Shown piece after piece: positions 1-64,000 of a stretch of 64,000 nucleotides of DNA. The stretch is from Chiloscyllium plagiosum. Its lineage: Eukaryota. Under the pieces are notes generated by a model. The model was not told the DNA's origin. It worked only from the letters and a program-made list of their open reading frames with translations, and ran no database searches. Each line of letters begins with the position of its first letter. The stretch's first letter is position 1. The DNA lies in the NCBI RefSeq assembly GCF_004010195.1, contig NC_057757.1, positions 279,794 to 343,793 of the forward strand. The letters run 5' to 3'. The position numbers and the translations under genes are program-made.

Positions 1-66
1 GAATTGAACCTGGTTCCCTGGCACTATGAGGCAGCAGTGCTAACCACTGAGTCACCCTGCTGCCCA
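1..66 (-). mobile_element. HE1-like tRNA-derived SINE, 5' head (cut by window edge)
   Basis: Reverse complement gives GGGCAGCAGGGTGACTCAGTGGTTAGCACTGCTGCCTC...GGTTCAATTC (A/B boxes); same head as at 5040-5103. Confidence 0.8.
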
Positions 67-157
67 TAGGGATAGATCTTTAGCTTTTGATAGTAATGGC
101 ATTTGCCAATTCTCATTCAACTGCCAATCCTATCAGTACAATCTTCTAACCAAGGAT

Positions 158-540
158 TTGAATTGAATGGAATTGAATTGAATTCATTGTCCCATGTACC
201 GAGTCACAGTGAAAAGCTTTGTCTTGCGATCAATACAGGCAGATCACAGAGTTAAGTCGCATAGAAAGGTAAATAATAGGGAAACAGCAGCAAAAACAGA
301 AACACAGGGACAGGCGAATGTTAAGAGTTTGTGAGTCCATTCAATATTCTAACAACAGTGGGATAGAAACTGTTTCCAAACTGGCTGGTGTGTGTGTTCT
401 GTACCTTCTCCCCGATGGTAGAGGTTGTAGAAAAACATTGTCAGGGTGGGGTGGAGCTTTGAGAACGCTGGCGGCCTGTTCCTGACAGCGGGCCTTGTAG
501 ATGGATTCTACACTTGGGAGGTTGGAGAGGAATGAACTGC
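158..540 (-). mobile_element. Rex1/Babar-like LINE 3' fragment
   Basis: LPSVESIYKARC..AASVLK.PPHP..LQPLPSGRRYR C-terminal motif and (ATTCA)n tail. Confidence 0.75.
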
Positions 541-799
541 CCTTGTATTCCAGAGGATTGTTCAATACACTGAGCCCTCACTCTCTCCCCAGTCTCTGCG
601 CTAGCTGTTGGGGGTCCCTGTGAATGGATTGCTCTTGTTTGGGGATCTCAGGGCCTCTGCTTCTCTGCCTTGTTCACACGTCCCTAACGCCAACCCCAGT
701 CTGATTTCAACCTTACCCTGTGTTCTGTCCTTAACCATGGAAGACAATTCCTCTCTATCTATCCTGAACTGACTCCATGGACATTGCACAAGCTGTGAT

Positions 800-1940
800 T
801 AATAAGACCAAGGAACAGAAGCAGGCCATTCGACCCATCAAGTCTCCTCTACTGTTCATTGGGATCTGGGCTGATCTGATCATCCTCAACGATATTTCCC
901 TGCCTGTTCCCTGGAACTGTTGATTCCTTCACTCAGTAAAAATCTGTCTGTCTCAGCCTTGAATATACTCAATGCCCCAGCCTCGACAGCTCTTTGTGGT
1001 AAATAATTCCACACATTCACTCCCCTCAGGGAGAGGAAATACTTTCCCATCTCTGTCTTCAGTGGGTGACCCCCTTGTTCTGAGATGACCCTCTCTGCTC
1101 CCACAAGGCTGAACAGCCCCTCCACATCTCCCCTGGTCAGTCCCCCTGAGAATCTGGTCGGTTTTAATCAGGTCACCTCTCATCCTTCAAAACTCCAATG
1201 AATACAGCAGGACTGTCCTCACCTTCAGGAGGCAGTGCCTCCATCCCCTGGACCAGCCGAGTGTACCCTCTCTGGACTCTCCCTCCCACCCGTCTCTCTT
1301 TACTTCAATAAGGGACCCAAACTTCCACAGAATTCCAGCTGTGATCTGATACAGCAGGACTGTCCTCACCTTCAGGAGGCAGTGCCTCCATCCCCTGGAC
1401 CAGCCGAGTGTACCCTCTCTGGACTCTCCCTCCCACCCGTCTCTCTTTACTTCAATAAGGGACCCAAACTTCCACAGAATTCCAGCTGTGATCTGACGAG
1501 CGCCTTGTCCCGGTTTAGCAAAACCTCCAGCTTTTAAACTCCATTCCCTATGGAATAAAGGCCAATAGTCCATTTCCCTTCCCTATTCCCCACAGAACTC
1601 GGAGCTAGCTTTCTGGGATTCCTGCGCGGAGACTCCCAAATCCCGGTAGATTTCTGCAGTCTCTCTCTCTCTCTCTCTGTCTCTCCATTTAAGTCATATT
1701 CATCCCCTCTATACTTTCTGCCAAAGTGCACCATTTCACATTTCCCCACACTGTATTCCAGCTGCCAAGCCTTTGCCCGCTAGCGTAGCCCCTGTCTATC
1801 TCCCTCTGTAGACTGACTGGGTCACCCTCAGATCTTGCCTTCTATGTTTATGTCATTTGCAAACTTGGTGATAGTGCAATCATTTTCCTCATCCAAGTCA
1901 TTAATCTATATTGTCAATCGTAATGGCTCCCGCACTAATC
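800..1940 (-). mobile_element. Decayed CR1 LINE 3' fragment with internal 147-bp tandem duplication
   Basis: Fragments KCEMVHFGRK, MRGDLIKT, RGVNVWNYLPQRAVEA in shifting frames. Confidence 0.85.
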
Positions 1941-1974
1941 TCTGTGTGCAGTGGGCTGCGTCCATGGGAGTCTG

Positions 1975-2978
1975 TGTCGGAATGGCAATTGCCTCACAAT
2001 TCTCCTTGAGTTTGCTCCCATCTCCTCCCACAGTTAAAGATGTGCAGGTTAGGGTGGATTGGCCATGGTAAAGTGTCCCATAGTGCCCAGGGATGTGCAG
2101 GTTAGGGTGGATTGGCCGTGGGAAATTGTCCCATAGTGCCCTGGGATGGGCAGGTTAGGGTGGATTGGCCATGGGAAATTGTCCCATAGTGCCCAGGGAT
2201 GTGCAGGTTAGGGTGGGTTAGCCATGAGAAATTGTACCATAGTGTTCAGGGATGTGCAGTTTAGGGTGGATTGGCCATGGGAAATTGTCCCATTGTGCCC
2301 AAGGATGTGCAGGTTAGGGTGGATTGGCCATGTGAAATTGTCCCATAGTGTCCAGGGATGTGCAGGTTAGGGTGGGTTAGCCATGAGAAATTGTCCCATA
2401 GTGTCCAGGGATGTGCAGGTTAGGGTAGATTGGCCGGGGGAAATTGTCCCATAGTGCCCAAGGATGTGCAGGTTAGGGTGGATTGGCCATGGGAACTTGT
2501 CCCATAGTGCCCAGGGATGTGCAGGTTAGGGTGGGTTGGCCAGGGGAAATTGTCCCATAGTGCCCAGAGATGTGCAGGTTAGGGTGGGTTAGCCATGGTA
2601 AATTGTCCCATAGTGCCCAGGGATGTGCAGGTTAGGGTGGATTGGCCATGGGAAATTGTCCCTTAGTGTCCATGGATGTACAGGTTAGGGTGGATTGGCC
2701 ATGGGAAATTGTCCCATAGTGCCCAGGGATGTGCAGGTTAGGGTGGATTGGACATGGGAAATTGTCCCTTAGTGCCCAGGGATGTGCAGGTTAGGGTGGA
2801 TTGGCCATGGGAAATTGTCCCATAGTGTCCAGGGATGTGCAGGTTAGGGTGGATTCGCCATGGGAAATGCAGGGGTACAGGAATAGGGAATGAGTCTGGG
2901 TGAGATGCTGTTTGGAGGGTTGACTTTGACTTGATGGGCTGAATGGTGTTTTTCTGCACTGTCGGGATTCTATGATTC
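1975..2978 (+). mobile_element. HE1-like SINE with expanded internal 53-bp array
   Basis: Degenerate body, then tandem units, then the LINE-derived tail ...CACTGTCGGGATTCTATGATTCT. Confidence 0.8.
2039..2868 (+). repeat. 53-bp minisatellite, ~15-16 copies
   Basis: Unit GGGATGTGCAGGTTAGGGTGGATTGGCCATGGGAAATTGTCCCATAGTGCCCA; period 53 (2041, 2094...). Confidence 0.95.
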
Positions 2979-3153
2979 TGTGTGTGTGTGTGTGTCTGTC
3001 TGTCTGTCTGTGTGTGTCTGAGTGCATCTGTCTGAGAGTGTTTGTGTGTGTGGGATCATTATGATACAGCATGGTCTCAGTGATGGTGAAACCACGCAAG
3101 ATGTTGCGCTGTGAATATTGTGAGCACATCCCCAGTCAATGGGGTTGACGATG

Positions 3154-3653
3154 NNNNNNNNNNNNNNNNNNNNNNNNNNNNNNNNNNNNNNNNNNNNNNN
3201 NNNNNNNNNNNNNNNNNNNNNNNNNNNNNNNNNNNNNNNNNNNNNNNNNNNNNNNNNNNNNNNNNNNNNNNNNNNNNNNNNNNNNNNNNNNNNNNNNNNN
3301 NNNNNNNNNNNNNNNNNNNNNNNNNNNNNNNNNNNNNNNNNNNNNNNNNNNNNNNNNNNNNNNNNNNNNNNNNNNNNNNNNNNNNNNNNNNNNNNNNNNN
3401 NNNNNNNNNNNNNNNNNNNNNNNNNNNNNNNNNNNNNNNNNNNNNNNNNNNNNNNNNNNNNNNNNNNNNNNNNNNNNNNNNNNNNNNNNNNNNNNNNNNN
3501 NNNNNNNNNNNNNNNNNNNNNNNNNNNNNNNNNNNNNNNNNNNNNNNNNNNNNNNNNNNNNNNNNNNNNNNNNNNNNNNNNNNNNNNNNNNNNNNNNNNN
3601 NNNNNNNNNNNNNNNNNNNNNNNNNNNNNNNNNNNNNNNNNNNNNNNNNNNNN
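3154..3653. other. Assembly gap (other gaps: 26506-27107, 28451-28501, 29745-30508, 33654-34153, 48396-48448, 50781-50910)
   Basis: Runs of N. Confidence 1.
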
Positions 3654-4037
3654 AGCGTTCCTTTCCAGACCCTCCCCTCATCCTATCCCCATAACTCTTC
3701 ATTTCCCATGGCCAATCCACCCTAACCTGCACATCCCTGGGCACTGTGGGACAATTTCCCATGGCCAATCCATCATAACCTGTACATCCCTGGACACTTT
3801 GGGACAATTTCCCATGGCCAATCCACCCTAACCTGCACATCCCTGGGCACTATGGGACAATTTCCCACGGCCAATCCACCCTAACCTGCACATCTTTGGA
3901 TTGTGGGAGGAAACTGGAGCACCTGCAGGAGACCCACCGCAGACAAGGGGAGAATGTGCAAACTCCACAGAGACAGTCACCTGAGGGTGGGATCAAACCC
4001 AGGTTCCTGGTGCTGGGAAGCAGCAGTGCGAACCACT
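3654..4037 (-). mobile_element. HE1-like SINE with ~4 internal 53-bp units
   Basis: tRNA-like head near 3990-4037 and 53-bp units 3700-3895. Confidence 0.85.
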
Positions 4038-4711
4038 ATCTGCTTCACAGTATTGGCATCTTATTAACTGCCTCGCGATTGCTGTTGTGGTATTGAATCT
4101 GGTGGAGAATAGCAAAGAAGCAGCTGTTTTGCTGTAGAGAACTTGGATCTTGCTGTCAAGAGAGACATACTGTTGACATCTTGTTGTCATCAGGACACAC
4201 ACAAGAATACTAGATTTCTAATTGGCCTCACAATGTATACAACTTGGACAAAGTGTGCTGATAGTTTGAGGTTTTGTGATATCAATAATAACAGGGGGTT
4301 TTAGGCTTCCCACATCCCTGGGTAATTGAGAGAAAGCGAGTTCTTGCTGCTCCAGTCTCAGCGTGCTTTCAGTGGCCCCAGTTGAAGTCATCCACTGCCA
4401 GTTAATTTCTGAGAATTGAGATGATGCGTTTGGAGCATCCTCCGGTTAAACTCATCTGAAAATGCCCGCTGTTGTCTGATCTTGGAAGCAAAATGGGTTC
4501 AAACCTGGCTAGTACCGGGATGGCAGACCACCTAGGAATACCATTTTTATGAGGAAAGGTGGACTTGTGATGCGATGGTACCCTTGAGCCAGGAGGCCTG
4601 GGTTCAATCCCCATCTGCTGCAGAGGTGTGTCATAACATCCCTGAACACAGTCAGTGGAAATTACCTCCCATGTTCGGAGCTGTGTTCCTTCAGGTTTAA
4701 TTCATACAACC

Positions 4712-5103
4712 AGAGAATCACTACAGTGTGGAAGCAGGCCATTTTGCCCATCGAATCCACAACAACCCTTCAAAGACATCCCAACCCTGCCCTATCCCTG
4801 TACCTCTGCATTTCCCGTGGCTAATCCATCTGGCCTGCACATCCCTGGACACTATGGGACAATTTCCCATGGCCAATCCACCCTAACCTGCACATTCCTG
4901 GACACAATGGGACAATTTCCCAAGGCTAATCCATCCAACCTGCACATCTTTGGATTGTGGGAGGAAATCAGAGCATCCGGAGGAAACCCATGCAGACACG
5001 GGGAGAATGTGCATACTTCATACAGACAGTCGCCCGAGGAATCGAACCCAGGTTCCTCGTGCTGGGAGGCAACAGTGCTAACCACAGAGCCACCATGCTG
5101 CCC
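4712..5103 (-). mobile_element. Full-length HE1-like SINE (~3 units)
   Basis: Head GGGCAGCATGGTGGCTCTGTGGTTAGCACTG...GGTTCGATTCC, central units, LINE-like tail. Confidence 0.85.
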
Positions 5104-5562
5104 TAATTGTTGGAAAGTTTTAAAATATTTTAAACTTTCAACTTGCAAGTTTTAGTTTTCCTTTCTCTCTGACTCTTTCTGTCTCTGTGTCACCCTCTCT
5201 CTTTCTCTCCATTCAAGAACCTTCCCTTTTTTATTTGTCTGTGATCCGCCATTGATTTCAAAACCCCCATCCCTCCCTTTCACTCTGATCCTCTCTTCAT
5301 TTCAGTGTCATCAAAGCATTGCCTATTTGTTTAGTTCCCATGGGATCACTTGGGTCTCACTGTAATGTACTCAGTTTGAACTTGGAGCAATGTCTCAGTG
5401 AAAGTTGAGACATAAGCAACATGCTCCAGTCCATAGTCTTCCACACGTTTGCATGTTCCACGCTATGAGCCATTCTGAAAGCTTGCAGTGACCTTCCACT
5501 GTGACCATTAATGACCCAAGACACAGAAATCAATAATTATTCTCAAATCTCACTCTCACAGG

Positions 5563-7216
5563 GGTAGTATCGGATGTTGGAGTTAGGCAAATATTGTTCC
5601 TCTGTTCAAGAAAGGGAATAGTGAAATCCCTGGGAATTACAGACCAGTCAGTCTTACATCTGTGATAAGCAAGGTATTGGAAAGGATACTGAGAGATAGG
5701 ATTTACGACTAATTGGAAAAACATAATTTGATTAAAGATAGTCAGCCTGGCTTTGTGAGGGGCAGGTCTTGCCTCACAAGCCTTATTGAGTTCTTTGAGG
5801 ATGTGATGAGACAAGCTGACAAAGGTCGAGTTGTGGATGTGGTGTATATGGATTTCAGTGAGGCATTTGATAAGGTTCCCACGGTAGGCTTATTGAGAAA
5901 GTTGGGAGGTAAGGGATACAGGGGAATGTGGCTGTCTGGATACAGAATTGTCTGGCCGAAAGAAGACAGCGAGTGGTAGTGGATGGAAGATATTCCGCCT
6001 GGAGCTCGGTGACCAGTGGTGTCCCGCAGGGATCTGTTCTTGGGCCTCTGCTCTTTGTAGTTTTTATAAATGACTTGGATGAAGAAGTGGGAGGGTGGGT
6101 TAGTAAGTTTGCCGATGACACAAAGGTCAGTGGGTGTTGGAGATAGTATCGAGGGCTGTTGCAGGCTACAACATGACATTGACAGGATGCAGAGCTGGGC
6201 TGAGAAGTGGCAGATGGAGTTCAACCTGGATAAATCTGAAGTGATTCATTTTGGAAGGTCAAATTTGAATGCTGATTACAGGGTTAAAGACAGGTTTCTT
6301 GGCAGTGTGGCGGAACAGTGGGATCTTGTGGTCGATGTACGTAGATCCTTCAAAGTTGCCACCAGAATTGATAGGGTTGTTAAGAAGGCTTATGGTGTTT
6401 TGGCTTTCATTAACAAGGGGATTGAGTTTAAGAGCCACAAGGTTTTACTGCAGCTCTATAAAACTCTGGTTTGACCACAGTTGGAATATTGTCAAGATTA
6501 GAGTGGTGCTGGAAAAGCACAGCAGGTCAGGCAGCATCCGAGGAGCAGGAAAATTGACGTTTCAGGCAAAAGCCCTTCTCAGGAATCCAATGAAGGGCTT
6601 TTGCCCAAAACATCGATTTTCCTGCTCCTTGGATGCTGCCTGACCTGCTGTACTTTTCCAGCACCGCACTAATCTCCAGCATCTGCAGTCCCACCTCTGC
6701 CTTGGAATATTGTGTCCAGTTCTGGTCGCCTCATTATTGGAAGGATGTAGATGTTTTAGAGAGGGTGCAGAGAAGATTTACCAGGATGCTACCTGGATTG
6801 GAAAGCTTGGCTTATGAAGAGAGATTGAGTGAGCTTGGGCTTTTCACACTGCAGAGAAGAAGGAAGACAGGTGCCTTAATAGAGGTATACAAGGTAATGA
6901 GAGGCATAGATGGATTGGATAGCCAGAGACCTTTCCCCTGGGCAGAAATGGCTGTCACGAGGGGGCAGCATTTTAAGGTGTTTGGAGGAAGGTTTAGGGG
7001 AGATATCAGAGGGAGGTTCTTTACTCAGAGAGTGGGGGGTGTGTGGAATGCACTGCCAGCAGTGGGAGTAGGGTCAGAGACATTGGGAACATTTCAGCGA
7101 CTGCTGGATAAGCACCTGGACGGCAGTAAATTGAGGGGTGTGTAGGTTCGGATGGTCTTAGATTAAGGGAAATACTTTGGGCCGAAGGACCTGGACTGTG
7201 CTGTTCTATGTTCTAT
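5563..7216 (+). mobile_element. CR1 (HER1-like) LINE, 5'-truncated ORF2 RT region to 3' tail
   Basis: [71 protein letters not shown]; frameshifted; (TTCTATG) tail. Confidence 0.95.
6493..6701. mobile_element. Fold-back Penelope-type mini-element (family A) inserted in CR1
   Basis: Inverted arms centred near 6585; exact 12-bp TSD TTGGAATATTGT at 6481-6492 and 6702-6713. Confidence 0.85.
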
Positions 7217-7459
7217 CAGCTTTATAAATGCATAAAGATAAAAAGCTGCACACAGCCGGTCAGCCAATTTCTAACAGCAATAATTACTCAAATTAATTAT
7301 ATTTTCCCTGATGGTGCGATAGAATCTCTTAATTTCTGCATTAAATCTACAAATTTCAAATTCAAATAGTACAAACACAGGCAATTGCTATATGATGCCT
7401 GTCCATCCCGGGTATTTGTGGATTTCGTTGCTTTTTAACCAGAGCCAGCATGTGGTTAA

Positions 7460-8035
7460 GTATGGAGTAAAATTCCCTACACTCTGTTAAACTGAAAGTA
7501 AATCTCTCTCACACTGTCTCCATCATACACTCCCAGGAAGGGTGCAACACGAGGTTAGACACAAAGTAAAGCTGCCTCTATTCTTTTAAAGTGAAAGTCA
7601 AGGTCCCTCTACATTGTCCCCCCTATGAAATACTCCCAGGATAGGGATAGCACAGAGTTAGGTACAGGGTAAAGCTCGCTCTACACTGTCCCCCCATCAA
7701 ACACTCTCAGGGACAGGGACAGCATGGTGTTAGATACAGAGTAAAGCTCCCTCTACACTGTCCCCCCATCAAACCCTCCCAGTACAGTGACAGCACGGGG
7801 TTAGATACAGAGTAAAGCTCCTCTACACTGTCCCTCCATCAAACCCTTCCAGTACAGTGACAGCATGGGGTTAGATACAGAGTAAAGCTCCCTCTACACT
7901 GTCCCCCCATCAAACCCTCCCAGGGACAGGAATAGCACAGGGGTATATACAGAGTAAAGCTCCCTCTACACTGTCCCCCCATCAAACCCTCCCAGAACAG
8001 TGACAGCACAGGGTTAGATACAGAGTAAAGCTCCC
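7460..8035 (+). repeat. ~70-bp minisatellite, ~8 copies
   Basis: Unit GGGACAGGGACAGCACGGGGTTAGATACAGAGTAAAGCTCCCTCTACACTGTCCCCCCATCAAACACTCCCA (TAGATACAGA at 7731, 7802...). Confidence 0.9.
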
Positions 8036-8524
8036 ATCTTCTTTATATCAGGCTTTTTTCTGCTCAGTGATGTCACATCACCTTCTCTATGCCTCCTAAT
8101 GAAGGTGACATTTGAAGATAAAACATCAACTATCTAGGAAGATAAATATTGCTTTGGAAATCAGCAGCATACCTGATGCTGAGTCTGAGCTGCTTGCTGA
8201 GGGAGGTAACGTTTAGCTCTATTTTAATGAACAACGGTTGCTTTAGAAACTGGACCATCTAAGTGATGTGACAGTGAATATTTTAACACTAAATTGAGGC
8301 TTTGAGCGAGGGGGTGGAGAGTTGCCGTGAGCAGGGGGCCGTGTTCTGGAAGGATCAGTCACTCTACAGATGGCTGAGCTGACTGTGTGTGTAAGCTTTA
8401 TATTTAATTAACATTCTCCTTGTATTGGCTCTGGCCAGTGGATGGCAAAGCGCCTTTCAGGCTCTTACCTCTCTTCCTTAGTGCACAGCTCGATCCCAGG
8501 TTCAAATCTGCCTTCTATTGTTTA

Positions 8525-9000
8525 TAGACTCATACAGTCATACAGCACGGAAACAGACCCTTCACCCTAGCTCGTCCATGCCGACCAGATATCCGAACCT
8601 AATCTAGTCCCATTTGCCAGCAGCCAGCCCATATACCTCTAAACCTTTCCGATTCATATACCCATCCAGATGCCTTTTAAATGTTGTAATTGTACCAGCC
8701 TCCATCACTTCCTCTGGCAGCTCATTCCATACACGCACCACCCTCTGAGTAAAAAGGTTGCCCCTTAGGTCCTTTTATATCTTTTCCCTCTCACCCTAAA
8801 TCTATGCCTGTCTGGTTTTGAATTCCCCTTCACTGGGGTAAAGACCTTGGCTATTCACATCTTGTCTGTGCCCCTCGTGATTTTATAAACATCGAGAACG
8901 TCCCCCCTCAGCCTTCAGTGAAGAGAGGTCCAGCCTCTCCTTATAATTCAAATCCTTCAGTGCCGGTAAAACCCTTGTCAATCCTTTTTGCATCCTTTCC
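8525..9000 (-). mobile_element. CR1 3' fragment
   Basis: Reverse complement encodes RVVRVWNELPEEV-type C-terminus and tail. Confidence 0.85.
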
Positions 9001-9223
9001 AGGGTTGTGGATAAATCACCACAAGTTATCTTTAATTCAGCTACTCATTACAAAATCTCTCAATCAAATACTGAAACAACAATTCAGACTTTATTGCACA
9101 GAGCAACCAAATATTAGACTCCTCAAATAAGCAAGCAGGTAACAGCGAACCAACTTAGATGTTACCTGATTAATGGTGAAATCTGGCCAGGACATCAACC
9201 ATGGATGATCTGTCCCTGGAAGT

Positions 9224-9772
9224 TATAGACTTATAGTCAGAGTCGTACAGCATGGAAACAGACCCTTCGATCGAACTAGTCCATACTGACCAGAATTCCA
9301 AACTAAACCAGTCTCACCTGCCTGCTCCTGGCCCATATCCCTCCAAACATTTCTTATTCATGTATTTATCAAAATGTCTTTTAAATGTTGCAACTATATT
9401 CACATCTAAGACTTCCTCTGGAAGTTCATTCCGACATGAACCACTCTCTATGTAAAAAATAAGTTGCCCCTTGTGTATTTATTAAATCTTTCTCCTCTCA
9501 CCTTGAACATTTGTCCCCTAGTCTTGAAATCCACCACCCTGCGGAAAAGACACCTGCCCATTCACCTTATCTATGATTTTATGAGTCTCTATAAGGTCAC
9601 CCCTCAACATCCTATGCTCCAGGGAAAAGAAAATGTCCCAGCCTATTCAGTCTGTCTTTATAACTCAAACCGTTCATACACAGTAACATCCTGGTGAATC
9701 TCTTCTGAATCCTCTCTGGTTTGATAATATAATTCCTTTTACAGGGAGACCAGGAGTGGACACAGAACTCAA
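9224..9772 (-). mobile_element. CR1 3' fragment
   Basis: Same CR1 C-terminal and tail motifs on the minus strand. Confidence 0.85.
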
Positions 9773-10402
9773 GTTACAAGTTTACAATTTGCCAGGATTT
9801 GGTCTTTTTGTGGTGTTGATTTTCGAAGTTCTGTTAAGGTGGAGTTCTGGTGTTCGATTCTTATACAGATTTTCCATTCAGTCAATAATCATTATCACCG
9901 TTGATTTTTTTTAAAAATCCTTTCATCCAAATTACTATAGGCATACAGCTGGCCTCCTTATCAAAAGTAATTTGTCTGTTGGTTCTTACCTTTTGGCATT
10001 GACTGTCCTATTGAAGACACAGCTTTGTTGTGATTAACTCCTTCAGTTCTGCTGGGCAATCCCTTATTCTTGTGGCGTAATGGATCCAATCTATCAAGCA
10101 GTTTTGTCTGTGTAGCCTGTACTCCTCGATGTGGCTAGTTCTTTCAATTCGTGTATAAGTTTGTCCTTGTCTTTAATAATTTACTCCAGACACAGTTATT
10201 GCGGATTTCTTTGAGTGTATGACAGGTTATCTTTGTTGATTTATTCAATCCCTGAACAGTTGTTAACGATCTGAAGATTATAATCTCATACCAATTTAAT
10301 AACATCCTTCCTAGAGCAGCACAACTAGAATTGTACACAGTTTTCCAAATGTGGCCTTACCATTGTCTTGCACAGCCTTAACAAGACTTGTTTGTCCTTT
10401 TG

Positions 10403-10498
10403 AGAAAGTGAGGACTGCAGATGCTGGAGATCAGAGTCGGGAGTGTGGTGCTGGAAAAGCACAGCAGGTCAGGCAGCATCCGAGGAGCAGGGGAGTCA
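10403..10498 (-). mobile_element. Penelope-type mini-element (family A), truncated
   Basis: AAAGTGAGGACTGCAGATGCTGG...GGAGCAGGGGAGTC; 14-bp TSD TGTTTG(T/C)CCTTTTG at 10389-10402 and 10499-10512. Confidence 0.8.
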
Positions 10499-10688
10499 TG
10501 TTTGCCCTTTTGTTTTTCTCAAACCTTGGGGAACACAATGTCAGTGGATGTTCTTCAGTAGTCTCTGTGTTTGCGGATGGTTGGGGAGGTGGTGACAGGC
10601 GGGGCAGTAGAAGGCGAAGCAGAAACGATATGTGAGGACTATTGAAACGTCCTGGTGGCTACAACTCCCAAGGGAGCGCAGCTACCAG

Positions 10689-11135
10689 GGTTAGAGGGTT
10701 GGAGCTATAGGGAGCGGCTGGATAGACTGGGGCTGTTTTCATTGGAGCTTTGGAGGCTGAGGGGTGACCTCATAGAGATTTATAAAATAATGAGGGACAT
10801 GGATAGGGTAAATTGACAAGGTCTTTTCCCTAGGGCAGGGGAGTCCAGAACTAGAGGGCATAGGTTTAGGGTGAGAGGGGAAAGATGTAAAAGGGATCCA
10901 AGGGGCATAGAGCATGGTGCGTGTATGGAATGAGCTGCCAGAGGAAGTGGTGGAGACTGGTACAATTGCAACATTTAAAAGGCATCTGGATGTATTTTTA
11001 GGAAGGGTTTGGAGGGATATGGGCCAAGTGCTGGCAAGTGGGACTAGGTTTGGGTTGGGATATCTGGCTGGCATGGACAATTTGGACCGAAGGGTCTGTT
11101 TCTGTGCAGTACATCTGTATGAGTCGATGACTCTA
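10689..11135 (+). mobile_element. CR1 3' fragment inserted in a decayed Deu-domain SINE
   Basis: RLRGDLIEIYKIMR, VWNELPEEVVE; flanked by CTACCAG direct repeats; host SINE pieces at 10635-10688 and 11140-11300. Confidence 0.85.
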
Positions 11136-11726
11136 CCAGTCTGAGCACAGCAAGATCCCAGAAACAGTGCAGTGATGATGACAAGAGAAGCTATTTTGGG
11201 TGATATGGCTATGCTGTAGATGGTGACACCCACCCCCACTCCACCTTACCCGGACACTGAGAAGGATTCCCCCATGTCCTCCCTTTGCCATTGTAGCTGT
11301 AGCGCTGAGAAATGAGGACGGCTGCTGTGTTTCAGAGACGGCAGCCCTTAACTCTGCTTGCACTCTTAGGAGGTTTTCAAACAAATCACATTGCAACTTG
11401 CTCTGCAATCAGTTTGCTGTATGCTTGTTCCAGCTTTCTGAGGAGCTGAGTTGGAGCAATTAATGAGTTAATGTTGGTCGACAACACGTATATGAAATTG
11501 CACCTTTGGCTTCAAATTTACGACCAGCTCCCGTTGGTCTCTGATGAGCTTTTAAACTGACTGTACAGCTATGGAATGAAATGTCAGGCACGCATTGTGA
11601 ACTTTCAGTAATATATTTCGACTCTCTGACGATTTGTCAGAATGGTTCCGGGGGTAAAGGCCAGACGGTTAGATTGGAGAAGTTGGGCTTCTTCAATTCA
11701 GAGAAAAGGAAACTCAAAGGAGTTGC

Positions 11727-11820
11727 AAAGTTAAAAATCACACAACACCAGGGAATAACCGAACAGGCTCCTTCACCAGGTGGTTCATCAGGTACACCCC
11801 AGTCCAACACTGGCATCTCC
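11727..11820. mobile_element. Deleted Penelope-type mini-element (family B)
   Basis: AAGTTAAAAATCACACAACACCAGG...CACCCCAGTCCAACACTGGCATCTCC matches 13180-13388; flanked by AAAGGA(G/A)TTG repeats. Confidence 0.7.
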
Positions 11821-12022
11821 AAAGGAATTGTGATGGAGTGTGCAAGATAATGTCAGCTTCAGGGAAGGTGGGGGTGAGAAAGCTGCTCTCATTTCTTGAT
11901 GTTCAAGGACAAGTGGGTAATATGTGGAAGAGCTATTTTTATGCAGCAAATCGTGGTCCACATTGGGACTAATGACATCAGAAGGAAGGATTGAGGTCCT
12001 AAAGGAACCTCAGGGAGTGTTT

Positions 12023-12700
12023 TTAGTTCACTCTTGAGATGTGGGAGTCACTGGCTGGGTCAGCATTTATCACCCTAGTTGCCCCCCTTGAGAAGGTGGG
12101 GGTGAGCTGCCTTCTTGACCCGCTGCAGTCCATGTGCTGGAGGGTAGACCCACAATGTCCCTGAGGGAAGGAATCCCAGGATTCTGATCCAGCCACACTG
12201 AAGGAACAATGATATATTTCCAAGTCAGGATGGTGAGGGGCTCGGAGGGGAACTTGCAGGGGGTGGGGTTCCCATGTACCTGCTGCCCCTTGTCCTTCTG
12301 GATGGAAGTGGCCGTGGGTTTGGAAGGTGCTGCCTGAGGGTCTTTGGTGAGTTTCTGCAGTGTATCTTGTAGCTGGTACACACTGCTGCTACTGAGTGTC
12401 AGTGGGTAAGGGAGGGAGGGGATGTTTGTGCGTGTGGGGCCAATCAAGCGGGGGCTGCTTTGTCCCTGGATGGCATCGTGTTTCTTGAGTGTTGTTGGAG
12501 CTGCCCCCATCCAGGGGCAAGTGGGGAGTATTCCCTCACCCTCCTGACTTGTACCTTGTAGATGGTGGGTCAGGCTTTGGGGAGTCAGGAGGTGAGTTAC
12601 TGACTGCAGTATTCCCAGCCTCAGCCGTGCTCTTGTAGCCGCAGTTGTTATATGGTTAGTCTAATTCAGTTTCTGGTCAGTGGTAACCTCCAGGATGTTC
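12023..12700 (-). mobile_element. L2/CR1-clade LINE 3' fragment
   Basis: EYSPL..MGAAPTTLKKHDAIQ...ILTWKYI; the same tail recurs at 21943-22320, 29005-29330 and 55345-55620. Confidence 0.75.
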
Positions 12701-13179
12701 AGTACCTTGGATGGCAATGAAATGCAGGATCTCAAGTGCAGTAATCTCAGGATTGTATAAAGTGCTAGCGGCCATGAGAAACGAGGATCCACCGATTAAA
12801 TAGGTGGCTAGAGAACTGGTGTAGAAGGAAAGGTGTCCGATTTCTTACCAACTGGAACTGGTCCTGGGGCAGATGGGACCAGTACAAGATGGACAAGTGA
12901 CACTTGAATTGGATAGGGACTGATAAGCTCAGAGAGGAGTTTGCTTGTGCTGTTGGGCTGATTTAAGCCAGCTACTTACGGCAATAGGAATCGGGGGTGG
13001 GGGTTTACCCACATTGGAAGGAAGTGAAATTGGCAACAGGAAGTTATGAAAGTGTGTGGGAGACTGGCAGACCTGAGATACAAACCTGAAAGCAGAATTA
13101 TGTCAAAGAAAAGTCAAAGTTCAGGGTGCTCCACACAACATTTACAACTAGGTTGATGTTTGTGTCTTTAAAACAGATA

Positions 13180-13388
13180 AAGTTAAAAATCCCACAACAC
13201 CAGGTTAGAGTCCAACAGGTCTATTTAGAAGGACTAGCTTTCTGAGCATTGCTCCTTCATCAGGTACCTGAAGGAGCAGCGCTCTGAAAGCTAGTGTGCT
13301 TCCAAATAAACCTGTTGGACTCTAACCTGGTGTTGTGGGATTTTTAACTTTGTCCACCCCAGTCCATCACCAGCACCTCCAAACCATT
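13180..13388. mobile_element. Fold-back Penelope-type mini-element (family B)
   Basis: ~85-bp inverted arms centred on GGTACC (13263-13268); AACAGATA repeats at 13172-13179 and 13391-13398. Confidence 0.85.
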
Positions 13389-13402
13389 ACAACAGATAGA
13401 CA

Positions 13403-13812
13403 TGGGTATTTTTCACTGGAGCATAGCAGGTTGAGGGGTGACCTTACAGAAGATTATCAAATCATGAGGAATATAGATAGAGTTAATGGTAGGTGCCTTT
13501 TCCCTCGGGTGGGGTTTTTAAGACTACAGGGCATACTTTTAAGGTAAGAGGAGAGAGACTTAAAAAAGACATTGGGGCAATTTTTTACATAGAGCACGGT
13601 TCACATGTGGAATGAACTTCCTGAAGAAGTGGTGGATGTGAGAATAGTTACAATGTTTAATAGACATTTGGATCAGTCGATGAATAAGGAGGTTTGGGAG
13701 GGAAATGTGCCAGGAGCAGGCAGGTGGGACTAGTTTAGTTTGAGATTATGGTCAGCACGGACTGGTTGGGCCGAAGGGTCTGTTTCTGTGCTGGATGACT
13801 CTACGACTCGAT
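13403..13812 (+). mobile_element. CR1 3' fragment
   Basis: FSLEHSRLRGDLTE..IMR, WNELPEEVV and tail. Confidence 0.85.
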
Positions 13813-14324
13813 GATCTGGTTGTCATTACAGTAACAAAGTGTCATGGTGACCAGGACCGTGATGTGACAATCAAGGATATTTGACATTTGGACAGGGGCA
13901 GACAAGAAGGAAATGAAGATGGTGATGTACTGTTAATGAAGGGTTGGGAAGGGAGGATCAGTTGTGAGCAATCTGTTTGGTGGAGCTAAGAAGCAGCAAG
14001 GGTTTGGAGGTATTTATAAGTGACCTAGTAGTCGTGGTTGTGTGGGTTATGATATGGAAATGAAAAAAGCATGTCGCGCTCCAATTTGCATATCGACCGG
14101 TAAACCAACTGAGCACTAAAAGCGGTGGAGGACGAGGTTCCAGAATGTGTTTGGGATGGTTTACTAGAACCAACTTGTGGACCAGCTGTTTGAGATATCA
14201 TGTTCTGTAATGGGAAAGGGCTAATTAATGACCTTGTTCAGAAAGAACCTTTGGGGATGAATAACCATAATATGATTTTGTTTGAAAGTGAAGTACTTCA
14301 ATCTGCAGCAAGTTGTTAAATTTA

Positions 14325-14900
14325 TGGAGTCACAGAGGGCGACAGCATGGAAACAGACCCTTGGCCCAACATGTCCATGCTGCCCAGCTTTCACAATTTA
14401 ATCAAGTCCCATTTGCCTGGGTTTGGTCCATATCCCTCCATACCTATCTCCTCCATGTACCTGTCTAAATGTTTGTTAAATGACAAAATTGTACTCACCT
14501 CTGCCACTTCCTCTGGCAGCCTGTTCCAGACACTCACCACCCTCTGTGTGAAACAATTGTCCCTCTGGACCATTTTGTATATCTCCCCTCTCAACTTCAA
14601 CCTATGTCCTCTAGTTTTAGACTCCCTTACCACGGGGAAAAGCTGTTGACTATATACCTTATCCATGTCTCTGATGATTTTATAAATCTCTATTAGATCA
14701 CCCTTCACACCTCAGGTTCCAGGGAAACATGTCTCAGCCTATCCAGCCTCTCCTTATAATGCAAACCTTCCACTCCAGGCAGCATCCTAGTAAATCTTTG
14801 CTGCACTCTTTCTAGTTTAATAATACTCTTTCTGTAGTACGGTGACCAGAACTGCCCGCAATATTCTAAATGTGGCCTCACCAAAAGCTTGTACAGTTGT
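14325..14900 (-). mobile_element. CR1 3' fragment
   Basis: ORF 14391-14708 KGDLIEIYKIIR...RVVSVWNRLPEEV. Confidence 0.9.
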
Positions 14901-14929
14901 ATTTCAATAAGGGAACATACAAAGCACTG

Positions 14930-15096
14930 GAAAAGCTCAGCAGGTCTGGCAGCATCTGTGAAGAGAAATCAGAGTTAACGTTTTGTGTCGGGTGAGGGTC
15001 AACGTTTTGGATCCGATCCACAAATGCTGCCAGACCTGCTGAGCTTTTCCAGCACTTTTAGTTTTTGTTTCTGATTTACATCATCCACAGTTCTTT
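14930..15096. mobile_element. Fold-back Penelope-type mini-element (family C)
   Basis: GAAAAGCTCAGCAGGTCTGGCAGCAT...ATGCTGCCAGACCTGCTGAGCTTTTC inverted arms; TSD AAAGCACTG at 14921-14929 and 15097-15105. Confidence 0.75.
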
Positions 15097-15657
15097 AAAG
15101 CACTGATTGGCCGAGGTGGATTAGGAAAATACATTGAAAGGTATGACAGTATAAACAATGGACAGTCCTTAAGAACAGCAGCTGTACATGACTTCACAGT
15201 GCAGATACTCAAACAAGGTCAATTGTAGCTAACAAAGAAACAAAGAGGACCAAGAAATTAGTAAGGAAAGGGAGAATAGAACGTAAATATGCTCTAGAAA
15301 AAACTGGACTGTAAAAAAGCTTCTGTGTACAAAAAGGAAACCCAGTGGGGTCAGATGGTGGAGAATCTGTGGGGTAGCATTGAGGAACCGCACGATGATA
15401 AAACCATAGTTGGAGTTATGTACAGGCCTCCAAACAGTAGTCAGGAGCTGGGGCTCAAGATACCTCAGGAGATAGAAAAGGTGTATAGGAAAGGCAAAGT
15501 CACAGTGATCACGGGGAACTTCGATCTGCAGGTGGGCTGGGAACATCAGGTTGGTGGTGCATTGCAAGAAAAGGAATTTGTGGAATGTCTTCCAGACGGC
15601 CTTTTGGAGCAGCTTGTGGTGGAGCCCACGAGGGAACAGGCCATACTGGATTTAGTG

Positions 15658-15765
15658 GGAGAAAGCTTCATTCCTGATGAAGAGCTTATGCCCGAAACGT
15701 CGACTCTCCTGTTCCATGGGATGCTGCCTGACAGGCTGTGCTTTTCCAGCACCACGCTCTCAAAC
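15658..15765 (+). mobile_element. Penelope-type mini-element (family A)
   Basis: Exact 13-bp TSD ACTGGATTTAGTG at 15645-15657 and 15766-15778. Confidence 0.85.
15670..15705 (+). ncRNA. Minimal type I hammerhead ribozyme-like motif
   Basis: ATTC-CTGATGA-A-GAGC-TTAT-GCCC-GAA-ACGT-C-GACT: conserved CUGANGA and GAAA boxes, stem II with one mismatch, palindromic stem III, GUC site. Stem I is weak. Confidence 0.6.
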
Positions 15766-18429
15766 ACTGGATTTAGTGTTGTGCATTGAGGCAGACGTGG
15801 TAAGGGAGCGTCAATGAAGGAACCTTTAAGAGACAGTGATCACAATATGATCGAATTTACTCTGCAGTTTGAGAGGGAGAAGATAGAATCTGAGGTAACA
15901 GTGTTGCAGCTGAATAAAGGCAATGAGAGAAGCACGAGGGAGGAGCTGGGTAGGACTGACTGGGAGAGGATCCGAGCAGGAAAGACAGTGGGACAGCAAT
16001 GGCAGGAGTTTCTGGGAGTAACTCAGGAGACACAGCAGAGATTCATCCCGAGGGAAAAGAAGCGTGGTACAGGGAGGATGAGGCAACCATGGCTGACCAG
16101 GGAAGGCAGGGATAGCATCAAAGCAAAAGAGAAAGCATATAATGTTGGGAAGGGCAGTGGGAAACCGGAGGATTGGGAAGCTTACAAAGACCAATACAGG
16201 ACAACAAAAAAAGAAATAAGGAGGGAGAAGATTAAACGAGGGTACGCCAGCCAGTAATATAATGGAAGACTGTAAGACTTTCTTTGGATATATAAGGGGC
16301 AAAAGTGGCCATTGGGCCGCTGGAAAATGATGCTGGAGAAATAGTAGTGGGGGACAAGGAAATAGCTGAGCAACTGAATAATTACTTGGTGTCTGTCTTC
16401 ACGGTGGAAGACACGAGTAATATCCCAAAAATTCAAGAGAGTGTTGGGGAAGACCTAAGTATGGTGGCCCTTTCCAAGGAGAAGGTACTAGATAAACTGA
16501 ATAGCCTGAAGATGGATAAATTACCTGGACCAAATAGACTGCATCCGGGATTTCGAAGGGAGATAGCTGTTGAGATAGTGGAGGCGTTAGTGGTGATCTT
16601 CAGGAATCACTAGAATCAGGGAGGATCTCAGAGGATTGGAAACTCACTAACATGACACCACTGTTTAAAAAGGGAGTAATACAAAAGATAGAAAATTACA
16701 GATCAATTAACCTAACCTCAGTCGTGGGTAAGATCCTGGAACCCATTGTGAAAGATAAGATTCCTGAATATTTTGGAAGTGTATGGTAGAGTAGGGAAAA
16801 ATCAGCATGGCTTCATCAAGGGGAGGCCATGCCTGACAAATCTGTTCAAGTTCTTTGAGCAAGGTAGGCCAAGGAGAGCCAATGGATGTTACCGACCTGG
16901 ACTTCGGGAAAGCCTTTGACAAGCTGCCGCACAGGAGGTTGCTGAGTAAGATAAGGGCCCCAGGGTGTCAGAGGCAAGGTGCTAGCATGGATTGAAGCTT
17001 GGCTTGTCTAGCAGGAAGCAGAGAGTCGGGATAAAAGGCTCCTTCTCAGGATAGCAGCTGGTGACAAGTGATGTTCCACGAAGGTCAGTGTTGGAACCAC
17101 AACTTTTCACTTTATATATTAATGATCTGGATGAAGGAACTGAGAGCATTCTGGTGAAGTTTGCAGATGATACAAAGATAGGTAGAGGGACAGGTAGCAT
17201 TAAGGAGGCAGGGAGGCTGCAAAAGGATCTGGACAGGTTAGGAAAGTGGGCAAAGAAGTGGCAGATGGAATACAATGTGGGAAATTGTGAGGTCATGTAC
17301 TTTGGTGGGAAGAATAGAGGCATGGACTGTTTTCGAAATGGGGAGAAAATTCAGAAATCTGAAGTGCAAAGAGACTTGGGGAGTCCTAGTCCAGGATTCT
17401 CTCAAGGTAAATCTTGATGCAGTAGTTAGGAAGTCAAATGCAATCATGGCATTTATTTTGAGAGGATTTGAGTATAAAAGCAGGGATGTATTTCTGAGCT
17501 CTATAAGGCTCTGGTCAGACCACATTTGGAGTATTGTGTGCAGTTTTGGGCCCCGTGTCTCAGGAAGAATGTAATGGCCCTGGAGCGTGTTCAGCGGAGA
17601 TTCACGAGAATGGCCCCAGGAATGAAAAGCTTAACATCTGAGGAATGTTTGAGGATTCTAGGTCTATATTTGATGGAGTTTAGAAGGATGAGTGGGGGAT
17701 CTAATTGAAACATACAGAATACTGAATAGCCTGGACAGAGTAGATGTTGGAAAGATATTTCCATCGGTAGAAGAGATAGGACCCGAGGGCATAGCCTTAG
17801 AGTAAAGGGAAGTCCTTTTAGAATGGAGATAAAGAGAAACGTCTTCAGCCAGAGAGTGGGGAATCGATGGAATTCACTGCCACAGCAGGCTGTGGAGGCC
17901 AGTCGCTGAGTATATTTAAGACGGAGATAGATAGGGTCTTGAGTATCAAGGGGATTAAGGGTTATGGGGAGAAAGGGAGAGAATGTGATTGAGAAACTCA
18001 TCAGCCATGATTCAGTGGCAGAGCAGACTCGATGGGCTGAATGGCCATCCGATGTCTTATGGTAAACATTTGGCTGAAATGAATGCCGGTCTATCCCGGG
18101 CAGATTCAGAGGAATTTATAAAAGGGAATAGAGAAATGGCAGGAAGTTAAATGATTACAATATGTCTATTTTCATTGAGGAAGATACCAGAAATCTCTCA
18201 GGTCCAAAGATCCATGTGGCTGAGGAGAATGAAGAGTTGAAGGAAATGAGTATTGTTCAAAGGATTGTAATGGAAATTAATGGGGCCAAAATCCCTGGGA
18301 GTTGGCATGTGTACATTCCAGAGTGTTGAAGGATGGGATAAGTAGACACCTTGTAGATAGTGATCTGAATGGGCAGATTCAACATGAGTTTGCAAATGGG
18401 AATCCACGTTTGACAAACTTATGGAGTTA

Positions 18430-18808
18430 TACCAACACGGAAACAGACCCTTCAGCCCAACTCATCCAGGGTGACCAGACATCTCAATCTGAGCTAGTCC
18501 CATCTTCCACCACGTGGCCCATATCCCTCTAAACCCTTCCTGTTCATATACCCATCCAGATGCCTTTGAAATGCTGTAATTGTACCAGCCTCCACCACTT
18601 CCTGTGGCAGCTCATTCCATACACACACCACCCTCTGTGTGATAAAAGGTGTCCTTCAGGTCCCTTTTAAATCTTTCTCCTCTCACCTTAAACATATGCC
18701 CTCTAGTTTTGGACTCCCTTATCCCAGGGAAAAGACCTTGGCCATTCACCCTATCCATGCCCCTCATGATTTTATAAACCTCTATCAGGTCACCCCTCAG
18801 CCTCCAAG
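18430..18808 (-). mobile_element. CR1 3' fragment
   Basis: Standard HER1-like C-terminus and tail on the minus strand. Confidence 0.85.
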
Positions 18809-18981
18809 AGTCGATGGATGTGGTCTACTTAAATTTTCATAAAAGTACCACAGGAGACTGGTTAGAAAAATGAAAATACATGGCATAGAAATTAATGTAC
18901 TGGCAAGGATTAATGATCATTTTCTGTATGTTAGACAGAGAATAAGAATAAATTGGTCATTCTCAGGTTAGCAGGTTGGGG

Positions 18982-19292
18982 CTATCTGTCTTCACTCATG
19001 GTGGTTTGTGAATCAGGAAGCTGGAGATCCCAGTTGCAGAGGGCAGACCCGGGCCCTAGAATCTCGGAGTTTTGAGATTCGTTTGGTTTGGATTATATTG
19101 TTGAAGGCAGAGTTGTTGTTGCTAAGTAGGAACCTGATGTAGGTATCCTTATTATCCACATGTTCCAGGTATGCCTCACTCTGTCAAAGCACCCCATGAT
19201 CTCTATGTCCTCGTAGGGTATGATCTGCCTGTACTGCTCGCAAAACAAAACTTTTCACTGCACATAGGTGCATGTAACAATAATAAATCAAC
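18982..19292. mobile_element. Rex/Babar-like insertion with inverted 5' segment
   Basis: 18982-19169 minus strand encodes HVDNKDTYIR....SAFN.I (RT); 19170-19292 is the plus-strand 3' tail ending AATAAATCAA. Confidence 0.7.
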
Positions 19293-19454
19293 TACTGGGG
19301 TACTGCAAGGGTCAATACTTAGGCACTAGCTGTACATCATTGGTTGTATAGTTTGATTACAAACAGACTGAGGCCTCCTTGTCATTGAAGGCAAACATTC
19401 AGGTGCTGCAAGATATTCAGCAGACTAATGGGGTGTTAGTGTTTATCACATACA

Positions 19455-19915
19455 GTAGAGTCACAGAGTAATACAGCATGGAAACAGGTCCTTCAGCTTA
19501 AACTGGTCCATGCTGACCATGGTGCCCACTCAGCTAGTTCCAATTATCTGCCTTTGGTCCATTTCCCTCAAACCCTTCCCATCCATGTACCTATCTTGAT
19601 GTTTTTTAAATGTTGCTATTTTACCACTTTCTCCAGCAGCCCAGTCCATACACACACCACTCTCTGAATGAAGAAGTTGCCCCTCAGGTCTTTCCTAAAC
19701 GTTTCCCCTCTCACCTTAAACCTGTGCCCTCTAGTTTTCAATTCCCCAGTGCGGGAGAAAAAGGACTGTATGCATTCATCCTACCGATGCCCCTCATGGT
19801 TTTATAGACTTCAATAAGGTCGCCCCTGCCTCTCCTATGTTCCAAGGAATAAAGTCCAATCCTGGCCAACCTCTCCCTATAACTCAGGCCTACTTACCCT
19901 GGAAACATCCTCATT
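19455..19915 (-). mobile_element. CR1 3' fragment
   Basis: Minus-strand RGDLIEVYK and tail. Confidence 0.85.
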
Positions 19916-20441
19916 AAGAAGATTGGAGTCCTGGAGGAATCACGTCTTGCTTCGATGATACAGGAGATGGATTTGACCCCAGCTGGAGGGTCACTGTTTA
20001 GTTCTGGTATCCTTCTCTCTTTCAAGAGAGAGAAATTATTGCCACCGTCGGGGGGGTGGGCGCATGGAAGGTTCCCCAGCCCTGTTCCCAGGATGGTGGG
20101 ACTGTCCTGTGGAGAGAGATCGGACAAGCTGATCCAGTGTTCCCTCTACTTTCACAGCATGAGGGGTGATCCCATCAAAACGGACAAAATAATTAAATGG
20201 CATGGACAGAGGAGGTCCAGGTCAGCTGTTTCTCCAGGTGGACATTTCTGGACCAGGGAATACCCCCTTCAAACCCCAAGGGATGTCCCTGAGCTCCGTG
20301 ATCAGGAGAGATCATTCTCCCCCGAGAATGTCGAAGCTGTGAGGGCTCAGGCTTCGTGTCTATCTAAGGCAGAGATTTCTGATGCCCATTGGCGGCCAGG
20401 GTCGTGGAGGTGGGATGGGGAAAAGGCATTGAATTGTTCAG

Positions 20442-20568
20442 GCGAAAGTGAGTACACAGATGATGGAGATTAGAGTCAAGATTAGAGTGGTGCTGGGAAA
20501 GCACAGCAGGTCAGGCAGCATCCGAGGAGCAGGAAAATCAACGTTTCGAGCAAAAGCCCTTCATGAGT
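20442..20568 (-). mobile_element. Penelope-type mini-element (family A)
   Basis: Exact 14-bp TSD ATTGAATTGTTCAG at 20428-20441 and 20569-20582. Confidence 0.85.
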
Positions 20569-21950
20569 ATTGAATTGTTCAGTCAGCCACGATCATATCG
20601 AGTGGCAGGGAAGGCTTAATGGGCTGAATGGCCTACCGGCATGGACAGGTTGGACCAAAGGGTCTGTTTCCATGCTGTACATCTCTATGACTCTATGCTG
20701 TTCCTATTCTCCAAGTGATAATGAACAGGAACTTGCTGCCTGTGAGGGTAGTGGAATTGGATGCAGACTTGATTTGTATAGGAAATTGGATTGACACACT
20801 TTTAAAGGAAAAAAAAACAACTTGCAGAATATTGAGAGAATGGGGGATGGGACTGACTGGAGTGGTATATGCAGGGCTGGCCTGGATTCCACAGGCTGAG
20901 TGGCCTCCTTCTGTTCTATCGTGACTCTGTAACTCGAATGACAATCTTGTTCCCACTCACACGCCCACCTCGCAAAATAAAATGAGCAAATGACTGAAAA
21001 AGCTATTTCTGTAAAAGGTCCTGACTCAGCCTTGATCCTGCAACCTATGGAAAGACCTGGTGTGTGGAGAGATTACACAGTGACTGAGGGAGGGGGATGT
21101 GTGTAAACTGGGCTGTGTTAAGTTGGGGTGGGGTGGGGTTGCAGAGTCAGTGATGATGGAGTGTACATGATACTGTGCAGGAGAAATTGATAGATGGACT
21201 TAACTCACTAGATGGTGTCCCCATGGTTCTTATAAACGCTCTGTACCTAACTGCTGAGATGAATGATTTTGGCACATCTCATCCTGACATGTAGCAGGGT
21301 CCTATAACTGTGCCACCATCTGTTGTGACAGACCTGCATTGACTCGAGTCTCGCCTTTCGTGCTGCTCCTCTCATTGTAAGGTTCTTGTTTGTATGGCTT
21401 CTCTCTGGCAGCATCTCGAGACAGAGACAGAGAGAGTCCCGTTGAACTGGTCCCACCCCCGCCGTCCTGTAATTGCCGAATTGTTGCCAGTCCATTTGAG
21501 GCTGAATCAATCTGGCTGGTCAGCCTGCCGCACGAGCAGTTGTGGTGAGTTGTGAGAGCAGCCACTCTACCTGGGATCTAACCCAAACTGGGAGAGTCTG
21601 GGAATCACCTCAGTGAAGACTTCAATAATTATGAGAGAGAGAGAGAGCTGAAAACGAGGTGACTCTTGAACATCAATGTTTCATTCAACACTTCATCTGA
21701 GGGTCAAGATATTACCTGGGAGAGTGTCATGGTCAGACCTTTGTTCTGGATTGATAACATTACTCTAATGACCAGGGAGCACACAGTTGTGTTTCCAGGC
21801 ATTAAATGGGAAGCTTGCGCCCGTGAGAGGCTACAATCTTCAGATCTAAGCTGTTAATAGTCTACCTCTTTCCCTAACCCCCTGGCATGTGGGAGATATC
21901 TTGTGACAATCCTGCAGATCGGTGGTTAAGAGCTATTTAAGGGCAAGTTC

Positions 21951-22313
21951 CCCTCCAAGCCCCTCACCATCCTGACTTGGAAATATATCGCCGTTCCTTC
22001 AGTGTGGCTGGGTCAGAATCCTGGAATTCCCTCCCAAAGGGACATTGGATTGCAGTGTTCAAGAAGGCAAGGACAACTAGGAATGGGTAATTAATACTGG
22101 CCAGCCAGTGATATCCACATCCCACAGATGACCCTCCAAGCCCCTCACCATCCTGACTTGGAAATATATCGCCGTTCCTTCAGTGTGGCTGGGTCAGAAT
22201 CCTGGAATTCCCTCCCTAAGGGACATTGAATTGCAGCTGTTCAAGAAGGCAAGGACAACTAGGAATGGGTAATAAATACTGGCCAGCCAGTGATATCCAC
22301 ATCCCACAGATGA
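21951..22313 (+). repeat. 181-bp tandem duplication of a LINE 3' tail
   Basis: Copies start at 21951 and 22132, with a few substitutions and one indel. Confidence 0.9.
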
Positions 22314-22429
22314 ATACATTTTAAAAAACAGCTGATACTAATCTATCACTTATTAGAACATACCTGACCCCCTGAGACATGGGCACGACCAGCTTCATGT
22401 GAACTCCAACCCTGGCAAAAAAAATAGAG

Positions 22430-22810
22430 AAGACTCTGCATTTCAGCAGCGCCATTCACATCCTCCAGACACCCTGAAGCACATCGTGGTCAATGAAATG
22501 TGGTCATTGTTGCAGCTGGGGGAAACGCAGCAGCTAGTTGGAACAAAGCAAGATCCCACAGACAGCAATCAGAGAGTGACCAGATCAATATGTTTTCATT
22601 GATGGTATTTGTGAGATGAATATTGGCCAGTATGCTGAGGAGTACTCCCCCACAGCCCTCAACCTCCTTTTAGACCTTGCTGGCTGACTAGGCAGGACTA
22701 GCATCTCAAATGCCAAAAAGCGCCATTGGCAGTGCTGCTCTCCCTCGATATTACACTGCTGTGTCCGCCTGCATTATTGTGCTGCAGTGGACATAGGGAG
22801 CTACCCAGAG
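22430..22810 (-). mobile_element. Decayed Deu-domain SINE (SacSINE1/AmnSINE1-like), single seed unit
   Basis: Contains AGCAAGATCCCACA, AATATTGGCCAG and one GGCAGTGCTGCTCTCCCTC seed. Confidence 0.65.
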
Positions 22811-23699
22811 TCAATGGCCTTGCAATGAGAGTTTAATGTCGAGGCTGGGGGAGGGTGAGGAGTTGCTGAGAAGGTCAGGTTACTGAGCTGTGACAAACTG
22901 AGGATTCAGAGGATTGAGAGCAGAACGCAATGACTGAAAACTGGGAACTGTACCCCTGACTTCACTGAAGAGGGCTTCCTGCATTGAGGAGCTGCTGTGG
23001 ATCCGATTGGATTACTGTGGATTTGGAAATATGGGGTCTGACACCTACAGACCTGTTTCAATTTCCAGCTGTGGCTGGTTTTCCTGCAAATCCCTGACCA
23101 AAAACAGTGCCTGTCTGTGTAAAGATTGTAAACGGGCAGAGTTTTCAGGAAATAAATCTGCTCCATTCTCTCCCGGGACAGGAACAGCACACAGTTATTA
23201 GATACAGTGATATAGCCCTGTCTACACATTTAAACAGAAAATAAAGCTCTCTCTACACTATCCCCATCAAAAACCTCCAGCACAGAGACAGCATAGGGTT
23301 TGATACTCTCTTAAACTCGAGGTAAAGCTTTCTTAACACTGGCCCCATCAAACACTCCCAGGCATTAGATACAGCATTGGGTTCATTACAGAGCAGCATT
23401 ACCTCAGTGCCAACCCTCCAACAGTGCCCTCTCCCTCAGCACCAGCCCTCCCTCAGCACTGACCCTTGACTAGACATGGGAACGTGCTTGGTAATTGCAG
23501 AGAAGTAAAGGGGACATGGAGTGGCAATTATGCTGCTATGGATGAATCAGAGAGGGTGGAATCAGACATAATAATGTACAGGCATTGATAAAAGTGAACT
23601 TGGGTTAGAATGTGGACATGTTGCTTTGGAAGACAGAGACACTTAAGCAGTTCAGTGCCACTCAGCCGCAGTTTGACAATCTGATTGTTTATGAACTTG

Positions 23700-24300
23700 T
23701 CAGGATTTCCTAGATTTGTGTTCCTCCAATTCCAGCCCCTTGACCATCCCCCAATTCCCATCACTCCAACATTGGGGGCCGTGCCTTCAGCTGCCTGGGC
23801 TCAGGAACTTCCTTCCTAAACCCTCTCCACCTGACTCGCTATCTCTGTCTGTCTGTCTGTCTGTCCTTCTATCTCACACACTGTCTCTCTTTCTCTCTGT
23901 CTGTCTGTCTATCCTTCTGTCTCACACACCGTCTTTCTATCTCTGTCTGTCCTCCCTCACACACTGTCTCTCTATCTCTGTCTGTCCTCCCTCACACACC
24001 GTCTCTCTATCTCTGTCTGTTTGTCTATCCTTCTCTCTCACACACCGTTTCTCTATCTCTGTCTGTCTGTCCTTCTATCTTACACACCATCTCTCTTTCT
24101 CTCTGCCTGTCTGTCTCTCTGTCTTCTTTAAGACACCCCCTAAAACCGACTGATCTGACTGAGATTTCTTGGCCGCCCAGTCCCTCATATTTCCGTATGT
24201 GTCCGGGGATTGTACTGTCGGATGACCGATTCGTGTGAGGTGCTTCGGCTTGGTTTCTGCCATGTTAAAAAGGTGCTATCCAAATGCAAATGGATGTTGC
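23700..24300 (+). mobile_element. L2-like LINE 3' end with expanded CT-rich simple repeat (23835-24125)
   Basis: GGCCGTGCCTTCAGC...CTAAACCCTCTCC...CTTTAAGAC...AGGTGCTATCCAAATGCAA tail; an opposite-strand copy lies at 26350-26505. Confidence 0.65.
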
Positions 24301-24313
24301 TATGGTGGCCCTG

Positions 24314-24590
24314 TGACGTCAAAGGAAACCCATCGATGCGGACGCAGGTTCTGAACGAGTGTGTGCTCCATTTTCTGAATTTCCCAGCCTCGGAGGGAGT
24401 GATACGATGGGTTTTTTTTTGCCTTCATGTCTTGAAAAGGCAAAGCACAGTGTACCCTTTCCTTGCCGCCCACCCCTACGCCAAGTGAAGAATTCTAACT
24501 TTTTTTTAATGTTTATTACTCATCTACAGTGTTGGTCTCTTAGCAACTAAACCATTGGAGCCCACTCATTACCATGGCAACAAGTTGCCG
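24314..24590. promoter_or_regulatory. Candidate intronic enhancer/promoter (CRE, GC box, X-boxes, CCAAT)
   Basis: TGACGTCA 24314-24321; GCCGCCCACCC ~24465; GTCTCTTAGCAAC ~24535-24547; CCATTGG ~24552; ATTACCATGGCAAC 24568-24581. Confidence 0.4.
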
Positions 24591-25339
24591 CAACTACCAA
24601 ACAGGCAACATGGTCAAAAATGTCTGTTTAATGGAGCTGCAAAAAAATGAAATCAAGATCCTTGATGTTAACTCATGAAATCCAGTTTGGTTTATGTTTT
24701 CTATGTTTAGAGGAAGTGCCCTTATCCATCCTTTCTCATCCCCTCTCTTGTTGGCCCTCATTTTGACTACACGCACCCACACCCAGCCATCCCAACCTCC
24801 CGCCCATGTTTTCCCACGTCTGCTCTTCAAAATGGGAACTCGGTGATGCTTCCAAGTTGTTGATACAAGAGTCCAAGGGCTGAGAGCCCCCCCTCTGCCA
24901 ATCCTGGGTCAGATTCGAGTCAGTTTTTGGGAGTGACGCAACTTTTCCCATCTTGAGTCAGGGAGCTGAAGATGATGGTGGGGAGAGTGGGAAGCAGGAG
25001 AGAAGTCAGGGAGTTGCAGAGAAGGGACGGAATGGACAACACTGACCATTCCAAACAGGAAAACTGGAAAATGGGGTTCGGTTGGTTGGTTGTTTCTGAG
25101 CAGTACAAACCCGATGGTCTGCAGGTCCTGTTCTCTGCGCTATGTAAACCTTTCTGCTCGATGACAAGGTGTTGGGTGCGATATTGTGATGGCTTGACCC
25201 CACATAGAAGATTAATTCAAGTTCTTCTGAGGATTCTTCTGTTACTAGAGGGCCTACATTTCTGTAGCAACAGGCGCAATTCCAGGGCACCTCTTCAGGA
25301 GGCATTGAGATATGTGTCCACGGTAGTGATATGAGCAGA

Positions 25340-25818
25340 CAGTTTGAGCTCAGCAAGATCCCACAAGAGGCAATGTTACCATGACTAAAAGATCTATTTT
25401 GATTGATGTCAATTCAAGGGTTAAACATTATCCTGGATTCCAGAGAGGGACCCCAACTGTAATGGTGGCCACGGGATCGTTCATGTTGACCTGGGGACTT
25501 TGCATTTGCCCAAAATGTCGATTTTCCTGCTCCTCGGATGCTGCCTGACCGGCTGTGCTTTTCCAGCTCCACTCTAATCTAGACTCTGATTTCCATCATC
25601 TGCAGTCCTCACATTTGCCCAGCTCACTTTGGCAGGACATCAGTTTAATGAAAAATGGCCTCTGCGGCAGTGCGGCACTCCTTCAGCACTGACCCTCCGA
25701 CAGTGCAGCACTCCCTCAGCACTGACCCTCTGACAGTGCAACTTCCTCAGCACTGACCCTCCGACAGTGCAAAGATTCCTCAATTCCACATTGAGCTTTG
25801 GCCGTGGATTTTGTGACC
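25340..25818 (-). mobile_element. Deu-domain SINE with a nascent ~4-unit array and a nested family A element (~25500-25620)
   Basis: CAGCAAGATCCCACA body; units at 25665-25785; GATGCTGCCTGACCGGCTGTGCTTTTCCAGC insert. Confidence 0.75.
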
Positions 25819-27982
25819 ATCACTCTGGTGTTTGAGGTGAGCTGCTGAGCCCAGTATGAGGGTTTCCCCAGTGTCCATTCAGTGCAGTACCTCCTCTCCG
25901 CTGCAGATTATCACTGTCGGGGCACTGATCGTTTTGCTGTTGATGATTCCAGGCCCCAGCAATAGTTATTCTTGCTTCGATACCTACTGTGCTGTGGGGA
26001 ACAAAGTTTCCCATCACGGTGTCGCTCCATTTGGTGCCGGGTCTCTGTGTATTGGAGCTGCTTGCCTGTTTCCAAGCAATATCCCAAAATACTAACTGGC
26101 CACATTGTCCCTTCCTCCAGAGAGACTTTGGAAAATGTCTGCTAACTGAAGAACTTGGCACAAAATTGCACATATGCAAATAAGCTCCTGATGATGTCCA
26201 CTCCTCAACAATAACTTGCATATATACATAAAATACGTGCATACATCGGACCTTTCAGCTTGCAAATGATTACGCGGTGCTTCGTCGGGTTTATCAAACA
26301 AAATTAGACGGCCCTGCCAAATACTGTGCACAGGAGTTGGGTCAGAGGCCAAGGGTACCCTTAACAGAAAGTGGGAGAGAGAGAGAGGCAGAAAGGTTCA
26401 GGCGGGGGTGTTCCTGAGCTCAGGGCTCAGGTAGCTGAAGGCACTGCCCCTGATGGTGGGAATCGGGGGATGGTCAAGGAGCTGGAATTGGAGGGGGTTA
26501 CAGAGNNNNNNNNNNNNNNNNNNNNNNNNNNNNNNNNNNNNNNNNNNNNNNNNNNNNNNNNNNNNNNNNNNNNNNNNNNNNNNNNNNNNNNNNNNNNNNN
26601 NNNNNNNNNNNNNNNNNNNNNNNNNNNNNNNNNNNNNNNNNNNNNNNNNNNNNNNNNNNNNNNNNNNNNNNNNNNNNNNNNNNNNNNNNNNNNNNNNNNN
26701 NNNNNNNNNNNNNNNNNNNNNNNNNNNNNNNNNNNNNNNNNNNNNNNNNNNNNNNNNNNNNNNNNNNNNNNNNNNNNNNNNNNNNNNNNNNNNNNNNNNN
26801 NNNNNNNNNNNNNNNNNNNNNNNNNNNNNNNNNNNNNNNNNNNNNNNNNNNNNNNNNNNNNNNNNNNNNNNNNNNNNNNNNNNNNNNNNNNNNNNNNNNN
26901 NNNNNNNNNNNNNNNNNNNNNNNNNNNNNNNNNNNNNNNNNNNNNNNNNNNNNNNNNNNNNNNNNNNNNNNNNNNNNNNNNNNNNNNNNNNNNNNNNNNN
27001 NNNNNNNNNNNNNNNNNNNNNNNNNNNNNNNNNNNNNNNNNNNNNNNNNNNNNNNNNNNNNNNNNNNNNNNNNNNNNNNNNNNNNNNNNNNNNNNNNNNN
27101 NNNNNNNCTGGAGAAGGTTGCAGTGTGATTACTGAGTGTGAGGTTGTGGAATGATTTGAAAGGAAGGTGAGTTTTTTCAAGTGAGTGATTGGCTGACTGG
27201 GAGTCAGTTTCGGTCAATGAGTTCTGCAGTGATGGATTGGTCGGAATCTCCTGTTAGCTAGACCATGGACTCCAGCGTTTGGCATATTTTGGAAGTTGCA
27301 GGATGGGAGGCAAGTACAGAGTGCAGTGGAATGGCTGAGTCAATATTGGCATGTCGCTCACTCGAGTCATCCGTGTTGAGCCTCCGAATGCTTCCCTGAA
27401 CTGAACAACACAACGTGGTTAAACTGGAGAGTTTTATAAAGGTATTAATGTCAGCATTGCACTGAATGTGAAATAGAACATTACTCATGAGATGTCAATC
27501 TGTCCCTTGCAAAGTGGCTTCTGAATCCAAAACTAGATCCTTGGGGTTGAGTCACATCCCATGACCTGATCCATTTGGCTCCCAACACTTGGAATCTTGT
27601 CAAGATACTGAGCTTGGATGTGAACATGATGTTTGTTTAACATTTCAAATAATCTTCCATCGTATCAGACTTCTTTTGTTTAACGTTGGACTTCCTGTTT
27701 GTGGCTTTGTCACATTTTTCTGTCACTGTTTCCCATTATGGAGTTCCTGGTATGTAAACGTGTCACACTACAGTTACAGCATCTGCCCAGTGGCAGCGCT
27801 CTCACGTCTCAGCTCTGTGTCTTCCACGATATCAGCCTGAACTGTGGAAATGATTGCAGACCAACCAACTCACTGACCCCACTGTCCACTCTAAATGTTA
27901 AAGAAGACCCTGAGCAAAAATTATAGGTTTCCCCTGATGACACAGACAACAACTAGATAACACCATTTTAAAGTGTTTTAAC

Positions 27983-28858
27983 CATGGTGGCTCAGCGGTT
28001 AGCATTGCTGCCTCCCAGTGCCAGGGACTCGGGTTCGATTCCAGCCTCGGGTGCCTGTCTGTGTGGAGTTTCACATTCTCCCTGTGTCTGCGTGGGTTTC
28101 CTCCAGGTGCTCCGGTTTTCCCCCACAATCCAAGCATGTGTAAGTTAGGTGAATTGACCATGTTAAATTGCCCATAGTCTTGTGACAGGCTTCAAACATA
28201 TTGGAGTGCTGTGGTGGGTGCAATGGAGAGGAATTTAGGTGTAGGGGTGGAGAAGGACCCTATTTTGTTCCTTTTGGGCCTACCCATTGCATTTCCTGCA
28301 GACTCTCATAAGGCAAAACTTTTCAATATTCTTACATTCTGTGCAAGGAAGAATATCTTGCTAGGTTGGATATCCAAAAAAAAACCCAGGCCTGTCGGGT
28401 TGGCGGAAGATTGTTATGGAGCATATTCCCCTGGATTTTCTCACAAATATNNNNNNNNNNNNNNNNNNNNNNNNNNNNNNNNNNNNNNNNNNNNNNNNNN
28501 NCTATTTAGTTAAATAGCTAGTTTAGGTTTTTTTTAATTTTATACTGCTCTATATATGTTTATACATTCGTATGGGAGGGTGGGTTGGGAATTTTTTTTA
28601 TTATTTGGGTTTAGTTTTGTACTGTTTTGAATTGCATTGTTTTGTATTTGTTGTAATATTTAAAAAATTATCTTTTCTTAATAAAAATATATTATATAAA
28701 AAAATTGCCCATAGTGTTCAGGGATGTGTAGGCTAGTCAGGGATAAATGTCGAGTAACAGGATAGGGAAATGGGTTGGGGTAGGATACTCTCTGGAGGGT
28801 TGGTGTGGACTTGTTGGGCCGAATGGCCTGTTTCCAGACTGTAGGCATTCAATCTATG
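27983..28858 (+). mobile_element. HE1-like SINE interrupted by an L1 fragment
   Basis: Head GGTGGCTCAGCGGTTAGC...GGTTCGATTCC; body resumes at 28702. Confidence 0.85.
28179..28701 (+). mobile_element. L1-clade LINE 3' fragment with A-rich tail
   Basis: DPILFLLGLP...ARKNILLGWIS C-terminus, T-rich 3'UTR, AATAAA plus A-tail; 14-bp TSD AAATTGCCCATAGT at 28165-28178 and 28702-28715. Confidence 0.8.
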
Positions 28859-29329
28859 AAAAGTAATGGGTCTTCCAACTAAAACTGAATCCAGAAAGGT
28901 GGTGGAGGTTGAGACATTGAATGTATTTGAGGCAGAGATCAATGGGTCCTTCACTGGCAAGAGAGTCCCTGGTTCCTGGGGGGAGGACTGGAGTGGAGAG
29001 TTTCCAATCTATTTGTGGGATGTGAATGTCATTGCTGAGCAAAGTATTAACTGTCCATACGACATTTCTGTTCAGAAGGTGACGGGGAGCTGCCTTCTTG
29101 GACTGCTGTGGTCTTTTTGATGTTGATCCTCCAGTGGTGCTGTTGGGGAGGGAGATCCAGGATTCTGACCCAGCGACACTAAAGGAACGGCGATATATTT
29201 CCAAATTAGGATGGTGATGGGTTCAGTGGGGAACGTGTTGTCAGTGGTGTGACCATCCGTCTGCAAGCCTTGTCCTTGGAGACATTGGGGGCTTGCAAAG
29301 TCTGCTCTCAGCAGACATGGTGAGTGGAG

Positions 29330-29744
29330 ACATAGAATATAGAACAATACAGCGCAGAACAGGCCCTTCGGCTCTCGATGTTGCGCCAGCCTGTGAACTA
29401 TCCTCAGCTCGTCCCCCTACACTATCCCAAAATCATCCATGTGCTTATCTAAGGATTGTTTAAATCGCCCTAATGTGGCTGAGTTGACTACATTAGCAGG
29501 TAGGGTATTCCACGCCCTTACCACTCTCTGAGTAAAGAACCTGTCTCTGACATCTGTCTTAAATCTATCACCCCTCAATTTGTAGTTATTCCCCCTCGTT
29601 CACGCTGACATCATCATCCGAGGAAAAAGACTTTCACTGTCTATTCTATCTAATCCTCTGACCATCTTGTATGTCTCTATCAAATCTCCTCTTAGACTTC
29701 TTCTTTCCAATGAGAACAGACCCAAGTCTCTCAGCCTTTCCTCA
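29330..29744 (-). mobile_element. CR1 3' fragment running into gap
   Basis: EERLRDLGLFSLERRSLRGDLIETYK; (TTCTA)n-like tail. Confidence 0.9.
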
Positions 29745-30508
29745 NNNNNNNNNNNNNNNNNNNNNNNNNNNNNNNNNNNNNNNNNNNNNNNNNNNNNNNN
29801 NNNNNNNNNNNNNNNNNNNNNNNNNNNNNNNNNNNNNNNNNNNNNNNNNNNNNNNNNNNNNNNNNNNNNNNNNNNNNNNNNNNNNNNNNNNNNNNNNNNN
29901 NNNNNNNNNNNNNNNNNNNNNNNNNNNNNNNNNNNNNNNNNNNNNNNNNNNNNNNNNNNNNNNNNNNNNNNNNNNNNNNNNNNNNNNNNNNNNNNNNNNN
30001 NNNNNNNNNNNNNNNNNNNNNNNNNNNNNNNNNNNNNNNNNNNNNNNNNNNNNNNNNNNNNNNNNNNNNNNNNNNNNNNNNNNNNNNNNNNNNNNNNNNN
30101 NNNNNNNNNNNNNNNNNNNNNNNNNNNNNNNNNNNNNNNNNNNNNNNNNNNNNNNNNNNNNNNNNNNNNNNNNNNNNNNNNNNNNNNNNNNNNNNNNNNN
30201 NNNNNNNNNNNNNNNNNNNNNNNNNNNNNNNNNNNNNNNNNNNNNNNNNNNNNNNNNNNNNNNNNNNNNNNNNNNNNNNNNNNNNNNNNNNNNNNNNNNN
30301 NNNNNNNNNNNNNNNNNNNNNNNNNNNNNNNNNNNNNNNNNNNNNNNNNNNNNNNNNNNNNNNNNNNNNNNNNNNNNNNNNNNNNNNNNNNNNNNNNNNN
30401 NNNNNNNNNNNNNNNNNNNNNNNNNNNNNNNNNNNNNNNNNNNNNNNNNNNNNNNNNNNNNNNNNNNNNNNNNNNNNNNNNNNNNNNNNNNNNNNNNNNN
30501 NNNNNNNN

Positions 30509-31912
30509 CTCCCTCAGCACTGACCCTCTGACAGTGCCTGCTCCCTCAGCATTGACCCTCCAACAGTGCGGCACTCCCTCAGCACTGACCCTCTGACAGT
30601 GCCTGCTCCCTCAGCATTGACCCTCCAACAGTGCGGCACTCCCTCAGCACTGACCCTCTGACAGTGCCTGCTCCCTCAGCATTGACCCTCCGACAGTGCG
30701 GCGCTCTCTCAGCACTGATCCTCGACAGTGCAGCACTCCCTCAGCACTGACCCTCCGACAGTGCAGCACTCCCTCAGCACTGACCCTCTGACAGTGCCTG
30801 CTCCCTCAGCACTGACCCTCTGACAGTGCCCGCTCCCCCAGCACTGACCTTCCGACAGTGCCCACTCCCTCAGCACTGACCCTCCAGCAGTACTGCACTC
30901 CCTCAGCACTGACCCTCTGACAGTGCCTGCTCCCTCAGCGCTGACCCTCCGATAATGCAGCACTCCCTCAGCACTGACCCTCTGACAGTGCGGCGCTCCC
31001 TCAGCACTGACCCTCTGACAGTGCCTGCTCCCTCAGCACTGACCCTCCGACAGTTCCCACTCCCTCAGCACTGACCCTCTGACAGTGCCCACTCCATCAG
31101 CACCGACCCTCCAAAAGTGTGCAGCACCCTCAGCACTGACCCTCCGACAGTGCCCACTCCGTCAGCATGAACCCTCCAGCAGTGCCCAATCCCTCAGCAT
31201 CGAGCCTCTGACAGTGCCTGCTCCCTCAGCATTGACCCTCTGACAGTGCGGCACTCCCTCAGCACTGACCCTCTGACAGTGCCCGCTCCCTCAGCACTGA
31301 TCCTCTGACAGTGCCCGCTGCCTCAGCACTGATCCTCCAACAGTGCCCACTCCCTCAGCACTGACCCTCCGACAGCACAGCACTCCCTCAGCACTGACCC
31401 TCCGACAGTGCGGCGCTCCCTCAGCACTGACCCTCCGACTGTGCAGCACTTCCTCAGCACTGACCCTATGACAGTGCCCGCTCTCTCAGCACTGATCCTC
31501 CAATAGTGCCCACTCCTTCAGCACTGACCCTCCAGCAGTGCCCAATCCTTCAGCATCGAGCCTCCGACAGTGCCTGCTCCCTCAGCATTGACTCTCCGAC
31601 TGTGCGGCACTCCCTGAGCACTGACCCTCGACAGTGCAGCACTCCCTCAGCACTGACCCTCCGACAGTGCCTGCTCCCTCAGCACTGACCCTCCGACAGT
31701 GCCTGCTCCCTCAGCACTGACCCTCCAACAGTGCGGCGCTCCCTCAGCACTGACCCTCCGACAGTGCCTGCTCCCTCAGCACTGACCCTCGACAGTGCAG
31801 CACTCCCTCAGCACCGACCCTCCGACAATGCCTGCTCCCTCAGCACTCCCTCTCCGACAGTGCCCACTCCCTCAGCACCGACCCTCTGACAGTGTGGCAC
31901 TCCCTCAGCGCT
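30509..31912 (-). repeat. 32/33-bp minisatellite, >=43 copies (C-rich strand on +)
   Basis: Unit CACTCCCTCAGCACTGACCCTCCGACAGTGC(GG/C). Confidence 0.95.
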
Positions 31913-32780
31913 GGGTTAAAATCCTGCCCCTCCCTCCATAACGGCCTTGTGTGAATCCCTACTCTGTGCGCTGCAGTGGTTGAAGGAGGCTGCTCACCAT
32001 CACTTTTTCACACGTGGTGAGCGGTGGGTGGAAAGGCTAGACCCCTCAGTGGTGCCCACATCGTGTGAAAGAAGTTTTAAGAAAGTTTCCCATGTGACAA
32101 AGCTGCAGTAAGACCCACATGCTCCCTCATTGACAAAGCGTGATGTTGAAATAACTCAGAGGTGTGCAGATATCCCTGAGAATTGTGTTAAGAATGTTCT
32201 AGATTTCAAATCTCACCTCTCCCCCCCCCCAGCCGGGCCCAACACAGCCCTCTGCCAGTCCACCCCAGAATAACACCCTTTCTCCCTCACTGTTGACTCC
32301 ATTCAGTTTTGTGGATTTAAACATTTCTGCCTGCCTCCTGGGCAGTCCGATTGCAGTGCTTTCTATTTATATTTTCCGTTTATTCCAGGGCATTATTTTG
32401 CTGTTTATTTGCATTTGGGTGAGATGCTATTTAGCAATATTTAGCCAACAGGCTGATGTGACAGAGGAACACATTGCTGCAGCTGTTTGCGGTCCAGGCT
32501 GTGTTCACCCTGGATTGCTTCTGGTTTTCCTCCGTGTTCCAGCTCGGAGCACAGTGAGACTATCTCCATCCAGTGTCCAAGAGTGGAACTGCTGCGCAGC
32601 AGAGCAGGTGGATCTCAGGAATTGTCCTGACTGCTTGATCTAATTTGTATTTTCAAGAGGGTTAATCTGCTACTATTGAACGCCTGCTCCGTTCACTGGG
32701 AACTACCATGATCTCTGAGTCACAAAGTTCAAATACCACATCCGAGCCCAGTGATTCGATCGGCATAGTTTAAATTCTCA

Positions 32781-33653
32781 GTGTCGGAGGGTCAGAGCTG
32801 AGGGTGCACCACACTATCGGAGGGTCAGTACTGAGGGAGGGGGCACTGTCGGAGGGTCAGTGCTGAGGGAGTGCCGCACTGTCGGAAGGGCAGTGCTGAG
32901 GGAGCGAGCACTGTCGGAGGGTCAGTGTTGAGGGAGCGGGCACTGTCGGAGGGTCAGTGTTGAGGGAGCGGGCACTGTCAGAGGGTCAGTGCTGAGGGAG
33001 CGGGCACTCACTGTCGGAGGGTCAGTGTTGAGGGAGCGGGCACTGTCAGAGGGTCAGTGCTGAGGGAGCGGGCACTGTCGGAGAATCAGTGTTGAGGGAG
33101 CGGGCACTGTCAGAGGGTCGGTGCTGAGGGAGCGGGCACTGTTGGAGAATCAGTGTTGAGGGAGTGGGCACTGTCAGAGGGTCAGTGCTGAGGGAGCGGG
33201 CACTGTCGGAAAATCAGTGTTGAGGGAGTGCCACACTGTCGGAGGGTCAGTGTTGAGGGAGCGGGCACTGTCAGAGGGTCAGTGCTGAGGGAGTGCCGCA
33301 CTGTCGGAGGGTCAGTGTTGAGGGAGTGGGCATGGTCAGAGGGTCAGTGCTGAGGGAGCGGGCACTGTTGAGAGCCAGTGTTGAGGGAGCGCCGCTCTGT
33401 CAGAGAGTCAGTGCTGAGAGAGTGGGCACTGTCAGACAGTCAGTGCTGAGGGAGTGGGCACTGTTGGAGGGTCAGCGCCGAGGGAGTGGGCACTGTCGGA
33501 GAGTCAGTGCTGAGGGAGTGGGCAATGTCAGAGGGTCAGCGCTGAGGGAGTGGGCACTGTCAGAGTGTCAGTGCTGAGGGGGTGCCGCGCAGTTGGAGGG
33601 TCAGTGCTGAGGGAGTGGGCACTGTCAGAGGGTCAGTGCTGAGGGAGTGGGCA
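32781..33653 (+). repeat. 32/33-bp minisatellite, >=27 copies (G-rich strand on +)
   Basis: Unit GCACTGTCGGAGGGTCAGTGCTGAGGGAGTG(G/CC); decayed SINE head at ~32710-32780. Confidence 0.95.
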
Positions 33654-34153
33654 NNNNNNNNNNNNNNNNNNNNNNNNNNNNNNNNNNNNNNNNNNNNNNN
33701 NNNNNNNNNNNNNNNNNNNNNNNNNNNNNNNNNNNNNNNNNNNNNNNNNNNNNNNNNNNNNNNNNNNNNNNNNNNNNNNNNNNNNNNNNNNNNNNNNNNN
33801 NNNNNNNNNNNNNNNNNNNNNNNNNNNNNNNNNNNNNNNNNNNNNNNNNNNNNNNNNNNNNNNNNNNNNNNNNNNNNNNNNNNNNNNNNNNNNNNNNNNN
33901 NNNNNNNNNNNNNNNNNNNNNNNNNNNNNNNNNNNNNNNNNNNNNNNNNNNNNNNNNNNNNNNNNNNNNNNNNNNNNNNNNNNNNNNNNNNNNNNNNNNN
34001 NNNNNNNNNNNNNNNNNNNNNNNNNNNNNNNNNNNNNNNNNNNNNNNNNNNNNNNNNNNNNNNNNNNNNNNNNNNNNNNNNNNNNNNNNNNNNNNNNNNN
34101 NNNNNNNNNNNNNNNNNNNNNNNNNNNNNNNNNNNNNNNNNNNNNNNNNNNNN

Positions 34154-34710
34154 CTCCTTCCAGCTGGAGGACTGTATCCAGATCTGTGCACTTCACTCTA
34201 GGAAGCCACCGGGAGAGAGCAGACAGGAGATTCGCCAGAGAGCTCAGCTGCACGGTTAGGATTGAGGAAGCAGGGACTGTTGGAGGAGAGAAAACTGAGA
34301 AGAGATCTGACCGAGATGTTCAGAATCATGAAGGGTGTGGACCCTAGCACTGGATGAGACTAGTCAACTTGGGGGAAAAGTTGCAAATCAGAGCACTCCA
34401 GTTGAAGGTTAGAGACAAAAAATAATTGCAGATGCTGGAATCCAAAGTTGACAAACAAGAGGCTGGAAGAACACAGCAAGCTAGGCAGCATCAGAAGGTG
34501 CAGAAGGCAACACTTTGGGTATTAACCCTTCTTAAGGACAATTGACAAACGCACTACGCAAGGGTGAGGCAGGAACTGTGGCTTCAGAAGGGGAATTGGA
34601 TTCTAGCGAATAGACTTGAAGGGACAGGGATAAAGGCGGGGGAAGTGGGACCAGCTGACTCATTCTTGTACAGAGACAGAGGTGAGCCTAAGGCAGTCTC
34701 ATTCTATTCT
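34154..34710 (+). mobile_element. Highly decayed CR1 3' fragment with Penelope-type insert (~34418-34540)
   Basis: QLEDCIQIC, KLKRDLTEMFRIMKG; TGCAGATGCTGGAA...AACCCTTCTT insert. Confidence 0.6.
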
Positions 34711-35317
34711 GGGAGGATTTCAAGTAGTTAATAAGGATTCTTCAAGTGACAGAGGCAGACAGAGAATGAGAGAGAGAAGCAAGTGGGGGGTTGGGGCCAA
34801 AGGAGTCAAAAATCAGAAGTTATAATCTTAGAATTATGGTCAAGGAGAGATGTTGGAAGCAATTCCTTCTGTGTGTGGAATGCTGGACTATCTTCTCCAT
34901 CTCTCACGGCAGGAGTTATTGAAAAATCTCAAAGATGTGGTCAGTGGCTGCCTGACAGGTCAGAGTAGCAAAGGATCTTCAACAAGGGTGGAAAGTCAAC
35001 TTCAGATTCAGACCAGCGGAGACCAAACAGGACTGTGGGATAGTTTCAAGGGGCTGAATGATCTCATTTCCACAGATCACAGAAGGAAGTCCCTGACTGG
35101 CTTTGTTTCCTGGCTTCACTGCTCTTTCTTCTCTAACCAGAGATTTGACTCCAGTGTCCTCAATTTTACAAAATCCTACTCCAGGGTCACTGTCAGCAGT
35201 TCTGGCTACCCCACATTAGGAAGGTGACACTGATCATGGACAGCGCGCAGTACAGATTCACCAAAATAATACCTGGACTCCCAAGTGTTAAACTGCAAGG
35301 AGCAATTAACCAAACAG

Positions 35318-35808
35318 GAGGACACAGCTCAGTCCATCACAGTCCACCTCCCATCCACTGACTCCATCTACACTTCTCACTGTCTCAGGAAAGCAGCCCT
35401 CCCATCCCAGTTAGAACCTCTTCCAACCTCTTCTGTCAGGCTTTTGCCCGAAACGTTGATTTTCCTGCTCCTCAGATGCTGCCTGACCTGCTGTGCTTTT
35501 CCAGCACCACTCTAACCTAAACTCTGGTTTCCAGCATCTGCAGTCCTCACTTCTGCCGAGAATATACAGAAGCTTAAACACATGCACCAATAGGTTCAAG
35601 AACAGCTTCCCTCCCGCTGTTACTAGATTCCGGAATGGACATTTCAAATTCCAAATTTAATGTTGATCTGGCTCTCTGTGCACCTTCTCTTGTATTCCTC
35701 ACTCTGTTCTATAACCACATTGTATAGTCTGATCTGCCTGTACTGAACACGAAACAAAACTTTTCACTGTATCTTGGTACACATGACAATAATAAAACAA
35801 ATCAAACT
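35318..35808 (+). mobile_element. Rex/Babar-like 3' fragment with nested family A element (35438-35558)
   Basis: AQSIT.HLPSTDSIYTSHCLRKAA, TNRFKNSFP, AATAAAACAAATCAA tail. Confidence 0.75.
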
Positions 35809-36459
35809 AGGCTTGTAATCCCCACAATGAGAAGGCTCGGTGTGATTTGATCAAAGTTTTCAAGATGTTAAAGGGTTGATGGAGACAAGCTATTTCGGCT
35901 GGTTGGAGGAGTAAAGGATTGGGGACAGAGGCTTTTCCAGAGTGATATTAGGGAACAGACAGAGGGTGCTGGAGGTTTGAAACTCTCAACCTGAAATGGC
36001 AATTGATGCGGGCTCAGTTGGCAATTTTAACTGAGTGTGTTACACTTCTGCAACCAAAACATATTGAAGGAAAAGTTGAGCACAGAGAATTAGCTCCCAG
36101 GTCTAACATTGTGCCAATGAATGGGGAAATGAAGGCCGAGATAGTAAATGAACCTTCACCAGAGGCTCACTGATGATGTTACCGAGTACAATGAGGAAAC
36201 ATTTGAAAATGACCCTTCCAGCGCAGTGAGCAAACTTACATCCACAACCTCAACCTCAGCTACAAACCTTCTCCAAACTCGCTAACACTGCTATTGCTCC
36301 CATCTCCTTGCAGTTGGCATCTTTCAATAGGGAACATTCCAAACATTCCTCAGGGTCCAACTCTTTTGTTGACCTCTGGCTCTTTCTCCTAACACCTCCA
36401 GCATCCCATGTTGGGCCTCACTGACCAAAGTGTGGCATCTGCCCATCACCTCTCTCTTA

Positions 36460-36915
36460 CAGTCATGTAGCACAGAAACAGACCGCTCGGTCCAACTTGT
36501 CCACGCCAACCCAGATATCCCAACCTAATATAGTCCCATTTGCCAGCACTTCCCTCTAAACCCTTCCTACTCATATACCCATCCAGATGCCTTTTAAATG
36601 TTGTAATTGTACCAGCCTCCACCACTTCCTCTGGCAGCTCATTCCATACACACACCACCCTCTGCATGAAAAAGTTGCCCCTTAGGTCCCTTTTATATCT
36701 TTCCCTTCTCACCCTAAACCTATGCCCCTCTAGTTCTGGACTCCCCCACCCCAGAGAAATGTCCATGTCTATTTATCCTATCCATGCCCCTCATGATTTT
36801 ATCACCCTCTATAAGGCCTCCAACGCTCCAGGGAAAACAGCACCAGCCCATCCAGCCTCTCCCTTTAGCTCAAACCCTCCAACTCCAGTTACATCTGTGT
36901 CAATTTTTCTGCTCC
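36460..36915 (-). mobile_element. CR1 3' fragment
   Basis: ORF 36446-36766 GHRFRVRRERYKRDLRGNFF...WNELPEEVV. Confidence 0.9.
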
Positions 36916-38780
36916 CTCTCCAATATAACAAACTGGAACCTTGCAATGGTCAGGAACCCAACCAAGGTCAATAGTTTGGAAGGCAGCTCTGCTTATCATT
37001 AGACCACCATCGCTCGGAACTTGGACAGAGGATGGTTGCTTTCATTGTCCAAACAGCTGCATCTCGGGGAGCCCCTGGGAATCAACTGCTCAAATTCCTG
37101 ACTCGGAATGACTGTGGATTTGAGCCCCCACTCCTGATCACGCAACCTCAGGGGATACTGTGAGTGCCAGGACTGAAGGAGCACTGCATGGTCAGGGTAC
37201 ATCAAGCTCAGGTCTGTGCACCCTCCCCTCCAGGCAGGTGTTAAAGGAATCCACAGCCACTACTTGGAAGAGGGGCAGGGATTTTCACCGATCCTCATTA
37301 CTGATATTCATCCACCAGCCAACGAGGAAGTGGATGGTACGCAGTGCAAGATTACATTTGTGGGATCTTGCTGTGCCTGACTGGGCACTTGAGTCCCCCG
37401 CATCACACTAGGGACTACTCGATAACAAAACATTTCAGGAGGCTTTGAGCAGTGTGGAGCAAAACACACACCCGAAACGTAGATTCTCCTGCCCCTCGGA
37501 TGCTGCCTGACCGGCTGTGCTCTCCCAGCCAGGAGCAAGCTGTTCGCTTCTAATTGGTGCTTGTCATGCCAACAGAGAACAAACTGCACAAGGAACACAC
37601 AAAGCCACACGCACATCTGCAACCTACTCCCTTACCCTCACTCCCACATGCCCGACCAGGCAGGCAGTCTGAAGTCTTGCTTCCCAATGGAACCTAATCG
37701 GGTGTCAACTAGAAACAAAACCAAACAGCCATTCGTCCCCAATGCTGACCCACCTAGATTTATCTCCGGGCAACTGATTGGGGGGGGGGGCAAAAGTCCA
37801 GGAGAGAAATCAGAGAGAGGGTATCAAACAAACCTATGTGGTTACTTCATCTCAATGTTACATTTTCCTTCCATAATAACAAAACCATTGGAGGCAGGAG
37901 GCTGGTTCACACACACAAGAGCCCAAATGGGTAATGTGTTTCTCTGTGGAGTTGTGTCGGGTGTGGAACAGAAGAAGGCCATTCAGCCCAGCTGGTCCAT
38001 TCCACTATTCAACGAGATCATGGCTGAATTGATAGTCCCCAACATTTTCCTTCCCCATAATCCTTGCTTCCCTTTCCAATTGAAAACTTGTTTACCTCAG
38101 CCTTGAATATACTTCATGACCCAGTCCTCTGCAGTTGAGAATTCCACTGATTCACCACTGTCAGAAAAGAAATTCCTCCTTGTCTTTGTCTACAATGGGT
38201 GACTCCTGCCCCCGCACCCCGCCCCCCCCCACAAAGCTGCGAGATGATGCCTTGATCCCAGACCCTCCCTATGGCGAGGGGGTGAAAACCTCTGCACAGT
38301 CTCATAAGGGCATGAGAGATGCTGAGACTGTTGTCCTCAGAGAGGAGAGGATTGAGGGGAGATAGAGACGTGCAAGATCACGAGGGGTCGGCACGGAGTC
38401 AACAAGGAGAAATTGTTTCCCTTGGGAAACGTTTCAGGAATCAGACGGAATTGATTCAAGGTAATTAGCAAAACGACCAACAGCAACATGAGAGAAAAAA
38501 AAGTTTCTTCATGTGAGCGATTCAGGTGTGGAACACCCAGCCTGAGTGTGGTAGAGGCAGGTTCACTGATGACTTTCAAAAAGCAATAGATAACCACGTG
38601 AAGAGACAAGTTTGCAGAGGGTTACAGAGAAAAGGCAGGCAAGTGAGATTTGGAGAGGTACACTTACAAAGAGCCGGTACAGACACATCAGGCCAAATGG
38701 CCTCCTTCTACGTAGCAACTACTTGATGATCGTGAGGCCTTCTCCCATCCCTGTAATCCTATCCTCCTCTCACAGTTAAA

Positions 38781-39285
38781 CTGTAGCTCAGTAGATCCGA
38801 GGAGCAGGAGAGCCGACGTTTCGAGCAAAAGCCCTTCATCAGGAAACCTCCAGCACCACAGTCTCGACTCTGATCTCCAGCAGCTGCAGTCCTCACTTTC
38901 TGCTGTAGCTCAGTAGGTGGCACTTTGAAAGCTCTGAAGCATTAGGTTTTGGGTCTACGACAGGACTAAAGCCATCGAATCAGGTACTGATGGGCTGTTG
39001 CATGAGGAGAGGCATTTTCCTAAATTGAGGCATTAACCAGAGATTCCCATCGGCCTGCTCTCAGATCTAAAACATTCCATCACATTATTCCAAAGAGTCC
39101 ATGTCTTGACCAACGAGCATCCCTCAATCAACATCCCTCAATCAAAACAGATGACAGTGAGAGCTTGCTGTGCACTAATTGGCAGCCGCGTCCTCTACAT
39201 TACAACGGAACTCCACCTCAAAGGAAGTCCTTCACTGACTGTAAAACAATGCAAAGCCCTAATAAATGCAGGTGCTTTTGTTTCT
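38781..39285 (+). mobile_element. Decayed Deu-domain SINE, single seed unit
   Basis: GTAGCTCAGTAGG head, GGTACTGATGGG seed, AGCTTGCTGTGCAC-AATTGGCAGCCGCG-TACATTACAAC, ATAAATGCA tail. Confidence 0.7.
38795..38902. mobile_element. Family A mini-element with internal inversion and intact hammerhead core on minus strand (38812-38845)
   Basis: Exact 14-bp TSD CTGTAGCTCAGTAG at 38781-38794 and 38903-38916; minus strand CTGATGA-A-GGGC-TTTT-GCTC-GAA-ACGT-C. Confidence 0.85.
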
Positions 39286-40741
39286 CTCCCTCATCTCTCA
39301 CGTGTTTACCCAGCTTCCCCTCAAGTGCCATCAGTTACACATTCTCACTACTCTCTAGTTGATGAAGTTTCTCAGGAATTCCCTTCAGGATTTCTTAGTG
39401 GCTGTCTGATGTTGACGGCCCCCAGTCCTGGCTCTCCCCTCACAAGTTGAACCACCTTCCTTCATGTCTAATCCTTTCACTGAAAGGCCTCCGTCAGACT
39501 AATCCTTGGCCTGTGCCACTTTTCCTGATTGTCATATCCTCTCAACTCTTCTTCCTATCACAATTGCCTAATAGGATGGTAATGCCACATGGATGGTCAT
39601 CTAATGACAGGATGTGAGCTAGTTTGAGGATGAAGGTCAGAGGTTTACCAAGAGGAAGTCCAGTGACAGTATACAACAGCTGAGGAGAGCATAGGCTAGA
39701 TTTGAAAATTCCCCAATCCACAGCACACGGTAAAGTCGCAATGGGAGAACTACAAATAAAATACAGTGACCAAAATCACTGGCTCAAAACCCCACAGAAC
39801 TTGAAAAGTACTGATTCCTTCAATCAAGGCAGAAGTGATGGGTTGGCCAAAATGGAAAATCACACCCAACTGCAACAGAATCAGACTGCAACCACCACCA
39901 TTAACTACTGAAGCCACAGCAGGGGCAGGGGTGTGTGTGTTTTAACACCAAATCCGTCATCCCTCCCTCCCCACTCAACAACTACAATGGCCCCCAGCAT
40001 TCTGCCCACACAATGAGTTACTGTAATCACAGGAGTGGCTCTAACAGCGGGCCCCGCATCCATGTTTTAAGATGCCCTGTTGCCAAAGTAGCACAAAATT
40101 CCACCTCTCTCCACCATACCACTCCTCCACCATCATCACCACCCCTACCCACACATACATGCCAGTGCGCATGCACACACATTCTCTCACATACACACAT
40201 GTGTGCGCACACACACACAGACTCTCACTGGGGTACAGTCACACACACAAGATCTTCACATTCCACCATCCCTGTTGATCCAAGGAATGCCGCCTCCAAC
40301 ACCTACCCATCCCTCTGTAACCACAAGCCACCCCATCCTCTCCATCACCATGGCCATTACTGCACCCAATCGCGTACCCAAAACCAAATTCCGTGGCCCA
40401 GAGGCAACACAAGTGAGGGGAGCAGCAAGGCCTAGGGTGAGAGGAAAGAGGACCTGACAGTGGCTGTGGCTAGCCAGAAAGCTCATGCCCTGCTCAAACA
40501 CACTGCTCTGACCACAGCAAACTGCCAGGGAGCAACATCGGGATTCTGAACCTAGCTGGGGTAAGAGGTGGAGGTGGTGGGGACTGTGAGGTAGGACTGA
40601 TCTGTTAGACGACAATTTACTTCCCAAATTCGTCAGGATCAGAATTACGACAGTTTCAATACAGATTTAAGCGATTTTTTTTGCAGTTTTCATTGAGGGA
40701 AAAGCACCATCTTTCTTGTCTACAACACCCACAGCTTCTCA

Positions 40742-41414
40742 ACACACACAGAGACATACACACAGACACACACTCACACACAGAGACACACACACACAGA
40801 CACACACTCACACACAGACTCACACACACACACACACACACACTCCTATGGTTCTTTGTTCATTCTGCCACAGAAAATGCACACTAGCTAATGCACACAA
40901 AAGCAGGTGATTATTCCCTTCAAGTCCAACCTTTAAAATAGTTCAATTCAATTAATTACCAAACAATTAATTTTCTGCCTCGGTCTCTCCCTCGGATTGT
41001 AAATTTATCAAGCAAAACCTCATATGTATTCCCCCACCCCACAAACACACACACATACATACACACTCTCTCTCTCTCTCTCTCTATCTCTCCCCAGACA
41101 GGGTTTGTTCCCTCTTCCTGTCAAACAGCCAGGCACAAATCAGAGGGCAGTGAATATTTTGAACTGATGCAGCAGAGCGGTAGGGACAGGAAGGAAGAGA
41201 TTTGGAGGATAAATGATAAAAAGGCATCCAAAGACTTAGGAGGCCTCAACAGGAGCCTGAATGGTCGTATGAAAGCCGGACACTGCGAGAACCAAGTGTG
41301 ATAGATGAGCCATCTATCTGCGGCTTCTCACACACCAGCCTCAGCATCCCTGATGGATCACACATGCTGGAGGAAAGCAGGAGAGAGAGAGAGAGAGAGA
41401 GACACAGACACAGA

Positions 41415-41456
<42 letters not shown>

Positions 41457-41483
41457 AGAGAGAGTGGGAGACACACACACACA
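40742..41483. repeat. (CA)n/(GA)n/(CT)n microsatellite cluster at the 5' end of the alpha intron
   Basis: Tracts at 40742-40843, 41045-41091 and 41382-41483. Confidence 0.9.
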
Positions 41484-41588
41484 CCATCAAAAAAGCCTTG
41501 AAGTGAGGAAGGACATAAAGAGTCTTCGACATTTCAGCAACTTGTGGGATTTTGCAAGCAATGTAATCAAGAATAAAAGACCCCTTAC

Positions 41589-41618
41589 CTTTGTGGTGAC
41601 TATACAGAGACAATCCAT
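41589..41618 (-). CDS. DLG4: DLG4/PSD-95 alpha-isoform first coding exon, MDCLCIVTTK (palmitoylation motif Cys3/Cys5)
   Basis: ATG GAT TGT CTC TGT ATA GTC ACC ACA AAG|GTAAGG is the PSD-95 alpha N-terminus. Strong Kozak (AGAATGG), in-frame TAG 3 nt upstream, consensus phase-0 donor. Not in the ORF track because it is too short. Confidence 0.95.
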
Positions 41619-42480
41619 TCTCTAAGATGAAACAGGTGGCCGTGGCTTCAGAAGGGGGGTTGCGTGCATCGGAAACTGTGGGATTTGGGGGCATACAGGC
41701 AAGAGGTGGCTGATCTCCAGTGTTGAGTGCTGTGAGCGTGTGTGTGTGTGTCTGTGTCAGTGTGTGTGTCAGTGTGTGTGTGTGTCAGTGTGTGTCTGTG
41801 TGAGAAAAAGATGTGTGGGAGTGAACAAGAGGGGGACGGTTCATTTATTCCAAATATTGGAGAGAGGTATCTTTTTGTTTCGACCGGGGAACGGAACCTG
41901 CTTGGCTTCTGAGAGCGGAAGGTGAATTTGTTCATTAATGACTGGAAGAGTGGGGGAGGTTGAGGAGGAGGAGGAGGAGGTGGATTAGGAGGAGGGTGTG
42001 TATGAGTGTGTGTATGTGAGTGCAGTGTGTGCGAGTGTGTGTGTGTGAGGATTGATACGAAAGAAGAAAAGAAAAGGGAGCGAGTGGGGAGGGAGGAAAA
42101 AGAGGAGTAGAAGGAAAGGGAAGATTACCCACTGTGTGCGTGTGTGTGTGTGTATGTGTGTGTGTATGTGTGTGTGTGTGGTGTGTGCGTCTCTCTCGCG
42201 CTCTCTCTCTCTCTTGGCCCAGAGAAACTGGATCGAAATCTAATTATCATTACAACAGCTTTGTTCAGCCACTTAAAGGGAGGCGGCTATTGCTCTCAGG
42301 GGATGGGACAAGCAGCCAAGATGAAGATCAGAAAGGTAGTCACAGAGTGGAGGACGGGGAGCACGCATCTCGATTTAGAATGCCTCCCCTTTTGTACTGA
42401 TTGTCCTTCCAAGAAATACTCCCAAAACAGTTAACATGTTCCTTCTAGCTCCAATGGCCCCTTTAATGGGATTTATTTAA
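41619..42480 (-). promoter_or_regulatory. Probable 5'UTR and promoter of the PSD-95 alpha isoform
   Basis: Transposon-free island immediately upstream of the alpha ATG, with (CA)n/(CT)n tracts and polypyrimidine runs on the sense strand. The TSS is not determinable from sequence. Confidence 0.6.
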
Positions 42481-42741
42481 TGTGAACACAAAGCGCCCAG
42501 TATGTTGGCAAGACGACCAGTTTTCATGCCCTCCTGATGTTGCGCGCATACACACACCCACGCCACACACACACACACGACACACATGCATTCACACCAC
42601 ATGCACACACCCACATGCTCACGCAAGTGTTCACCACCCCAGCTATGAGTTGCAGGGCATTTGAATTTGAAGTGGGTAGGGGGAAAGAATGGGATGTGGG
42701 CATTGCTGTCTCCACACCAACCGCAGTTACAGCTCCCAGCC

Positions 42742-42960
42742 AGAGTCATAGAGATGTACAGCACGGAAACCGACCCTTCGGTCCAAATCGTCCATGCTGA
42801 CCAAATATCCCAACCTAATCTAGTCCCATTTGCCAGCACTTGGACCATATCCCTCCAAACCCTTCCTATTCATGTCCCCATCCAGATGCCTTTCAAATGC
42901 TGTAATTGTACCAGCCTCCACCACTTCCTCTGGCAGCTCATTCCATACACGTACCACCTT
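42742..42960 (-). mobile_element. CR1 3' tail
   Basis: AGAGTCATAGAG tail and WNELPEEVV on the minus strand. Confidence 0.85.
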
Positions 42961-43614
42961 AAGTCACCAGCCCACAGCCAGGACCAGGTAAACCTGACGT
43001 GATTATCCCTCCTCACAGAACACACACAGCCCTCCTCCCAGCACGCCCCTACCAAAAGCATCAGAACCAATCACAGCCTCTGCAGCAAAGACAACGATTG
43101 ACAAACTCACTGTTTCCATATTGACTTTAGCCCAGAGGAATCTCAGTACTTCAGCAAATATCAAAGGTCGTGAGGAGATACTAGAGACAGATGACCAAAG
43201 GTTTGGTAAAAGACTTCAGTTTTTGGGGAGTATCTTAAAGTAAAGTTAGAGAGGGACTCCAAAGAGAGTTCCCAAACTGAGGGAATGATGCATTACTTGA
43301 AATCAAGAATACACAATGCTTTCTGATAAGATGTCAAGCTGAGACATCAGAGATCCCAAGGATGACGATTTCCAAGAAATGCGGGAATGTTTTTTGCAAT
43401 GCCTTTCAACCTATGTTTAAGCCTTGGATCATTGAATCTTCACAAGACAACAGGGTGTCACACACAGGCTAGAGTGCCTGTCAGGTTCTCCAAACAATCA
43501 AATGACAAACCGCTCAAAAACACTCACATATCATTTAACCAAGTCATTTCTTTACCTCATCAAGAAAACAGAAATCAGTGCACAGGGCAGTAATAAAACA
43601 AGTTTCCATTTTTA

Positions 43615-44105
43615 CAATCCACTATCCCCATCAAACACTACCAGGAGTGTGGGGGGACAGCAGACGGTTAGATACAGAGTAAGGTTCCTTCTACTCACAA
43701 ACTTAAGATAAACTGAATGTAAAGCTCACTCTACACTGTCCCCCATCAAACACTCCCAGGAGAGGGACAGCACGGGGTTAGATACAGAGTAAAGCTCCCT
43801 CTACACCATCCTCCATCAAACACTCCCAAGATAGGACAGCACGTGATTAGATACAGAGTAAAGCTCCCTCCACACTATCCCCACTGAACAGTCCCAGGTC
43901 AGGAACAGCGCAGGGTTAGATACAGAGTGAAGCTTTCTCTACTCTTTTGAACTGAAAGTAAAGCTCTCTCAACACTCTGCCTCATCAAACACTCCCAGGA
44001 CAGGTACACCATAGGGACAGATACTGATTAAATCTCCCTCTACACTCTCCTCCATCAAACACTCCCAGGACAAGGACAGTGTAAGGTTTAGGTATGGACT
44101 AAAGT
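43615..44105 (+). repeat. ~70-bp minisatellite, ~6 diverged copies
   Basis: Same unit as 7460-8035. Confidence 0.85.
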
Positions 44106-45249
44106 AATTAGTTCTTAAATTGAAACACCGAGGTGAAGACACAAGACCTTTAGTGCAACTTGTACTAAGATTGCCGATGACAATACACTTAGATATAACC
44201 GTTAAAACAACACTAAGTGTGTTTTTAGATATGCAGGAGGTAAGAAATGGGATCTTGCTGCATGCTGGTCGTCTGGCGTGGTTGTTACATTACAACAGTG
44301 ACTACACATTGTAAGGCATTTTTGAAAGACTTGAGGTGGTGCAAGGAGCTTTTCAAATACAAGTTTTCTCTCTTTTTCAGCTGGACAGGAGCGACTCGCA
44401 GTGTGGTGTTAAATAAACCACTCACTGAGTGCATTCCACATCTAAATGGTAAGGAAGTGAATTGATTCCGTTTGACAATGGCTCCCTCGGGAAGTGAATG
44501 GACTGGGCCTCTACCCCTCGACATGAAATGTGCTGAACTCCTGATGTCATCAGCAGAACAGTTCATTCTGAAATAGGGTAAATCAAAATCGTTGAAAACT
44601 GGGATTCGGGAATGTGCGGACCCTGGTTTCTTTGCTAACCTGAAATTGACACCAACTCTGCTTGAATGAACTTAGCTCCAAGTAACACTGAAGTCAGAAA
44701 ATGAGTTTAAAATGCACATTGCCCATCGTGGTGTGGTCTCCTGGTCAAGTGCAGGTCTGTGGGCTCTGGCTGCTGTCAGGTTACTGAGGTACTGAAAGTA
44801 CTTTAAAAACTAATTAAATAATTATGTCAGAAACCTTGTTGAAACAAGAATCTGATTAAAGATTGAACTCCAGGGTTTAACAAAAGATTTAATTATCAAA
44901 ACTGATAGAAGATATCAATCTTATAATGTGTGCTTCCAGCTGGCCCTTTCATTGGGATTTTTCTGTGTGTGTGTTTTTATCCATTGGTTGTTTTGCAGAG
45001 AATTAAAGAAACATTTTAGAGTCTTGCTTAACTTTGACCTCAGTCCCCATGGCCTGAGGTCCCAGTCAGGACAATGATTCCCGTCTGTCATTCCCACGCT
45101 CCCCAATCATTGCAAGGGACTTGTTCCTTCTCAAATCTGCAGCAGTCTTTGTTCTATCAGCCACAGCTCAACAGGTAACACTCTCACCTCTAGGTCAGCA
45201 TCTAGCTTCAATCCATAGACTTGAGCTCCATAGCATAGAGCGATAATCC

Positions 45250-46966
45250 CAGTGCAGTGCTGAGGGAGTGCCACACTGTCGGAGGGTCAATGCTGAGGGA
45301 GTGGGCACTGTCGGAGGGTCGGTGCTGAGGGAGTGTTGCATTGTCGGAGGGTTAGTGCTGAATGAGTGGGCACTGTCGGAGGGTCAGTTCTGAAGGAGTG
45401 GGCACTGTCGGAAGATCAGCGCTGAGGGAGCGCCGCACTGTTGGAGGGTCAGCACTGAGGGAGTGCCGCACTGTTGGAGGGTCAATACTGAGGGAGTGGC
45501 CACTATTGGAGCGCAGCACTGAGGGAGTGGACACTGTCAAAGGGTCAATGCTGAGGGAGCACCGCACTGTTGGAGGGTCAGTGCTGAGGGAGTGGGCACT
45601 GTCAGAAGGTCAGTGCTGAGGGAGCACCGCACTGTGGGAGGGTCAGCGCTGAGGAAGCGTTGCACTGTCAGAGGGTCAGTGCTGGGAGAGCACCGCATTG
45701 TCGAAGGGTCAATGCTGAGGTAGTGCCGCATGGTCGGATGTTCAGTGCTGAAGGAGCACCGAACTGTCAGATGGTCAGTGCTGAGGGAGTGCCACACTGT
45801 CAGAGTGTCAGTGCCACACTGTCGGAGGGTCAGTGCCACACTGTCGGAGGGTCAGTGCTGAGGGAATGGGCACTGTCGGAGGTGGTGGGCACTGTTGGAG
45901 GCTCAGGGCTGAGGGAGTGGGCACTGTCGAAGGGTCAATGCAGAAGGAATCAGCACTGTTGGAAGGACAATACTGAGGGTCTGGGCACTGTCGGAGAGTC
46001 AATGCCAAGGGAGTGGGCACTATTGGAAGATCAGTGCTGAGGGATTGTCGCATTGTCAGAGAGTCAATACTGAGGCAGTGCCAAACCATCAGAGGGTTAA
46101 TACTGAGGGAGTGCCACACTGTCGGAGAGTCAATGCTGAGAGAATGGGTACTGTCAGAGGATCAGTACTAAGGGAGCTAGCATTGTCAGAGAATCAGTAC
46201 TGAGGGAGCGGGCAGTTTTGGAGGGTCAGTGCTGAGGGAGTGGGCATTATCGGAGGGTCAGTACTGAGGGAGCGGGCACTTTTGGAGGGTCAGTGCTGAG
46301 GGAGCACCGCACTGTCAGAGGGTCAGCGCTGGGGGGGCAAGCACTGTTGGAGAGTCAGTACTGAGAGAGCAGGCAGTTTTGGAAGGTCAGTGCTGAGGGA
46401 GTGGGCATTATCGGAGGGGCAGTACTGAGGGAGCGGGCACTGTTGGAGGGTCAGTGCTGAGGGAGCGGGCACTTTTGGTGGGTCAGTGCTGAGGGAGTGG
46501 GCACTTTTGGAGGGTCAGTGCTGAGGGAGTGCTGCACTGTCGGAGGGTCAGTGCTGAGGGAGGGCCGCACTGTTGGATGGTCAGTGCTGAGGGAGCACCG
46601 CATTGTCAGAGAGTCAGTACTGAGGGAGCGGGCACTTTGGGAGGGTCAGTGCTGAGGGAGTGCTGCACTGTCGGAGGGTCAGTGCTGAGGGACAGCTGCA
46701 CTGTTGGAGGGTCAGTGCTGAGGAAGTTGGCACTGTCGGAGGGTCAGTACTGAGGGAGCGGGCACTTTTGGAGGGTCAGTGCTGAGGGAGCAGGCACTGT
46801 CGAAGAGTCAGTGCTGAGGGAGCGGGCACTTTTGGAGGGTCAGTGCTGAGGGAGTGCTGCACTGTCGGAGGTTCAGTGCCGAGGGAGTGTCGCACTTTTG
46901 GAGGGTCAGTGCTGAGGGAGTGCTGCACTGTTGGAGGGTCAGTGCTGAGAGAGCGCTGCACTGTTG
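45250..46966 (+). repeat. 32/33-bp minisatellite, ~53 copies, inside a Deu-domain SINE (~45160-47080)
   Basis: SINE head ...AGACTTGAGC...CCCAGTGCAGTGCTGAGGGAG leads directly into the array; decayed SINE remainder follows. Confidence 0.95.
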
Positions 46967-47094
46967 TGGCTGTCATCTAAACTGTTTCCCAGTACGGAGT
47001 GTGAAGGTTCACATTTTAAGGAGGAGAGTGAGGTGTTGTCTCATGGCCTGATGTACTCCTCAACCAATCATAAACCAGTTACCCTTCTTTAAAC

Positions 47095-47380
47095 TCATTT
47101 ATGGAATGTGGGCGTTCCTGGTTGGACCAACGTTTATTGCCCAGAAGGCAGTCAAGAGTCAACCACATTCTGGTGGATATGGAGTCACGAGTGCGCCAGG
47201 TTGGATCAGGATGGCAGATTTTCCTCTCTCAAGGATTTTAGTGAACCCGGTGGGGTTTTTCTGACAATTGATAGTGGTCAGTGTTCGTCATTAGATGACT
47301 AGTTTTTTTTCAAAAATACCATCATAGCATAGGATTGGAAGCCAGGTCCCCATCAGTGCCATTACCACCACACCACTATC
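47095..47380 (-). mobile_element. tRNA-derived SINE, family not named (other copies ~47860-48030, 59590-59790 on +, 62250-62570)
   Basis: Recurrent TTGCCCAGAAGG..AAGAGTCAACCACATT...TTAGTGAACC block; tRNA-like head visible at 62485-62570. Confidence 0.6.
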
Positions 47381-48029
47381 TCATTGCAGCCTGGTGTTCA
47401 CCAATACTTTGTATTTGCCCTACTGAACAAAATACCCAACAATCTCAGCTTGTGGCACTCTTTTCTAAGTAACGTTGCTAGTTATCACTGCTTGGTGCAG
47501 GATTCACAAAGATTCAAGGTAGGGAGCACCCAGGTTTTGGAGAGGGTTGCCAATGGTTCATAGTTTGGCCAGTGAGGATTTGAAGATGCAGAGAGTGAAC
47601 GCCACAGCTCAGTGAAGTGTATAAAGCACTGTTCGAGAGAGCCTGCTGAGACGTGAAGGTGTGGGGGCAATCAGTAGGAAGCCAGCACTGCCTGGACCAA
47701 TGGGACAGTGAAGACGTTCCATTCCCCGATTGGATAACGGACATTAGTCCACCAGCCTTTGAAAAGGACAAGGCTTTTTCCCTGACTTTCCCCCTCAGAT
47801 TTTGGTTGGTGTGTTGTTTGAAGAAATCTTGTATTCCAACAGACTTTTCTTTTCACATTTATTAATGGGTCAGGTGTGGCTGTCTAGGCTGCCAGTTATT
47901 ACCCAGAGGTAACTTATCAGTCAACCACATCACTACAGCGTGGAGTTACATGCAGGGCAGATCAGATAATGTTGGATGATTCTCTTCTCTCAAAGAACAA
48001 CAGTAAATCAGACAGGTATTTACAACAAA

Positions 48030-48870
48030 CATAAATGATTTGGATGTGAACATAGGAGGTGTGGTTAGTAACTTTGCAGAAGATACCAAAATTCGAGGTA
48101 TAGTGGACAGTGAGGAAGGTTACCTCAGATTAAAACAGAACCTTGATCAAATGGGCCGAGGAGTGGCAGATGCAGTTTAATTTAGATAAATGTGAGGTGC
48201 TGCATTTTGGGAAGGCAAGGACTTACACACTTAATGGTAAGGGAGTGTTGCTGAACAAAGAGACCTTGGGGACCAGGTTCATAGCTCCTTGAAAGTGGAG
48301 TCGCAGGTAGATAGGATAGTGAAGAAGGTGTTTGGTATGCTTGCCTTTATTGGTCAGAGTATTGAGTACAGGAGTTGGGAGGTCATGTTGCGGCTNNNNN
48401 NNNNNNNNNNNNNNNNNNNNNNNNNNNNNNNNNNNNNNNNNNNNNNNNAGGCTGGGGCTGTTTTCCCTGGAACATCGGAGGCTGAGGGGTGACCTTATAG
48501 AGGTTTATAAAATCATGAGGGGCATGTATAGGGTAAATTGACAAGGTCTTTTCCCTAGGGTGGAGGAGTCCAGAACTAGAGGGCATAGGTTTAGGGTGAG
48601 AGGGGAAAGATATAAAAGGGATCTAAGAGGCAACGTTTTCACACAGAGGGTGGTGCGTGTATGGAATGAGTTGCCAGCGGAACTGATAGACGTTGGTACA
48701 ATTGTAACATTTAAAAGGCATCTGGATGGGCATGTGAATAGGAAGGGTTGAGATGGATATTGGCCAAATGCTGGCAAATGCGACTAGATTAGGTTAGGAT
48801 ATCTGGTCGGCGTGGACGAGTTGGGCCGAAGGGTCTGTGCCCGTGCTGTACATCTCTATGACTCTATGAC
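48030..48870 (+). mobile_element. CR1 RT C-terminal half and tail
   Basis: INDLD, NFAEDTK, KCEVLHFG, RLRGDLIEVYKIMRG. Confidence 0.92.
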
Positions 48871-49789
48871 TATAACAGCAATTACATGAGCCTCGCCTTT
48901 TATTTCGGATCTGGGAGAATCTGGGACTGGTGATGGGCAGGTTTTGGACTTGGGACAGGGCCAAGTCTGACTGCATGCACACTCAGTCCCCCAACATTTA
49001 CTTAGTGCTGTCCACAGAATAAGCCCAGCACACCACACCCTGAACTCCCCACAGTTCCTCCACCTCACACACCAGCTCTTGACACAGGCCAGGCACTGGG
49101 ATATAGTAAGTTCCAGTTTGAAACACCTAACCTACATGCCTGGAGAACAAGATGAGCTATGCCCCTGACTATTTAAAGGTCAGATCGCTCATGGTACACT
49201 CAACATCAAGACTTCCACCTGAAGGCTGGTCATTTGGGTCTATCGCAAGCATTAATCACTGTCCAGAGGTGAGAAATAGCATTAAACACATTCTGCAGAG
49301 CAGCGTGCAGCCTATCCCGGGAATGGATAATGATCAAGGCTGGGTGTGTGCAATTTAGAGGGATGGCTATTATATTCTCAAAATGGCTTTGTCATCATCG
49401 ACCCAGCTCCTCGATGAATCATCAGTTTCTGCCCTGTCACTTTTATTATTGGCTAATTACACAGGCCAACACCATCAGCATGATAAACAACAGCCCTGCT
49501 CAGGAACAACTCCAACACATAGTTCAAAACAACCATGCAGAACATGGACGACCTCAGGACATTGCAACACATCTTAAACTCAAGGTTAAACTGTGCTCCC
49601 CAATGCAATGTAAGCAGCCAATATACACACAGCAAGCACTTATACACAGCAACCTAACAACCAGAAGGTCACTGATTCATTATTCATGATGATCCAGAGA
49701 GAAGTACTGGCCCCAGGGCACTGGGAGAAAACATTTCCATTGTGTCAAAAGAGTGACCGCGAGAGGCGTCCTTCAGTTCTCACATCGTG

Positions 49790-50522
49790 GACCCTCTGAC
49801 AGTGCAGCACTCCCTCATCACTGACCCTCCGACAGTGCATGCTCCCTCAGCGCTGACCCTCTGACAGTGCGGCGCTCCCTCAGCGCTGACCTTCTGACAG
49901 TGTGGCCCTCCCTCAGCGCTGACCCTCTGACAGTGTGGCCCTCCCTCAGGACTGACTCTCCGGCAGTGTGGCACTCCCTCAGGACTGACCCTCCGACAGT
50001 GCATGCTCCCTCAGCACTGACCCTCTGACAGTGCGGCGCTCCCTCAGCGCTGACCCTCCGACAGTGCGGCGCTCTCTCAGCACTGACCCTCCGACAGTGT
50101 GGCCCTCCCTCAGCACTGACCTTCCGGCAGTGAGGCATTCACTCAGCACTGACCCTCCGGCAGTGCGTGCTCCTTTAGCACTGACCCTCCGACAGTGCTG
50201 CACTCCCTCAGCACTGACTCTCTGACAGTGCGGCGCTCTCTCAGCACTGACTCTCCGACAGTGTGGCCCTCCCTCAGCACTGACCTTCCGGCAGTGAGGC
50301 ATTCACTCAGCACTGAACCTCCGGCAGTGCGTGCTCCCTTAGCAATGACCCTCCGACAGTGCTGCACTCCCTCAGCACTGACCCTCTGACAGTGCGGCGC
50401 TCCCTCAGTGCTGACCCTCCGACAGCATGGCACTCTCTCAGCACTGAACCTCCGACAGTGCAGCGCTCCCTCAGCACTGACCCTCCGAAAGTGCAGCGCT
50501 TCCTCAGCGCCGACCCTCCGGT
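49790..50522 (-). repeat. 32/33-bp minisatellite, ~22 copies, with 164-bp higher-order repeat
   Basis: Variant AGTGAGGCATTCACTCAGC recurs at ~50129 and ~50293. Confidence 0.95.
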
Positions 50523-50529
50523 GCTCTCT

Positions 50530-51057
50530 CATGGGAAATTGTCCCATAGTGTCCTGGGATGTGCAGGTTAGGGTGGCTTGACCATGGGAAATTGTCCCAT
50601 AGTGTCCAGGGATGTGCAGGTTAGGGTGGCTTGACCATGGGAAATTGTCCCATAGTGTCCAGGGATGTGCAGGTTAGGGTGGATTGGCCATGGGAAATTT
50701 TCCCATAGTGCCCAGGGATGTGCAGGTAAGGGTGGATTGGCCATGGGAAATTGTCCCATAGTGCCCAGGGATGTGCAGGTNNNNNNNNNNNNNNNNNNNN
50801 NNNNNNNNNNNNNNNNNNNNNNNNNNNNNNNNNNNNNNNNNNNNNNNNNNNNNNNNNNNNNNNNNNNNNNNNNNNNNNNNNNNNNNNNNNNNNNNNNNNN
50901 NNNNNNNNNNGGATTGGCCATGGGAAATGCAGGGTTATGTGTAAAGAGTAGGTTGGGGGGGGGGGGGTTGTGGAGGATCTGGGTGAGTTGCTTTTTGGAG
51001 GGTTGGTGTGGATTTGATGGGCCAAATGGCTTTCTTCCACACGGTAGGGATGCTATG
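50530..51057 (+). mobile_element. Headless HE1-like SINE with 53-bp array (left arm of inverted duplication)
   Basis: 53-bp units, then tail CCACACGGTAGGGATGCTAT. Confidence 0.85.
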
Positions 51058-52437
51058 GTTAAAACTTTTCGATTACAGTAAATACTGATTTTCTTCTGAA
51101 TGGTAAAATCCTAGTGTGTACTCTCTTAACCTGAGTTAGTCAGGTGGGGTAAAGTTGTGGTGACTCCAGGAAGAGCGGGGTTGTAATCTTGGAGCATGAC
51201 CAGTCATCTCTGACTCTGAGCGGAGTGATGTTCAGGGACCGCCCTTCAGAAATGCTTTGTTGGGTTGAGAACAACTTAGTTAATACTGCTGCTAACTCAC
51301 AACCCTCTCAAGTGAAGTTAGACACCTTGAACTCAGTCTTAAATCATTTGCACCTTATCATGAGAGTATTCCCCAGTTTCTAAACCTCCAGCCAGGGGTA
51401 TCGGTCTCCCAGCCTCAAATCTTTGAAACCCCTCGATAAATGCTGTCTTTCACTAAGATCACCTATCACAACCTAATGCACTCAAACCTCCCTGGTGAAT
51501 GTTCTCATGATCCTATGTTACACTAGCATCAGTGCAAGTATACCCTTGCTCAGGAGTGAGGGTCTACTGGCACCATCACAACATCCCTACTTCTGTGACA
51601 GGAGGTCTGAACTCAACTCTCACCCAATGCAGAAGTGTGTCGCATAACTGAACTGCCAGTTTGAAAAGACCTCTGCCTAAGAGATTAAAACTGTACTCGA
51701 GCTGCATTCTCCGTGAGAGCCAATACAATCGCAGGCATTCCAATTCCTTTGTGATGAAGACTAACATACAATTTTAATGTGAATTATTTGCTGCACCGGT
51801 ATTTTAACAGTTTATGATTCCTTTCAGAAAGGCATGTTTTCTTAATCTCTTGACATTTCAAGTCGCTCCTGTCTTCTCACTCTCCGTCCGAAGCAGTGTG
51901 ACCCAGTATTGTCGAGGTGATCTCAAACAGATCGACATGCTCCCGACATGGCCCATCGCAGCCACGGCCCTTTCCCAGATAGTTCAGAGAAGGTAGTGGT
52001 GAGCTGTATTCTCAAACAGCTGCAGTCCATGTGGTGTAGAGACAACCTTGTCTTCTACTGAACTTCTGAGGCCGTCCCTCAGGATTGATGAGGCGAACTA
52101 TCCTCTGCTCCGAGGAAAGGTAATTGAACAGTCTCCGACTGGTCTAAGAAACCCTGTCACGGGAGCAACAAGTGGCGAATGCTGAGGAGGTCACACGGAA
52201 GGTCCAGGTAGTCACAAGAGCTTCCGGTGTCTATGGCTGGCCTCTAGCTGGACCTATTTGAGGTGCTTGAACTGGCAACAGCCTGCCCCCTGGGGGTGGT
52301 GCACTGAAAATCAGCCCCACTCTTCCTGGAGTCACCACAACTTTACCCCACCTGACTAACTCAGGTTAAGAGAATACGCACTAGGATTTTACCATTCAGA
52401 AGAAAATCAGTATTTACTGCAATTGAAAAGTTTTAAC

Positions 52438-53223
52438 CATAGAATCCCTACCGTGTGGAAGAAAGCCATTTGGCCCATCAAGTCCACACCAACCCTCTAA
52501 AAAGCAACTCGCCCAGATCCTCCACCACCTCCCCCCCCCACCCCAACCTCCCCTTTACCCATAACCCTGCATATCCCATGGCCAATCTGCCCTAACCTAC
52601 ACATCCCTGGACACTATGAGACAATTTCCCATGGCCAATCCACCGTAAACTGCACATCCCTGGACACTATGGGACAATTTCCCATGGCCAATCCACCAAA
52701 ACCTGCACATTCCTGAGCACTATGGAACAATTTCCCATGGTCAATCCACCCTAACCTGCACATCCCTGGCCACTATGGGACAATTTCCCTTGGCCAATCC
52801 ACCCCAAACTGCACATCCTTGGACACTATGGAACAATTTCCCATGGCCAATCCACCCTAACCTGCACATCCCTGGACACTATGGGACAATTTCCCATGGC
52901 CAATCCACCTGAACCTGCACATCCCTGGACACTATGGGACAATTTCCCATGGCCAATCCACCCGATCCTGCACATCCCTGGACACTATGGGACAATTTCC
53001 CATGGCCAACCCACCCTAACCTGCACATCCCTGGGCACTATGGGACAATTTCCCATGGCCAACCCACCCTAAACCGCACACCTTTAGACTATGGGAGGAA
53101 ACCGGAGCACCCAGAGGGAGCCCATGCAGATACTGGGAGAATGTGCAAACTCCATATTGACAGTCACCTGAGTCTGGAATTGAACCCAGGTCCCTGGCGC
53201 TGTGAGGCAGCAGTGCTAACCAA
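52438..53223 (-). mobile_element. HE1-like SINE with ~10 x 53-bp units
   Basis: Tail at 52438, array 52575-53080, tRNA head 53170-53223. Confidence 0.9.
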
Positions 53224-53310
53224 TCAAAAGCAATAAGGAAGCATGATTTGCTAATCTATAACTCTACAATTGAAACCTTACTCTTTTGTAAAATGTAGCC
53301 ATACACAATC

Positions 53311-53958
53311 TGTTATGTACTAGGCCAGACTGCTCACAACATTCTTAAGCAGGCAGCCCAGACCATAACTTTGCAATTTGCTTCAGTAAGTCTACAGTGA
53401 AAATTACTCCGAGTAAGTTAGTTAGGATGTCTATTAGATTTTAAATCAGACAAAAATTTATCATAAAATTACACAATGAAACACAAAGAACAGAATAAAG
53501 AGCCCCCGCAGAACGTATCCACCTAGACTTAATTATGATGTTCCGAATATACTCAACAGTCCCAATAAGCAAACCCCCTTTAAAAACCAGTACAAATGGA
53601 ACACATGCTTATAGGTTGGAGTTGAAGGGCAGTAAAGACAGACAGAGAGAGAGTTTCCACACAGCTCTCTGTTGAACTTCCAACCAGTTCAAAACTGAAC
53701 TAAAACTGCTCAGCTCAGCTAGAGAGCTGACCACTTCCCTCTCTTTATACAGGTCACTTCTAAAGCATGACCACTTTGGCCTGAAATCTCACCAGTTTTA
53801 TATATAAACAAAACACCTCTTAAAATCCTTTTCATCTGTACCAAACCAGACTGATTGGAGCCCGGCCTAGTTTATTATACCTCCGAAAAAATTCAAGGAC
53901 AGAGTCTCCCTGAGCCAAGGAATAGCTTTTAGAAAAAAAAGGGACTAGCTTTATGACA
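53311..53958. mobile_element. Probable solo LTR
   Basis: 648-bp AT-rich block bounded by TGTTATG...TATGACA (TG..CA with short inverted termini) and containing TATA-like motifs; only an imperfect CAATC/CAAAG flank repeat. Confidence 0.5.
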
Positions 53959-55823
53959 CAAAGAAACACGCAAAGAAACAAGACAAGACACCAATATAAT
54001 TGGTGTGGAAGGCAGGAGAGGAGGAGATGGATGGAACAAAATATGTCAGAGGAGCACACTGCTGGCACCAGTCCAGATGACAGACCATGAGGAGATGTTT
54101 CACATCAGTTCCTTTTGATGCTTTTGACTCTTTAAGGAGGACACAATGTTGTGGAGACTTTGATTCTCAGTCTTTCATCCACTAGTTAAGGATTTGCCCT
54201 TTCATTGTCTTTGAGGTGTCTTTTTTTGCTTCTTTTCCAACTGATGGTGGGGATGGGGTGGGGGGGGAGCTTAGAGAGAGTCTTGTACATGAAAATGGTG
54301 AGTAAGAGAACTCCCAAGGCAGTTTCTCTGCACTGGAGGAAGAGACACACACTTAGATGCTTTCTCTTTCTTGGGCCATGTTTCTGTCTAATCGTAACTG
54401 TAGCCACACACCCAGGATCCAATCAAGACATTGTTACTATGCTGACCACTCCTCAACACATACACACACTGGTCCCAGTGGAAAACCCAGGAACAGACTG
54501 TCTGGGTAAAATGGTCCTGAACACATACCCACATAGCCAGCATTTCCACTATCCACCTAGATACACACACACACACCCACACCCACTGACAACACACTCA
54601 CCCACACACCCCTACCCACACACAAACAGCCACACTCCATCCCCCTTCCCCCTCACCCCCTACACACACCTTGAATAAGGAAACATTCCACGTACAACTC
54701 AATGAGTTCTAGCAACATCCTCCTCCAGTTTCCTTGGTTCAAAGGAAATTATCCCAATTTTTCATCCACAATTCCAAGAAATTAAAGTGGCCTTTTCAGT
54801 CAGAACTTCTGTACATTTTCTCCAGTTCAGACGGCCCACTGACAGAGGTTCCCATGAGTTGATGGGATGCTTGGATTTTCTCAGAGAGGCATTCAGGACC
54901 TCCTCAAAGCCTCCCTGGTAATTGCTACCCCTTACAAAGCCTGGAGGAGTTGCCCTTGTTTTTGAAGATGAGAGCCAGGCCTGCAGACAATGTGGCTTTC
55001 CCAGTCAAGCTCCCTGACTGCAACCAAGAACTCAACGCTGAGGATGTAGGCCAGCGAGACTGGGGCACTTAGCCGGCCACAGGATTTGCAAAGTTTTGCA
55101 GGGGTGTCTGTCAATTAGAAGTCTCCTTGAAACGGGGGCAGGCATTGTCGATGAAATTCAACATCGCCTCCAGCTTGCCAGCACAATGTCTGGCCATCTA
55201 AATAACAGTGTGTTTGATGATGAAGGACTCAAAATTAACGCCACGTTCAGGGGCCGCAGTTTCATCAGGTCTTCTGTCTGCACAGGTGACCTGGTTTTCT
55301 CAAATTTCTGGAGAAATGTCACCAGGCCAAAATGCTGCAAATCTTCTGGCAGGGTCACTCCCAATGCTAGGGAGGGAATCCCAGGATTCTGACCCAGCCA
55401 CATTGAAGGAACGGCGATATATTTCCAAGTTGGGATGGTGAGGGGCTCGGAGGGGAACTTGCAGGGGGTGGTGTTCCCATGTATCTGCTGCCCCTTGTCC
55501 TTCTAGAGGGAAGCAGTCATGGGTTTGGAAGGAGCTATCTGAGGAATGTCAGTGAATTTCCGCAGTGCATCTTGTGGATGGTGCACACTTCCGCTACTGA
55601 GCACAGAGAAGTGAATGTTGAAGGAGAGGGAAGAGAAAAATATGTGAAAGGTGGAAAGAGAAGCACAGGTTCCTGTGTGCTGTGAGAATAATTGTAGCCA
55701 TATGCTCAGTCAGCTGAATGAATCACTTTGCTCTGAATGCAGTTACACAGCAATGGGTTAAACAGGCGAAGTGCTCAAATGTTCTGGCTCCAGCATTCCT
55801 CAGCTCTGTATCCCATTCCCATC

Positions 55824-55994
55824 AGGAGAAAGTGAGGACTGCAGATGCTGGAGATCAGAGTCGAGAGTGTGGTGCTGGAAAAGCATGGTGGTCAGGCAGC
55901 ATTCTGATGAAGGGCTTTTGTCCGAAACATCGATTCTCCTGCTCCTCGGATGCTGCCTGACCTGCTGTGCTTTTCCAGCCCCACACTCTCGACC
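55824..55994. mobile_element. Fold-back family A mini-element, ~120 nt downstream of a DLG4 splice donor
   Basis: Inverted arms; CTGATGA 55904-55910, GGGC-TTTT-GTCC, GAAACATC; TCCCATTCC flank repeats. Confidence 0.85.
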
Positions 55995-56116
55995 CCGTCC
56001 CCATTCCTTACTTTGAAACAGCCAGAACTCCATCAACTGTAAAACCAACAACCACAGGTCCCGAGAACCAACACGTCAGAGCCCTCAACCAAAGGATGAG
56101 GGCAGCAGGTGCCTAC

Positions 56117-56190
56117 CTTGAGAGGACATTTCTTGGGGTAGCATGGCACTGGCTGATTGTCCAGCGACACCTCATAGAACTGCTGAATAT
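56117..56190 (-). CDS. DLG4: DLG4/PSD-95 beta-isoform exon, end of L27 domain (74 nt, phase 1-0)
   Basis: TTTTTCAAACAG|ATATTCAG...CTCAAG|GTAGGC; translates (D)IQQFYEVSLDNQPVPCYPKKCPLK. Continues FQALL-DIQ(E/Q)FYEV as in DLG1/2/4, and its phase joins the 63686 exon in frame. Confidence 0.9.
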
Positions 56191-56279
56191 CTGTTTGAAA
56201 AAGACACAAGGTTTTAGTGTCACAAAGACACAAAGGTGCAAAGGCCATTTTAAAACAAAATGTGTTAGCCTACTGCTGC

Positions 56280-56920
56280 AGGAAGGATATTATTAAATTG
56301 GAGAGGGTTCAGAAAGGATTTGCCAAGATGTTGCCAGCAATGGAGGTTTGGAGTTATAAGGGGAGGCTGGATAAGGCTGTGAGTTTTTTCACCAGAGTGT
56401 AGGAGGTTGAAGCATGACCTTATAGAGGTCTATAAAATCATAGGGTATCGATAAGGTGAATACAGCAGGGGTCTTTTCCCTGGAGTGGGGGAGCTCAAAG
56501 ATCAGGGACATAATTTTAAAGTGAGAGGAGGAAGCTTTAAAAAGGACTTGAGGGATAACTTTTTCTACAGAGAGTGGTTCGTGTATGGAATGAATTGTCA
56601 GAGGATGTGGGTACAGTTACAATGTTCAAAAGACATTTGGATAAGTACATGAATAGGAAAGGTTTTGAGGGATATGGGCAAAAGTGAGGACTGCAGATGC
56701 TGGAAACCAGAGTTTAGATTAGAGTGGTGCTGGAAAACCACAGCAGGTCAGGCAGCATCCGGGGAGCAGGAAAATCGACGTTTCGGGCAAAAGCCCTTCA
56801 TCCTTCGAGGGATATGGGCCAAGTGCAGGCAGGTGGACTAGTTTAGTTTGGGAACATGTTCGGTTCAGACTGATTGGGCCAAAGGGTCTGTTACTGTACT
56901 GTAGGACTCTGTGACTCTAT
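56280..56920 (+). mobile_element. CR1 3' fragment with nested family A element (56680-56803)
   Basis: RKDIIKLERVQKGF; TSD GAGGGATATGGGC at 56667-56679 and 56807-56819. Confidence 0.9.
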
Positions 56921-57104
56921 TTTACAAATCAATCTGTTCAGAGATGTTATGACACACCTCTGGAGCAGGGAGCAGTTGAACCCAGGCCTTCTAATCCAAG
57001 GATAGGGACAGCACCATGGTACCACAAGAGGGCCATGGGTACAATGGTCATGTTTTACATTGTGACACAGTTAAAAGACACCGGCACTAGGAAATTGCCC
57101 ATGT

Positions 57105-59320
57105 CGTTAATGAAACATTAACAAGCAAAGGGCAATGTGATCAACTAAAAAGTGAGGGGCAGGGTTGGGGGGGAAAGAGTGATTAAATCAAAATTGAATT
57201 GGAGGGGGAAATACAGCAGCACGCCCCCCCCCCCCCCCTTGATGCCCACCTCTCCCGAAAGGTACTGAGAGCACTGTTGGGCACTGCATGCTCCTTCTCC
57301 AAGGACACATTGGGCTCAAACTTAACCACACAAGACGGGCAGGCATTTGGCAGAAATGATCCCCTCCATGGCCCACTGACTGGGCCTGTTTATAACCAGC
57401 CTGACCAGGCCCAGGAAGAGGCCCACCAGGAGATCCTCCAATCTACCCGCACCCCTCATCAGCAAAGATCAGGAGCGTGGGGCTGAAGTGCAGAAATATA
57501 ACAGGAAGTTTTTCAAATAGCCAAACAGGAGATGCAACACCCAAACCCAATGTATACAAGCTCCACGGACTCCAGAGACCGCAAAACCAACAGTTAGGCT
57601 GGGAGTCTGTGAGCCACCACAATCTGCAGTTCATGTGTGCAGCATCCCCCACCCCATGTTCTGAGGGAAAGATGGAGAACGCTGTCATAGAGAGCCTTGC
57701 AATGGGGATCCCCACTGCCTGATGGTAAATAAGCATGCCAAGGGGTGTTCAGCAGTGTACGTAAGAGTCGAGGTAGATGGTGTACAGCAGTAGAGTGTAC
57801 AGGGTCCACCGTTTTGTCTCCCTGAAAAGCACGCAACACATATTCCAGAGGCGACTCAGGTTGTGGGGCACAGTCTCCCTGGGGAGGTACAGGATCTGGG
57901 ACTAATGTGAGATTCCATCTGGACAGGGATACGGCCACTCAGGATTCCACTGCACACCTTCACGACGTTGAGTCTGCATGCTGCTGTTTTAAGGTGTTGG
58001 ATAACAGTGGTCATGATGTCTACCGCTGCCCTGCTGGCCAATTCCTGCAGCAGCATCCATTCCACACTCCTACCACCCAGCACGCCCCCCTCGACCCTGG
58101 TGACCCTCGCAGCCATGGGCCTCCCATCCAACAGCCACTCAAACCTGCAAATATGGGGACATGGATTCCTGAGCAATGGATCTCTGACGATAGCCACTAC
58201 TCCTGCCGGATGATAGTCCCGGTGCAATTCGACCATGCCCCAGACAGTGATCAGGTCCTGATAAAAGTCAGGCAGCATCCTGAGGGTGACCTGCAAACCT
58301 TCGCGGTCAATAAACAGGAGCTGCGTGTCGTAGTTGAGGTAACACACCGGATGGAAAAAATATGTCACTAGAATGCACCACCTAGGAGGCGGCTCAGGGT
58401 AAAAGCAGTGCTGCAAGGCCTGAGGCTCACCAACGACTGACTGCCCTCCTCAAGAGGGAGACTCAGAACCTGTGCCGTGACCCAGTGCATCTTCCTGTCC
58501 CAGAAGAAGTCAACCAACATTCTCTGGATGTCAGTGACAAAACCAGGAGGAGGGACCAAAGGGACAATCCGGTATCACAGCATGGCAGCCACAGCTGGTT
58601 TATGACCAACTCCTGTAAGATAGCACTCGGAGCAGTCCTGCCCAGCAGCCTAGGACAGCCGAGACTTTGGCCTCGAGCTCCTGCCAGTTCACCAGCGGGG
58701 GTTCCTCAGCCAGGCTGAGGTAGACCCCCAGGTAGAAGAGATGGGTAGTCCTCCAGCTGAACCTCTGTAGTTCCTCCAGCAGAGAGTCCACCCACCACAG
58801 GCCGATCAGGAGTCCAGAATATTTGACCCAGTTGATCCTGGCGGAAGATGCCACCGAGTACACCACCTGGCACTTGTGCGTCCTCTCCAGGTCAGTGAAC
58901 ATAAGGAGCACATCGTCGGCATAAGCCAACAGAACTGTTCCAGTGTCCGCACCGTGCAGAACCAGCCCCGACAACTTCCTCCACAGGAGACACTGGAAAG
59001 GCTCCACGCACAGGGAATACAGCTGATGGACAGGGGGCAGCCTTGACGTAACCCTCTCCCAAAGTGAAAGGGCACCGTCAGGGACCCGTTAACTTTAACC
59101 AGACACTCTGCGGCGGTGTACAAAGGTCGGATCCGGACGATGAACTGCGTCCTGAACCTGAATGTCCACAGAATCCAGAGCAGATACTTGTGATTGACCC
59201 TATCGAATGCCTTCTCCTAATCAAGTGACAGGAAGGCGCTCGGCAGACCAGCCCTCTGGGAAAAATGGATCGTGTGCCGGACCAGATGGATATTGTCATG
59301 GATCCTCCAAACCAGGACCA
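57105..59320 (-). mobile_element. Tx1-clade (L1 group) non-LTR retrotransposon, decayed ORF2 RT to Cys-rich C-terminus
   Basis: EKAFDRVNH, VKVNGSLT..F...RGLRQGCPLS, AYADDV, ARINWVK, YLGVYL, VDFFW, CWFCG; many frameshifts. Confidence 0.9.
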
Positions 59321-59882
59321 CATCATAATGAAACCAGCCCAGTAATCGGAGGCAGCTGGGGGAATTTAAAATTCAATTGATGAAAAGGAAGCTAATGGTT
59401 TGCATTGTACACAATCGGCTTGGCTTCTAAATATTTAATTGGCTACATGAATGATTACTGGTGGTAGTTAATAGATTTAAAAACGTTGTGGTGATTTTAA
59501 TGTTGGGAAGGTTGCTCAGTTGAACATGACAACACTTCTGGCTACAAAAGGGAAACTAAAATGGAAGGTAGTCAATGATGGAATCATTCCAATTCTGGTT
59601 CACTAATGTCCTTTTAGGAGGGAAACATGCCATCATTATCAGGGCTGGACTACATTTGACTCCAGGCCCACAGCAATAGGGTTGATTTGTAACTGCCCTC
59701 TGAACTGACCCAAACAAGCTGATCAGATCACAGGAAATTAGACAGGTAATGAAAACTGGCCTTGCCAGCAACACTAAATATCCCATAAAACAGAACGCAA
59801 CTTTAATAGTCCTCAATACAGCACAGCTGTTCATTGGATCCCATGTGGGTCTGGAATCAGCTGGCACTCTGGTCCCTGTCAG

Positions 59883-60300
59883 AGAGTCATAGAGATGTAC
59901 AGCATGGAAACAGTCCTTCGGTCCAACTCGTCCATGCTGACCCAATATCCTAATCTAATCTAGTCCCATTTGCCAGCACTTGGCCCATATCCCTCTAAAC
60001 CCTTCCTATTCATGTCCCCATCCAGATGCCTTTTAAAAGCTGTAACTGTACCAGCCTCCACCACTTCCTCTGGCAGCTCATTCCATACATGTACCACCCT
60101 CTGTGTGAAAAAAGTTGCCACCTGAGTCCCTTTTATATGTTTCCCCTCTCACCCTAAACCTATGCCCTCGAGTTCTGGATTCCCCACCTCAGGGAAAATA
60201 CTTTGTCTATTTACCCTATCCCTGCCCCTCCTGATTTTATAAACCTCTATAAGGTCACCCCTCAGCCTCTGACACTCCAGTGAAATCAACCCCAGCTTGG
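59883..60300 (-). mobile_element. CR1 3' fragment
   Basis: QRLRGDLIEVYKIRRG and tail. Confidence 0.9.
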
Positions 60301-60304
60301 CTAG

Positions 60305-61125
60305 GGCAGTTGCATGCTCTTCCTGCAGGATGTGGGAGCTAAGGGTCACCACTGGTGGTCCCTGCTGACTTCTCCTGTGAGAAATGCACCTTACTCCAGC
60401 TGCTGACAGACCGTGTTAGGGAACTGGAGCTGGATGAACTTTGGATCATTCGGGAGGCTGAGGGGGTGATGGAGAACAGTTATAGGGAGGTAGTCACACC
60501 GAAGTTACACAATAAAGGTAGCTGGGTGACCGTCAGGAGAGGGAAAGGGAATAGACAGGCAGTGCAGGGGCCCCCTGCGGCCATTCCCCTCAATGATAAG
60601 TATACAGTTTTGGATACTGTTGGGGGAGGATGACCTACCAGGGGAAAGCCACAGCGGTCAGGTTTCTGGCACTGAGCCTGGCTCTGTGGCTCAGAAGGGA
60701 AGAGGGAAGCGTAGGACAGCAACAGTGATAGGAGATTCAATCGTGAGAGGAACAGACAGGAGATTCTGTAGTCGCGAGCGAGACTCCTGGATGGTATGTT
60801 GCTTCCCGGGTGCCAGGGTCAGGGATGTCTCTGATTGAGGCTACAGGATTCTTAAAGGAGAGGGAGAGCACGGTACCAATGACATAGGTAGGGAAAGAAA
60901 GGAGGAGCTGAAAAGAGAATATAAGGAGTTAGGTTGGAAGCTATAAGGCAGGACGAGCAGAACAGTAATCTCAGGATTGCTATCGGGGCCATATGAGGCT
61001 AGGATCAGAGAGCGCGTGCAGCTGAACATGTTGCTGCAGGGCTGGTGTAGGAGGGAGGGCTTCAGATATTTAGATCACTGGGATACCTTCTGGGGAAGAT
61101 GGGATCTGTACAAGAAGGATGGGTC
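60305..61125 (+). mobile_element. CR1 ORF1 remnant (zinc finger/leucine zipper plus SGNH esterase)
   Basis: CSSC...CEKC, LLTDRVRELEL, VIGDSIVRG, CFPGARV, GTND, WGRWDLYKKDG. Confidence 0.85.
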
Positions 61126-61154
61126 CACTTTACTGTCCACTTTATTCTGTCTGA

Positions 61155-61762
61155 TCCGTGCTGTCCCCGTCCTGGGAGCGTTTGATGGAGGAACATTGTA
61201 GAGTGAGCTTTACTCTGTATCTAACTCCGTGCTATCCCCGTCCTGGGAGCGTTTGATGGAGGAACAGTGTAGAGTGAGCTTTACTCTGAATCTAACCCCG
61301 TGCTGTCCCCGTCCTGGGAGCATTTGATGGAGGAACAATATAGAGGGAGCTTTACTCTGTATCTAACTCCGTGCTGTCCCTGTCCCTGGGAGTGTTTGAT
61401 GGAGGAACAGTGTAGAGTGAGCTTTACTCTGTATCTAACCCCATGCTGTCCCCATCCTGGGAGCGTTTGATGGAGGAACAATGTAGAGGGAGCTTTACTC
61501 TGTACCGAACCCCATGCTATCCCCATCCTGGGAGCGTTTGATGGAGGAACAATGTAGAGAGAGCTTTACTTTGTATCTAACTCCGTGCTGTCCCTGTCCC
61601 TGGGAGGGTATTAATGGAGGAACAGTGCAGAGTGAGCTTTACTCTGTATCTAACCCCGTGCTGTCCCCGTCCTGGGAGCGTTTGATGGAGGAACAATATA
61701 GAGGGAGCTTTACTCTGTATCTCATCCCATGCTGTCCCTGTCCCTGGGAGTGTTTGATGGAA
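61155..61762 (-). repeat. ~70-bp minisatellite, ~9 copies
   Basis: Reverse complement of the 7460-8035 unit. Confidence 0.92.
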
Positions 61763-63119
61763 CTCCCTGTAAATACTCTCATACTCACAGCAGCGTACTG
61801 TGATGCCACACCTTGGTTTCTCCTCCTCAAAATCCCAGCCCCAGAGTTTTATGAATTTAAAATGCTATGTAAATGCATACATGTTTTTAAGAAGAGTCAT
61901 CCTGGACACGAAACACTAACTCTGCTTCTCTCTCCACAAGTGTTGCCAGACCCAGTACGTTTTCTGGTTGTTTTAAATTTCAGTTTTCCACCATCTGCTA
62001 TATCTTGCCTCTGTATCAGTGCAACTTTTCTTTTGTTTTTGGTGTCTCAAAGCCCATTTTGTGGTGAGCGAAGTTCTCTCTCTGTAATCGGCATGCCAAG
62101 TTGTTGGGTTATTTTCCCTGATCCACTGTTTTCAATGTTGGTGACCAGCCCCTTCGTCACCTTACAAAGTGCCTGCACTTGCAGGAGAACAGCTCGTCCT
62201 TCGGCAGAGGAGTTTGCTAAGGCACAAAAGGACTTTTTTTTAATCTTCATGAATGAAAGCATCACTGGTGAGGCCAGCATTTATTGCCCAGAAGGTAGTT
62301 AAGAGTCAACCACATTGGCTATGGGTCTGGAGTCAAGTGTAGGCCAGACCAGGTAAGGATGGCAGTTTCCTTCCCGAAAGGACATTAGTGAAGCTGAGAG
62401 TTTTTCTGACAACGGACTCATGGTCATCATTGGACTCCTAATTCCAGATCCTTATTGAATTCAATTTCCCTCCATCTGCTGTAGCCAGGCTTGAACCCAG
62501 ATTCCCAGATCATTATCTGGCTCTCTGCACGAATACCAAAGCGATCATACCATTCGACCATTGCCTAGCCACTTGGACATCAGGATTAGCTCAGAGGTAA
62601 ACAAAACGAACTCCTTGTTATTTATGTCTGCGTTTGGAAGCTATTCTATCATGACCAATTAACACTTATTAACTTCCAGGTTTGACAACATCCAGTAAGC
62701 TCCTTAGCTGACGTCAAACCTGTCCCTTTAATCCCTCCTGATGTCTTCCCTTAATATTTAAAAGTGTGTTTAAATGTCAGACCCAATAAATAACAGGAGA
62801 CATGTCCCATATGTAGTGGGTGCTGACACACTCAGTGGAGCCCCTGCCCCAGCTGCTGGATTGAGATCCTTTCTCTGGGCATCATCCCTGATAGATCCCT
62901 GTGACAAGATTCAAGGCATTCCCAATCCAATTTCCAATGGCAGGGAGCCCACAACAAATACCCCCATTCCCCCTTTGTGAGGATTGGGAGTTTGCAGACA
63001 GGAGGACAGTGTCGATGATGTGTGGACAGATGTTGGTTTAAACTGAAATTGAAATCACAAGGAATAAACATCACAGCAAACATATTCTACTACTGACCCC
63101 AGGCTCTACCTGTCATTTA

Positions 63120-63610
63120 ACAGTGTAGAGAGAGCTTTGCTCTGTATCTAACCTTGTGTTGCCCCTGTCCTGGGAGTGTTTAATGGCGGGGGACAGCGTA
63201 GAGAGAGCTTTACTCTGTATCTAATCCCATGCTGCCCTGTCCTGGGAGTATTTGATGAGGACAATGTAGATGGAGCTTTACTCTGTATCTAACCCCATGA
63301 TGGACATGTCCTGGGATTGTTTGATGGGGACAGTCGAGGGAGCTTTACTCTGTATTTAACCCAGTGTTGTCCCTATCCTGGGAGTGTTTGATGGGAGGAC
63401 AATATAGCAAGAGCTTTACTCTGCATCCAACCCCATTCTATCCCTGTCCTGGGGGTTTTTTGACAGGAGGCAGTGTAAAGGGAGTTTTATTCTATATCTC
63501 ATCCCATGCTGTCCCTGTCCTGGGAGTGTTTGATGAGGGGGATCAGATTAGAGGAAGCTTTACTCTGTATCCAAACCCGTGCTGCCCCAATCCTGAGAGT
63601 GTTTGATGGT
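63120..63610 (-). repeat. ~70-bp minisatellite, ~7 diverged copies, ~75 nt from the L27 exon donor
   Basis: AGCTTTACTCTGTATCTAAC...CCTGGGAGTGTTTGATG units. Confidence 0.88.
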
Positions 63611-63685
63611 GATCCCAGTTTTCCTGCTCGATTCCCAGCTCCCTCCTTTGGTCAGCAGCAAGCCTAGCTCTGTACAATAGCATAC

Positions 63686-63817
63686 CAAGGAGAGCCTGAA
63701 AGAGGTCACTGTGGAAGATGCTGAGGAGTTTCTGGGTTCTTGTCTTGAAGCGATTATCCTGAGCTGGATCCGGTTTCGGCTGATGCTCCTCCATCAGCTG
63801 TAGCTTTCTGTGGGTAT
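63686..63817 (-). CDS. DLG4: DLG4/PSD-95 beta-isoform internal exon, L27 domain (132 nt, phase 1-1)
   Basis: Minus strand TCTATCCAG|ATACCC...CTCCTTG|GTATGC; translates (D)THRKLQLMEEHQPKPDPAQDNRFKTRTQKLLSIFHSDLFQALL. Matches the DLG-family L27 domain (DLG1 DTQRALHLLEEY...IFQSNLFQALI; DLG4-beta HSDLFQALL). Confidence 0.93.
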
Positions 63818-64000
63818 CTGGATAGACAAAACACCACCAGCAAGTCAGCTTGGCTGGAGCAACAAACACATGCCCCCACCCCCCCCAAAATCTCCAACTG
63901 CCACAGATCATCACTCAGGATCTCAATTGGCCTTGTCAAGATGACTAAGGCAATTGCTACAACTGGTGAGCACCTCGTCTCTGGGAAGGAGATAGTAGGG

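Follow-up and report, generated by a model that had tools for sequence, protein, structure and literature searches.

Hammerhead-bearing repeats of the shark Chiloscyllium plagiosum as truncated, often inverted ends of a Penelope-like retrotransposon: a possible record of internal priming and run-off

A stretch of 64,000 nt of the Chiloscyllium plagiosum genome (contig NC_057757.1, positions 279,794 to 343,793; the window, in what follows, is this whole stretch) carries a swarm of very short repeats, some of them palindromic and many flanked by target-site duplications (TSDs), in which the core of a hammerhead ribozyme can be recognized. How did these copies come about: do they represent a mobile element in its own right, as a preliminary description had proposed, or are they remains of a larger one? 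And does the ribozyme have a part in their formation?

Family A copies in the window

All ten family A loci of the preliminary description were recovered at their positions by a fuzzy motif scan and a BLAST comparison of the window with itself. They are listed here together with one copy of a further family; arms are numbered with the A of ATTCC as +1.

6493..6701, no strand assigned: two-armed, inverted short arm (from +1) and long arm (from +8); TSD 6481-6492 / 6702-6713, 12 bp; insertion within a LINE frame
10403..10498, minus strand: solo long head starting at about +26, core lost; TSD 10389-10402 / 10499-10512, 14 bp with one mismatch
13180..13386, no strand assigned: family B, another end family with a hammerhead, taken for comparison, two-armed; TSD 13168-13179 / 13387-13398, 12 bp with one mismatch
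15658..15765, plus strand: short head starting at about -7, core bases intact, mismatch in stem II; TSD 15645-15657 / 15766-15778, 13 bp; insertion within a LINE frame
20442..20568, minus strand: solo long head starting at +5, core mutated; TSD 20428-20441 / 20569-20582, 14 bp
25502..25619, plus strand: solo long head starting at about +15; ambiguous TSD, a 10-bp repeat overlapping the element
35439..35557, plus strand: solo long head starting at +14; no clear TSD (6 bp)
37471..37529, plus strand: fragment from +21 to +80; flanking repeat of 7 bp only
38795..38902, no strand assigned: two-armed, inverted arm from +2 to about +52 joined with +75..+128; TSD 38781-38794 / 38903-38916, 14 bp
55820..55999, no strand assigned: two-armed, inverted long arm (+51..) and short arm (from -1, stem III mutated); flanking repeat 55812-55819 / 56000-56007, 8 bp
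56680..56806, minus strand: solo long head starting at +7, first core bases lost; TSD 56667-56679 / 56807-56819, 13 bp

Exact TSDs are present at 6493, 15658, 20442, 38795 and 56680 (12, 13, 14, 14 and 13 bp, respectively). Together with the single-mismatch repeat at 10403 (14 bp) this gives TSDs of 12-14 bp at six of the ten loci, whereas at the other four (55824, ~25500, 35438 and ~37470) the flanking repeats reach 6-10 bp. Three copies are inverted and two-armed (6493, 38795 and 55824), and 11 of the 13 arms in the window start between -7 and +26.

Two of the copies interrupt LINE reading frames, for which the RVT_1 match is weak (E 0.09), and the interrupted repeats are presumably CR1, Rex and SINE copies. 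The earlier view of the family as the youngest layer of the locus holds in part: the window copies are 90-96% identical to other genomic loci, but younger subfamilies exist elsewhere, with pairs at 98-100% identity, and stand alongside pairs of other repeats at 98-99%.

The parent element and its hammerhead motif

Upstream of the motif, the genomic sequence first becomes C-rich and then opens into a reading frame marked by DKG and YIDD, by the linker CHRRNCKTC and by a YIGET motif of the GIY-YIG type. The end of ~130 nt runs unbroken into the endonuclease (EN) and reverse transcriptase (RT) frame at four loci (L042, L043, L053 and L057), three of which (L042, L053 and L057) show the linker, of the form CX4CxxC; it was additionally found in front of the ORF start. 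At a further locus, L062, the end is linked with 560 open codons, a frame in which a Pfam scan found no family at E 0.001 or E 1. Protein homologues numbered 411, the best ones coming from carpet sharks, and many of them bear the RT label of Pfam and some the GIY-YIG label (PF00078 and PF01541). A CX2-5CxxC linker in front of the endonuclease defines Neptune and Nematis (PMC8557442). Judged from the translations, in which RT is followed by a C-terminal GIY-YIG domain in a single ORF with the motifs DKG, YIDD and YIGET, the coding partner is an endonuclease-bearing (EN+) Penelope-like element (PLE), of Neptune/Nematis type by its linker. The Penelope-like origin suggested earlier is borne out by this linkage. 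The search for the same terminus on a full-length RT and GIY-YIG element succeeded as far as the coding frame; we saw no intact full-length ORF, since none of the four places with long frames had a gap-free frame of 400 codons, and two long ‘open frames’ considered as intact ORFs turned out to be assembly gaps.

The ~130-nt end is very abundant. In 139 systematic 10-kb stretches we counted 203 loci in 1.32 Mb free of N, or 154 per Mb (tighter clustering of the first 100 stretches gave 175 loci per Mb). Extrapolated from these chromosome-scale contigs to the genome of 3.56 Gb, this amounts to roughly half a million copies.

The preliminary description had read the inner end of the copies as a minimal type I hammerhead with a palindromic stem III. 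The motif that it quoted is a consensus with no exact occurrence in the window, where a single arm passes our minimal-hammerhead descriptor (38819-38842, minus strand, within 38795..38902). In the 1.01 Mb of window plus sample the descriptor gave 63 matches, which pool families A and B and include one unrelated match, versus 0 in shuffled DNA; an Rfam search returned no match at the gathering score. The assignment itself is supported: in eight subfamilies or families the majority sequence retains CUGANGA, the extra A, GAAA and the palindromic stem III. N7 and loop II vary among the subfamily majority sequences, and between families the stems change on both sides: stem II occurs as GGGC/GCCC, GGGT/ACCC or GGAGC/GCTCC and the palindromic 15.2-16.2 as ACGT or AGCT. 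Base pairs were counted on anchored motifs, as the gap between the families was misplaced when ten hammerheads were aligned with MAFFT. Of 139 motif-spanning arms, 54 (~39%) retain an intact core and stem II plus 2 bp of stem I, the main loss being CpG decay. Stem I was described as poorly formed, which is true of the window's subfamilies (2 bp, a mismatch and 1 bp); in the TTTT subfamily, with this same pairing, an alternative fold beats the hammerhead (-11.4 versus -5.3 kcal/mol). In the young CTGT subfamily, with copies 98-100% identical, stem I has its full 4 bp and the hammerhead is the minimum-energy fold; family B has 3 bp. By sequence, the motif is a minimal type I hammerhead of the kind published for PLEs (PMC4209133).

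Insertions and their 5' ends

From the genome sample we obtained 70 TSD-bounded events and kept 56, after 14 ambiguous or duplicate ones had been removed by eye; the TSD search made 9 false calls in 120 at score 3.5, and the threshold applied was 4. The insertions form a continuous range of 71-2922 bp, and 47 of the 56 are 233 bp or shorter. Apparent TSD lengths were 13-17 bp in 54 of the 56 events, values inflated by the mismatch that was allowed and by overlap with the element. The 3' ends fall into two fixed groups, +91-94 (short) and +128-132 (long). In each of the 33 fully two-armed events the inverted end is short and its partner long, without any long+long or short+short pair; a shortened inverted arm was found in 6 others, 16 are solo (10 long and 6 short) and 1 was left unclassified. 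By rough alignments 31 of the 33 inversion junctions are distinct. This long+short pairing is the known PLE ‘tail’ of the inverted-pLTR-plus-tail layout, and such a tail has been traced to two internal sites at which the RT starts, both strands being cut and extended (PMC11167929).

The copies, in the window as in the sample, lie dispersed or head-to-head, with a single tandem pair (L246) and no head-to-tail tandem hammerhead units of the kind that mark non-LTR retrozymes. Nor did we find a fixed structure shared across the copies, as would be expected for an element with a master of its own. Since the same end sits on copies with RT and GIY-YIG, lengths are continuous and junctions differ, a separate non-autonomous element is not supported. 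The copies are very probably truncated PLE ends, each made anew, and the kind of element is already known rather than a new mobile element.

Inversion and truncation points had been described as clustered at or within the core. We scored the 5' ends of 236 arms from systematic samples against a panel of arms carrying upstream sequence. The clustering at the motif is real, but it lies at the front edge of the ribozyme and not at its cut site: 101 of 160 at-risk arms stop between core -8 and +4 (4.86% per nt), compared with rates of 0.42 and 0.36% per nt further upstream. The mode lies at core -4/-3, and the 60 arms of a held-out set reproduce it. Ends at the cut site (core +27..+32) amount to 13 of 216, or 1.0% per nt versus 0.9% per nt adjoining, so that an accumulation of break points at the cleavage site was rejected, the excess being minor, non-significant and confounded by CpG decay. 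Missing subfamilies were likewise discarded as a cause of the peak; C-rich upstream DNA, as an overlooked subfamily might show, was found in just 1 of the 101 peak arms. Longer templates exist, as 45 of the 236 arms reach beyond core -30.

In 64 of 96 upstream-bearing panel arms TTTAT stands at core -37..-35, about 32-33 nt before +1; it is TATA-like and not a canonical TATA box. Family B has TATAAA at core -40/-38, and its 5' ends are shifted upstream relative to family A. With top-hit loci added the median ends are -8 for B and -4 for A (Fisher p 2e-6), in the systematic samples alone -6.5 and -4 (Fisher p 0.026; Mann-Whitney p 0.074), and in the held-out set alone the shift is non-significant (p 0.17 and 0.25); in unbiased data the shift is therefore weak. 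A TATA-like motif is present in 19 of 22 family B panel members, a count that is partly circular because the panel was selected on such a motif. No ORF link was seen for family B. In one RNA run, loose read ends numbered 204 at +1 and 341, 812 and 182 at the two 3' ends, and coverage of the heads was far above that of the ORF. No place where molecules begin was seen in that run. The reads derive from both strands, probably from element copies within host transcripts.

A proposed route and its relation to known systems

Taken as a full chain, the reading that we prefer has a probability of roughly 0.6: truncated and often inverted PLE ends, two internal RT starts, run-off at +1 and joining of the cDNAs. 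Transcription from the pLTR would begin at +1, predicted 4 nt before the hammerhead core, and the endonuclease would make a staggered cut of ~12-15 bp. Each cut strand would then prime one cDNA, one of them from the long and one from the short internal site. On the first head the RT would run off the 5' end of the RNA at +1, and a downstream head would lead to variable truncation. Solo heads would come from a single cDNA; fold-backs would form where the ends of two cDNAs are joined, often via overlaps of 1-6 nt or a few extra bases. The ribozyme would be a passenger in these copies, most of which would not have been cut there before copying. What is directly seen is that the end is linked with the frame, that the 3' ends are fixed at two places, that TSDs are present, that 5' ends pile up at +1 and that long is paired with short. 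Two RT start sites, cutting and extension of both strands and dispensable ribozyme cleavage have been reported in vitro (PMC11167929), and a promoter lies within the Penelope pLTR, with promoter elements in Adineta pLTRs as well (PMC2377424, PMC3846280). It is likely that +1 is the transcription start, and the 5' ends mostly lie just ahead of the hammerhead likely because the copied RNA starts there.

The same truncated PLE ends might also pile up for another reason. The RT could be halted, by structure or by bound protein, where the hammerhead folds or dimerises or where a hairpin of 5 bp immediately precedes +1; alternatively, the endonuclease of the element could cut at ATT. The position +1 falls on the 5' strand of stem I and doubles as the 5' edge of this stem, which is also a point against a run-off start; a hairpin of the GAGGC/GCCTC type ends at about -2 in several subfamilies, and the endonuclease of PAc prefers ATT adjoining the ORF-pLTR junction (PMC11167929). 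However, the RT enters the hammerhead from its 3' side, where stops are fewest, and they become commonest once the hammerhead has been copied. The ends of family B lie farther from the core without ATT at the main sites, and TSD starts show no preference for ATT. We regard such a stop or cut as rather unlikely. As to the fold-backs, they could stem from snap-back of one cDNA, or from self-priming on an antisense template, instead of two primed cDNAs. Self-priming has been proposed for Adineta PLEs (PMC3846280) and would suit palindromic junctions such as the two, among 33, at which +1 is joined with +1 over an overlap of 2 nt, but some events have arms without any overlap (38795; L123, L152), and 6 of the 56 events are solo short-end copies with their own TSD, which means that the short site alone can start an insertion. 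This origin of the fold-backs seems improbable to us.

The original proposal of a true non-autonomous mini-element or retrozyme, transcribed, self-cleaving and spreading from its own masters, is largely refuted, and we give it very little weight. The predominance of events of 233 bp or less and the excess of RNA coverage over the heads would both suit it, and animal retrozymes come from PLE pLTRs (bioRxiv 10.64898/2026.07.22.740005). On the other hand, junctions vary between copies, a young subfamily includes copies that extend into the coding region (L080/L108), copies are dispersed rather than arranged in tandem arrays, ends do not begin at the cut site, and solo heads lack the upstream TATA-like motif.

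The chain of run-off and joining may be carried one step further. With about even chances, the shark PLE ends act like the R region of a retrovirus: RNA would start at the front edge of the hammerhead, about 32 nt behind a TATA-like box, family B would be polyadenylated just past the ribozyme, run-off cDNAs would resemble ‘strong-stop’ products, and a dimeric RT would prime both cut strands from two tail sites and join the cDNAs. If this were true, the insertions, about half a million in number, would preserve a natural record of how PLEs prime, run off and form the second strand. The copies provide a large and regular data set on priming, finishing and inverted-end formation in PLEs and on the role of the hammerhead. 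From their sharp 5' edge and from the strict pairing of long with short, exact expectations follow for CAGE and for the in vitro assay that already exists for PLEs. Our literature search, which covered mainly the main text of open-access papers, turned up neither a description of this shark family nor one of 5' ends that fall at a start site.

Several features are shared with known systems. EN+ PLE insertions (PMC8557442, PMC3846280) are likewise heavily truncated at the 5' side, where they carry an inverted copy, and have a one-sided tail of 30-40 bp, a TSD and the CX2-5CxxC linker of Neptune/Nematis; here, however, the pLTR head stands alone in most insertions, and the TSDs of the window, at 12-14 bp, exceed the 8-10 bp of Adineta PLEs. 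The PLE hammerheads of PMC4209133 likewise have a type I core with an extra base between 9 and 10.1, G10.1-C11.1, a palindromic 15.2-16.2 and a short helix I, and are mostly single dispersed motifs from truncated PLEs with some pairs on opposite strands. Helix II has 4 bp here and 7-8 bp in Schistosoma, and the copy number is far above theirs, with the reservation that their 4,000-9,000 are descriptor hits and the half million here are homology hits, with about 39% of the spanning arms intact; break points are not mapped in the sections of that paper considered here. Non-LTR retrozymes (bioRxiv 10.64898/2026.07.22.740005) share the type I hammerhead and the origin from PLE pLTRs but are head-to-tail tandem repeats, whereas the shark copies are dispersed, TSD-flanked and head-to-head. 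PAc, a Poseidon element of Anolis (PMC11167929), belongs to another clade, its ORF begins inside the ribozyme, and the portions of that paper available to us describe no run-off or fold-back product; what it has in common with the shark element are the two internal RT start sites that define the tail, the cutting and extension of both strands and a cleavage that is dispensable.

The family B end
Family B, the second family of ends bearing a minimal hammerhead motif, has its parts in the order TATAAA, hammerhead, A(A/T)TAAA and GT-rich tract, as seen in two copies:
window 13180-13386, family B end
L082:4760-5100, family B end at another sampled locus of the genome
In RNA sequencing run X21, poly(A) addition was found 12-13 nt past A(A/T)TAAA (483 and 665 reads), and one strand predominates among the poly(A)-bearing family B reads. 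In 1.32 Mb of sampled sequence, 55 loci of this family were counted, a density of about 42 per Mb.

Diverged relatives and other repeats in the window
Two older, diverged relatives of the family A end were found in the window, together with other repeats and a further element:
14927-15055, diverged relative of the family A end, an inverted arm joined to a second arm
34427-34538, diverged relative of the family A end
30003-34153, call of a 632-nt inverted repeat, mostly N gaps, adjoining 32-33-nt minisatellite arrays
about 1930-2970, 52465-53195 and 61100-61813, additional 53-nt and 71-nt arrays
57856-59216, minus strand, a further LINE-type element whose RT-like frames are broken

Family A heads at sampled loci
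Family A includes two young lineages, with copies 98-100% identical across different contigs (L101, L113, L139, L154 and L089; L146/L156; L095/L111). One of these lineages has a full stem I and AATAAA within the head, the hammerhead-bearing end-piece.

Four insertions bounded by apparent target-site duplications (TSDs), listed with their lengths, have non-element DNA ahead of the head:
L127, 314 bp
L129, 636 bp
L135, 454 bp
L137, 310 bp
This DNA could represent carried-along flanks, or the TSD calls could be due to chance. Another locus holds two heads in tandem:
L246:2114-2356, head-to-tail pair
Private changes are common to both heads, and the second begins at +1, the A of ATTCC and modal 5' end of copies.

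Follow-up and report, generated by a model that had tools for sequence, protein, structure and literature searches.

A fold-back at positions 13172-13398 of a 64,000-nt window of the Chiloscyllium plagiosum genome (the window being the whole stretch of DNA analysed) carries on its arms strings that follow the hammerhead ribozyme pattern. We sought to identify what this structure is, by what route it arose and whether its motif could still act as a ribozyme. The first-pass annotation had assigned it to a second family of such fold-backs (here family B), set apart from a first one in the same window (family A). We find that the locus is a real feature, a decayed copy of an element class already described, and that it is very probably an insertion that was dead on arrival and severely 5'-truncated, the product of an endonuclease-bearing Penelope-like element (PLE), a retrotransposon. 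What was observed in favour of this reading is a pair of copies, placed head to head, of the last ~90 nt of a high-copy end module, together with a one-sided tail, a target-site duplication (TSD) and the presence of the insertion in three organisms. The proposed assignment of family B to PLEs rests on architecture and motif.

Architecture of the insertion and of a second copy

The locus is a single insertion consisting of an 8-bp TSD, an inverted arm, a direct arm and a one-sided tail of 35-39 nt (Table 1). Its TSD, AACAGATA, is an 8/8 direct repeat, or an 11/12 repeat if extended, in which case the left copy spans 13168-13179. The ends 13172 and 13398 given by the first-pass annotation coincide with the outer limits of the 8/8 repeat. 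The strings it had quoted, namely the minus-strand motif and the plus-arm string GGAGC-AGC-GCTCT-GAAAGCT-A-GTG from 13266, were present where it had placed them, and its statement that the other arm had lost part of the core was borne out by the plus arm, which is short by 3 core nt.

Table 1. Features of the fold-back insertion and of the second copy, in window coordinates.
Feature	Position	Strand	Remarks
Left target-site duplication AACAGATA	13172..13179	+	Last base doubles as the left arm's last paired base
Inverted, 5'-truncated end module (putative PLE), without tail	13179..13265	- (sense)	Starts at helix I position 2.2
Minimal type I hammerhead motif	13233..13265	-	C3 13263, G12 13242, A17 13235; decayed at 11.1 (A) and 1.3 (C)
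Fold-back centre	13256..13275	.	Zero spacer between 13265 and 13266; 2 nt 5' of C3
Direct end-module copy	13266..13351	+	Hammerhead core minus 3 nt; G10.1-U11.1; extra GT after the cut site
AATAAA polyadenylation signal, then GU/U-rich sequence	13305..13310	+	Left-arm equivalent 13225-13220 is AATAGA (mutated)
Tail of PLE type, 35-39 nt	13352..13390	+	Direct-arm side only; 80% A+C in first 35 nt
Right target-site duplication AACAGATA	13391..13398	+	Direct-repeat comparison
Left TSD of second copy	11715..11725	+	10/11 identical to right TSD
Second copy, left arm with 32-nt deletion	11726..11819	-	Natural upstream CAC retained
Right TSD of second copy	11820..11830	+	Direct-repeat comparison

Aligned to each other, the two arms were identical in 78 of 89 columns, the differences being 6 substitutions and 2 indels. 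The fold of the 227-nt element had a z-score of -15.5, with 0 of 200 shuffles folding equally well, and a transcript through the locus would be expected to form a hairpin of ~89 bp. The tail is predicted to pair back onto the GU-rich stretch upstream of it. The outer 42 bp of the arms were identical (13179-13220 vs 13310-13351), and all 8 differences fell within the inner 47 columns; this inward clustering gave P = 0.004 in a post hoc test, or 0.04-0.07 if only 5 or 4 events were counted. Both arms carry two variants (13192, 13208) that each occur in at most 8% of family B. These rare common variants suggest either one template for both arms or later conversion, and arm-to-arm conversion after insertion is possible. 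The GT indel between the arms suggests two templates or slippage, the extra GT of the direct arm being a variant present elsewhere in family B (loose ends at 13231).

The deleted copy that had been placed at 11727-11820 is likewise real, and runs from 11726 to 11819 between its own direct repeats. The 32-nt deletion in its left arm takes out the 3' half of helix II, the GAAA and the AATAAA. Its right arm is deleted save for the tail (about 11791-11819), which is the same as that at 13352-13390. We note a duplicated short core string at the 5' junction of this copy (11757-11792; CTGATGA, then CCAC and a variant core), adjoining the deletion that joins the copy to its tail. The 28-nt flanks are 71% and 64% AT.

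The hammerhead motif and the two families

Read along the minus strand, the left-arm motif runs CTGATGA from 13263, an extra A, GGAGC-AAT-GCTCA, GAAA, GCT, A17 and GTCC, which puts the predicted cleavage point between 13235 and 13234. The core (CUGANGA...GAAA...UH) is intact in this arm, with A as H17 and one extra nucleotide, A at 13256, preceding helix II; in the right arm the core is short by 3 nt. The G10.1-C11.1 pair is absent from both arms, being G·A in the left and G-U in the right. A palindromic AGCU at 15.2-16.2 is found in both, and the dimeric helix III that it would form is predicted only. Helix I has only 2 paired bp: the GTAC/GTCC helix I drawn earlier had borrowed a G and a T from the opposite arm at the fold-back centre. 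Folding calculations gave helix II a pair probability of 0.00 in the whole element and of 0.006-0.22 in the isolated arm. The helix I+II fold of the left-arm monomer lay at -2.4 kcal/mol, above the minimum free energy of -6.4, and when two left-arm motifs were cofolded, the minimum-energy form was not the hammerhead dimer.

A strict descriptor of the minimal hammerhead ribozyme (min-HHR) was run on the window and on 300 dinucleotide shuffles. It gave one match in the window, in family A (38842), against a shuffle mean of 0.02; when 2 bp of helix I were required, 0 of 300 shuffles matched. The descriptor did not detect the 13172-13398 copy, because its G10.1 faces A. An Rfam scan returned no hammerhead among 11 matches with E up to 5, a null result that carries no information here because minimal motifs lack helix III. 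Hammerhead grammar in the window is beyond chance, though the 13172-13398 copy is imperfect. A working ribozyme at this locus is not supported, given the G10.1·A11.1 mismatch, the 2-bp helix I, the broken core of the partner arm and the hairpin that would sequester the motif. By its sequence defects and its predicted fold, this copy is probably dead as a ribozyme.

Pairs of families A and B were compared after anchoring by hand, with the left arm of B set against four family A copies; family A copy A6590 and helix I of the right arm were left out as mis-anchored. Compensatory differences were found at 2.2-1.2 (A-U in B vs U-A in A), 10.3-11.3 (A-U vs G-C), 10.4-11.4 (G-C vs C-G) and 15.2-16.2 (G-C vs C-G). 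These four double-sided changes, counted in few sequences and without a statistical test, support the proposed fold. What A and B have in common is the core plus G10.1/G10.2. Downstream of the motif no similarity was detected between them, 105 of 1000 shuffles scoring equally well. Both families are likely PLE end modules of shared ancestry, and they are therefore not independent origins. The earlier description of the families as unrelated is borne out solely at the level of detectable DNA similarity. The accompanying argument, that structure was kept while sequence changed, stands for the four A/B pairs, but AGCU and CAC/GUG are already published (PMC4209133), and the claim of new evidence for a new fold is not supported.

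Further copies of family A lie at 6536-6634, 15671-15715, 20520-20567, 25502-25539, 35439-35477, 37473-37501, 38815-38842, 55904-55951 and 56757-56802. Most are truncated at or inside the core, the one at 6536-6634 is a fold-back, and none of the four tabulated copies is free of defects or wobble changes. A weak match to the family B motif at 4674-4696 on the minus strand (19/23, E 0.58) is possibly a very decayed family B copy or a member of another family.

Family B in genomic contigs and RNA

Four of 24 runs were mapped to 13090-13292, a segment made up of left flank, left arm and 27 nt of right arm. Three were contig runs, of organisms A, B and C (9,600, 9,428 and 9,559 mapped records), and one was an RNA run of organism A. 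The tables of variants and loose ends are unphased and per position, and what we say of them covers the rows listed. Relative to the flank, summed depth was about 2.5-3 x 10^5-fold in the arm and 2.4-6.6 x 10^4-fold in the core, ratios that are no copy number; this shows that family B is very abundant. A dip in depth at 13216-13236 was considered as truncation at the cut site and rejected, since private changes and subfamily differences reduce alignability there. Contigs of organisms B and C cross from the left flank into the arm, and the insertion therefore predates their split from A. No empty insertion site was seen among the contig pieces listed for the three organisms, none of which spans the full stretch. 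Viral contigs and metagenome contigs, scanned by pattern, gave 0 loci each. In the window, a 14-nt upstream motif had 3 matches at two mismatches, where chance gives a mean of 0.66 and 4 of 100 shuffles reach 3.

The majority letters of family B were identical across all four runs, and they restore what the 13172-13398 copy has lost. At position 11.1, C makes up 63-73% and U 21-33% of depth or reads in 4/4 runs, and 10.1 has no variant among the rows listed, so that the G10.1-C11.1 pair is intact in the family majority. Position 1.3 is G in 81-87%, H17 is A in 83-93% and U in 5-12%, G12 is kept in 88-91% and AATAAA is intact in 85-96% of family B depth. Helix I of the family is CAC/GUG with 3 bp, as read from the CAC of the second copy, the loose ends behind 13265 and the G majority at 1.3. 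Among the helix II rows listed (11.1, 11.4 and 11.5, from the unphased table), change is confined to the 3' side and falls at CpG in 2 of 3. Covariation among copies of family B, the check that the first-pass annotation had proposed, is not visible in these rows. Loss of G12 (9-12%) is similar to loss of a non-catalytic CpG G at 11.5 (8-22%). If dead copies decay neutrally, then one-sided change in helix II and loss of G12 are predicted, and both match.

Loose ends at 13177-13182 fell into two 3'-end classes, one with the tail (200, 230 and 278 records in the three contig runs) and one without it (81-117 records per row, leading into mixed AT-rich flanks). The sequence of the tail equals the loose end at 13179 in all four runs. 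Other loose ends, at 13226 (one run) and 13231 (three runs), mark at least two further subfamilies of family B, one with U17 and a different sequence before AATAAA and the other with an extra GT after the cut site. About 1% of the core depth extends beyond the fold-back centre of 13172-13398, which is therefore specific to this copy.

This last result also bears on whether the locus is a MITE or a fold-back DNA transposon bounded by terminal inverted repeats, with a hammerhead-like string that has arisen by coincidence. Such an element would be short, palindromic, flanked by a TSD and present in very high copy, as is seen here. However, the ends are asymmetric, with 35-39 nt of tail on one side; the TSDs differ in length between the copies (8 or 12 vs 11); only about 1% of the core depth has the 13172-13398 centre; and the module contains a poly(A) signal that is used, together with four pairs that are compensatory with family A. 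We regard the MITE reading as largely refuted and its residual probability as very slight.

The RNA came from a single poly(A) single-cell run of organism A, of which about 2% was read. None of the 982 mapped RNA reads was at least 99% alike to the 13172-13398 copy, and the reads therefore derive from other copies of family B. Poly-T loose ends were found in 389 of the 982, at 13205 (200 reads) and 13209 (189 reads), which corresponds to poly(A) sites 15 and 11 nt after the AATAAA hexamer on the sense strand. No poly-T tract occurred among the loose-end rows listed for the three contig runs, though genomic A-tracts at some loci are possible. RNA depth stayed level over the predicted cut (604, 624, 633), and the rows listed for the RNA run showed no accumulation of read ends there. 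Polyadenylated RNA that is uncut through the hammerhead thus exists, from other family B copies. The missing pile-up is no argument against cleavage, because a cut product of 25-30 nt would be too short to map. This poly(A) RNA stops before the tail, and is therefore unusable as a template for reverse transcription that starts at the tail.

These reads also weigh against a working, possibly domesticated hammerhead at 13172-13398 that cuts a host pre-mRNA after CUA within an intron. The minus-strand core (CUGAUGA/GAAA/UA) is intact, the insertion has been retained in organisms A, B and C, and the minus strand has exons resembling those of a DLG-family gene at about 63.7 kb and about 56.2 kb, so that a long intron may contain the motif in sense orientation. 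Against this stand the G10.1·A11.1 mismatch, the 2-bp helix I, the locking of the motif in a hairpin, a partner motif with a deleted core on the opposite strand, the count of 0/982 RNA reads at least 99% alike, and the published inactivity of single min-HHRs in vitro (PMC4209133). We hold a functional intronic ribozyme at this locus to be extremely improbable.

The window probably lies within long introns of such a minus-strand DLG-family gene. A Pfam match to L27_1 (E 1e-10) was found at 63546-63914 on the minus strand, and an exon-like frame at about 56150-56200, also on the minus strand, resembles the next DLG-family exon. Broken remnants of LINE-type reverse transcriptases lie at 57800-59400 (-), with a weak RVT_1 match at 58809-59216, and at 15300-17600 (+), with a weak RVT_1 match at 17055-17414 and an interruption by the family A copy at 15674. 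A sub-threshold 5S rRNA match at 4438-4556 (+; 30 bits vs a gathering score of 38, E 0.038) is likely a 5S pseudogene or a 5S-derived repeat. Tandem arrays occur as inverted blocks at 2087-3900, 31250-33370 and 50956-52539, some adjoining N gaps, and may in part be assembly artefacts; the window contains 2,600 N.

Another alternative concerns the unit of transcription. The stubs could be complete copies of a short RNA and not truncated copies of a long one, if they stem from a non-autonomous, SINE- or retrozyme-like mini-retroelement with its own transcription start just ahead of the hammerhead and a PLE protein to mobilise it in trans. Both window copies begin within a few nt of the core, and loose ends behind 13265 in the contig runs share ~10 nt of family sequence before becoming mixed (agreement 0.41-0.44, 125-178 records), which points to many 5' ends just upstream of the core. 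Yet 382 RNA reads run on upstream past 13265 into a common 28-nt sequence (agreement 0.65). This common sequence indicates transcripts from longer copies, so that longer transcripts than the stubs exist. Moreover, a tandem array is absent (0 rows at 11000-14500), the motif is minimal and not of the canonical type found in retrozymes (PMC7229834), and the one-sided tail is a PLE signature under either reading. We therefore consider a mini-retroelement unlikely, while granting it appreciably more weight than the other alternatives.

The position of the cut relative to the poly(A) sites raises a more speculative idea. From the predicted cut it is 9 nt downstream to the AATAAA in use and 25-29 nt to the poly(A) sites, and cleavage would therefore strip the poly(A) tail. 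The end module of family B might act as a poly(A)-removal switch, with cleavage triggered by PLE protein or by AGCU pairing between RNAs, and with the front edge of the folded motif serving as the point of reverse transcription stop and fold-back. We rate this switch as improbable. If it were real, it would strip tails from PLE mRNA and from host transcripts ending in dispersed copies, and would mean that a vertebrate retrotransposon regulates itself through a ribozyme, with effects across the genome.

Origin of the insertion and comparison with known systems

For the preferred reading, a 5'-truncated PLE insertion, the biochemistry of PLEs suggests the following course. The GIY-YIG nuclease would make staggered nicks in AT-rich DNA and so give rise to the TSD. 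Reverse transcription would start at two internal sites that bound the tail, leaving one arm tailed and the other tailless, and uncut RNA would be copied back through the hammerhead to its 5' edge. The two products would then be joined head to head, either by priming from both nicks or by snap-back. Copying of uncut RNA would account for arms that reach 31 nt past the cut site and contain the core, which an arm whose 5' end was set by cleavage would lack. At the level of the family, the motif would be a genuine PLE min-HHR, whose cleavage after CUA would need either dimer formation through the AGCU palindrome or help from protein, and the 13172-13398 copy would have decayed neutrally after insertion. 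As for the coding part of a PLE, Pfam found no GIY-YIG domain in the 122 frames of the window, and only two weak RVT_1 matches (17055, 58809), far from both family B copies.

There is good support for the view that family B behaves as a PLE end with a min-HHR. Our literature searches gave no paper on family B, which may well be catalogued in Repbase or Dfam. The locus itself, as a decayed stub of a described class, matters little. Family B offers a test bed for the role of min-HHRs in vivo, for 5' ends and fold-back centres at the front edge of the motif and for the origin of inverted arms, and its high abundance together with a poly(A) site behind an uncut motif makes such questions about PLEs accessible.

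Min-HHRs have been described in the pseudo-LTRs of metazoan Penelope-like elements, where they occur also as pairs on opposite strands and in several covarying families within one genome (Cervera and De la Pena, 2014; PMC4209133). Among the entries in the supplement of that study, a turtle motif has AGCU, a helix II of 5 bp and an AAUAAA further downstream, and CAC/GUG serves as helix I in entries from lamprey, limpet and sea urchin; its supplement file 2 has 0 matches for cartilaginous fish (shark, Callorhinchus, Leucoraja). Family B resembles these motifs in its CUGANGA, the extra nucleotide before helix II, the majority G10.1-C11.1 pair, the GAAA, the palindromic 15.2-16.2 without loop 3, the short helix I and the dispersed single and opposite-strand motifs. 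Several families per genome and compensatory changes between them are further points of likeness, whereas the 13172-13398 copy departs from the min-HHR consensus at 11.1 and 1.3. The abundance of family B looks far above the 4,000-9,000 motifs reported there for coelacanth and Xenopus, with the reservation that depth does not measure copy number. Single min-HHRs did not cleave in vitro in the same study.

Retrozymes carry canonical type I hammerheads and form head-to-tail tandem arrays (PMC7229834; for the topic and its background see PMC6155905 and PMC2377424). They have been reported in one chondrichthyan genome, in a preprint whose supplements may list family B (bioRxiv 10.64898/2026.07.22.740005). 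The 13172-13398 locus is like non-LTR retrozymes in being non-coding, in its type I hammerhead and in a kinship to PLE pseudo-LTRs, but differs from them in its head-to-head pair, minimal motif, tail and TSD. We considered identity with a retrozyme and rejected it: there are no tandem rows at 11000-14500, the arms are head to head, the motif is minimal and no Rfam hammerhead match was obtained.

The locus is also close to endonuclease-positive PLEs (Penelope/Poseidon, Neptune). A PLE insertion has been described as an inverted 5'-truncated copy with a tail of 30-40 bp at one end (PMC8557442), and TSDs of 8-10 bp and palindromes at the inverted junction are on record for PLE insertions (PMC3846280). 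In Poseidon_Ac the tail is the span between two start sites of reverse transcription in an AC-rich stem-loop, and at AT-rich sites the PLE protein cleaves both strands of the target and extends them (PMC11167929). Unlike those units, 13172-13398 retains no ORF, is about 210 bp long and turns back without spacer 2 nt upstream of the core. The Poseidon_Ac ORF starts inside the hammerhead, whereas here the core ATG meets a stop after 8 codons and then AATAAA. In the remaining traits the locus agrees with the endonuclease-positive PLEs: a head-to-head inverted 5'-truncated copy, a 30-40-bp tail at one end, a TSD of about 8-12 bp, an AT-rich target and an AC-rich stem-loop at the tail. The Poseidon_Ac work also describes that mainly uncut RNA is used and that the hammerhead cuts only with protein present (PMC11167929), and family B matches Poseidon_Ac in that uncut RNA appears to have been copied through the hammerhead, with no pile-up of read ends at the cut site.
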